The notes: generated by a model not told the origin, from the letters alone. Counted from the first letter of the stretch, positions 1 through 32,456 are shown. The stretch: 32,456 bases of DNA from Oscillospiraceae bacterium (GCA_030527085.1 JAUNBN010000001.1:1-32456); one strand, 5' to 3'. Numbers and translations: made by a program.

Positions 1-1064
<1,064 letters not shown>

Positions 1065-1115
1065 TTGCCAAACCGAACCTCTTTTTCTGTTTTTTCAGGG
1101 GGGCTTATATCGAAA

Positions 1116-1150
1116 GAGCGTCCCTGCGCTTTTTTCTCCTCGTCCCCCGC
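1116..1150 (-). repeat. Possible half-copy of the palindromic repeat family, minus orientation
   Basis: Read on the minus strand, the remB-gyrB spacer gives GCGGGGGACGAGGAGAAAAAAGCGCAGGGACGCTC. This resembles the right arm plus tail GGCGGGG..GAAAAAA..CGC..GGGACACTCCC of the 5735-5824 copy. Confidence 0.3.
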
Positions 1151-1158
1151 GTTAGGCC

Positions 1159-1428
1159 CTATACCAGACCATCCGCCCCCGAGGCGGCGCGCTTTTTGAG
1201 CGTTGCCGTGGAGACGCCCGAGATGTAAAGCCGCCTTACGCCCTTTTCGTCCTCGCAGGCCACAAAGCTTTTGGGTATTTCCTCGGTAGTATTTACCACC
1301 TCTCCCGCGAGCTGGGCCTTTTTCAAATATTCCCGCGTCCGCGCGCTTGTGGAGCAGTAGTCCAAATCAAAGATGCCTATTATATCGCGCGAGCGAACAA
1401 CCGCCGCGCCGCCGAGCTGCATATACAT
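1159..1428 (-). CDS. remB: DUF370 / RemB (YaaB)-family small protein
   Basis: The 89-aa ORF starts MYMQLGGAAVVRSRDIIGIFDLD. This is the RemB/YaaB-like N-terminus as I recall it, in the conserved Bacillota position between recF and gyrB. Confidence 0.8.
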   Translation of the reverse strand: MYMQLGGAAVVRSRDIIGIFDLDYCSTSARTREYLKKAQLAGEVVNTTEEIPKSFVACEDEKGVRRLYISGVSTATLKKRAASGADGLV

Positions 1429-1440
1429 ATTTTTCCTTTC

Positions 1441-2535
1441 TCAGATGAGCGCGCCGCCGCTCATTTTAAAGACCCTTGCGGCGCAGTGAAAGCTCTTTAA
1501 GACCACCTCCGGCTCGCAGCAGCTTATGAAGGCCTGAGCCTCGCCCAAGGCCCCTAAGAGGCGCTCGCGCCTCGCCTCATCCAGCTCAGAGAGCACGTCG
1601 TCCAAAAGGAGTATGGGCCTCTCGCCGGTCTCAGCCTCCATAAGCTCCGCCTCGGCCAGCTTTAAGGAGAGCGCGAGGCAGCGCTGCTGCCCCTGAGAGG
1701 CGAAAGCTTTGGCCTCCTCGCCGTTGAGCTTCAGCTCCAAATCGTCCCTGTGCGGCCCCTTGAGCGTAAAGCCCGCGCGCTTGTCAGCCTCGCGGCCGCT
1801 CTTAAGGCCGCTCAGAGCCTGCTCGGGGGAGAGCGGCGCGCCCTCTTTAAAAACGCTGGAGGCGTAGGCCATTCGCGGTTCTTCCAAGCCCTCGGATATC
1901 TCGCGGTAGCGCTCGCAGGCCAAGGGGGAGAGCTTTTCCAGAAAGGCGCGCCGCGCTCTGGTTATAAAAGTCAGAGACTGGGCCAGGCGCTCGTCGTAGA
2001 TATCGAGCAGACCCTCGGAGTTGAAGGTCTGGTAATAGTCCCTCAAAAGGCGGTTGCGCTGGTTTAAGGTGCGCGTGAAGTTTTTGAGGTTGTTCAGGTA
2101 GAGCGGGGATATCTGGCAAAGCGCCGTGTCTATAAAGCGGCGGCGCTTTTCGGGCGAGCCTTTAACTAAGCTTAAATGCTCCGGCGAAAACACTACACAG
2201 CAGAGCTTGCCCGCCGCGGCCGCGGCTCTTTTAAAGGCCCCCTTATTCAAGCTGGCCTCGCGGCCCTTTTCGGTAATAGTTAAAACTATCTCCTGCTCGC
2301 GCCCCTCGCTCACAAAGCCGGAGCTCAGGCGCGCGGCCTGCTCACCCTGCCTTATAAGCGCGCTGTCCTTTGCGGCGCGAAAGCTCTTGGCTCCCGTTAA
2401 AAGAAATATGCTCTCCAGAAGATTTGTCTTGCCCTGGCCGTTTTTCCCGCAGATGACGTTTACGGCCTCGGAGGGCTCGAGCTCGAGCCTTTTTATATTC
2501 CTGAAATTAACGCAGGAATGTCGCGTCAGGTACAT
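1441..2535 (-). CDS. recF: DNA replication and repair protein RecF
   Basis: 364 aa with Walker A GKNGQGKTNLLESIF and C-terminal LLLDDVLSELD. It sits in the conserved dnaA-dnaN-yaaA-recF-gyrB order and overlaps the upstream S4 gene by 10 nt. Confidence 0.95.
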   Translation of the reverse strand: MYLTRHSCVNFRNIKRLELEPSEAVNVICGKNGQGKTNLLESIFLLTGAKSFRAAKDSALIRQGEQAARLSSGFVSEGREQEIVLTITEKGREASLNKGAFKRAAAAAGKLCCVVFSPEHLSLVKGSPEKRRRFIDTALCQISPLYLNNLKNFTRTLNQRNRLLRDYYQTFNSEGLLDIYDERLAQSLTFITRARRAFLEKLSPLACERYREISEGLEEPRMAYASSVFKEGAPLSPEQALSGLKSGREADKRAGFTLKGPHRDDLELKLNGEEAKAFASQGQQRCLALSLKLAEAELMEAETGERPILLLDDVLSELDEARRERLLGALGEAQAFISCCEPEVVLKSFHCAARVFKMSGGALI

Positions 2536-2741
2536 CCGCGCACCTCGAAGACCTCGCCTGAAGCTTCGAAAACGTCTCCCGGCCTGAGCTTTCGTCCTCT
2601 TTGCAGGCAGGTTTCGCCGTTTACTTTAACTTCACCCTCTGAAATCAACTCTTTTGCCTGCCCGCCGCTCAAAACCGCGCCGCAAAGCTTTAGGGCCTGA
2701 GATAGGCTTATGTATTCGCTTTTTATAAAAAGCTCGCTCAT
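2526..2741 (-). CDS. yaaA: S4-domain RNA-binding protein (YaaA-like)
   Basis: 71-aa ORF with an S4-like segment (GQAKELISEGEVKVNGE..RGRKLRPGD). It lies in the conserved slot between dnaN and recF and overlaps the dnaN stop by 4 nt. Confidence 0.8.
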   Translation of the reverse strand: MSELFIKSEYISLSQALKLCGAVLSGGQAKELISEGEVKVNGETCLQRGRKLRPGDVFEASGEVFEVRGCT

Positions 2742-3844
2742 TCGTTCTTGATGCGTACGGGAAGCACCAGGAAGAGAAAGTCGTCGCCCTCGGGCGGGAC
2801 TATCTTCATCGGGGAGGAGGCTCCCGAAATCTCGAGCACTACCTCCTCAAGGCCGCTGTTTCTCAAAGCGTCGAGCAGATAGCGGTTGTTGAAGCCCATC
2901 TCTATGCCTTCGCCCTCTATCTCGCAGTCCATCTCGTCGTAGGAGCTGGCTATTCCCGTAACGCAGGTTATGGTTAGCTTTCCCTCGCCGAAGATGAGCC
3001 GGACGGGGCTCTTGAAGCGGTCGGTTATTATGAGGGATACCCTCTCTATTGCGTCGTAGAACTCCTTGACTCCGATTTTAACCTTGGTCGTATATCCCTT
3101 GGGCACCGCCTTGCGGTAGTCGAGAAAATCGCCCTCCAAAAGGCGCGTGACTACGGTATAGGAGCCCAAGCGGAACACCGCCGAGCGGCGCGCCGTGCCT
3201 ACGGTCACCTCGTTTTCGCCGTCGCCCGCGAGCTTCGCTATCTCTGAGAGAGTCTTTCCGGGAACTATAAAGCTTTTGTTTTCCATGAGCGAGGCCCCGC
3301 GGCAGCGCGCCACGGCCAGGCGGTAGCCGTCTACGGAAACTACCGTGAGCTCGTCTCCCTCTATTATGAATTTTGAGCCCGTGTGTACCGGACGCTGGTC
3401 GCTGGGAGAGACGGCGTAGATGGTTTTGTTTATAAGCTCCTTTAAAAGCGAGGCCTTTATTGAAAGGGTATTGTCAGTGTCCGGCACGGGCAACTCGGGA
3501 AAGTCAGCGGCGGGTATGCCTATAAAATTGAAAACCGTTATGCCGCCCTTTACCGTGGTCTTAAAATCGCTCTTGGCCTCTATTTCTACGCGCTCGCTCT
3601 CTATTCTGCGGACCATGTCTCCCAGAAAGCGCGCATTTAAGACTATCTCGCCCGACTCTTCCACTTCGGCCTCGAGCTCGGTCATTATGCCGATTTCAAG
3701 GTCGAAGGCCGTAAGCAACACTCCGTCTTCGCGGCATTTGAAGAGTATTCCCTCGAGCGCGGCCAGAGTGGACTTTGCGCTCACCGCTCTGGATACTCCG
3801 TTTATAGCCTCCAGCAGCGCGGATCTTTCGCAGCTTATTTTCAT
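2738..3844 (-). CDS. dnaN: DNA polymerase III beta sliding clamp
   Basis: 368 aa, length and position typical of DnaN immediately downstream of dnaA. N-terminus is MKISCERSALLEAINGVSRAVS. Confidence 0.93.
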   Translation of the reverse strand: MKISCERSALLEAINGVSRAVSAKSTLAALEGILFKCREDGVLLTAFDLEIGIMTELEAEVEESGEIVLNARFLGDMVRRIESERVEIEAKSDFKTTVKGGITVFNFIGIPAADFPELPVPDTDNTLSIKASLLKELINKTIYAVSPSDQRPVHTGSKFIIEGDELTVVSVDGYRLAVARCRGASLMENKSFIVPGKTLSEIAKLAGDGENEVTVGTARRSAVFRLGSYTVVTRLLEGDFLDYRKAVPKGYTTKVKIGVKEFYDAIERVSLIITDRFKSPVRLIFGEGKLTITCVTGIASSYDEMDCEIEGEGIEMGFNNRYLLDALRNSGLEEVVLEISGASSPMKIVPPEGDDFLFLVLPVRIKNE

Positions 3845-4078
3845 TTTTATCCCCTCGATTTCTTTATATATAAACTAACTTAAATTTTAGTAGTATTAGG
3901 GCCTGTCAAAGCGGTAGAAGTATTTAAAAACAACAGAAGCAGTCTCTATTTTTAAAAGGTTGAAATCGTGCGTTCGGCCGTTTAAAAATTGTGGAAGATT
4001 TAAAATTGTTCCGTTCTTTGTGAAAATCCTCATATTTTAAACGTTGAATCTACAAAAAGCCGTTTAAAACCTCGGCAC
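3845..4078. other. AT-rich dnaA-dnaN spacer, candidate oriC unwinding region
   Basis: This stretch is much more AT-rich than the surrounding DNA. TTTAAAA-type motifs occur at 3923, 3951, 3981, 3999, 4035 and 4063. Only degenerate DnaA-box-like 9-mers were seen, e.g. TGTGGAAGA at 3990-3998 (7/9 to TGTGGATAA). The location matches the Bacillota oriC DUE position. Confidence 0.5.
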
Positions 4079-5386
4079 TCATGTCTTGGAGTTTTTGATA
4101 ATGTCCTCTATGAGCTCTTTCGTTCTCGTGTCGTTCTGCATGAGCTTCTCCACCTTGCTCGTGCCGTAGACAACCGTGGCGTGATTGCGGCCGCCGAACT
4201 CCGCGCCTATGCGCTCCATGGTCATGCCCGTGACCTCTCTTACTATATACATCGCTACCTGGCGCGGCAGGGAAACGGAGGCGTTCTGCTTGGCTGAGCG
4301 TATGTCCTCGGGAGAGACGTTGTAGGTGCGCGCGACCTCATTTACTATCTTCTCGACAGTAACGGGTATTGGCTGCTGCTCGGAGAGTATGTCCCTTATG
4401 GCGTTCTGCGCAAGTCCTATCGAGGGGCTTATGCCGTCCATCTGGTAATAGGCTCCCAGCTTCTTTACCGCGCCCTCGAGCTGGCGCACGTCGTTCTTGA
4501 CGTTTACGGCTATATACTCGGCCACCTCGCTCGAAATCTTGAGACCGAGCTGCTCGGCCTTGCGGTAGATAATGGATATACGCGTCTCCACGTCCGGCGG
4601 CTGAACGTCCGCGAGCAGACCCCATTCAAAGCGGGTGCGCAGCCTCTCCTCGAGGGATTTTATCTCTTTTGGCGGCCTGTCCGAGGAGATGACTATCTGC
4701 TTGTGGTCGTTGTGCAGGGCGTTGAAGGTGTGGAAGAACTCCTCCTGAGTGGCCTCCTTGCCGCCTATGAACTGCACGTCGTCCACGAGCAGGACGTCTG
4801 CGGAGCGGAATTTATCGTGGAAGGCCTCGGTGCTGCCCGAGCTTATCGCGGCGATGAGCTCGTTTGTGAATTGGTCGCCGCCTATGTATATTACTTTAAG
4901 CTGCGGGTGAGTTTTTGTCAGCGAGTTCTTAATGGCGAGCAGCAGGTGGGTCTTGCCTAAGCCCGGCGCGCCGTAGATGAAGAGAGGGTTGTAGGTGCTC
5001 GCGGGCGAGGCGGCCACGGCCTGCGCCGCCGCGTGGGCAAAGCGGTTGTCCTGACCTACTATGAAGTTCTCGAAGGTGTATTGGCCCTCAGGGCCGAAGC
5101 TCTGCGCGCCGCTCTTTTCGCCCTCGTCCCCGGGCATCTCGGCACGGCTGACGATTTTAATCTCGATATCAAAGCCCATGACCTGCGAAAAGGCGCGCTT
5201 GAGCAGGGGCAGGTAGCGCTCCTCAACCGTTGATTTTATAAAGGCCGTGCTCACGGAGAGCGTGGCCTTGCCGTCGTCGTAGGAGACGGGCTCAAGACCC
5301 TTGAGCCAGAGGTTGTAGATGGTCTCGGCCTCCGACAGCCGGCAATAATCCTTTACCGCGTTTAAGCACTGCTCGAAAGATTCCAT
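4079..5386 (-). CDS. dnaA: Chromosomal replication initiator DnaA
   Basis: 435 aa with AAA+ Walker A GAPGLGKTHLL and a C-terminal DNA-binding domain (VAMYIVREVTG..IGAEFGGRNHATVVY). Confidence 0.97.
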   Translation of the reverse strand: MESFEQCLNAVKDYCRLSEAETIYNLWLKGLEPVSYDDGKATLSVSTAFIKSTVEERYLPLLKRAFSQVMGFDIEIKIVSRAEMPGDEGEKSGAQSFGPEGQYTFENFIVGQDNRFAHAAAQAVAASPASTYNPLFIYGAPGLGKTHLLLAIKNSLTKTHPQLKVIYIGGDQFTNELIAAISSGSTEAFHDKFRSADVLLVDDVQFIGGKEATQEEFFHTFNALHNDHKQIVISSDRPPKEIKSLEERLRTRFEWGLLADVQPPDVETRISIIYRKAEQLGLKISSEVAEYIAVNVKNDVRQLEGAVKKLGAYYQMDGISPSIGLAQNAIRDILSEQQPIPVTVEKIVNEVARTYNVSPEDIRSAKQNASVSLPRQVAMYIVREVTGMTMERIGAEFGGRNHATVVYGTSKVEKLMQNDTRTKELIEDIIKNSKT

Positions 5387-5530
5387 TGGCCGCTCTCTCT
5401 TTCTAAAATACTACAAATATATATGTAAGAATTTTAGCATATCGTGAGCTTTCTTTCAACAGAAAAAGCCGCGGATTTATGTGCAAATTATGATAATAAA
5501 TTTTAACTGTCTCAGTAAAAATGACGAAGC
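5387..5530. promoter_or_regulatory. AT-rich dnaA upstream region (dnaA promoter, possible second oriC module)
   Basis: AT-rich DNA lies directly upstream of dnaA. By eye only 6-7/9 DnaA-box-like matches were found, e.g. TTTTCCATA near 5533 and TTATGTGCA near 5477. Confidence 0.4.
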
Positions 5531-5666
5531 TGTTTTCCATAAGAAAGGAGCGCTCCCGCCCTGCGTTTTTTTACTGTACGCGCTGCCTCGCCGCCTGAAA
5601 ATGGGAGAAAACCCACGCGGAGGGAGACTCCCACGCTTCTGAGAGCAGCCCTTTCGTGCTGAAGCT

Positions 5667-5705
5667 GTGTTTTGTTTTCCCTCCTTCGACGGGGAAACAG
5701 AACAC
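5667..5705 (-). repeat. Repeat-family hairpin, apparently inverted relative to the other copies
   Basis: The sequence is GTGTTTTGTTTTCCC-TCCTTCGAC-GGGGAAACAGAACAC. The arms pair at 13/15 plus two T:G pairs. The reverse complement reads CCCCGTCGAAGGAGGG, like the family core CCACCGTCGAAGGCGGGG at 24753. GGGAG.CTCCC-type termini lie nearby (5622-5632). Confidence 0.45.
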
Positions 5706-5734
5706 TAAACATTCCGGAGGCGTCCCGGTCTCTT

Positions 5735-5824
5735 GGGAGTGACCTGTAAGCGTGTAATGTGCTGTCTTTCCCCCGCCGGAGGCGGGGAAAAGACAGCGAA
5801 AAAACAACGCAACGGGACACTCCC
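5735..5824 (+). mobile_element. MITE-like palindromic element, best-preserved copy
   Basis: Termini are GGGAGTGACCT (5735) and GGGACACTCCC (5814-5824), whose reverse complement is GGGAGTGTCCC (9/11 match). The central hairpin 5761-5797 is GCTGTCTTTCCCCCGCC-GGA-GGCGGGGAAAAGACAGC. Identical 8-bp direct repeats GGTCTCTT flank it at 5727-5734 and 5825-5832. It has no coding capacity. Confidence 0.6.
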
Positions 5825-5839
5825 GGTCTCTTTTAGCGC

Positions 5840-5867
5840 TTGACATCGCCGAGCGCTGTGTTATATA
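5840..5867 (+). promoter_or_regulatory. Sigma-70-type promoter of the rpmH operon
   Basis: TTGACA (5840-5845), a 16-nt spacer, then TGtTATATA extended -10 (5859-5867). It lies 37 nt upstream of the rpmH ATG. Confidence 0.6.
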
Positions 5868-5903
5868 CTTATAAACCGCAAGGTTTTCAGCAAGGAGAAG
5901 AAA

Positions 5904-6038
5904 ATGCAACCGACTTATCATCCCAAAAAGCGCACCCGCAAGCGCGTCCACGGCTTTATGAAGCGCATGGCCACCTCCAACGGACGCAAGGTTCTTGCGC
6001 GAAGGCGCGCGCGCGGCAGGGCCCGCCTGAGCGCCTGA
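5904..6038 (+). CDS. rpmH: 50S ribosomal protein L34
   Basis: The ORF translates to [44 protein letters not shown] (44 aa). AGGAGAAG Shine-Dalgarno is present. It is too short for the ORF track. Confidence 0.95.
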
Positions 6039-6073
6039 GAGCCGCCGCAAAAGCGGAGGCTCTTATTTTTTAA

Positions 6074-6418
6074 ATGGCAGATAAAGGCCCCTCAAGGCCC
6101 ACCTCTCTCAACCGCAACTGGCAGTTCGCGCGCGCCTACAAAAGCAAAAAGCGCTTTTCCTGCGCCTATTTTACGACCTATGTGGCGCGGGGGCGCTTTG
6201 GAGTGAGGCTGGGCGTCAGCGCCTCGAAGAAGCTCGGCTGCGCGGTCAAGCGCAACCGGGCGCGCAGGATAGTCAAGGCCGCCGCGTGCGAGCTGCTCAA
6301 AAACGCGGGCGGCTCTTTCGACATAGTTTTCGTCTGCCGCGCGGCCTGTCTTGAAAAAAAGTCCACCGAGCTCATACCCCATATGAAGCGCCATCTCGAG
6401 GGCGCGGGTGTGCTTTAA
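6074..6418 (+). CDS. rnpA: Ribonuclease P protein component
   Basis: 114 aa, basic, with KKLGCAVKRNRARR (RNR motif). It follows rpmH in the conserved position. Confidence 0.9.
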   Translation: MADKGPSRPTSLNRNWQFARAYKSKKRFSCAYFTTYVARGRFGVRLGVSASKKLGCAVKRNRARRIVKAAACELLKNAGGSFDIVFVCRAACLEKKSTELIPHMKRHLEGAGVL

Positions 6419-6652
6419 ATGATAAAACGCGCGCTCGTTTTTCTGATACGCGGCTATCAAAAATATATAAGCCCTCTGCTGGGGGACCACTGCCGCTTTG
6501 TGCCCAGCTGCTCCCAGTACACTCTGGAGGCCATAGAAACCCGCGGGGTACTTATGGGCCTGCTGCTCGGCTTCTTTAGAATTTTAAGGTGTAATCCTCT
6601 GTTTAAAGGCGGCTACGATCCCGTACCACAGAGGCCGGCGCGCCTGAAATAA
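6419..6652 (+). CDS. yidD: Membrane protein insertion efficiency factor YidD
   Basis: 77 aa with [25 protein letters not shown] and RCNPL..GGYDPVP. The start abuts the rnpA stop. Confidence 0.92.
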
Positions 6653-6681
6653 TAATCTCCGACGGAGGATTTGAAATTTAA

Positions 6682-7740
6682 ATGTTTCAGCAGATTTGGG
6701 ACCTGATAGCGATACCTCTCGGCTTCATAATGAAGTATTGCTATATCTTTGTTCACGACATTCTCAATCTGCCCATAGCCTACATATGGGCGCTCTTCCT
6801 CTTTACCCTCATTACCAAAATTCTGCTCTTTCCGCTCTCTTTAAAGCAGCAGAAGTCCTCGGCGAAAATGGCGGCCTTCCAGCCGCTGATGGCCGACGTT
6901 CAAAAGACCTACGCCAACGACAAAAAGCGCCAGCAGGAGGAGATGCTCAAGCTCCAGGAGGAGATGGGCTATAATCCCATGTCCGGCTGCCTGCCTCTGC
7001 TTATACAGTTCCCGATAATCTTCGGCCTCATAGAGGTCATTTACAAGCCCCTCACCTATATGCTCACGGTTCCCGCCGAGCTGGTAAGCGAGCTTACCAG
7101 CATAACCAACTCGCTCGTTACCACCTCCAACACCCGCCTTATAGAAACCTCGATAATAGAGCAGATTAAGACCAATATCGGAGCCTTTTCCTCCCTTACC
7201 GCCAACCCCGAATACGCCGACTGGATAGAAAGAATAGCCAACCTCGACATGAGTATAGGCTCCATTAACCTCTGGGACGTGCCGAGCCTTCAGAACCCCT
7301 CGCTCGTCTGGCTTATTCCGGCGTTTTCCGTCGTCACAATGCTCGCCTCCTCGCTCATCAACCTCAGGACGAGCGGCAGCGCCGACGCGCAGGGCGGCGC
7401 GCAGTCCCGCGTCATGATGATAGTAATGTCGCTGATGTTCGCGGTGTTCTCTTTTATGTATCCCGCGGGCTTCAGCCTCTACTGGGCCTTCCAGAACATA
7501 ATCCTCATCGGCCAGTCCTTCCTGCTCAAGAGGATAGTAGACCCCGAAAAGCTCAAAGAGCAGATGCGCCTCGAGATGGAGGAAAAGAAAAAATCCGCCA
7601 AGAAGAAAAAGAAGAACATCGTCAAAATTAAAGACGAGAAGACCGGCGAGGTAATTGAAAAGGAGCTGTCCGTAGCCGAGCTGGAAAAGCTCAGGCTGCA
7701 GAAGGCGCGCACTCTTAAGGACTCGCCCTACGATTGCTGA
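6682..7740 (+). CDS. yidC: YidC/Oxa1-family membrane insertase (SpoIIIJ-like) with Lys-rich C-terminal tail
   Basis: 352 aa, polytopic. It has the insertase motif region MAAFQPLM..MLKLQEEMGYNPMSGCLPLLIQFPIIFGL and a KKKSAKKKKK tail. Confidence 0.93.
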   Translation: MFQQIWDLIAIPLGFIMKYCYIFVHDILNLPIAYIWALFLFTLITKILLFPLSLKQQKSSAKMAAFQPLMADVQKTYANDKKRQQEEMLKLQEEMGYNPMSGCLPLLIQFPIIFGLIEVIYKPLTYMLTVPAELVSELTSITNSLVTTSNTRLIETSIIEQIKTNIGAFSSLTANPEYADWIERIANLDMSIGSINLWDVPSLQNPSLVWLIPAFSVVTMLASSLINLRTSGSADAQGGAQSRVMMIVMSLMFAVFSFMYPAGFSLYWAFQNIILIGQSFLLKRIVDPEKLKEQMRLEMEEKKKSAKKKKKNIVKIKDEKTGEVIEKELSVAELEKLRLQKARTLKDSPYDC

Positions 7741-7766
7741 CAAGCTTTGAAAGGAAGCAATAGATA

Positions 7767-8936
7767 ATGCAGGAGACCATAACACAGGGAAGGACGGTCG
7801 CCGAGGCCGTCGAAAAGGCCTGCTCCGAGCTGGGCTTGAGCTCGGACGACCTCGTTTACGAAATTCTCGAAGAGGCCAAGAGCGGAGTATTCGGCATAGG
7901 CGCGAGGCCCGCCAGGGTAAGGGCCTGGCGGCGCGAGGACGAGATATCCGCCAAGAGCCTGCTCGAGGAGCTCGAGCACCCCGCCCGCGAAAAGGAGAGC
8001 CGCAGCGAGAGCGAGGTCGGCGAAAGAACAGAGCCGCACCGCACCGAGCGGCACCGCGAGGAAGCTCGAGCGGGCAAGAAGCACACTCGCGAGAGCAAGC
8101 CCGAAAAGGCTCCAAAGAGAGACGCGGAGCTCAGGGAGAGCTACCCCTTCAACACCGCGAAGGAGGAGAGAGCTCCCGAGGAGGCAAAGGCGCCCGCTCC
8201 GCCCGCCGCCGAAGCGCCGCAGCAGGCGCCGGAGACGGCGGAGACCATTGAACTCGCCGAGCTGCCCGAGTCCGCCAAGACCGCGCTGGAATTTCTTAAG
8301 GAGGTCGGCGCGCGCCTTGGAGTCGCAAGCTGGGAGCTAAGCGCGCAGAAGACGGAGCGCGGGATAAAGCTTGTGGCGGAGGGGGCGGACGCCAGCGCCC
8401 TTATAGGCCGCCACGGCGAGCTTATGGACGCGCTGCAGTACCTCTGCACGCTGGTCAGCTCGCGCGCGGGCGATGACTACTGCAAGATAAGCCTCGACAT
8501 AGCCGGCTACCGCAAAAAGCGCGAGAGGGCGCTGCAGGCCCTGGCTTCGCGCGAGGCCGGAAAGGTGAAGCGCACGAAATACAGTGCCACGCTCGAGCCG
8601 ATGAACCCTTACGAGCGCCGCATAGTCCACAGCGCCGTCCAGCAGATAGAGGGCGTTATCTCCGAGTCCGTGGGCGAGGAGCCCTACCGCAGGGTAGTCA
8701 TCTCGCTTGAGAGCGGCGGAAAGGGCTCGCGCCGTCCCGACAGGAAGCGCGGCGGCCCGAGAAGGCCACGCACGGGCGGGCGGCCCGAGCGCCGCGCCCC
8801 CAGAGACTACGGCAGCAGGGACGAGGAGCGCGCTGAGCCCTCGCGCGCCGGCGAAAGCCCCGAGCCCGCAAGGAGCGAGGCCGAGAAAAAGACCGACTTG
8901 GACGAGAGCCTGCTCTACAAGAAGATAGAGCTTTAA
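7767..8936 (+). CDS. jag: Jag/KhpB-like RNA-binding protein (Jag_N + KH + R3H) with low-complexity insertions
   Basis: N-terminus is QGRTVAEAVEKACSELGL..VYEILEE. The KH/R3H part reads ALIGRHGELMDALQYL...EPMNPYERRIVHSAV. It follows yidC in the conserved position and has a GAAAGGAAG Shine-Dalgarno. Confidence 0.88.
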   Translation: MQETITQGRTVAEAVEKACSELGLSSDDLVYEILEEAKSGVFGIGARPARVRAWRREDEISAKSLLEELEHPAREKESRSESEVGERTEPHRTERHREEARAGKKHTRESKPEKAPKRDAELRESYPFNTAKEERAPEEAKAPAPPAAEAPQQAPETAETIELAELPESAKTALEFLKEVGARLGVASWELSAQKTERGIKLVAEGADASALIGRHGELMDALQYLCTLVSSRAGDDYCKISLDIAGYRKKRERALQALASREAGKVKRTKYSATLEPMNPYERRIVHSAVQQIEGVISESVGEEPYRRVVISLESGGKGSRRPDRKRGGPRRPRTGGRPERRAPRDYGSRDEERAEPSRAGESPEPARSEAEKKTDLDESLLYKKIEL

Positions 8937-8968
8937 TTCAATTCAAGGTTAATATGTAATACGCTCCG

Positions 8969-9021
8969 GGGTCAAAGGCCGGCGCGCGGGTAGGCCGCGC
9001 GGTCTTTGACCCTTTAGCTTT
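8969..9021 (+). terminator. GC-rich stem-loop with interrupted T-run between jag and mnmE (terminator or attenuator candidate)
   Basis: GGGTCAAAGGCCGGCGCGC..GCCGCGCGGTCTTTGACCC forms a ~17-bp stem (8969-9012). It is followed by TTTAGCTTT and then the mnmE Shine-Dalgarno AAGGAGGG. Confidence 0.45.
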
Positions 9022-9033
9022 AAGGAGGGCGAA

Positions 9034-10404
9034 ATGATTTCCTGCGACACCATTGCCGCCATAGCCACTCCCCCCGGCGCGGGCGGCATAGCGATAGTCC
9101 GCATCTCCGGCGAGGGGGCCTTTGCCACAGCGAACGCTGTTTTCAGGGCGAACTGCGGCAGGCCGCTCGAGGAGCAGCGGGGCTTCAGCGCGCGGCTCGG
9201 CAAGGCCTATTCGCCCGAGGGCGAGCTTATAGACGAGGCGCTGGCGCTCGTCTTCCACTCGCCGCGCAGCTATACGGGCGAGGACGCAGTCGAGATAATG
9301 TGCCACGGCGGGGAGCTGCCCTGCCGCGAGATATTGAGCGCCGTCTGCGCGGCGGGAGCGCGCGCGGCGGCGAGAGGAGAGTTTACCCGCAGAGCCTGCC
9401 TGAACGGCCGCATAAGTCTCAACGAGGCCGAGGCCGTCTGCGAGCTTATAAACTCCGCCTCAAGGCAGGGCGAGCGCGCGGCGGCGGCGCTGGCTTCGGG
9501 CGCGCTCTCCAAAAAGCTGGACGAGCTTAAAGCCGAGATACTCGCCATGCAGGCGCATCTCACCGCCTGTATAGACTTCCCCGAGGAGGACGTGGAGGAG
9601 CCGGATTACGCCGAATTTGAAAGCAGGCTCGGCGCGCTTGTTTCTGAGCTTGAGAAGCTCGCGGGCAGCTACAATCTGGGCGCGGACTTAATTCGCGGAG
9701 TTCCGGCGGTAATAGTGGGCAGCCCGAACGTGGGTAAGAGCACGCTTTTAAACCTGCTGGCGGGCGCGGAAAAGGCGCTGGTCACGCCCATAGCCGGGAC
9801 TACGCGCGATGTGCTCGAGCAGAGGATAAGCCTCGGCGGCACGACGCTGCTGCTGGCCGACACGGCTGGAATACGCGAGAGCGAGGACCCGGTGGAGAAA
9901 ATGGGCATAGAGAGGGCGCTGCAGAGGGTGGAGGAGGCCTCACTCATCTTCGCGGTCTTCGACAGCTCGCGGGCGCTGGATTCGGACGATTTGCGGCTTA
10001 TAGAGAGCCTCAGGGACCGCCGCGCGATAGCGGTTGTAAACAAAACCGATTTGCCTCAGGCGCTCGACAGCGCCCCTTTAAAAGCCGCCTTCGGCGAGCC
10101 GGTCTTTATAAGCGCAAGGGAGCCGCAGTCGCTGGAAGTGCTGGACGAAGCCGTAGCCCGGCTTATCAAAACCGACTCGCTCGACCCTAACGCACCCCTG
10201 CTCGCCACAGAGAGACAGCGCGAGAGCGCGCTGAGAGCGCTGGAGTTTCTTAAAGAGGCGCGGGAGGCCTGCGCCGCCTCGCTGCTGGACGCGGGCTACG
10301 CCATGCTCTCTCAGACGCTGGAGGCCCTGAGCGAGCTTAAAGGAGAAAACGCCTCCGAAAGCGTGCTCGACGAGGTTTTCTCGCGCTTCTGTGTCGGGAA
10401 GTAG
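9034..10404 (+). CDS. mnmE: tRNA modification GTPase MnmE
   Basis: 456 aa. N-terminus is DTIAAIATPPGAGGIAIVRISG, the G-domain has GSPNVGKSTLLN, and the C-terminal motif is CVGK. Confidence 0.96.
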   Translation: MISCDTIAAIATPPGAGGIAIVRISGEGAFATANAVFRANCGRPLEEQRGFSARLGKAYSPEGELIDEALALVFHSPRSYTGEDAVEIMCHGGELPCREILSAVCAAGARAAARGEFTRRACLNGRISLNEAEAVCELINSASRQGERAAAALASGALSKKLDELKAEILAMQAHLTACIDFPEEDVEEPDYAEFESRLGALVSELEKLAGSYNLGADLIRGVPAVIVGSPNVGKSTLLNLLAGAEKALVTPIAGTTRDVLEQRISLGGTTLLLADTAGIRESEDPVEKMGIERALQRVEEASLIFAVFDSSRALDSDDLRLIESLRDRRAIAVVNKTDLPQALDSAPLKAAFGEPVFISAREPQSLEVLDEAVARLIKTDSLDPNAPLLATERQRESALRALEFLKEAREACAASLLDAGYAMLSQTLEALSELKGENASESVLDEVFSRFCVGK

Positions 10405-10531
10405 CAATCAGTTTAAATCAATACACAATAAACGCTAATATGCTCTCAAGGCTTTGTGCATTATAGCTTGGAAAAGGGAGCGGCCCAGTGCAGGCAAAAG
10501 ACCTCATGGGAACGCTCTCTCGGGGAAGTTT

Positions 10532-12415
10532 ATGTTTAAGTTTAAGGACTACGACGTTATAGTTATAGGCGCGGGGCACGCGGGCTGCGAGGCTGCGCTG
10601 GCCTCGACGCGCCTCGGCGCGCGCACGGCGGTCTTCACCCTGACGCTAGACGCCATAGCCAATATGCCCTGCAATCCTTCAATTGGCGGCACGGCCAAGG
10701 GCTGTCTCGTGTTTGAAATAGACGCCTTAGGCGGCGAGATGGGCCGCGCGGCCGACGCCACTACCCTGCAGAGCCGAATGCTCAACACCGCCAAGGGCCC
10801 GGCAGTACGCTCTTTAAGGGTGCAGTGCGACAGGCGTGAATACCACCGCTACATGAAGCGCGCGCTCGAGAACGAGCCGCTTATGGATATAATTCAGGAC
10901 GAGGTAACGCGCCTTAAAGTAAAGGACGGCGAAATAGAGGGCGTAGAAAGCGCGCTGGGCTACGACTGCCGCGCAAAGAGCGTGATTATAGCTACGGGAA
11001 CTTATTTAAAGGGTCGTATATTTGTGGGCGAGGCTACAAGGGACTGCGGGCCGGACAATGTAGCCGCCGCAAGCGAGCTCTCGCGCTCTCTCGAGCGGCT
11101 GGGATTGCCGCTGCGCCGCTTCAAGACCGGTACGCCCGCGAGAGCGCACCGGCGCAGTATAGATTTTTCAAAGCTGCCAAGGCAGGACGGGGACTCGAAC
11201 CCCGTGCCCTTCGATCCCTTTAACGAGGGAAAAACCGAAAACAAGCTGCCCTGCTTTATAGCGCACACCAACGAAAGGACCCATGAGGTCATAAGGGCGA
11301 ATATTAGCCGCTCGCCGCTCTACGGCGGCAAAATAGAGGGCGTGGGGCCGCGCTACTGCCCCTCAATAGAGGACAAGGTAATGCGCTTTGCGGACAAGGA
11401 GCGCCACCAGATATTCGTGGAGCCCTGCGGCGAGTTCACCGAGGAGGTCTACTTGCAGGGCATGAGCTCCTCGCTGCCGCTGGACGCGCAGTACGAGCTC
11501 TACCGCACCATAGAGGGCTTTGAGAAAATCGAGCTCATGCGCCCCGCCTACGCCATAGAGTACGACTGCGTAGACCCGCTGGCGCTGCTGCCCACGCTCG
11601 AGACCAAGGCCGTAAAGGGGCTTTACGGCGCGGGGCAGTTCAACGGCACCAGCGGCTACGAGGAGGCCGCGGCGCAGGGGCTTGTGGCAGGGATAAACGC
11701 GGCGCGGCGGGCGCAGGGCTTGAGCGCCTTTACCCTGCCGCGCGAGAGCTCCTATATCGGCACGCTGATAGACGACCTCGTTACCAAGGGCACGAACGAA
11801 CCCTACCGAATGATGACCTCACGCAGCGAATACCGCCTGCTTCTGCGGCAGGACAACGCCGACGAGCGCCTCTGCGAAATCGGTTTTGAGCTGGGGCTTT
11901 TGAAAAAAGAGCGTTATGAGCTTTACAGAGAAGAAAAAGAGCTTTTGGAAAGAGAGCTCGAGAGGCTGGAAAAGACCTTTATAGCGCCAAGCAGGGAGCT
12001 TAACGGATTTTTGGAGGGGCGCGGCGAGAGCGCGCCGCCCTCCGGCGGCGCGCTGGCGGGGCTGCTGCGCCGCCCCGCCGTCGGCTACGCCGACCTCGCC
12101 GCCTTCGATCCCGCCCGTCCGCCGCTGCCCTTGAGGGTGCGCGAGCGAGTCGAGACCGAGCTTAAATACGCGGGCTATATAAAAAGGCAGCGCGCCGCGG
12201 TTGAGAGGCTAAAAAGATATGCCGAGACGCCGCTCGAAGCGGATATATGCTACGCCGAAATTGAGGGCCTGCGTCTCGAGGCCAGGCAGAAGCTGGACGC
12301 GGTAAAGCCGCTGAATTTGGGCCAGGCCTCGCGCATAAGCGGGGTCAATCCTGCGGATATTGAGGTGCTCACCATCTGGCTGGCAAAGCGCCGCCGCGAC
12401 AAAAACGCGAACTAG
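10532..12415 (+). CDS. mnmG: tRNA uridine 5-carboxymethylaminomethyl modification enzyme MnmG
   Basis: MFKFKDYDVIVIGAGHAGCEAA FAD-binding N-terminus. The ATG at 10532 was chosen over the TTG at 10454 because homology begins at this Met. Confidence 0.95.
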   Translation: MFKFKDYDVIVIGAGHAGCEAALASTRLGARTAVFTLTLDAIANMPCNPSIGGTAKGCLVFEIDALGGEMGRAADATTLQSRMLNTAKGPAVRSLRVQCDRREYHRYMKRALENEPLMDIIQDEVTRLKVKDGEIEGVESALGYDCRAKSVIIATGTYLKGRIFVGEATRDCGPDNVAAASELSRSLERLGLPLRRFKTGTPARAHRRSIDFSKLPRQDGDSNPVPFDPFNEGKTENKLPCFIAHTNERTHEVIRANISRSPLYGGKIEGVGPRYCPSIEDKVMRFADKERHQIFVEPCGEFTEEVYLQGMSSSLPLDAQYELYRTIEGFEKIELMRPAYAIEYDCVDPLALLPTLETKAVKGLYGAGQFNGTSGYEEAAAQGLVAGINAARRAQGLSAFTLPRESSYIGTLIDDLVTKGTNEPYRMMTSRSEYRLLLRQDNADERLCEIGFELGLLKKERYELYREEKELLERELERLEKTFIAPSRELNGFLEGRGESAPPSGGALAGLLRRPAVGYADLAAFDPARPPLPLRVRERVETELKYAGYIKRQRAAVERLKRYAETPLEADICYAEIEGLRLEARQKLDAVKPLNLGQASRISGVNPADIEVLTIWLAKRRRDKNAN

Positions 12416-12418
12416 GGC

Positions 12419-12557
12419 TGAGGGGGCAGTAAAAAGTCTAAGCAGCAGTGCCAACCGGCATGGGCTGAGAGGCAAAGTCATTATGTTCGCCCCTCCGAAG
12501 GCGGGGGTGAACAAAAAAGTCCGAGCAGCAAAGCCAACCGGTATTGGCTTAGAGAGG
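12419..12557 (+). repeat. About 1.5 tandem repeat units containing a family hairpin in the mnmG-rsmG spacer
   Basis: The hairpin GTTCGCCCCTCC-GAA-GGCGGGGGTGAAC lies at 12485-12512. The unit AAAAAGTC..AGCAGCA..GCCAACCGG.AT.GGCT.AGAGAGG occurs at 12431-12472 and 12514-12557. The first unit is preceded by a GAGGGGGCAGT half-arm. Confidence 0.5.
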
Positions 12558-12564
12558 TATCGAG

Positions 12565-13269
12565 ATGCTGGATTTTGAAAGACTCAAAAAATACGCGGGC
12601 GGCTATTTCCCCGGAATTAAAGACGCAGATATCGAAAAAACAGCCCTCTACGGCGAGCTCGTGCTCGAGAGAAACCGCGCGATGAATCTCACTGCCATAA
12701 GCGGGCCCGAGGCCTTTGTCGATAAGCACCTGCTTGACAGCCTGGCTGCCGCCGCCCTGCCCGAAATAGCGGGCGAGGTCTGCGACGTCGGCAGCGGCGC
12801 GGGCTTCCCCGGCGCGGTCATAGCGGCCGTGAGGGAGGATGCGCGCCTCACCCTGCTCGACTCAACCAAAAAGAAGCTCGAGTTCGCGGCCGAGGCCTGC
12901 GCAAAAGCCGAAATAAGCGCTAAAACTCTGCACGCGAGAGCCGAGGAGGCCGCGCGCAGGGCCTGCCGTGAGAGCTTTGACAGCGCCGTTTCGCGCGCGG
13001 TGGCCCGCCTTGCGGCGCTCTGCGAACTCTGCCTGCCCTTGGTTAAGGTTGGAGGCTGCTTTGTCGCGATGAAGGGCCCCTCCTTTGAGGAGGAGCTGCG
13101 CGAGGCCGAGGGCGCGATTGCGAAGCTGGGCGGCAGCTTCAAGAAAACGGTTTCCTACGAGCTGCCCGACGGTGACCGCCGCGCCTTGATTATAATAGAA
13201 AAAATACAACCGACTCCCGAGGCCTACCCGAGAGCCGGAGCAAAAATAATAAAGAGCCCGCTCAGGTAA
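12565..13269 (+). CDS. rsmG: 16S rRNA (guanine527-N7)-methyltransferase RsmG (GidB)
   Basis: 234 aa with SAM motif DVGSGAGFPG. It follows mnmG in the conserved position. Confidence 0.93.
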   Translation: MLDFERLKKYAGGYFPGIKDADIEKTALYGELVLERNRAMNLTAISGPEAFVDKHLLDSLAAAALPEIAGEVCDVGSGAGFPGAVIAAVREDARLTLLDSTKKKLEFAAEACAKAEISAKTLHARAEEAARRACRESFDSAVSRAVARLAALCELCLPLVKVGGCFVAMKGPSFEEELREAEGAIAKLGGSFKKTVSYELPDGDRRALIIIEKIQPTPEAYPRAGAKIIKSPLR

Positions 13270-13384
13270 AAGCGCGCTCAATATTTTTCTCCCTGCACTA
13301 AGCCAGGATATTTACCTCGGCGGAAACCTTAGATTAGCTCGCGCGGTCGGATGGGTTCCGTTCGCGCGGGATCAGCGTTCCTGA

Positions 13385-13424
13385 CCCCGCCTTTGGCGGG
13401 GGTAATGCAGCTTCAAATACCAGC
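13385..13424 (+). repeat. Repeat-family core hairpin plus tail
   Basis: CCCCGCC-TTT-GGCGGGG (13385-13401) is followed by GTAATGCAGCTTCAAATACCAGC. This parallels GGAATACCGCCTCAAATACCCGC of the 21441-21532 copy. Confidence 0.4.
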
Positions 13425-13576
13425 CTTTGAATCACTTGCGCAGCCGGTATGCTGTTGCGCCCCGGACTCGCCCGTGATATTCTAAGACAAAAGCAGCCTT
13501 GGACGGCCGCACCGTCTGCCGCGCTGTTCTTTTTTCCCGCGCGTCGGGCAGAATTATTTAAAGACAGGTTTTATTA

Positions 13577-14314
13577 ATGGGCAACGCCAAACTTAAAAGC
13601 GGCGAATATATAGCGGTGAGGGACGGCGCGGCCTTGAGCTTCGGCGGAAATCAGCGCTGGCTTGCCGAGGGAAGGCCGGAAGCTCTAGCCAAGTGCTCCT
13701 GCGGAGCCGTGGCGGCCGCCGATCTCTTTTTATATCTCGCGCGCTCGCGCCCTCAGTGGGAGAGCCCGCTTTGCGCGGCCTTTGCGCGCGCCGAAGAGCT
13801 TTCAAAGGAGGAATATCTCCGATACCTGTCCGAGGTGCTCGCTCGCTACGCGCGCCCGCTGCCCTATTTCGGCAAGACGGGCTTCGGCCTGGCGCAGGGC
13901 ATAAACCGCTATTTCGCCGAAAACCGGCTGGGACTGAAGGCCAAGTGGCGGCAGACGGCTCTCGACGGCGGCGCGCTTATGAGAATAGCGGCGCAGCTGG
14001 CGGACGACCTGCCCGTCATTCTCTCCATACCCTCCTTTCCCCTGAAAATCAAATCCCTTAATATGTACCGCCGCTCGCGCGAGGGCCGCGGCCTTACGGA
14101 CGCGCTGCGCTACAAAAACCGAAGCGGCCATTTTGTAACCGCCTGCGCGCTCGAGGACAGGGTGTTGACCGTTTCCTCCTGGGGCAAGCGCTTTTATCTC
14201 GACTGTGAAGAATACCTGCGCGCGGCGCGGCTGCCCGCCGGGCTTATCTCCTGCGGCTATATGACGCTCGAGGAAAGAGCGTCAAGAACAGCTCTGATTG
14301 GCGAAGGCTTATGA
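13577..14314 (+). CDS. Hypothetical protein, possible papain/C39-like Cys-His fold (weak)
   Basis: 245-aa ORF with coding-like composition. CSCGAVAAADLFLYL and a later SGHFVTA resemble Cys and His motifs of C39-like peptidases. The stop overlaps the next start (ATGA). Confidence 0.6.
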   Translation: MGNAKLKSGEYIAVRDGAALSFGGNQRWLAEGRPEALAKCSCGAVAAADLFLYLARSRPQWESPLCAAFARAEELSKEEYLRYLSEVLARYARPLPYFGKTGFGLAQGINRYFAENRLGLKAKWRQTALDGGALMRIAAQLADDLPVILSIPSFPLKIKSLNMYRRSREGRGLTDALRYKNRSGHFVTACALEDRVLTVSSWGKRFYLDCEEYLRAARLPAGLISCGYMTLEERASRTALIGEGL

Positions 14315-14916
14315 AAGCGCATAAATACGAGCTGCTGCTGGCGGCGGTAATAGCCGCGAGAGCTACCTCATTTATATTCAGCAAAATAGTCCTTCAAACG
14401 ATGGAGACTTTCAATCTGCTCGCAATAAGGTGCTTGCTGGCCTTTTTTCTTTTGCTTATTGTTTTCCGCAAAAAAATCCCGCAGATTAAAAAAGGTGAGA
14501 TTGTTGCCGGGATTATTGTCGGAGCTCTGTACTATCTCACTATAGCGAGCGAGCTTACCGCGCTCAAGACAACAGCTTCCTCTACGGTAGCCCTTCTGGA
14601 AAACTGCGCCATCATCTTCGTGCCTTTGTTTACCTCGATCCTTTGCAAAAAGCCTTTGGAAAGTACAACTATAATAAGCGCGTCTGTCGCCATGTTGGGG
14701 GTATTCTGCCTGACCGCCCAGTTCGGTGGGCTGTCGCCCGGTCTTGTTTTCGGCCTGCTTTCCGCCGTCCTTTATGCCTCCGCCATCATAGTGACGGAAA
14801 AAATCACCCACAGGGAACTTGACCCCTTTTGTATCGGCATCGTTCAGGTCGGAACGACGGCGGGGGGGAAGACATCGAAAAATCCACGCGGCGGGTCACA
14901 CCCTGCTTCAGCTTGA
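14311..14916 (+). pseudogene. Truncated EamA/DMT-family transporter (first EamA domain only)
   Basis: About 178 aa of EamA-like hydrophobic repeats, ending near ..RELDPFCIGIVQ. The reading frame then runs into a repeat-family half-copy (14859-14903), giving the non-membrane tail VGTTAGGKTSKNPRGGSHPASA. Full-length EamA proteins have two such domains. Confidence 0.55.
14859..14903 (+). repeat. Right half of a MITE-like element fused to the truncated EamA ORF
   Basis: GGCGGGGGGGAAGACATCGAAAAATCCACGCGGCGGGTCACACCC aligns with the right half of copy 5781-5824 (GGCGGGGAAAAGACAGCGAAAAAACAACGCAACGGGACACTCCC). No left arm is present. Confidence 0.5.
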
Positions 14917-14936
14917 GGTATCCGCGTTTTTACCGC

Positions 14937-15287
14937 TTAAACTACCTCTCTCAGCAGCTCCTCCGCGGAGATTTTGTAGAGCTTTGCGAGCGCCAGCAGG
15001 TTCGAGGTGCTGGGGTCGGAAAGCCCCTGCTCCCATTTCGAGACCGCCTGGCGGCTCACGCCCAGAGCCTCGGCCACAAACTCCTGCGTCATTTTGCACT
15101 CAGTGCGCCGCTTTTTCAGCGCCTCTCCGAGCGACTGCTTGACAGCGGCTTTCTCTTCCCTCACGTCTTTGGAGCGCAGATACTTGAGCAGCGCCCTTAT
15201 CACAAGAGTCAGAAGAAAGACAAAGAGAGCGGCTGCGAGCAGAATAAAAACGAACATCAATACGCTTGCTGATGCGTTTACTTTCAT
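14937..15287 (-). CDS. Membrane-anchored XRE-family HTH regulator (N-terminal TM helix, C-terminal HTH)
   Basis: The ATG at 15287 is preceded by AAGGAGG. The protein starts MKVNASASVLMFVFILLAAALFVFLLTLVI (TM). It then has the HTH_3-like LKKRRTECKMTQEFVAEALGVSRQAVSKWEQG. The longer 184-aa track ORF lacks a Shine-Dalgarno. Confidence 0.8.
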   Translation of the reverse strand: MKVNASASVLMFVFILLAAALFVFLLTLVIRALLKYLRSKDVREEKAAVKQSLGEALKKRRTECKMTQEFVAEALGVSRQAVSKWEQGLSDPSTSNLLALAKLYKISAEELLREVV

Positions 15288-15355
15288 TTTAAACACGCCT
15301 CCTTTCAGTGCTTCAAGCTTAGCACGGTCGGCGGTTGCCTTAAAGCAAGTATGGC

Positions 15356-15370
15356 GCAACTTCAAGTTGC
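15356..15370. promoter_or_regulatory. Perfect palindrome, candidate XRE operator
   Basis: GCAACTT-C-AAGTTGC abuts a minus-strand TAAAAT (-10-like, 15371-15376) upstream of the XRE gene. Direct repeats GCCT(T)AAAGCAAGT flank it at 15337-15350 and 15395-15407. Confidence 0.4.
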
Positions 15371-15503
15371 ATTTTAGGTGAAACGGCTTTATGAGCCTAA
15401 AGCAAGTCTGTATCTCCGTTTTTTGCCAGTATAGCACAAAGACCCTTCGGCGCAAGGGCGGGATTGCGCGCCGAACGCGGTGATTTCCCACGTCAGCAGG
15501 GCC

Positions 15504-15610
15504 GCATAAGCTTTTTGGGAATCCACCCCCGCTGAAGGCGGGGGTGGATTGATATTGGCCTTCGGCATGGGGAATACAGCGAAAAACCCGCGCGGCGGAA
15601 CACTCTCGGG
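15504..15610 (+). repeat. MITE-like repeat copy
   Basis: The head is GCATAAGCTTTTTGGG. The perfect 13-bp hairpin is AATCCACCCCCGC-TGAAG-GCGGGGGTGGATT (15520-15550). The tail ACAGCGAAAAACCCGCGCGGCGGAACACTCTCGGG parallels ACAGCGAAAAAACAACGCAACGGGACACTCCCGG of copy 5735-5824. Confidence 0.5.
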
Positions 15611-15622
15611 CAGCGTAAAGCC

Positions 15623-15650
15623 TTGCGTGATTTGACCGAGGCTGTATAAT
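15623..15650 (+). promoter_or_regulatory. Candidate promoter of the large membrane-protein gene
   Basis: TTGCGT, a 16-nt spacer, then TATAAT (15645-15650). It lies 36 nt upstream of the ATG at 15686, just after the repeat terminus. Confidence 0.4.
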
Positions 15651-15685
15651 AGAGCCAAACCCGTTTTAAGAGGGAGCCTGAATCC

Positions 15686-17653
15686 ATGAGCTTTGCCCTT
15701 TCCTTTGTTTCAATTCTGCTTATAGCCCTTTTGTTCATAAGGCGCTTCAAGGTGAACGCGGCGCTCGCGCCCTTCGCCTCCATAGCCTTCATCACGCTGC
15801 TGCTTATATTCACCGGCGTGTTCAATTTGCTTATTGTGGGGATAATTCTGGTCTACGCGCTGGCGGTCTTTTCCCTTTGGTACTGCCTTATAAGGGAGAG
15901 AAAGCGTCTCGCCGAGACCGCGCGGGAGTTCTTTAAGCCCGGTATGGTGTTTTTTATTGTGTCCTCGCTTGCCTTTCTTGTTGCGCTGGGCGACAAGCAG
16001 CCCTATTTCATGATTTGGGACGAGTTCTCCTTCTGGGGCATAGCCGTCAAGAACATGTGGCTGAACGGCAGGCTCTACACCCTCTTTACCAGCAGCATGA
16101 TAGGCGTCTCCTACCCGCCCGCGCTGCCGGTCTTCAGCTATTTCATGCAGTGTACGGCGGGGGTCTTTACCGAGTGGCTGGTCTATCTCGCCTACGATAT
16201 TCTGATGATGTCCGTCTTCGCCATGCTCTTCGCGCGGCTCAAATGGAAGAACTATATTGCCCTGCCGGTTCTGAGCTTTACCTCCGTCGCCGCCCTCTAT
16301 ATTTTCTGGGAGAGCTTCGAGGGCCTCAAGCTCTACTCGACCTCCTATTCGGACGTGCCGCTGGGCGTTGTTTTCGGCGCGGTGCTCGCGGCCTGGTTCT
16401 CCTCGGACGAAAGGGGCTTTCCGCGCTGGTCGGTAACGGCGCTGGCGCTGCTGCTGCTGCCGATGATGAAGGACACCGGCCTCGCCTTCGCGCTCGTGGC
16501 GGCGGCTGTCTGCGCCTTCGATATGATAATTTCGCGGAGCTTCCCGAGCGAGCGGCTCTTTAAATGGGAGAAGCCCTTCGTTAAATATTTTTACGCGCTG
16601 GCCTTCTTTATAGCCGTGCTCGTGAGCTATGAGGTCTGGACGCTGCATCTCGCCTCGGCGGTCTCTATCGAGCGCAACTCCGTGCCCTATGAGTACGGCC
16701 TTGTGGATATGCTCGCGGGGCGCGACCCCTTCTTCAACGAAATCTGGAAGCGCATGGTTTCAGCGCTGACCGAGCTCAAGCTCGTAACCTTCGGCAACGT
16801 CAAAACAATGCTCATCGCCTTTACCTTAACCCCGCTCGTCCTCGCGCCCTTCTGCAAGCATAAGCGCAATTCGCTCAGGTTAGTTATAAACTCGTTTATG
16901 CTGCTCGCGGGCTTCTTCCTCTACTACCTCATGATGGCCTACCTCTACACGGCGGTATTCCATTCGAGCGAATACTCCCTGACCTCCTACCAGCGCTACA
17001 TAAGCTCCTACGCCATAGGCTGGCTCATTGCCATTCTGGCGATGTGCTTCGGCGAGATATCCCGGTGGCGCTGGGTTAAGGCGGCGAAGGCTCCGGCAGT
17101 TGCCGCCTGCGGCGTTTTGCTCTGGTCGCTGTTCTACTACACTCCCGTGCCGCTCAAAAACTACGTCTTTATAAGCGAGGAGGTCTATCAGGACCTTCTG
17201 CCCCTGCGCCAGCTCATGATGGACAACGCGGCGGACTTCGCCGGAGCCTTTACGAGCGAGGACAGGATTTATTACGTCTGCCAGGACTCGAACGGCGGCG
17301 AGTGGTTCTATTTCAACTACGAATTCCAGCCCGCTTTCACCGTCCAGACGCTGGAGGGCGGCGACTTCGTCGCCAAGGGCTCCGAGCACGACGGCCCCTA
17401 CGACGTCGAGGCAGACCGCGCCGACTTCGAGGCCTACCTGCGCGAAGAGGAGGTTGACTACGTCTTCGTACAGAAGATAGACGACTACTTCGCGGAGGAG
17501 TTCGCGCCCCTGTTCTCGGACAATCTTATGGGTTTTTTTGACGGCACTGCCAGCATGTACAAGATAACCTACACCGAGATGGGGGGGATGAGTCTCATTC
17601 CCGTCTATTCCGGAGTGAACGCCCTCGCCCTTAAAGAGCAGTACGGCTACTGA
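15686..17653 (+). CDS. Large polytopic membrane protein, possible GT-C-fold glycosyltransferase
   Basis: 655 aa with more than 10 predicted TM segments and a soluble C-terminal part. An acidic loop motif, MIWDEFSFWG, follows the early TM helices, reminiscent of the DE motif of ArnT/PMT-type enzymes. AGGGAG Shine-Dalgarno is present. Confidence 0.8.
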   Translation: MSFALSFVSILLIALLFIRRFKVNAALAPFASIAFITLLLIFTGVFNLLIVGIILVYALAVFSLWYCLIRERKRLAETAREFFKPGMVFFIVSSLAFLVALGDKQPYFMIWDEFSFWGIAVKNMWLNGRLYTLFTSSMIGVSYPPALPVFSYFMQCTAGVFTEWLVYLAYDILMMSVFAMLFARLKWKNYIALPVLSFTSVAALYIFWESFEGLKLYSTSYSDVPLGVVFGAVLAAWFSSDERGFPRWSVTALALLLLPMMKDTGLAFALVAAAVCAFDMIISRSFPSERLFKWEKPFVKYFYALAFFIAVLVSYEVWTLHLASAVSIERNSVPYEYGLVDMLAGRDPFFNEIWKRMVSALTELKLVTFGNVKTMLIAFTLTPLVLAPFCKHKRNSLRLVINSFMLLAGFFLYYLMMAYLYTAVFHSSEYSLTSYQRYISSYAIGWLIAILAMCFGEISRWRWVKAAKAPAVAACGVLLWSLFYYTPVPLKNYVFISEEVYQDLLPLRQLMMDNAADFAGAFTSEDRIYYVCQDSNGGEWFYFNYEFQPAFTVQTLEGGDFVAKGSEHDGPYDVEADRADFEAYLREEEVDYVFVQKIDDYFAEEFAPLFSDNLMGFFDGTASMYKITYTEMGGMSLIPVYSGVNALALKEQYGY

Positions 17654-17690
17654 GGCTGAATATATAAGCAGGAAGAAGCTGGAAATCGTT

Positions 17691-17828
17691 TTGAGCCTTA
17701 CAATCGCCGCGGTAGCAGCTGCTGTGGCTGTCGTCTGCGCTCCCGAAAGCCGCTGGGGCCTTGCGGCGGTATTCGCGCTGATTGCCGGTCTGAATATTGC
17801 AGGTTTTTTTCTGAGAGCTAGGTTTTAA
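17691..17828 (+). CDS. Possible 45-aa two-TM micro-protein (TTG start)
   Basis: LSLTIAAVAAAVAVVCAPESRWGLAAVFALIAGLNIAGFFLRARF, with genome-like codon usage. The Shine-Dalgarno is weak and the start is non-ATG. It is not in the ORF track. Confidence 0.25.
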   Translation: MSLTIAAVAAAVAVVCAPESRWGLAAVFALIAGLNIAGFFLRARF

Positions 17829-17835
17829 GGGAACA

Positions 17836-17867
17836 GCCTCAGCGCCTCATGCGCGTTGCGCCGAGGC
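17836..17867 (+). terminator. GC-rich stem-loop downstream of the membrane-protein gene
   Basis: GCCTCAGCGC..GCGCCGAGGC pairs at 9/10 bp. The following T-run is weak (AATATCTTT). Confidence 0.35.
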
Positions 17868-17898
17868 GCAATATCTTTAAGTTGAGCTATATATCCAT

Positions 17899-18010
17899 GT
17901 GTCCCAGCTCGAATGCGCGTGCTTTTTAGGGCGTCTCCCCCACCAAAAAAAGGAGACACTCTGACTCAATGGCATTGACCGAAGGCGGCATACCGTTTCG
18001 AGCCGCTCCT
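17899..18010 (+). repeat. MITE-like repeat copy (GTCCCAGCTCG-type terminus)
   Basis: The left end is GTGTCCCAGCTCGAATGCGCGTGCTTTTTAGGG. The hairpin is GCGTCTCC..GGAGACAC (17931-17959). An internal CCGAAGGCGG core remnant is present. The right end is GAGCCGCTCCT. The head is near-identical to the copy at 20618. Confidence 0.5.
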
Positions 18011-18017
18011 TAAATGC

Positions 18018-18057
18018 AAAGCCCGCCTGCCGAAGAAAATATCGGCAGGCGGGCTTT
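18018..18057 (-). terminator. Intrinsic terminator downstream of cdd
   Basis: AAAGCCCGCCTGCCGA-8 nt-TCGGCAGGCGGGCTTT is a perfect 16-bp stem, T-rich after the stem on the minus strand. It lies 20 nt past the cdd stop. Confidence 0.6.
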
Positions 18058-18077
18058 AATAGTCGAGGGAAAAGACC

Positions 18078-18494
18078 TCAGAAGCGATCGTCTCCCCACC
18101 AGTTTGGGAGCAGCTCCTGCAGAGTGACGGTCTTTCTCTTCTCGTAATCCAGCAATATTTCCATGCTTCGATTCTCGGAATTGAGCTGCATGAAAAACTC
18201 CCGGCACGCGCCGCAGGGCGTCCCGCTGTCGCCGCCCGAGGGCGCTTTGTCCCTGAAGGCGATGAGCCGTTTGATTTTTGTCTGGCCGCTGTTCAAAAGC
18301 ATATTCAGAGCCGCAGCTCTCTCGGCGCACAGATTCAAAACCCCGCCGCAGCTTTCTACGCAAAAGCCCGTGAAAATCTCGCCGCTGCCGCTTTCAAGGG
18401 CGCAGACCACATTGCGCGCGTATATGAAGGGGGAAATTTCTTCGGGGCGGTAAAGCTCCGCGGCTTTCAAATAAAGCGTTTTCCAAATATCCAT
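18078..18494 (-). CDS. cdd: Cytidine deaminase
   Basis: 138 aa with zinc-ligand motifs CAERAA and PCGACREF, typical of the small tetrameric Cdd. Confidence 0.88.
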   Translation of the reverse strand: MDIWKTLYLKAAELYRPEEISPFIYARNVVCALESGSGEIFTGFCVESCGGVLNLCAERAAALNMLLNSGQTKIKRLIAFRDKAPSGGDSGTPCGACREFFMQLNSENRSMEILLDYEKRKTVTLQELLPNWWGDDRF

Positions 18495-18511
18495 TTGCTT
18501 AAAGTCTCCTT

Positions 18512-18880
18512 TCAGCCCAGCAGCTTCTCGAGCAGCGCGCGTATCTCCGAGTCCGAAAGCCCCAGCGAGACGGCGCGCTCGAGCGCCGCGCGAAGCTCGG
18601 CCTCGGCAAGCTCAAAGCGGCGGTCGGCGAGCTCGGGCTCCTTATGGGGTGCTACGAAGCAGCCGCGCCCGGTAACGGTGTAGATAAGCCCCTCGCGCTC
18701 GAGCTCCTCCCAGGCCTTTTTTACGGTTATAACGCTGACCCGAAGCTCGAGCGCAACGCTTCTGATGGGCGGCAGGCAGTAGGATCCCTCCAGCTCGCCC
18801 TTTATTATCTGCGAGCGGAGCTGCTCGTATATCTGCTTATATAAAGGCGTCTCCGAGCCGTTGTTTAAAACGATGTTCAC
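18512..18880 (-). CDS. GntR-family transcriptional regulator, YtrA subfamily
   Basis: 122 aa with PLYKQIYEQLRSQIIKGEL..LPPIRSVALELRVSVITVKKAWEELEREGLIYTVTGRGCFV. The short C-terminus is typical of YtrA-type regulators. Confidence 0.88.
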   Translation of the reverse strand: MNIVLNNGSETPLYKQIYEQLRSQIIKGELEGSYCLPPIRSVALELRVSVITVKKAWEELEREGLIYTVTGRGCFVAPHKEPELADRRFELAEAELRAALERAVSLGLSDSEIRALLEKLLG

Positions 18881-18883
18881 GGC

Positions 18884-19543
18884 TTAGAGATCTACCCTTT
18901 CAAAGAGCGCCTGCGCGCGCCTCGAGGCCGTGAGCGTTGCGGCAAAGTAAATAAGCGCGGCCGCGCCCAGCAGTGCGAGGCGCAGAGGCCGTCCCGCGGC
19001 AAGCCAGTTATCCAGATTGGTTTTAAGGGCGGGTATGAGCTGTACTGCGACCTCGGCGGCGATAAGCCAGAGCGAGGCCGCGCCCCCGGCAAAGCAGAGC
19101 GCCCTGCCCGCGCTGTAGCCGGTCTTGTAAAAGATGGGCAGAAAGAGCGCGTTGAATATGGCGAACATAATCAGAATTATCGCGTAGAAGGCGGCGTTGG
19201 CCTCTATGCCGACGGTGTTCTCCCCGAGGGGGTTGATGTTGCGGCCTATCAGGGCGAAGGGCACGGAGATCAAAATATTGAAGAGCTGGATTATAACTAT
19301 CATCAAAGTGCGCGCCCTCACTACGTCGCGCTTCTCCACCGGCAGCAGCGCCGTGAAGAGCACGTCCTTGTTCTCGCGCCCGTTAAGGAAGATGAAAAAG
19401 ATTTCCAGGCAGGTGTAAATAAAGGCCACGGTGTAGGGGTAGGAGGGAATAAGCAGCATAAGGCCGAATAGCGGGAAGATTAAGACCGTCGCGTGGCGCG
19501 CGAGGGTAAACTCCTTGTAGAGCAGGCTGCCCATGTAATTCAT
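18884..19543 (-). CDS. ABC-2-type transporter permease
   Basis: 219 aa with about 6 TM segments. It overlaps the upstream ATPase stop by 4 nt, as in YtrA-associated ABC modules. Confidence 0.75.
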   Translation of the reverse strand: MNYMGSLLYKEFTLARHATVLIFPLFGLMLLIPSYPYTVAFIYTCLEIFFIFLNGRENKDVLFTALLPVEKRDVVRARTLMIVIIQLFNILISVPFALIGRNINPLGENTVGIEANAAFYAIILIMFAIFNALFLPIFYKTGYSAGRALCFAGGAASLWLIAAEVAVQLIPALKTNLDNWLAAGRPLRLALLGAAALIYFAATLTASRRAQALFERVDL

Positions 19544-20403
19544 ATCCTCACCTCCGAGTCCGAGGGCTCCTCTGAGTAAATCATAATGGTTTCTATGTCC
19601 GGCCGCGCTGTCTGCAGAGAGCTCAAAAGCTCCCTCTTTTCGGCGAGGGCGAGTCCCGTGAAGCCGAAGGCGTTCTGCTTATAGCCTATAAGGTTTTGCT
19701 TCAGGCCCTCGTCGAGCTGTTCGGCGCGCCCGCTTACCGCTATATAGGAATCTATAAAATCCTCGCGCTCGCAGCTCTTTACTATCTTGCCGTCTTTTAT
19801 ATAGGTAATGAAGTCCGCGCACTTTTCAAGGTCGCTCGTTATGTGAGTGGAAAAGAGCACGCTGTGCCCACCGTCCTCTATCACCTTTCGGAAGATTTGC
19901 AGCAGCTCGTCGCGCGAGACGGGGTCCAGCCCGCTGGTGGGCTCGTCGAGAATCAGCAGCCGCGCGCGGCGCGAGAGCGCCAGCGCCAGCGAGAACTTGA
20001 CCTTCATGCCCTCGGAGAGCTCCTCAACCTTCTTGTTTTCGTCCAGCTCAAAGCGCCGCAGGTATTCGCGGTAGCCCGCCTCGTCCCATTCGGGGTAAAA
20101 GCGCCGCTCTACCGCGCTTATGGCGGAGAGCCTGCGCTTCAAATAGAAATCGAAGCCGCCCAGCACAAAACCTATCTCCCGCTTACACTGAAGTTCCTTG
20201 CTCTTAAAATCCAAGCCGCAGATTTCGACCTCGCCCGAGTCGGGGTGAACGAGGCCGAGCATGCTCTTGAGCGTAGTGGTCTTGCCCGCGCCGTTGCGGC
20301 CTATAAAGCCCATTATATAACCCTCGTCCAAATCGAAGCTCACGCCGTCGAGCGTGAAGCTCTCGTAACGCTTTGTAAGGTTCCTGACCTTTAGAATTGC
20401 CAT
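19540..20403 (-). CDS. ABC transporter ATP-binding protein
   Basis: MAILKVRNLTKRY, Walker A GRNGAGKTTT, signature LSEGMK, Walker B LLILDEPT. The ATG at 20403 is preferred over the GTG at 20442, which lies inside the operator palindrome. Confidence 0.92.
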   Translation of the reverse strand: MAILKVRNLTKRYESFTLDGVSFDLDEGYIMGFIGRNGAGKTTTLKSMLGLVHPDSGEVEICGLDFKSKELQCKREIGFVLGGFDFYLKRRLSAISAVERRFYPEWDEAGYREYLRRFELDENKKVEELSEGMKVKFSLALALSRRARLLILDEPTSGLDPVSRDELLQIFRKVIEDGGHSVLFSTHITSDLEKCADFITYIKDGKIVKSCEREDFIDSYIAVSGRAEQLDEGLKQNLIGYKQNAFGFTGLALAEKRELLSSLQTARPDIETIMIYSEEPSDSEVRI

Positions 20404-20420
20404 CGCCTTGCCTTTCAAAA

Positions 20421-20445
20421 ATTGTGTATATGGTGTATACACAAT
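20421..20445. promoter_or_regulatory. Perfect inverted repeat, candidate YtrA/GntR operator
   Basis: ATTGTGTATA-TGGTG-TATACACAAT overlaps the -10 and the predicted transcription start of the ABC operon promoter. Confidence 0.55.
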
Positions 20446-20471
20446 ATAACACTATGCTCGCGCTCTGTCAA
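20443..20471 (-). promoter_or_regulatory. Sigma-70-type promoter of the ABC/GntR/cdd cluster
   Basis: On the minus strand: TTGACA (20471-20466), a 17-nt spacer, TATATT (20448-20443). Confidence 0.6.
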
Positions 20472-20617
20472 GCCCGGGGAAAATATTTCCAATGAAAACG
20501 ACGCCCTTCTTTTATTAAAATGGAAATTTGCGGGAGCGAACCGAAAGCGGGTTCAACGCTGCATTTACCCCGATGAAGGCGCCATGGCATTTAAGCTCGG
20601 GCGGCGAAACAGCCTCT

Positions 20618-20742
20618 GTGTTCCGGCTCGGCTGTGCGTGCTTTTTAGGGTGTATCCCCACGTTTTTGGCGCGGGGATACACCCTAAGCTAATGACATTG
20701 GGGAAATATAGTGAACAAAGGCGCTCACCGGGTACGCTCCCT
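20618..20742 (+). repeat. MITE-like repeat copy immediately upstream of the recombinase gene
   Basis: The left end is GTGTTCCGGCTCGGCTGTGCGTGCTTTTTAGGG. The perfect 15-bp hairpin is TTAGGGTGTATCCCC-13 nt-GGGGATACACCCTAA (20645-20687). The right end is GGGTACGCTCCCT (20730-20742). Confidence 0.5.
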
Positions 20743-20769
20743 GATTTTGACTTTAAGGGGAAAGAGGGA

Positions 20770-21360
20770 ATGCAGACTTACGGCTACGCGAGGGTATCGA
20801 CAAAGGAGCAGAACGAGGACCGCCAGCTTCTGGCGCTCAAGGAATTCGGCGTAAAGCCGCGCAATATCTATACGGACAAGCTCTCGGGCAAGGACTTCGA
20901 GCGCCCGCAGTACAAGCGGCTGCTTAAAAAGCTGCGCGATGGCGATGTGGTGGTGATACACTCCATAGACCGCCTCGGGCGCAACTACAGCGAGATTTTG
21001 GAGCAGTGGCGGATAATAACCAAGGAAAAAGGCGCGCACATGGTAGTTCTCGACATGCCCCTGCTGGATACTCGCCGCCGCGAGGAGAACCTCACGGGCA
21101 TGCTTATTGCAGACATAGTTTTGCAGCTGCTCTCCTATGTTGCGCAGACGGAGCGCGAGGCGATTCGCAAGCGTCAGCGTGAGGGAATAGCGGCCGCGCG
21201 GCTTCGCGGGGTTAAGTTCGGAGCGCCCGGCAAGGAAACTCCCGAGGAGTTCTACATACTGCGCGAGCAGTGGAGGCGCGGCGAAATTTCCGGCCGCGAG
21301 GCAGCCCGCAGGCTGGGCATAGCCGCCCAGACCTTCACGCGCTGGTGCGAGGAGAGGTAG
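20770..21360 (+). CDS. Small serine recombinase (resolvase/invertase family)
   Basis: MQTYGYARVSTKEQNEDRQ catalytic N-terminus, DRLGRN motif, C-terminal HTH GREAARRLGIAAQTFTRW. AAAGAGGGA Shine-Dalgarno precedes the ATG at 20770. The 312-aa track ORF is an upstream read-through. Confidence 0.9.
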   Translation: MQTYGYARVSTKEQNEDRQLLALKEFGVKPRNIYTDKLSGKDFERPQYKRLLKKLRDGDVVVIHSIDRLGRNYSEILEQWRIITKEKGAHMVVLDMPLLDTRRREENLTGMLIADIVLQLLSYVAQTEREAIRKRQREGIAAARLRGVKFGAPGKETPEEFYILREQWRRGEISGREAARRLGIAAQTFTRWCEER

Positions 21361-21406
21361 GCTTTACGAAAGCGCGCAAATCGGCTGCAGCTCCGCTTCG
21401 CAGCAT

Positions 21407-21433
21407 AAAAAAGCCGCCTAAAGAAGGCGGCTT
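21407..21433 (-). terminator. Intrinsic terminator (minus-strand polarity)
   Basis: On the minus strand, AAGCCGCC-7 nt-GGCGGCTT is followed by TTTTTT. It lies ~155 nt downstream of the lipoprotein stop, with a repeat copy in between. Confidence 0.6.
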
Positions 21434-21440
21434 AGCAGGT

Positions 21441-21532
21441 AGGGAGTGTCCCTATTGCGCGCTTTTTGCGGTATTCCCCCGCCGAAGGCGGGGGAATACC
21501 GCCTCAAATACCCGCTTTTAGGGCCGCTCCCT
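21441..21532 (+). mobile_element. MITE-like palindromic element, well-preserved copy
   Basis: Termini are AGGGAGTGTCCC (21441-21452) and GGGCCGCTCCCT (21521-21532). The perfect 16-bp hairpin is GCGGTATTCCCCCGCC-GAA-GGCGGGGGAATACCGC (21468-21502). The whole element folds as one long imperfect palindrome. Flanks TAGCAGGTA and TGGCAGCTA match 7/9. Confidence 0.6.
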
Positions 21533-21588
21533 GGCAGCTATAATGGCTGTGATATGTATTAAAACATTAAAAACTTCAAAATCTTCTT

Positions 21589-22200
21589 TCAAGTATTGAC
21601 CTGAAAGGTGAAATCCTCGGAATAGAGCTCCTCGTAAACGGTGGAATACAGCGCGGAGTGGGCGAAGGCCTCGGGCAGGTCCCCGGCTACGGCGGCGCGG
21701 ATATAGCGGTATTCGCCGTTGTAGCTCGTGCCCAGCGCCGTGCCGTAGTCCGCGGCGCTCTCGCTCTCGTGCAGACAGTCTATTTTGAGAATAAGCGCGC
21801 TTGTGCCGCTTTCGCTGTCGCGCAGGTAGAACATAAACTGCCTCAGGCCGCCCGAGGCGTTTATGACGAGCTCAAGATTGTCCGCGTTCCAGCCCGGCGG
21901 CAGCAGAAAGCTGAACTCCTCGCCTTTAAAGTAGGGCCAGTCCACCGCGTAGCGCATATTTTCCGTGAAAGCCAGGCTCTCCTCGCTTTGCTCCTCCGCC
22001 TTATAGACCGGCAGGGTCAAAACGAGCTTCTCGCGCTCGGGCAGCGCCGCGCTGGGCGGCGCTTCGGGCAGCAGCTCGCCGCCGCCGAAGCTCTCGGGGC
22101 TGACATAGGCTGAAACGTCGTTCTCAGTTGTGCCCGAGCAGCCCGCGAAAAGCAGGCAGGAGAAAAAGAGCGCGAGCGCCGAAGTCGGGGCTTTTTTCAT
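21589..22200 (-). CDS. Putative lipoprotein, function unknown
   Basis: The ATG at 22200 gives MKKAPTSALALFFSCLLFAGC, a signal peptide with lipobox. The upstream part of the 265-aa track ORF is Arg/Pro-rich and non-coding-like. Confidence 0.75.
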   Translation of the reverse strand: MKKAPTSALALFFSCLLFAGCSGTTENDVSAYVSPESFGGGELLPEAPPSAALPEREKLVLTLPVYKAEEQSEESLAFTENMRYAVDWPYFKGEEFSFLLPPGWNADNLELVINASGGLRQFMFYLRDSESGTSALILKIDCLHESESAADYGTALGTSYNGEYRYIRAAVAGDLPEAFAHSALYSTVYEELYSEDFTFQVNT

Positions 22201-22235
22201 ATGCAAAGACCGCCTTTTAAGCTTATATCGGCAAG

Positions 22236-22264
22236 ATTTTAGCATAAAGCCGCCCGCATGGCAA
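22236..22264 (-). promoter_or_regulatory. Promoter of the lipoprotein gene
   Basis: On the minus strand: TTGCCA (22264-22259), a 17-nt spacer ending in TGc, TAAAAT (22241-22236). This is an extended -10 arrangement. Confidence 0.55.
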
Positions 22265-22300
22265 CGCCGCGGCCGCGGGGGAGCGCCTCTTTTGAGTGCT

Positions 22301-23329
22301 TTAGGCCGCGCCGGAGGCATTTTTGGGATAGCAGGCCCAGAGCGCCTGGGCGCTGTTTTCCGAGAGCATATAGCTCGTGTCCTCAAGATAGAGCCCCTCG
22401 AGGCGCAAGGCGAGATAGCCTCCCTCTCCCGAGGCCGCGGCGGCCTCTAAAGTGCGGTTGAGGGCGTAAAGACCGCCGCCGTTTATGTCGGTAGTCAGCG
22501 AGACGAGGTTTTCCGTATAAAAATCGCTGAGCTCCTCCGCCAGCTCCTTTGAGCGGTATTCCTCCCAAGCTGCGGCAAAGAGCCTTTCAAAGAGCTCGGT
22601 TCTCTCCTCTCCCTTGTGCGGCGCATTCAGCAGGAGCTGACGCAAATCGTTGCCGCAGAATGAGGAGGTGCCCCTATGCTTGCTGTATTCTACTATCCCG
22701 CTCGCGCCGTAAACCTCGAAATCCCTGTCCAGCGAGAAGCGAAACTCGCCCAGGCTGTCCGCAAGCTCGCTCAAAAGCCCGGCGGAAAGGCAAAGGGAGC
22801 CATCTATATTTACCTCCAGTGTTTCCCTCAGCGCGGCCTCGAGGCCGAAAAGCCCTTTTGCGGCGAATATATCCTCAGCCCCATAGGGCCGCCCGCCGTC
22901 GAGCAAGGTGGTTTCGCGGGGGATATCGGTAAAGATAAGGCGGCGCTCGTCAGCGTCCGCGCGCAGCAGGCAGAGTCCGAGGGCCCGGCCCTCCTCCTCG
23001 ACTGCCGCGAGCAGGGTGTAGCCGCCGCTCACGCTGATTGGCACCTTTTCAGCCGACTGCGAAACCTCCTCAGCGCCGCCGAAAGAGCCTGTAAGGTCGT
23101 AGCCCACTATGAGCGTGCCCAGGCAGAGCGGAATAGTTATTGCCAAAGTTGCGAAGAAGCCCTTTAAGAAATCCATGTGCGCGCGCCTTTTTTGCTCGTG
23201 CGGCTCCTCCTCCCCCAGCAGCGCGTTTACGTCCGCGCTTATATCGAAAAGGGGAGCGTGGCCGCGCGGCCCCGCCGCTTCTGTGAAATCGGGCAGCTCC
23301 TCGGGCTCGAAATAGTCTTTTTCCGTCAT
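22301..23329 (-). CDS. Membrane-anchored protein with degenerate LytR-CpsA-Psr (LCP)-like domain
   Basis: It has a cytoplasmic N-terminus and one TM (FFATLAITIPLCLGTLIVGY). LLRADADERRLIFTDIPRETTL and LEVNIDGSLCLSAGLLSELADSLG resemble the LCP core (R.D..m...SIPRD, ..id.yv...f..lvdalGG). Confidence 0.6.
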   Translation of the reverse strand: MTEKDYFEPEELPDFTEAAGPRGHAPLFDISADVNALLGEEEPHEQKRRAHMDFLKGFFATLAITIPLCLGTLIVGYDLTGSFGGAEEVSQSAEKVPISVSGGYTLLAAVEEEGRALGLCLLRADADERRLIFTDIPRETTLLDGGRPYGAEDIFAAKGLFGLEAALRETLEVNIDGSLCLSAGLLSELADSLGEFRFSLDRDFEVYGASGIVEYSKHRGTSSFCGNDLRQLLLNAPHKGEERTELFERLFAAAWEEYRSKELAEELSDFYTENLVSLTTDINGGGLYALNRTLEAAAASGEGGYLALRLEGLYLEDTSYMLSENSAQALWACYPKNASGAA

Positions 23330-23411
23330 TTGCAGCACCGCCGTTAGTGTTTGCTGGCAGTATTGCCCGCCGCGCGGCGACTTATGCGCGGCAGGGCTGG
23401 AAATTGCGGGG

Positions 23412-23497
23412 GAGCTGTCGTATTGCCCGCCATTTTATCAGGGTAGCCCCCCGGAAGGGTGGAGCTACCCTGAAAAGTACGCATAATCGAGCTGGGA
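23412..23497 (+). repeat. MITE-like repeat copy
   Basis: The hairpin is CAGGGTAGC..GCTACCCTG (23439-23472) with a CCGGAAGGG core. The tail CTGAAAAGTACGCATAATCGAGCTGGGAAAC is the reverse complement of the GTCCCAGCTCGAATGCGCGTGC left end seen at 17901. GTATTGCCCGCC is duplicated at 23360 and 23420. Confidence 0.45.
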
Positions 23498-23546
23498 AAC
23501 ATGAGTGGCGATGGATATGGCTAAAAGCGCGAAAACAGGTTTTGGT

Positions 23547-24656
23547 CTAAAGCAGCTCCGCCTTGCGCGCGCGGCCGAAGGCGTCCGCGGCTAGCATCGC
23601 GTTGTAGAGCTCCTTGGCGCCCACGGGGAAGCTGTGATTATTCGTGAAAGCGCCCTCTCCGGTGTTGTTTTCGCACCACTGCATTATGCGCTCTCTTTCA
23701 ACGCCATGCATGGAGAGATCCTCAAAGCAGACCGCGAGGCCTACGGAGGCCATAAAGTCCACCACCTCGTAGACCTCGTCCATCTCAACGTCGGGGTCGA
23801 GCATGAACTGCGTTACTATGCCGAAGGCAACCTTTTCGCCGTGCATGGCGCCATGCGCCTCGGGGAAGGCGGTGAGGTTGTTGCCGAGCTGGTGAGCCGT
23901 AGCGAGACCGCCGCTCTCCCAGCCCACGCCCGAAAGCAGCGTGCAGGCTTCTACCACCCGCTCAAAGGAGGGGTTCACCACCCCGGCGCTCACAGCTGTG
24001 AGGGCTGCGTCCGTGTCCTCAAGCAGGGTGTCGAAGCAAATACGCGCGAGCGCCATGGCTGTCATTGTGGGCGCGCCGCCGCTGCTCGCGGGGCTGTGCT
24101 TGCGGTTCGCGGCGCGAGCCTCGATATAGGTCGCCAGCGCGTCGCCTATGCCCGCCTTGAGCATCTTCTCCGGCGCTAGAACCATAATCCCGGTGTCTAC
24201 GATAATAGCGTCCGGATTGACCGGCCAGAGGTCGAAGCCAGTGCAGACTCCCTCGGACGAGTACCAGACGGTGCAGGCCGAGGTGGGCGCGTCGCTCGAG
24301 CAGACGGTGGGGCAGATTATGACCCGCAGCCCCAGATGCGCGGCCGCCGCCTTTGAAATATCAAGACATTTGCCGCCGCCGAGACCCACTACGATGTCGC
24401 AGCCCTGCTCGCGGATGGCGGCCTCAATGGCGGAGCACTGCTCCTTGGAGCACTCGCCCTCAAAGGCCCACTCGGCAGAATCAAGCCCCCTTTCCTTAAG
24501 CGAGCCCAGAACGAAATCGCCGGAGGCCGCGCGGGTTCGCTTTCCCCAAACCAGCATAGGCTTGGAGGCTCCGTAGGTCTTCGTTATTTCTCCTATCTCT
24601 TCAAGAACACCCTCGCCCTGAATGTATTTGGGCGGGAAAATAATAGCTTTTTTCAT
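23547..24656 (-). CDS. gldA: Glycerol dehydrogenase (Fe/Zn-ADH superfamily)
   Basis: MKKAIIFPPKYIQGEGVL..GGGKCLDISKAAA..; about 369 aa. The ATG at 24656 has an AAGGAG Shine-Dalgarno 8 nt upstream. The track start at 24662 is a GTG. Confidence 0.85.
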   Translation of the reverse strand: MKKAIIFPPKYIQGEGVLEEIGEITKTYGASKPMLVWGKRTRAASGDFVLGSLKERGLDSAEWAFEGECSKEQCSAIEAAIREQGCDIVVGLGGGKCLDISKAAAAHLGLRVIICPTVCSSDAPTSACTVWYSSEGVCTGFDLWPVNPDAIIVDTGIMVLAPEKMLKAGIGDALATYIEARAANRKHSPASSGGAPTMTAMALARICFDTLLEDTDAALTAVSAGVVNPSFERVVEACTLLSGVGWESGGLATAHQLGNNLTAFPEAHGAMHGEKVAFGIVTQFMLDPDVEMDEVYEVVDFMASVGLAVCFEDLSMHGVERERIMQWCENNTGEGAFTNNHSFPVGAKELYNAMLAADAFGRARKAELL

Positions 24657-24680
24657 CGGCACATCTCCTTAATACTCATT

Positions 24681-24830
24681 TAAGCTATTTTAACACAGGG
24701 AGGGCTTTTAAATTCGTGAGTTCCAAAAGGGCAGCGTTCAATAGTGTCTTGCCACCGTCGAAGGCGGGGGCAAGACACTGAAAAACGCAAGTAAGCTATT
24801 TTAACCACGCGGAGGACTTTTAATTCGCGG
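24681..24830 (+). repeat. 71-nt repeat-family element (24721-24791) bracketed by ~40-bp direct repeats
   Basis: DR1 is TAAGCTATTTTAACACAGGGAGGGCTTTTAAATTCGTGAG (24681-24720). DR2 is TAAGCTATTTTAACCACGCGGAGGACTTTTAATTCGCGG (24792-24830), about 80% identical. Between them lies the hairpin AGTGTCTTGCC..GGCAAGACACT (24743-24779) followed by CTGAAAAACGCAAG. Confidence 0.5.
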
Positions 24831-24897
24831 CCGCCGCACGCCTTTCCGCTTTCGGGCATAAAATGAGTGTGCAAAAAAACAAGGCAGGCGGTGCTTT

Positions 24898-25962
24898 ATG
24901 GCTTATCAATACTATCTCGGCGCTACATCTCCGGGCGGCTTCGCGGGCTTTTTCGATACGCTCGCTTCCGGCGAGAAGCTGAAGCTTTATATCATCAAGA
25001 GCGGGCCGGGCAGCGGAAAATCCTCCCTGATGAAAAGGCTGGCGGCGCGGCTTGAGAGCAGGGGGCTTTCGCGGGAGCTGATCCGCTGCTCGAGCGATCC
25101 GGACTCTCTGGACGGCCTCATCTGCCGCGAGCGGGGCTTTGCGATAATAGACGGAACAGCACCGCATGTGGTGGAGCCCTCTATTCCCGCCGCGCGCGAG
25201 CGCGTGCTTTCTCTTTACGACACGATAGACTCGGCCGCGCTCTCCCAGAAGCTGACGCGGCTCGAAAGCCTCTTCTCTCAAAACGCGGCGCTGCACGCGC
25301 GCGCAAAGAGCTTTATAGCGGCGGCGGGCTCTCTCGCCCGCGACCTTATGCGCGCCGCCACGGGCTGTTTTTATGAGGATAAGGCACGGCGCTACGCGCG
25401 CTCCCTCGCCGCAAAGCTCCTGCCGCCTCTGGGCGGCGAAGGGGGAGCGGAGAGACTTCGAGTCTTGAGCGCCGCTACTCCCAAGGGGCTTTACGGCTTT
25501 GCCGCGGAAAACGCCTCCCTCTGCGAGCGCGCCTACGTCTTTGACGACCGCTTCGGCGCTCTGGCCGCGCTGCTGCTGTCCGAAATCAGGGACGCGGCGC
25601 TCAGGGCGGGCTACGGGTTTACAGCCTGCCGCAGCTTCCTCAACCCCTACGAAAGCATCGACGCGCTCTTTTTTGAGGAGCAGTCCCTCTGCTTTATAAA
25701 CGGCGCGCTTCTGGACACAGAACTCCCTCATGCAAAAAGAATACGCGACGCGCGCTTTTACAGCGTCGAAAGCCTTGCGGGAAAGGCAAAGCGCTTAAGC
25801 TTTGAAAAAAAGGCGGCGCGCTCGCTTTTGGAAGAGGCGGCGCGGCTGCTGGCCGAGGCGAAGGCGGTACACGACGAGATAGAGAGCCACTACAGCGCCG
25901 CGGTAGATTTCGAACTGCTGCGCGAGCGCGAGGAAAAGCTGTATATAGAACTGGGGGTATAA
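24898..25962 (+). CDS. Uncharacterised P-loop NTPase
   Basis: 354 aa with Walker A SGPGSGKSSL near residue 35 and a probable Walker B region AIIDGTAPH. No further recognisable domain. Confidence 0.75.
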   Translation: MAYQYYLGATSPGGFAGFFDTLASGEKLKLYIIKSGPGSGKSSLMKRLAARLESRGLSRELIRCSSDPDSLDGLICRERGFAIIDGTAPHVVEPSIPAARERVLSLYDTIDSAALSQKLTRLESLFSQNAALHARAKSFIAAAGSLARDLMRAATGCFYEDKARRYARSLAAKLLPPLGGEGGAERLRVLSAATPKGLYGFAAENASLCERAYVFDDRFGALAALLLSEIRDAALRAGYGFTACRSFLNPYESIDALFFEEQSLCFINGALLDTELPHAKRIRDARFYSVESLAGKAKRLSFEKKAARSLLEEAARLLAEAKAVHDEIESHYSAAVDFELLREREEKLYIELGV

Positions 25963-25977
25963 CGGAAGGAAATAAAA

Positions 25978-25989
25978 TTCGGTACCGAA
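25978..25989. promoter_or_regulatory. MarR operator candidate 1 (perfect 12-bp palindrome)
   Basis: TTCGGTACCGAA lies immediately upstream of the -35. An identical copy is at 26026-26037. Confidence 0.6.
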
Positions 25990-25993
25990 ACTA

Positions 25994-26022
25994 TTTACAA
26001 ACACAGCGGGTTCTGATATAAT
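25994..26022 (+). promoter_or_regulatory. Sigma-70-type promoter of the MarR gene
   Basis: TTTACA (25994-25999), a 17-nt spacer, TATAAT (26017-26022). Confidence 0.65.
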
Positions 26023-26025
26023 AGC

Positions 26026-26037
26026 TTCGGTACCGAA
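26026..26037. promoter_or_regulatory. MarR operator candidate 2 (perfect 12-bp palindrome)
   Basis: TTCGGTACCGAA lies 4 nt after the -10, covering the expected transcription start. Confidence 0.6.
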
Positions 26038-26052
26038 ATAAATTATAAAGGA

Positions 26053-26691
26053 ATGATAGTTTTGACTCAGGATATCAAATTGATGCTTTTATTGAGGCGG
26101 CTGCAAATGCAGGGTCTGCGAGGTGGCTGCTGCGGCAAAGGCAGGAGAGGAGAGGGCTTTGACGGCCTCGCCCCGGACGAAAGAGACCGCGAGCGCGCAC
26201 TTGAGGAGCGCGAGGGTGAGGAATTCCGGCACTGCCGCCGCCGCGGCGGTCACGGCCCCGAGGGCGGCCCTCACGGAGAACACTGCCATCATCACGGCGA
26301 GCCCGGCCCCGGGGGCTGCAGGAAAGACAGCCGCGGCTTCGGGCCGCAGGGCCCGCACAAGCCCGGCCGCGACAGGCTGCTGGCCCTGCTGGCAGAGGAG
26401 GACGGCATAGCCCAGCGCGAGCTGCTCGAGAGGGCGGACATACGCCCCTCCTCGCTCTCCGAGGCGCTGGACAAGCTCCAAAAGGAGGGTCTAATCGAGC
26501 GCCGGGAAAACAGCGATGACCGCCGCGAAAGCCTCGTCTTTTTAACCGAGGACGGCCGCGCCCTCGCAGTTCGAATGCAGGAGAGGCTGGCCGCGCGCGC
26601 CGAAGCGCTTTTCGCACCCTTGAGCGAGCAGGAAAAAACTCAGCTCTTTGAGCTTTTGAACAAACTGCTCGAAACAGAGCGCGGGGTATAG
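26053..26691 (+). CDS. MarR-family regulator with His/Cys/Gly/Arg-rich N-terminal extension
   Basis: The C-terminal ~115 aa are a MarR wHTH (RLLALLAEEDGIAQRELLERADIRPSSLSEALDKLQKEGLIERRENSDDRRE..). The N-terminal part contains CCGKG..HCRRRGGHGPEGGPHGEHCHHHGEPGPGGC. The start is uncertain: the ATG at 26107 (GAGG Shine-Dalgarno, 9-nt spacing) or 26083 may be used instead of 26053. Confidence 0.8.
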   Translation: MIVLTQDIKLMLLLRRLQMQGLRGGCCGKGRRGEGFDGLAPDERDRERALEEREGEEFRHCRRRGGHGPEGGPHGEHCHHHGEPGPGGCRKDSRGFGPQGPHKPGRDRLLALLAEEDGIAQRELLERADIRPSSLSEALDKLQKEGLIERRENSDDRRESLVFLTEDGRALAVRMQERLAARAEALFAPLSEQEKTQLFELLNKLLETERGV

Positions 26692-26714
26692 CCGCTGCTC
26701 ACCATGAATAATAA

Positions 26715-26747
26715 ATACCCGCCGAAGGAAAGACTTTCGGAGGGTAT
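26715..26747 (+). repeat. Hairpin related to the repeat family, downstream of marR
   Basis: ATACCC-GCCGAAGGAAAGACTTTCGG-AGGGTAT contains the family motifs AAATACCCGCCGAAGG. No T-run follows. Confidence 0.35.
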
Positions 26748-26769
26748 CTTATAGGTAGTTAACTTTTTC

Positions 26770-26872
26770 GGGTGTGGTCTGTAAGCGTGTAGAATGCTGC
26801 ACTCCCCCCACCGAAGGCGGGGAGCAGCCTGAAAAATCCGCCTGGCATTAATGCCTGAGGCACTGGCGGGAC
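26770..26872 (+). repeat. MITE-like repeat copy
   Basis: GGGTGTGGTCTGTAAGCGTGTAGAATGCTG parallels GGGAGTGACCTGTAAGCGTGTAATGTGCTG of copy 5735. The hairpin is GCTGCACTCCCCCCACC-GAA-GGCGGGGAGCAGC (26796-26828). The tail is CTGAAAAATCC, palindrome GGCATTAATGCC, then ..GGCGGGAC. Confidence 0.45.
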
Positions 26873-26887
26873 GTGAAGCGGGTTTCC

Positions 26888-28048
26888 TCAGCGGTCGAGC
26901 AGCCAGCTTCCGCTGAAGGCTTCGCTCTGGCTCTCGTCCAGAAACTGACTCTCGACAATAGCGCGGCACTCCTCGAAGCCGAAGCCGCCCAGGGCGCGCT
27001 TGGCGTTCTTGTTGGTGGCCGTGCGCTCGATTATCGTTTCGCAGGCTTCGCGCGAGACGCTTACATTATTTATAGTGAGCTTGTCCAGCATGGCGTAAAG
27101 CGGCGCTTCGCCGCCCGTTATATCGAGCAGCTGCTTTTTCCAGAGCTCGGGCGCAGATTTGAGCGAGTGCTCGACAAAGGCCTTTTCAAAGACGGCGCAG
27201 GCAACGCCGTGCGGGAAGATGCCCGCCTCGGTGAACGGATAGCCCGCGGGGTGAGGGAAGCCCGCGCCCGCGCCGGCCAGAGCGAAGCCTCCCCAGAGCG
27301 AGCCGTGGTAGAGGTCCTCGCGCAAGGCTTCGTCCTGAAGGCTGTAATTGCCCGAGGCTATCTCGACGAGCCTGGGGTAGACCAGCTCCACGCCGCGCCG
27401 CGAAAAGAGCCGAGAGGTTTCCGAGGAGTTTTTGGAAAACCAGCTCTCGAGGCAGTGGCAGAGCGCGTCGAGGCCGGTAGAGACAGTCTGCCTCAGGCTC
27501 ATGCTCAGTGTGTAGCCATAGTCGCAGAAGGCGTAGCGCGCGAACATAAAGGGCTTGGAAACGCTCTTTTTAAGACCCGTCTCATCGTCGGTAAGCACCG
27601 AGACCGCGTCCACCTCGCTGCCCGTGCCCGCCGTCGTGCCTATGGTAACGAGGGGCAGGGCGCTTTCGAACTCGAGCTTGTAGATGTCGCGCGGATTCTC
27701 GAACTCATTCACCGCAAAGACGCACGAGGCGCGCGCGCCGTCCAGCGCCGAGCCGCCGCCTATGCCTATTATGAAATCCGCGCCGTTTTCCCTCGCCGCA
27801 GCTCCCGCCTTCGCGCAGACGGAGACGAGAGGGTTCTCGCCCATGCCGTCGAAAAGCTCGTAGGAAACGCCGGCCTCGCCGAGCGCTGCGGCGATATCGT
27901 CGAGAGCGCCGCTCTTTTTGGCCGAGCTCTTTCCGGTTATAATAAGCGCGCGGCTGCCCAGGTTCTTTAAAAGCTCCGGGGCCTTTTCGCGGACGGCTCC
28001 TCTGCCGCCTATTATCCGGGTGGGCAGGTAAAAATTGAATGCTTCCAT
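26888..28048 (-). CDS. Iron-containing alcohol dehydrogenase family protein
   Basis: MEAFNFYLPTRIIGGRGAV.. with GIGGGSALDGARA. The ATG at 28048 has an AAGGAGG Shine-Dalgarno. The track start at 28093 is a GTG without a Shine-Dalgarno. Confidence 0.88.
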   Translation of the reverse strand: MEAFNFYLPTRIIGGRGAVREKAPELLKNLGSRALIITGKSSAKKSGALDDIAAALGEAGVSYELFDGMGENPLVSVCAKAGAAARENGADFIIGIGGGSALDGARASCVFAVNEFENPRDIYKLEFESALPLVTIGTTAGTGSEVDAVSVLTDDETGLKKSVSKPFMFARYAFCDYGYTLSMSLRQTVSTGLDALCHCLESWFSKNSSETSRLFSRRGVELVYPRLVEIASGNYSLQDEALREDLYHGSLWGGFALAGAGAGFPHPAGYPFTEAGIFPHGVACAVFEKAFVEHSLKSAPELWKKQLLDITGGEAPLYAMLDKLTINNVSVSREACETIIERTATNKNAKRALGGFGFEECRAIVESQFLDESQSEAFSGSWLLDR

Positions 28049-28190
28049 AAGCGCCTCCTTAATTGTCAGCAATTTGATTTTTGAGAGCGTCACGATTTCG
28101 AGGACTTATCTATTATTTGTAATATATCACATTCCCCGGTTTTTGTATATTTAAAAAGACCCGGAAGCGCCCCTGTCGCGCTCATTTTGC

Positions 28191-28228
28191 ATTCCCCAAG
28201 CCCGGGGGATGCGGCCTCAAATACCCGC
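28191..28228 (+). repeat. Repeat-family hairpin plus tail
   Basis: ATTCCCC-AAGCCC-GGGGGAT is followed by GCGGCCTCAAATACCCGC. The same CCTCAAATACCCGC tail occurs at 21502-21515. Confidence 0.4.
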
Positions 28229-28262
28229 ATTCGGAACGCTTCGGGGGAAAGTGTTTGAACCC

Positions 28263-28340
28263 GCGCTTCCCCCCGCCGAACAAGTATCATAGAATAAGGG
28301 CGCTTCCACCGCCGAAGAAGGAGGAGCTGCCCTGAAAACA
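28263..28340 (+). repeat. Half copy plus degenerate full hairpin of the repeat family
   Basis: GCGCTTCCCCCCGCCGAA (28263-28280, left arm only). Then GGGCGCTTCCACCGCCGAAGAAGGAGGAGCTGCCC (28298-28332), followed by TGAAAACA. Confidence 0.4.
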
Positions 28341-28405
28341 GGGGAATGGCCGAATGAGTGTGATTTTGCTGTGTATCTCCGCCTTTGGACAGCCGGAAAG
28401 CTTCT

Positions 28406-28485
28406 AAGAGTGTGTTAAGCTCCGGTTCTCTCCGCCGAAGGCGGGGGGACCGGAGCGCAAATTCCACGCTGAACGGGACACTTCC
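28406..28485 (+). repeat. MITE-like repeat copy
   Basis: The left end is AAGAGTGTG. The hairpin CTCCGGTTCTCTCCGCC-GAA-GGCGGGGGGACCGGAG (28420-28455) is paired apart from two T:G pairs and one bulge. The tail is CGCAAATTCCACGCTGAACGGGACACTTCC. Confidence 0.55.
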
Positions 28486-28548
28486 GAAAATGCGTATGTT
28501 TGAACAGAAAACAGGGAGTAAAGGCGCGCGGCCCCTTCGATTCGCTTT

Positions 28549-29676
28549 TTAAGCCCTGTTATTTTTTACCCTGTATAAATCCCGGTCGGCTCTTCCGATT
28601 AAATCCTGCTGGTTTTTGACATCCGGCGTGTAGAGGGCATAGCCGATGCTGGCGCTTAAGGGATAGGGGAAGTCAGCGTCTTTAAACATTTCGCGGATTT
28701 CCTCGCAGACGCTTTCTATGGAAACGGGAGCCTCGAGCTCGCAGACGGCGACAAACTCGTCCCCGCCGTAGCGGCAGACGAAATAATTGCTGTTTTCGCA
28801 GACCTTTCTAAGACAGTTTGCGGCCGCAACTAAAGCGCGGTCGCCCTCGATATGCCCGTGGCGGTCGTTTATCTGCTTGAAGTAGTCCAAGTCAATTAAC
28901 AGGAGGTAGAGCGGCTTGTCCCCGCTCGGGTGCGCCAGCTTTGTAGAGAGGTATTGAAAGAGTTGGCTTCTGTTGTTGAGCCTCGTCAGGGGGTCGAGCG
29001 AAATCATCTGCTCCTGCATACTTAAATATACAAAGAGAATGCCAAAGGTGTTGCCGACGCAAAGGATAGGCAGCTGAGGGAAGGCCACCTGCAACACGCC
29101 CGCCAGCAGCGTTGGCAATACGAAGACGGCCAGCGCCCTGAGCTGAGTCTTTTTGCGGTAGTTCTCGGTGTGCAGGGAGGAGATAAAGGCCTTTGCGGCG
29201 GTAAAAACTACATATCCGTAGGATAAAAAGAGCTGCAGGGAATAGGCCGGGCCGCGGTGATACCTGTTGGCGGAGTCAATATAGAAAATCCAGCCGGTTT
29301 TGAAGGAAATGAGGATAAGCGCAGCGAGCGCGGCAAACGGGAGAAAGGAAAGAAGGTGTAGACGCTTATTGCGTATCAGGGAAGACTCCTGAAGCGTCTC
29401 CGAGTATTCAAACCAGGAAAAGGCCAGGTAACCGCAGAGGGTATAATAGCAGGCGTTAAGCCCCCAATTGGCGGCTATAGTTGCTTGTATAATGTCTCTG
29501 TCTACAAAGACCCAGGCCGTGTCGAGCAGGAGGAAGAGGATATTAAGGGCTATGAATCGGTGGAACAGGCGGCTGTGCGTTTCGTAGTGGGCGAATTTTT
29601 TGTGCTTGAGGCCCGGCAGCGAGAGAAAAAGACAGCAGACGAGATTGACCTCCGCGTAGAGATAAGCGCTGTTCAT
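28549..29676 (-). CDS. Membrane-bound diguanylate cyclase (GGDEF domain)
   Basis: 375 aa with about 6 N-terminal TM helices, then a GGDEF domain with RYGGDEF and DLDYFKQINDRHGH. AAGGAGG Shine-Dalgarno is present. Confidence 0.92.
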   Translation of the reverse strand: MNSAYLYAEVNLVCCLFLSLPGLKHKKFAHYETHSRLFHRFIALNILFLLLDTAWVFVDRDIIQATIAANWGLNACYYTLCGYLAFSWFEYSETLQESSLIRNKRLHLLSFLPFAALAALILISFKTGWIFYIDSANRYHRGPAYSLQLFLSYGYVVFTAAKAFISSLHTENYRKKTQLRALAVFVLPTLLAGVLQVAFPQLPILCVGNTFGILFVYLSMQEQMISLDPLTRLNNRSQLFQYLSTKLAHPSGDKPLYLLLIDLDYFKQINDRHGHIEGDRALVAAANCLRKVCENSNYFVCRYGGDEFVAVCELEAPVSIESVCEEIREMFKDADFPYPLSASIGYALYTPDVKNQQDLIGRADRDLYRVKNNRA

Positions 29677-29822
29677 CTGCGGCCTCCTTTACAGAATTAC
29701 CCGCGGCTTGCTTTAAAGCCCGCGGCAACAAAAACCCAACCTGCATATTTTGCCCAAATTATACCATGCGCTGTGCCGGATTACAACTTGTTTCGGGGAA
29801 AATCAATATGAGAGCAGAGCTT

Positions 29823-29880
29823 CGCTTCGCGCATTCAGCGCGGCTTGGGACGGGGGCGGCGCCGAAAGACAGCAAAATAA
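29823..29880 (+). repeat. Degenerate repeat-family fragments
   Basis: GCTTCGCGCATTCAGCGCGGCTTGGGAC (reverse complement resembles GTCCCAGCTCGAATGCGCG). It is followed by GGGGGCGGCGCCGAAAGACAGCAAAATAA, which resembles the right arm plus tail GGCGGGGAAAAGACAGCGAAAAAA. Confidence 0.3.
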
Positions 29881-29966
29881 TCCCCGCGATTCGACACACG
29901 CCTTTTCGCGTCGGGCGTTTACTTTTTTTTGATTCTATTATATTATAGTAAAGCTGCAGCCTCCTG

Positions 29967-29982
29967 TGTTCCACGTGGAACA
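29967..29982. promoter_or_regulatory. parS: parS centromere-like site 1
   Basis: TGTTCCACGTGGAACA is a perfect 16-bp palindrome. It matches the Bacillus parS TGTTCCACGTGAAACA at 15/16. Confidence 0.85.
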
Positions 29983-30003
29983 TTCGGGGCCGCTCGCAAG
30001 CGA

Positions 30004-30019
30004 TGTTCCACGTGGAACA
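30004..30019. promoter_or_regulatory. parS: parS centromere-like site 2
   Basis: An identical TGTTCCACGTGGAACA ends 11 nt before the soj ATG. The adjacent CAGGAG doubles as the soj Shine-Dalgarno. Confidence 0.85.
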
Positions 30020-30030
30020 CAGGAGATAAA

Positions 30031-30807
30031 ATGGGTAAAATTATAGCTATCGCAAATCAGAAGGGCGGCGTGGGCAAGACCACAACCGCCGTTAACCTGG
30101 CCGCGGCGCTGGGTGCGCTGGGCAAGAAGGTGCTGCTACTGGACGCGGACCCGCAGGGCAACGCGACCAGCGGCTACGGCGTGAACCGCCGCACGGCCGC
30201 GGGCTCCTCCTACGATCTCATAGTGGGGCGCAAGGAATTCGAGGGCGTGGTTCAAAAAACAAAATATACCAATGTCTGGCTCATACCCTCGCATATAGAC
30301 CTTGCGGGCGCTGAGCTTGAGCTGGTGAATATGAACCGTCGCGAGTACCGCCTGCGCGACGCCGTCGCGCCGAAGAAGCAGGACTACGACTTCATACTTA
30401 TAGACTGCCCGCCCTCGCTGGGCCTGCTCACTCTCAACGGCCTCGCCGCCTGCGATTCGGTGCTCATACCCGTGCAGTGCGAGTACTACGCGCTCGAGGG
30501 CCTCTCGCAGCTCATGTCCACGATAAGGCAGGTGAAAAAGCTCTACAACAGCGCCATAGAGCTTGAGGGCGTTCTCATAACGATGTACGACTCGCGCATA
30601 AACATAACGATGCAGGTGGTGGAGGAGGTCAAAAAATTCTTTCCCCACAAGGTCTACTCGACCGCCATACCGCGCAATGTCCGCGTTTCCGAGGCTCCCA
30701 GCTTCGGCAAGCCCATCAAATACTACGATTCCAGCTCGCGCGGCTCCGAGGCCTACGACGCGCTGGCGCTCGAGGTGGTGGCGCAAAACCGCCGTCCGGA
30801 GGTATAA
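30031..30807 (+). CDS. soj: Chromosome partitioning ATPase ParA/Soj
   Basis: MGKIIAIANQKGGVGKTTTAVNLAAAL deviant Walker A. The ATG at 30031 has an AGGAG Shine-Dalgarno. The upstream part of the track ORF is read-through. Confidence 0.95.
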   Translation: MGKIIAIANQKGGVGKTTTAVNLAAALGALGKKVLLLDADPQGNATSGYGVNRRTAAGSSYDLIVGRKEFEGVVQKTKYTNVWLIPSHIDLAGAELELVNMNRREYRLRDAVAPKKQDYDFILIDCPPSLGLLTLNGLAACDSVLIPVQCEYYALEGLSQLMSTIRQVKKLYNSAIELEGVLITMYDSRINITMQVVEEVKKFFPHKVYSTAIPRNVRVSEAPSFGKPIKYYDSSSRGSEAYDALALEVVAQNRRPEV

Positions 30808-30810
30808 ACA

Positions 30811-31671
30811 ATGGCCGCTGAAAAGAAAAACCGCCTCGGCAAGGGGCTGGACGCGCTCTTTCAGGACAACTCGCTGGATTCAAGCGAGGTCGAAAACGAG
30901 CTGCCCCTGGCCGACATAGAGCCCGACCGCGAGCAGCCGCGCAGCTATTTTGATGACGAGAGCCTGGCGGAGCTTGCGGACTCCATAGCCCAGCACGGCG
31001 TTTTGCAGCCCATACTCGTCCGCCCCAAGCCGGACGGAGGCTATAAAATAGTGGCGGGAGAGCGCCGCTGGCGGGCGAGCCGTCTGGCTGGGAGGACCAC
31101 GATACCCGCAATAGTGCGAAACCTCTCCCAGCTGGAGGCCATGACCTTCGCGCTTATTGAAAATCTTCAGCGCGAGGACTTGAACCCCGTGGACGAGGCG
31201 CTGGGCTTAAAGCAGCTGATGGATTTAAACTCCATGACGCAGGAGCAGGCCGCGCGGCAGGTGGGGCGCTCGCGCTCCTCGGTAGCCAACGCCCTGAGGC
31301 TGCTCTCCCTGCCCGAGGAGGCGCTCGGGATGCTGCGCGAGGGCCGTCTCACCGTCGGCCACGCCAAGGCCATTCTCTCCCTGCCCGACCCCGCGCAGCG
31401 CGCGAGCGTGGCGCGGCAGGTGGCCGAGGAGGGCATAACGGTGCGCGAGGCCGAAAAGCGCTGGCAGAACTCCCACCGCCAGGAGAGGATAAAGCTGCCC
31501 TTGAGCCTCAACCCCGAGGCAGTGGAGGTCGAAAAATCCTTAAGTGAGGCGCTGGGAGTTGAGGTTCGCGTGAAGTATAAGGACGGCAGCGGCACGCTCT
31601 CGGTGGACTTCTATTCGCGCGAGCAGCTCTACGATTTCGCCAACCGTCTGGGCTCCTCGGACGACGGCTGA
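30811..31671 (+). CDS. spo0J: Chromosome partitioning protein ParB/Spo0J
   Basis: 286 aa with ParB box [12 protein letters not shown] and an HTH region. The start is 3 nt after the soj stop. Confidence 0.95.
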
Positions 31672-31754
31672 GGCCCGAAGCGGCGTTAGGACAAGAGAAA
31701 AAGGCCAATAATTACTTGAAAGCCACCCTGCGGGGTCAAGAGAGGAAGAAAAAG

Positions 31755-32456
31755 ATGCTGGATATAAAGCTTATAAGAGAAAAGCCCGAATGGGTAAAGG
31801 AACGCCTTGCCGTGCGCTGTAAGGACTACGGCCCGCAGATAGACGAGATAGCCGATATTGACCGCGAGCGGCGCGCGATAATCGCCGAGAGCGACGCGCT
31901 CAAGCAGAGGCAGAACGCCGCGAGCCGCGAGATACCGCGCATAAAGCAGGAGGGCGGCGACGTAAAGGCCATAATGGCCGAGATGAAGGAGATATCCGAA
32001 AAGGTCAAGGGCTTTGAGAAGCGGCTCGGCGAGCTCGAGGAGCAGCAGAAAACACTGCTGTTGAATATACCCAACACGCCCAACGAGACCGTCCCTCCCG
32101 GGGAGGACAGCAGCGACAATATCGAGCAGCGCCACTGGGGCGAGCCCACCGTCTTCGATTTCGACGCCAAGCCCCACTGGGAGCTGGGCGCGAATCTCGG
32201 CATACTCGACCCCGAGCGCGCGGCCAAGGTCACGGGCGCGAGATTCCATTTTTACAAGGGACTGGGCGCCTCGCTCGAGCGCGCTGTTATGAACTTCTAC
32301 CTCGATTTGCATATTGCCGAGCACGGCTACACCGAAATGTTCCCGCCCTTTATGGCCAACCGCGCCTCGATGACGGGCACGGGCCAGCTCCCCAAATTCG
32401 AGGAGGATATGTTCCACCTCGCAAACGAGGACTATTTTTTGATACCTACCGCCGAG
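31755..32456 (+). CDS. serS: Seryl-tRNA synthetase, N-terminal part (continues past the window end)
   Basis: The ATG at 31755 gives [18 protein letters not shown].., a coiled-coil arm, then ..[43 protein letters not shown] Shine-Dalgarno is present. There is no stop in the window, so it is absent from the ORF track. Confidence 0.93.

Follow-up and report, generated by a model that had tools for sequence, protein, structure and literature searches.

We analyzed a 32,456-nt stretch of DNA (hereafter the window) that forms the replication-origin region of an uncultured Oscillospiraceae bacterium, with the gene order recF-dnaN-dnaA, then rpmH-rnpA-yidC-jag-mnmE-mnmG-rsmG and, further along, parA-parB. 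Intergenic DNA makes up 15.9% of the window and holds 11 of 12 solid copies of a palindromic repeat family; in the remaining one, M, the repeat makes up an ORF's 3' end. An initial annotation had placed copies in nearly every intergenic spacer, which is accurate for 12.4–28.5 kb and does not apply to 1–5.4 kb. Judged by their tails, seven copies are in + and five in - orientation, without relation to gene direction, and convergent, divergent and tandem spacers are all occupied. Where ORFs run into copies, they are read-throughs and have no family matches. Searches of 30 window ORFs against Pfam and NCBIfam bore out the annotation's statement that the window contains no transposase and found no HUH or RAYT domain among them. 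A small serine recombinase gene at 20779-21360 had been overlooked.

The presence of the family at the 17 positions originally listed was partly confirmed. A covariance model (CM; R1, run with filters off) recovered 12 distinct loci at E≤2e-6, although these loci were its training sequences and the E-values are therefore not independent; with the family HMM, nhmmer E-values of the window copies ranged from 7e-17 to 2e-3. Independent support comes from pairs found by BLAST and repeat search, and from two members outside the window (on contigs L037 and L072) that were detected by a pattern scan, though they are also in the model seed. In pairwise comparisons, 17898-17940 matched 20617-20659 at 84% identity across 43 nt of arm sequence, and 5735-5801 matched 26770-26836 at 73% identity across 67 nt. 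The copies resemble each other well beyond the GC-rich hairpin, and their likeness is not the hairpin-only one against which the initial annotation had cautioned. The motif CCGCCGAAGGCGG with up to one mismatch was seen nine times against 0.3 expected, and GGGACACTCCC with up to two mismatches 16 times against 6.3 expected.

Twelve of the 17 positions hold (Table 1), short of the 15 or more copies claimed. The other five are 5667, where the hairpin is a separate one (CM E=0.56); 12485, which shares the core hairpin only (E=0.07); 26715, without a CM match; 28263, where the model reached 28296-28338 at E=0.054; and 29823, also without a CM match but by eye a possible degenerate 3' half. Modules had been described as shuffled between copies, a pattern explained by the two orientations, by half-copies (E, M, G and H) and by a sub-family (I/J/K) with a different end. 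The idea of an old, diversifying family fits what we found, with two intact copies and about ten truncated or diverged ones at 70–84% identity.

Table 1. Copies of the repeat family, flanking repeats and marginal candidates in the window.
Feature	Coordinates	Strand	Description	Support	Setting
Possible 3'-half remnant (marginal)	5598-5632	+	GAGAAAACCCACGCGGAGGGAGACTCCC; GGGAGACTCCC is a 1-mismatch TIR match	CM E=0.52; by eye like tails of E, M	
Copy A, left TSD	5727-5734		GGTCTCTT	8/8, read from sequence, in register with TIR ends	
Copy A	5735-5824	+	Intact 90-bp MITE; GGGAGTGACC ... hairpin 5760-5796 ... GCGAAAAAACAACGCAACGGGACACTCCC	CM 87.5 bits (5738-5828); nhmmer 7e-17; fold -57.6 kcal/mol; TIR 9/10, 10/10	15 bp upstream of rpmH promoter-like TTGACA (5840)
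Copy A, right TSD	5825-5832		GGTCTCTT		
Hairpin L (marginal)	12485-12512	+	GTTCGCCCCTCC GAA GGCGGGGGTGAAC; core hairpin only	CM E=0.07	Bracketed by ~50-nt direct repeats
Copy G	13345-13437	-	Hairpin 13385-13403 and 5' arm GGCTGGTATTTGAAGC; outer TIRs lost	CM 36.6 bits (13345-13421); 80% identity to F across 44 nt	
Copy M	14831-14907	+	3' half only, TCGAAAAATCCACGCGGCGGGTCACACCC; repeat family D1	CM 31.4 bits	Supplies last codons and stop of ORF 14311-14916
Copy E	15537-15611	+	Degenerate hairpin and 3' half GCGAAAAACCCGCGCGGCGGAACACTCTC; repeat family D1	CM 46.4 bits	Separate perfect hairpin 15520-15550
Copy I (sub-family I/J/K)	17891-17972	-	End CATGTGTCCCAGCTCGAATGCGCGTGCTTTTTAGGG, then hairpin	CM 35.8 bits; 84% identity to J, 78% to K	
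Copy J (sub-family I/J/K)	20610-20700	-		CM 43.8 bits	Upstream of serine recombinase gene
Copy F, flanking 9-nt repeats	21433-21441; 21532-21540		TAGCAGGTA; TGGCAGCTA	7/9	
Copy F	21442-21531	-	Intact 90-bp MITE; + strand: GGGAGTGTCCC ... hairpin 21465-21499 ... GGGCCGCTCCC	CM 66.3 bits (21438-21535); fold -69.7 kcal/mol	
Copy K (sub-family I/J/K)	23429-23508	+	Repeat family I2	CM 34.4 bits	
Copy C	24719-24804	+	Inner arms and hairpin, without outer TIRs	CM 46.3 bits	Bracketed by 46-nt direct repeats 24671-24716, 24782-24827
Copy B	26770-26847	+	Left TIR GGGTGTGGTC, GTAAGCGTGTAG arm, hairpin, A-run; 3' end disrupted	CM 47.9 bits (26773-26847); 73% identity to A across 67 nt	
Copy H	28159-28247	-	5' arm GCGGGTATTTGAGGC and degenerate hairpin	CM 32.3 bits (28159-28240); 81% identity to F across 37 nt	
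Copy D	28401-28489	+	Near full length; right TIR GGGACACTTCC; left TIR degenerate, AAGAGTGTG	CM 62.6 bits; fold -44.9 kcal/mol	

Both ends are intact in four copies (A and F in the window, L037 and L072 elsewhere), and each of these is exactly 90 bp long. The unit is bounded by terminal inverted repeats (TIRs) of 10–11 bp, GGGAGTGTCC(C) ... GGGACACTCCC, which match at 8–10 of 10 positions at each end of these four copies and are degenerate in D, B, E and M. Inside them lie AT-rich, partly complementary inner arms (5' (T)GTAAGCGKGTAWTTGARGC; 3' GCGAAAAA..CGC..) with a GC-rich central hairpin between them, and near-full-length copies fold stably (-36 to -70 kcal/mol). Sub-family I/J/K has no recognizable second TIR.

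Direct repeats of 8–9 bp, in register with the TIR ends, flank all four intact copies. These target-site duplications (TSDs) match at 8/8 positions in copy A (GGTCTCTT) and in L072 (TTTCTGTT; the left end of this copy lacks GG), at 7/8 in L037 (GTGGACAG/GCGGACAG) and at 7/9 in copy F (TAGCTGCCA/TACCTGCTA in element orientation). In simulations that allowed 18 registers, a perfect 8- or 9-mer arose by chance with probability 1.2e-4 per element, and a match of at least 7/9 with probability 0.01. As the TIR's terminal C's merge into the flanks, the length of the duplication, 8 or 9 bp, is ambiguous. The evidence for duplication comes from these four intact copies. In its small size, lack of coding capacity, dispersal (12 copies in 32 kb), TIRs and flanking duplications of fixed length, the family has the makeup of a MITE.

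Beyond the window, the family has members in a further two Clostridia/Oscillospiraceae MAGs (L037; L072 with L039), whereas ~97 kb from the nearest relatives on record (L074-L078, L199 and L200) contain none. Such a patchy distribution is expected for mobile DNA. The closest relatives are ~76–80% identical in mnmG, without synteny or alignable spacers, and the window's proteins have no database record; no filled or empty orthologous site was found because the databases hold no close relative. Rfam 15 gave no matches at the gathering threshold and only unrelated weak ones at E≤5; a single one of these overlaps an element, a sub-threshold, chance-level match to anti-hemB at 21405-21495 (23.9 bits vs 49.5, E=0.14). 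The comparison with known families that the initial annotation had proposed gave no match in Rfam, plasmids, phages and the literature searched, in which we also found no MITE described for the Oscillospiraceae host lineage. These results are consistent with a previously unannotated family, short of proof.

Insertion sequences (ISs) of the IS1 family, as classed in ISfinder, have GGnnnTG ends and generate 8–9 bp duplications, and the present family shares both traits, its tip being GGGAGTG. One IS1-family example is reported to have a TIR beginning GGTGGTG and 8-bp TSDs (PMC6382973). On four independent contigs from related gut Clostridia (L099, L203, L204 and L205), we found very small IS1-family elements of 856–858 bp with termini GGGAGTG(T/G)NC. 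The L099 element spans 858 bp between GGGAGTGGACAAAAC... and ...GTTTGGACACTCCC and carries two overlapping ORFs. The first is InsA-like (zinc-finger/HTH) and matches the NCBIfam IS1 family transposase model (transpos_IS1) at model positions 1-87; the second matches DDE_Tnp_IS1 (PF03400) at 29 bits, against a Pfam cutoff of 24.1, and NCBIfam positions 83-199, both NCBIfam matches falling short of that database's cutoff. Where the ORFs overlap there is an A8C run, like the A-run at the IS1 A6C frameshift site, and a frameshift may join the two ORFs. Enterobacterial IS1 is distant from the clade of this transposase, as its Pfam score reflects. Homologues retrieved by protein similarity alone lie inside 856- and 857-bp elements with ends GGGAGTGTCC / GGGAGTGGGC / GGGAGTGGCC / GGGAGTGGAC, and three complete IS copies have GGGAGTG at both ends. 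The L203 copy is flanked by a perfect 9–10 bp repeat, TACCCTTTGT; no flanking duplication was found at the L099 and L204 copies. A tblastn search of 72,556 plasmids gave no match to the L099-type transposase. Contigs other than the window supply an autonomous IS with the same ~10 terminal nt, IS1-type transposase ORFs, GGnnnTG ends and, in L203, the flanking duplication.

We propose that the family is probably a MITE whose mobility depends on a DDE transposase acting in trans, most likely that of the ~857-bp IS1-family element with GGGAGTG... ends. The non-autonomous 90-bp unit, which encodes nothing, would have its ends recognized in trans by the transposase, and insertion through staggered cuts would leave the 8–9 bp TSDs. 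The enzyme would most likely come from this small IS of Clostridia; as in other IS-derived MITEs, only the tips would have been kept, without coding capacity. Most window copies are probably old, being cut to one arm, diverged to 70–84% identity or members of the variant sub-family I/J/K, and copies would persist in intergenic DNA because insertions are tolerated there. We infer that the copies in this genome have by now become mostly immobile; any effect they may have on neighboring genes has the same standing.

That an IS1-type element, rather than another, is the mobilizer is suggested by the shared tips. The IS and MITE ends have only ~10–11 terminal nt in common, plus a weak CGTGT further in, and no counterpart of the MITE inner arms and hairpin was detected in the IS; with likeness confined to the tips, the actual partner could be some other IS that has similar ones. 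The elements could then be MITEs moved by another IS family with 8–9 bp duplications (e.g. IS256, ISL3, IS66, IS6 or IS1595), with the IS1 tip match coincidental, which we consider unlikely. The inner module GTAAGCG resembles the canonical IS66-family terminus, and the window contains no IS of any kind. However, four IS1-family copies that were retrieved independently of one another all have the GGGAGTG tip. The L099 copy is separated by 8 nt from another TIR-bounded element, 243 bp long, to which the family CM gives 26 bits. Moreover, a scan of 203 sequences for TIR pairs 0.3–4 kb apart gave four only, with flanks matching at no more than 3/8 positions, and one of these was formed by the ends of this L099 IS-plus-MITE pair.

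The central hairpin varies in a compensatory manner. Its covariation score was 0.136 versus 0.083 in shuffles, with none of 500 shuffles as high, and exceeded all slid controls; 87.5% of arm positions pair within a copy, versus 65% when arms are taken from different copies, although 5' arms compared in pairs are 53% identical. Such upkeep is not accounted for by a selfish element's simple decay. Two hairpin-bearing derivatives are bracketed by direct repeats of 46–50 bp rather than 8–9 bp. There is a small chance that the hairpin is not inert, being either an exapted structured DNA or RNA element or part of an undescribed hairpin-dependent step in IS1-type mobilization or local duplication.

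The stable folds and compensatory variation would also suit a role other than mobile DNA, as transcription signals or functional RNAs such as intrinsic terminators, attenuators, or a family of sRNAs or leaders. This explanation is very unlikely: no Rfam family matched at the gathering threshold, none of the central hairpins was among 42 terminator-like sites, and the stem is followed by an A-run, not a T-run, leaving no stem-then-U-tract on either strand. Separate canonical terminators adjoin copies F and I, orientation is unrelated to gene direction, and the flanking duplications indicate insertion.

The initial annotation had called the repeats MITE/REP-like. The MITE half of this description stands, given the 90-bp unit, the TIRs, the 8–9 bp TSDs and the IS1-family element with the same termini; the REP half does not. 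REPs are 20–40 nt long, lack TIRs and TSDs, and carry a conserved 5' tetranucleotide read by a Y1 HUH enzyme. The repeats do resemble REP/BIME palindromes kept up by a RAYT (Y1 HUH) transposase with single-stranded hairpins as its substrate, in being GC-rich, extragenic, dense and present in both orientations, and the + strand loop is GAA or GGA in eight of nine core matches. But none of the REP hallmarks is seen in the window's copies, and neither HUH-mediated REP spread nor IS200/IS605-type elements would produce 90-bp units with TIRs and 8–9 bp duplications. The loop also varies relative to the arms (TTC in F and L037; TAC and TGC in L072), indicating that the + strand excess mainly reflects element orientation. 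With no RAYT in the window either, this origin is scarcely credible.

We give equally little credence to recombination or inversion sites ('invertons', res/hix-like) for the serine recombinase. The protein and the Mpi master-invertase model align over their full lengths, at a score far below the cutoff (49 bits vs 272), the recombinase gene lies between copies J and F, both in the same orientation, and the copy F loop is inverted relative to its arms. However, ~70 bp is all that separates the inverted repeats, 8–9 bp duplications are not a product of serine recombinases, nearly all of the region's spacers hold a copy, so that such flanking is expected by chance, and the L037 and L072 elements have no such gene nearby. 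Integron attC sites and gene cassettes were rejected: genes lie on both strands, many of 300–650 aa, no tyrosine integrase was found in the window, and inspection found no RYYYAAC...GTTRRRY core-site pattern at element ends.

The family, as a putative IS1-mobilized MITE, has close parallels in Correia/NEMIS (Neisseria), ERIC/IRU (enterobacteria), RUP (Streptococcus pneumoniae) and Nezha (cyanobacteria), likewise imperfect palindromes of ~100 bp with TIRs and short target duplications, dense in intergenic DNA in full-length and truncated forms and forming long hairpins if transcribed. These have no sequence similarity to the present family, and their inferred parent families differ; the target duplication of Correia and RUP is TA, versus 8–9 bp here. 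For Nezha, an IS with the same TIR was found in another species (PMC3184786). The repeats of this Oscillospiraceae bacterium would be selfish DNA of an ordinary type, though as a family they would be undescribed. If exapted, the hairpin may serve as a protein-binding site, an mRNA stabilizer or a replication-linked hairpin.

Similarity among the repeats extends well beyond their GC-rich hairpin. Repeat finding and BLAST among the intergenic spacers revealed many pairs of 70–84% identity reaching beyond the hairpin, and the repeat family is real. Copies in the window scored between 7e-17 and 2e-3 with an HMM built from the first alignment, and a covariance model of the family (R1), run without filters, recovered 12 distinct loci at E<=2e-6. 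These loci are R1's own seeds, and independent support comes from the pairwise similarity and from members outside the window. The structure in R1 was transferred from copy A; RNAalifold returned no structure for the raw MAFFT alignment of the copies. The initial annotation, largely right in its observation, had counted at least 15 copies, a number we lowered to 12 (copies A–K and M): five of its 17 positions (5667, 12485, 26715, 28263 and 29823) hold no more than a generic hairpin or a marginal remnant, with covariance-model E>=0.05 or no match. Eleven of the 12 copies are intergenic, in a window of which 15.9% is intergenic DNA, and the twelfth, copy M, makes up the 3' end of ORF 14311–14916. 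The further claim that copies occupy nearly every intergenic spacer held for spacers of at least 100 nt between 12.4 and 28.5 kb, but not between 1 and 5.4 kb, where none of three spacers has one.

With all copies oriented by their tails, the consensus unit consists of a 5' terminal inverted repeat (TIR), GGGAGTG.CC, a 5' arm, (T)GTAAGCGKGTAWTTGARGC, a GC-rich central hairpin, typically ...CCCCGCC-GAA-GGCGGGG..., the segment GCGAAAAA..CGC.., and a 3' TIR, GGGACACTCCC. Seven copies are in plus and five in minus orientation, and they are found in convergent, divergent and tandem spacers alike, so that copy orientation is unrelated to the direction of transcription. ORF 14311–14916, an EamA-type transporter of half size (one EamA domain), takes its last ~28 codons and stop from copy M; it may have arisen when a gene was cut short or lengthened at a breakpoint associated with a MITE.

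Genes of the window, repeat copies, and direct repeats flanking the intact copies (TIR, terminal inverted repeat)
Feature	Position	Strand	Description
recF, dnaN, dnaA	1441-5386	minus	Pfam/NCBIfam
rpmH	5904-6038	plus	read by eye
rnpA, yidC, jag, mnmE, mnmG, rsmG	ending at 13269	plus	Pfam/NCBIfam
Accessory stretch	13270-29928		EamA, HTH, 655-aa unknown protein, GntR + ABC transporter, serine recombinase, two Fe-ADH genes, MarR, GGDEF
Serine recombinase	20779-21360	plus	resolvase/invertase type, 193 aa; missed by the initial annotation
parA, parB	29929-31671		Pfam/NCBIfam
Copy A	5735-5824		intact
Copy A flanking repeats	5727-5832		GGTCTCTT / GGTCTCTT; 8/8
Copy F	21442-21531		intact
Copy F flanking repeats	21433-21540		element-oriented TAGCTGCCA / TACCTGCTA; plus strand TAGCAGGTA / TGGCAGCTA; 7/9
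Copy D			nearly intact
Copies B, C, G, H			5' arm and/or hairpin kept
Copies E, M			3' halves
Copies I, J, K			sub-family; end (CA)TGTGTCCCAGCTCG...GCTTTTTAGGG; no matching second TIR
L072 flanking repeats			TTTCTGTT / TTTCTGTT; 8/8; left end without two G
L037 flanking repeats			GTGGACAG / GCGGACAG; 7/8

Both ends are intact in four copies, namely window copies A and F, a copy in the Oscillospiraceae MAG JAAWBF01 (L037) and another in the Clostridia MAG CANCXY01 (L072). All four span exactly 90 bp, TIRs included, with direct repeats abutting the ends; the target-site duplication (TSD) can be read as 8 or 9 bp because the last C of the TIR may belong to either the element or the repeat. In simulations over 18 registers, a perfect repeat arose by chance with P=1.2e-4 per element and a match of at least 7/9 with P=0.01. 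A 90-bp unit with TIRs and abutting direct repeats bears the hallmark of staggered-cut DDE transposition, and we conclude with considerable confidence that the family is a MITE.

The copies could alternatively be sites for the serine recombinase, whose gene is flanked by copies J and F and whose product gives a weak full-length alignment to invertase models (the matches to Mpi invertase and IS607 models are weak and all far below cutoff). Against this, serine recombinases produce no duplications, and in so copy-dense a region a gene would be expected to have copies on either side. The initial label of 'MITE/REP-like' was right in its first half, which can be sharpened to a probable IS1-type MITE, but the REP/RAYT half is at odds with the 90-bp TIR-plus-TSD structure. 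A plus-strand bias of the GAA loop, considered as a sign of single-strand (HUH) activity, vanished when loops were related to element orientation; it reflects that orientation because the loops differ relative to the arms. Intrinsic terminators were excluded, as no central hairpin resembles a terminator (the A-run comes after the stem) and separate canonical terminators adjoin copies F and I. No known RNA family matches, with nothing relevant in Rfam at gathering or permissive thresholds. The segment from copy F to copy K is no autonomous element, its ORFs (21589–23338) resembling a lipoprotein and a membrane-anchored protein with no transposase, and integron attC sites were ruled out by gene size, gene orientation and the absence of an integrase.

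A candidate source of transposase came from L099, a metagenome contig retrieved solely for its family-type 3' tail and singled out by scanning the loci for distant TIR pairs. It carries an 858-bp element (623–1480) bounded by GGGAGTGGACAAAAC... and ...GTTTGGACACTCCC, with a 102-aa zinc-finger/HTH ORF and, overlapping it, an ORF of 186 aa. Their products correspond to N- and C-terminal portions of NCBIfam's model for IS1-family transposases and also match Pfam DDE_Tnp_IS1; an A8C run within the overlap is placed like the IS1 frameshift site. Only 8 nt lie between this IS and a 243-bp TIR-bounded element (372–614) that contains family-like hairpin-plus-A-run modules and gives an R1 score of 26 bits over its last 81 nt. 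Both elements lack a clean target duplication, a hint of insertions nested in or next to each other. Of the 247 homologues found in a protein search with the DDE ORF, several carry the label IS1 family transposase, and most sit on contigs of ~1 kb, where repeats are expected. At three loci chosen solely by protein identity we found elements of 856 and 857 bp and one right end, with the termini GGGAGTGTCC, GGGAGTGGGC, GGGAGTGGCC and GGGAGTGGAC; the element at one of them (L203) is flanked by a perfect repeat, TACCCTTTGT. A tblastn search of the plasmid collection with the IS transposase gave no match.

When IS and MITE ends were aligned, the outer 10 nt were identical, GGGAGTG(T/G)NC, with little shared beyond. 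In ISfinder terms, IS1-family elements have GGnnnTG ends and 8–9 bp duplications, and one with TIR GGTGGTG... and 8-bp duplications has been reported (PMC6382973). An IS1-family IS with GGGAGTG ends would be the likely partner of the 90-bp MITE. Short matching ends, the length of the duplication and a single physical adjacency (L099), with all IS copies on contigs other than the window, make it probable that the family is an IS1-type MITE with such a partner.

The central stems vary between copies but pair inside each copy, with 87.5% pairing within a copy versus 65% across copies and an arm identity of 53%; this covariation exceeds 500 shuffles and all slid controls. It could reflect hairpin selection, concerted arm evolution or descent from several palindromic master copies, among which 16 hairpins cannot discriminate. 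Copy C (24719–24804) and L, the marginal hairpin at 12485, are each bracketed by 46–50 nt direct repeats of 78–80% identity (24671–24827 and 12418–12564), the second repeat starting in the A-run directly after the hairpin stem. The pair around L includes the rsmG ribosome-binding site, and that around C an extended -10-like TGnTAAAAT for a minus-strand Fe-ADH gene. Both look like local tandem duplication with a hairpin junction, not a transposition footprint.

Pfam and NCBIfam scans of 30 ORFs identified the window (57.8% G+C) as a chromosomal origin region with Firmicutes gene order. The 16.6 kb of accessory genes that separate rsmG from parA hold 10 of the 12 solid copies. In one relative (L199) the rsmG–parA distance is ~1.7 kb with a ParB/Noc-like gene alone in between; in another (L200) rsmG and serS lie ~8 kb apart, with no parA called. 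Window 32067–32456 is 83% identical to the seryl-tRNA synthetase gene of L200, so serS likely runs off the window end on the plus strand and the minus-strand ORF 31686–32417 is probably spurious. A perfect 23-nt inverted repeat with two parS-like palindromes, TGTTCCACGTGGAACA, lies at 29961–30025, just upstream of the ParA P-loop domain, and the true parA start is therefore probably downstream of the listed 29929; a weak Rfam 'mir-2009' match is this same palindrome. DnaA boxes (TTATCCACA, <=1 mismatch) form no cluster in the dnaA–rpmH spacer (5387–5900) or anywhere near dnaA; the window's seven matches are scattered within coding DNA, and oriC was thus not located. The minus-strand ORFs 5512–5820 and 5571–6050 (window 5512–6050) traverse repeat copies without family matches and can almost certainly be dismissed as genes; the true gene there is rpmH, with a promoter-like pair TTGACA...TATA upstream (5840–5869).

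The family is not confined to the window. A scan of the genome collection with the family pattern (AAAAA..CGC..GGGACACTCCC) gave 73 single matches, about the chance expectation, with real members only in L037 and in L072 and L039, the latter two both from CANCXY01; L072 has three copies or fragments within 2.7 kb. The metagenome scan gave at least 120 loci, essentially all chance except L099 among the matches listed, and the viral scan two chance matches. BLAST of copies A and F against plasmid and phage collections found no match. Homologues of two window proteins, where named, belong to Oscillospiraceae, Ruminococcaceae or other Clostridia; as the best identities are only ~76–77% and none of three window proteins looked up has an exact copy on record, the source belongs to an uncultured lineage with no closely related sequenced genome. 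The nearest relatives available (L074–L078, L199 and L200; ~97 kb, reached through homologues of the 655-aa protein and MnmG) yielded no family members; gene order around the copies is not conserved in them and their spacers cannot be aligned, and hence no empty sites were found. This patchy, lineage-restricted distribution fits mobile DNA. The L072 MAG contig ends, at about 2690–2734, in an Illumina adapter, AGATCGGAAGAGC, and then a G-run, an assembly artefact in the public record.

A literature search on MITEs in Oscillospiraceae or Ruminococcaceae and on the TIR strings returned nothing relevant, and to our knowledge IS1-family-derived MITEs are scarcely documented in Firmicutes. The element belongs to a well-known kind, and the IS–MITE pair extends the catalogue slightly while leaving concepts unchanged. 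A conspicuous repeat of poorly known gut Clostridia nonetheless gains a testable identity, that of a probable IS1-type MITE whose ends, unit length and duplication are defined. Elements of this sort break up metagenome assemblies, give spurious ORFs (5571–6050), can truncate or extend genes (copy M) and adjoin promoters (copy A lies 15 bp from the rpmH -35). A family model therefore improves annotation of this lineage and can serve as a lineage marker.

Follow-up and report, generated by a model that had tools for sequence, protein, structure and literature searches.

A probable MITE copy with an 8-bp target-site duplication in the dnaA-rpmH spacer of an Oscillospiraceae bacterium

The Correia elements of Neisseria (CREE/NEMIS) and the RUP elements of Streptococcus pneumoniae are intergenic units of about 100-150 nt whose ends pair and which fold as long hairpins. 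Both are highly abundant and often found near promoters; Correia elements have no partner, while the partner of RUP acts in trans. Both carry a TA (2 bp) duplication and longer, unrelated terminal repeats, and both belong to other phyla, whereas the element described here has an 8-bp duplication, ends of just 11 nt and a different host. REP/REPIN-RAYT systems have in common with our element that they are abundant extragenic palindromes with G+C-rich stems that show compensatory change. However, they lack such terminal inverted repeats, and REP/REPIN and IS200/IS605-derived elements create no target-site duplication, while the element has both. Among insertion sequences, an 8-bp duplication together with ends starting with GG is known for the families IS1595 (IS1016 group, 'GGGgctg'), IS6/IS26, ISL3, IS256 and ISKra4-ISMich2.

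[quoted passage not shown] In bacteria they are defined by a size of 50-800 bp, terminal inverted repeats of at least 10-15 bp, a target-site duplication of 2-10 bp and the absence of a transposase (PMC11602168). The element studied here resembles them in being small and non-coding, in its 11-nt terminal repeats and 8-bp duplication, and in having many intergenic copies with a patchy spread.

The element and its neighbours in the dnaA-rpmH spacer

We analysed a 32,456-nt stretch of DNA from an Oscillospiraceae bacterium (GCA_030527085.1, JAUNBN010000001.1:1-32456), hereafter the window; the best-matching named relatives of its DnaA are Oscillospiraceae MAGs. The window starts with recF, dnaN (2738-3844, minus strand) and dnaA (4079-5386, minus strand). 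A spacer of 517 nt (5387-5903) separates dnaA from rpmH (5904-6038, plus strand), which is followed by rnpA, yidD, yidC, jag, mnmE, mnmG and rsmG. Elsewhere among the window ORFs, a Pfam match places a serine resolvase at about 20779-21360. A consensus scan found two divergent promoters in the spacer, both lying outside the element and both conserved in relatives: that of dnaA (TTGAAA-17-TAAAAT with a TG extension; 5431-5459, minus strand) and that of rpmH (TTGACA-18-TATACT; 5840-5869, plus strand).

Between them, positions 5735-5824 (plus strand) form a 90-nt imperfect palindrome. Its left terminal inverted repeat, GGGAGTGACCT (5735-5745, plus strand), agrees with the reverse complement of the right one, GGGACACTCCC (5814-5824, plus strand), at 9 of 11 positions, and a repeat search extended the match to 13 nt at 85%. 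The same search delimited a central G+C-rich hairpin (5761-5797), whose arms of 17 nt each (5761-5777 and 5781-5797) are 94% complementary, with one mismatch and a 3-nt GGA loop. Folded as single-stranded DNA, the 90-nt segment reached -32.2 kcal/mol (z = -7.3), and none of 200 shuffles was equally stable. Mechanical ORFs running across the element had no Pfam match, so that at 90 nt it falls within the 50-800 bp of a MITE without a transposase gene. Thus, the 9/11 inverted repeats and the 17-bp stem with a single mismatch, which an earlier note had read from the same sequence, are both present, and its statement that the element contains no ORF holds in the sense that the ORFs there match no Pfam family.

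On each side of the element stands an exact copy of GGTCTCTT, the left one at 5727-5734 and the right one at 5825-5832, and we take these to be the two copies of an 8-bp target-site duplication, as flank comparison (see below) suggests. The earlier note had described this repeat as a perfect 8-bp duplication; the 8 nt are indeed exact on both sides, but the longest exact direct repeat is really 12 nt, TCCCGGTCTCTT, at 5723-5734 and 5821-5832. The additional TCCC has two origins: to the right it consists of the last four bases of the element itself, and to the left an older, decayed copy of the same kind ends in it. The exact repeat would measure 12 rather than 8 nt because the intact copy used as its target the GGTCTCTT that immediately followed the terminal TCCC of that older unit.

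The older unit occupies about 86 nt (5641-5726), with a hairpin at about 5664-5705 centred near 5684 and with no duplication remaining. Its ends, read from the sequence, are GAGAGCAGCCC (7/11) and GGAGGCGTCCC (6/11), and when the spacer alone was searched with nhmmer, the family profile matched only its central part (5674-5714, E = 3.7e-5). A third and most decayed copy can tentatively be placed at 5548-5632. Its hairpin is lost, but its right end GGGAGACTCCC fits the family at 10/11, and over 25 nt its right arm shares 76% identity with that of 5735-5824; the profile signal in the spacer alone is weak (nhmmer, E = 0.09-0.3), and we regard this segment as a probable family unit at most. Of the 380 nt that separate the -35 hexamers of dnaA and rpmH, the three units together fill about 285, and therefore this gap appears to be a tolerated landing place: next to essential genes, it seems to bear 285 nt of extra DNA.

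The whole block lies upstream of both the dnaA and the rpmH promoters, whose -35 and -10 hexamers are intact. The element ends 15 nt before the -35 hexamer of rpmH, and the right-hand GGTCTCTT ends 7 nt before it, the distance from TTGACA already given in the earlier note. Upstream of this hexamer the sequence is thus replaced from 15 nt outward.

A dispersed family with recurring 8-bp duplications

Apart from the two decayed units in the spacer, the window holds at least six related copies elsewhere; counting the element itself, at least seven copies or fragments lie within 32 kb, which agrees with the multi-copy habit of MITEs. In a self-comparison (nhmmer, blastn) the identity of the units was about 70%. 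The family profile matched the 90-nt element over its full length (nhmmer, E = 1.5e-15, or 1.4e-18 when the spacer alone was searched). With up to 2 mismatches allowed, the window contains the 11-mer of the ends 16 times against 5.9 expected, a count reached by 0 of 100 shuffles. All window copies are intergenic or lie at gene ends, and the genes around them are arranged divergently, convergently or in tandem.

The second two-ended copy (21442-21531) runs from GGGAGTGTCCC to GGGCCGCTCCC and has a perfect 16-bp central stem; its flanks agree at 2/8, i.e., it has no duplication. The copy at 28393-28485 (plus strand) has a degenerate left end and the right end GGGACACTTCC, also with no duplication. 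Two partial copies were found on the plus strand: the one at 24729-24814 consists of the central hairpin and the right arm and may be rearranged (nhmmer, E = 8.7e-7), and the one at 26770-26852 has a left arm (containing TCTGTAAGCGTGTA) and a hairpin in common with 5735-5824 (73% over 67 nt, E = 4.5e-7). Weak right-half fragments lie at 15539-15607 (plus strand, E = 0.02) and at 14837-14903 (plus strand, E = 0.03), the latter overlapping the 3′ end of an EamA-type ORF. Within the window, then, a duplication is seen only at 5735-5824, and the copies at 21442 and 28393 have either lost theirs or never had one.

A pattern scan for the core hairpin followed by GGGACAC, carried out on one genome per species for 185,579 species, returned 58 loci. 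Repeated matches came from Ruminococcaceae bacterium OttesenSCG-928-I18 (7 loci) and Oscillospiraceae ABMPRH_148_1 (3 loci), and single ones from MGBC163672 and other Oscillospiraceae or Firmicutes MAGs. Many matches occur by chance in high-G+C genomes and do not belong to the family; those in Streptomyces and others, as well as loci L002, L016, L019, L032 and L039/L005, were rejected as chance or unrelated hairpins. A profile built from the window copies recovered full units in the loci of OttesenSCG-928-I18, ABMPRH_148_1, MGBC163672 and the other MAGs, sometimes two per locus, with about 9-10 copies in roughly 48 kb of loci in OttesenSCG-928-I18.

By length the units fall into two classes, one of about 90 nt and one of about 120 nt; the roughly 30 additional nt of the longer class are located in the arms, and the two-ended copies from the window and several gut Oscillospiraceae genomes range from 82 to 138 nt. 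Many copies, in either class, have GGGAGTGTCCC and GGGACACTCCC as their exact ends. The right end of the window element is this family end without change, and its left end corresponds to GGGAGTGTCCC at 9/11, so that the 11-nt terminal repeats, imperfect here, are exact in copies from other genomes. The resemblance extends into the arms, where AACAACGCAACGGGACACTCCC, in the right arm of the element in the window, corresponds to AACAACGTGGCGGGACACTCCC in the arm of OttesenSCG-928-I18. A literature search found no paper containing either GGGAGTGTCCC or GGGACACTCCC, and keyword searches on MITEs in Firmicutes and related groups found no description of this family.

We then compared the 8 nt on either side of every unit in which both ends were recognisable (12 copies). 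The flanks were identical in five cases, CTGTCAAA (L003), GCGGCAGA (L028), ATCCCATT (L031), CCCAAAGC (L033) and GGTCTCTT (the window); two more pairs agreed at 7/8, two at 6/8, and one pair was offset by an indel. Over the 12 copies, 77 of the 96 positions were identical (mean 6.4/8), compared to a mean of 1.9/8 and a maximum of 5/8 when each left flank was set against right flanks taken from different copies (132 pairs), and to 2.7/8 when the flanks were moved 8 nt outward. The results showed that the 8-bp target-site duplication is a property of the family. As in other MITEs, its length is fixed and its sequence variable, the five perfect cases having five different sequences; since the duplicated sequences all differ, they are not part of the element. 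We read this pattern of flanks as the footprint of staggered-cut transposition. The absence of direct repeats around any other complete copy had been named beforehand as an argument against mobility; copies in other genomes are flanked by such repeats, but the other copies in the window are not.

The nearest relatives were compared at the dnaA spacer (L060/L061, L062, L063 and L064, with DnaA 76-81% identical). All four keep both promoters, and none has the element between them; moreover, the family profile had no match within 10 kb on either side of dnaA in any of them. The promoters are 117 nt apart in L060, the closest relative (DnaA 81%), 234 nt apart in L062 and 380 nt apart in the window. 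The distribution of the family is thus patchy, as it occurs in distant Oscillospiraceae and is missing around dnaA in the nearest ones. Conservation of the same 90 bp among relatives, which the earlier note had considered as evidence against an insertion, was therefore not observed.

The predicted empty site reads ...GGAGGCGTCCC-GGTCTCTT-TTAGCGCTTGACA..., and the corresponding exact pattern GCGTCCCGGTCTCTTTTAGCGC had no match in the JGI metagenomes. The protein collection contained no relative above 82% DnaA identity, and therefore an empty site perfect to the base is not to be expected. A hint comes from L062, where one GTCTCTTTTA lies 7 nt upstream of the rpmH -35, the right-hand copy of the same 10-mer in the window lying 5 nt upstream; this single 10-mer, at a slightly different offset, looks like an unoccupied target.

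Taken together, the dispersed family, its conserved ends, the recurring 8-bp duplications and the element-free nearest relatives support the MITE reading that the sequence had originally suggested. We estimate at roughly 0.85 the probability that 5735-5824 is a real MITE copy of a dispersed family that is in none of the libraries searched here.

The central hairpin and competing explanations

To follow the hairpin through the family, 17 oriented copies were aligned. The central stem was paired in 95.5% of cells, and 8 of its 15 pairs changed on both sides, which was reached by none of 500 shuffles; when the partner positions were slid along, pairing did not exceed about 60%. Stems that co-vary include TGCCCTT/AAGGGCA, GTGGTCTC/GAGACCAC and GCGGTATT/AATACCGC. 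The loop is mostly GGA or GAA, and once it is the reverse complement TCC in a copy whose orientation is otherwise the same. Unlike the stem, the 11 end positions vary mainly on one side, and such ends would fit a protein-binding site better than a helix.

Two known kinds of hairpin were considered for this structure and rejected. It is not an intrinsic terminator, as the hairpin at 5761-5797 runs on into GAAAAAAC on the plus and ACATTACA on the minus strand, with no T run, and was not called by the scan; the lone terminator-like call in the element is a 5-bp stem in the right end (5813-5825), reading into the flank. Nor is it an integron attC site, for it is without GTTRRRY ends and without a cassette array.

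The earlier note had also advised a search for a full-length insertion sequence with the same ends, and no partner with matching ends turned up in the window, the fetched loci, plasmids, viral contigs or metagenomes. End pairs 160-6000 nt apart and flanked by a duplication, sought in all loci fetched, gave chance-level candidates only. In plasmids, blastn with two copies returned only matches to the central hairpin. In viral contigs, a 14-mer of the end matched 75 loci, all by chance and none with a family match or a paired end, and the hairpin-plus-end pattern matched nowhere; a 20-mer end of the I18 subfamily had no match in metagenomes. Pfam detected no transposase among the 20 window ORFs scanned, and no RAYT-type gene (Y1 transposase) was present among them. 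For 61 ORFs of family-bearing loci compared with PHROGs, there was no transposase among the best 25 of 60 matched families.

This outcome is in keeping with a REP/REPIN-type palindrome spread by a domesticated Y1 transposase (RAYT, IS200/IS605-like) that acts on single-stranded hairpins, since no DDE partner was found in the sequences searched. Like such palindromes, the copies are numerous and lie between genes, and compensatory changes have preserved their G+C-rich hairpin. Nevertheless, we consider such an origin very unlikely. The 8-bp duplications recur in the family, its ends begin with GGGAG.. rather than with a GTAG-type REP head, and it is the pair of 11-nt termini that is conserved, as in elements with terminal inverted repeats.

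The compensatory changes in the stem could equally be expected of a structured non-coding RNA gene or a cis-regulatory RNA that is repeated for its RNA function, for instance a relative of DUF3800-V (RF02964), a motif of about 96 nt that occurs with a DUF3800-domain gene nearby (Weinberg et al. 2017, PMC5737381). No Rfam family matched the element at the gathering threshold. The best sub-threshold match in a search of the 517-nt spacer was RF02964, which covered exactly 5735-5824 (plus strand) with the whole model (25.8 bits, E = 0.005). The motif has (a/g)GGAG...CUCC(u/c) ends and a UUCCCC...GGGG stem and aligns with the element end to end. However, 25.8 bits is below the gathering score of 37.4, the match disappeared when the whole window was searched, and no other family copy was matched by the model. 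Being sub-threshold and confined to one copy, the similarity was set aside as a chance likeness between long G+C-rich hairpins. Nor would an RNA gene explain flanking 8-bp duplications of unrelated sequence. In addition, the promoter scan found no promoter-like site in the element, the element is probably not transcribed because it lies upstream of both divergent promoters, and no DUF3800 gene was detected by Pfam among the 20 window ORFs scanned, the neighbours being dnaA and rpmH. We therefore hold an RNA function to be highly improbable, even a little more so than a REP/REPIN origin. An element of this kind can all the same be mistaken for a structured RNA, as its near-match to an Rfam motif illustrates.

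The 12-nt TCCCGGTCTCTT repeat could alternatively be a local tandem duplication, or the product of unequal recombination between neighbouring units in the spacer, instead of an insertion footprint. An exact repeat that is 12 nt long and starts inside the end of the element would agree with this, as would the two or three adjacent units and the want of a duplication at the window copies 21442 and 28393. Yet the unit 5641-5726, in which the profile recognises the central hairpin only, is far too diverged from 5735-5824 for a recent tandem duplication, while the 12-mer is exact; the end of this older unit itself accounts for the extra TCCC. Solitary copies elsewhere are flanked by perfect 8-nt duplications, and relative L062 has a single GTCTCTTTTA at the corresponding place. 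Local duplication thus has about as little chance of being right as an RNA function. The least likely explanation of all is a native part of the origin or promoter, such as an element for DnaA binding or unwinding or a site that activates rpmH from upstream. Its place in the dnaA-rpmH spacer, 15 nt before the rpmH -35, would speak for this, but the four relatives examined all lack the element and yet conserve both promoters, related copies sit in many unrelated intergenic regions, and DnaA boxes (TTATCCACA) at up to 1 mismatch number 0 in 5387-5903 and 0 in 3845-4078, those at up to 2 mismatches (1 and 2, respectively) being at or near the window background of 1.9 per kb.

Proposed mode of insertion and its implications

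If 5735-5824 is a MITE copy, as we favour, a DDE-type transposase made elsewhere in the genome would bind both ends, the target would be cut with an 8-nt stagger and the element joined in, and repair of the gaps would leave the duplication. The site of insertion would be the untranscribed stretch that separates the divergent dnaA and rpmH promoters, beside one or two older decayed copies. As for the source of such a transposase, an 8-bp duplication combined with a GGG..TG start would be compatible, by analogy, with IS1595, IS6, ISL3, IS256 or ISKra4-ISMich2. The end GGGAGTGTCCCAAG agrees at 9 of 14 positions with GGCACTGTTGCAAA, which we take to be an IS26-type end, and presumably also fits the IS1595 start 'GGnnnTG'; this is a weak resemblance. 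The hairpin may have been kept because it is needed for transposition or stability, or the palindrome may correct itself by intrastrand templating.

The earlier note had suggested that the insertion may affect promoter or origin function. With both core promoters intact and conserved, and with no consensus DnaA boxes in the spacer, this suggestion is unsupported. Most likely, the copy at 5735-5824 is neutral for rpmH, dnaA and replication initiation; an effect on the promoter is possible but unsupported.

A broader proposal, which we put forward tentatively and rate as rather doubtful, is that the window reveals an undescribed and very abundant MITE family of gut Oscillospiraceae, with about 1 unit per 4-5 kb in the window, conserved ends and a covarying hairpin. 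If this were true, the hairpin would have a role of its own, e.g., as a structure in DNA or RNA that mobilisation requires, or as a portable barrier to transcription; the transposase driving the family would be one so far linked to no catalogued insertion-sequence family; and the repeated landings in the dnaA-rpmH gap would reflect a target preference and not mere tolerance.

In practical terms, the family is now defined by its consensus ends, its classes of about 90 and about 120 nt and its 8-bp duplication, and it is dense in some uncultured gut Oscillospiraceae. Those who annotate such MAGs should mask the repeat or use it as a strain marker. Exact matches to the DnaA and RnpA proteins of the window occurred solely on two short Logan contigs of run SRR24915838. 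Logan contig L140 (run SRR24915838), a separate assembly 99.87% identical to the window, begins at window position 5758 and includes the right half of the element, the right-hand repeat and the rpmH promoter, and a second Logan contig, L001, which is 100% identical, stops at 5603; both short-read contigs checked thus terminate within or adjoining the repeat block.

Close tandem units and contig breaks in the MITE family

In Ruminococcaceae bacterium OttesenSCG-928-I18, units of the MITE family stand in close tandem, separated by few nucleotides, at two loci (L007, 1842-2001, and L038, 1420-1662). The same close tandem arrangement is seen in the dnaA-rpmH spacer of the window; the MITE may prefer landing beside its existing copies. 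Another kind of arrangement is found at 24729-24814, where the hairpin of a partial MITE copy is bracketed by a 46-nt direct repeat (24671-24716 vs. 24782-24827, 72% identical) with the core TAAGCTATTTTAAC...GGAGG.CTTTTAA.TTCG. The presence of this repeat on both sides of the hairpin suggests a rearranged or composite insertion.

Two Logan short-read contigs from the run SRR24915838 match the window around dnaA: L001 covers 3744-5603 with 100% identity, and L140 covers 5758-7309 with 99.87% identity. One contig breaks off right where the MITE block begins or ends and the other within the block, so the MITE family probably breaks up short-read assemblies of these genomes.

The stretch between rsmG and parA/parB

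In three relatives (L062-L064), GidB/RsmG is followed directly by ParB; in the window, rsmG and parA/parB lie about 16.6 kb apart (13270-29928). This stretch, which may represent an inserted island, comprises genes for an EamA transporter, an HTH regulator, ABC transporters, a resolvase, Fe-ADH, MarR and a GGDEF protein, and it houses most of the other MITE copies of the window.

The window also bears a second repeat family, separate from the MITE and unrelated to it, with copies at 17896-17975 (+), 20617-20690 (+) and 23425-23503 (−), and a weak one at 28915-28957. In its units the 5′ part, CATGTGTCCCAGCTCGAATGCGCGTGCTTTTTAGGG, is conserved, and the hairpin after it has a stem that co-varies from copy to copy. 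One copy directly precedes the gene for a serine resolvase (Pfam Resolvase, ~20779-21360), and two copies are in inverted orientation with 5.5 kb between them. Either an invertible segment or a family of leader RNAs could account for these repeats.

DnaA-box search and candidate parS and operator sites

The consensus DnaA box TTATCCACA was absent at ≤1 mismatch from both dnaA-flanking spacers (3845-4078 and 5387-5903); the origin of the source organism is either located elsewhere or built on divergent boxes. At 29961-30025, the 16-bp palindrome TGTTCCACGTGGAACA occurs twice, each time perfectly, inside a 23-nt perfect inverted repeat; judged by the parS consensus, both copies look like parS sites. 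They directly precede the ATG at 30032, likely the true parA start. A 25-nt inverted repeat at 25971-26044, in which the motif TTCGGTACCGAA occurs twice, lies directly upstream of a MarR-family gene (26053-26691) and probably forms an operator pair.
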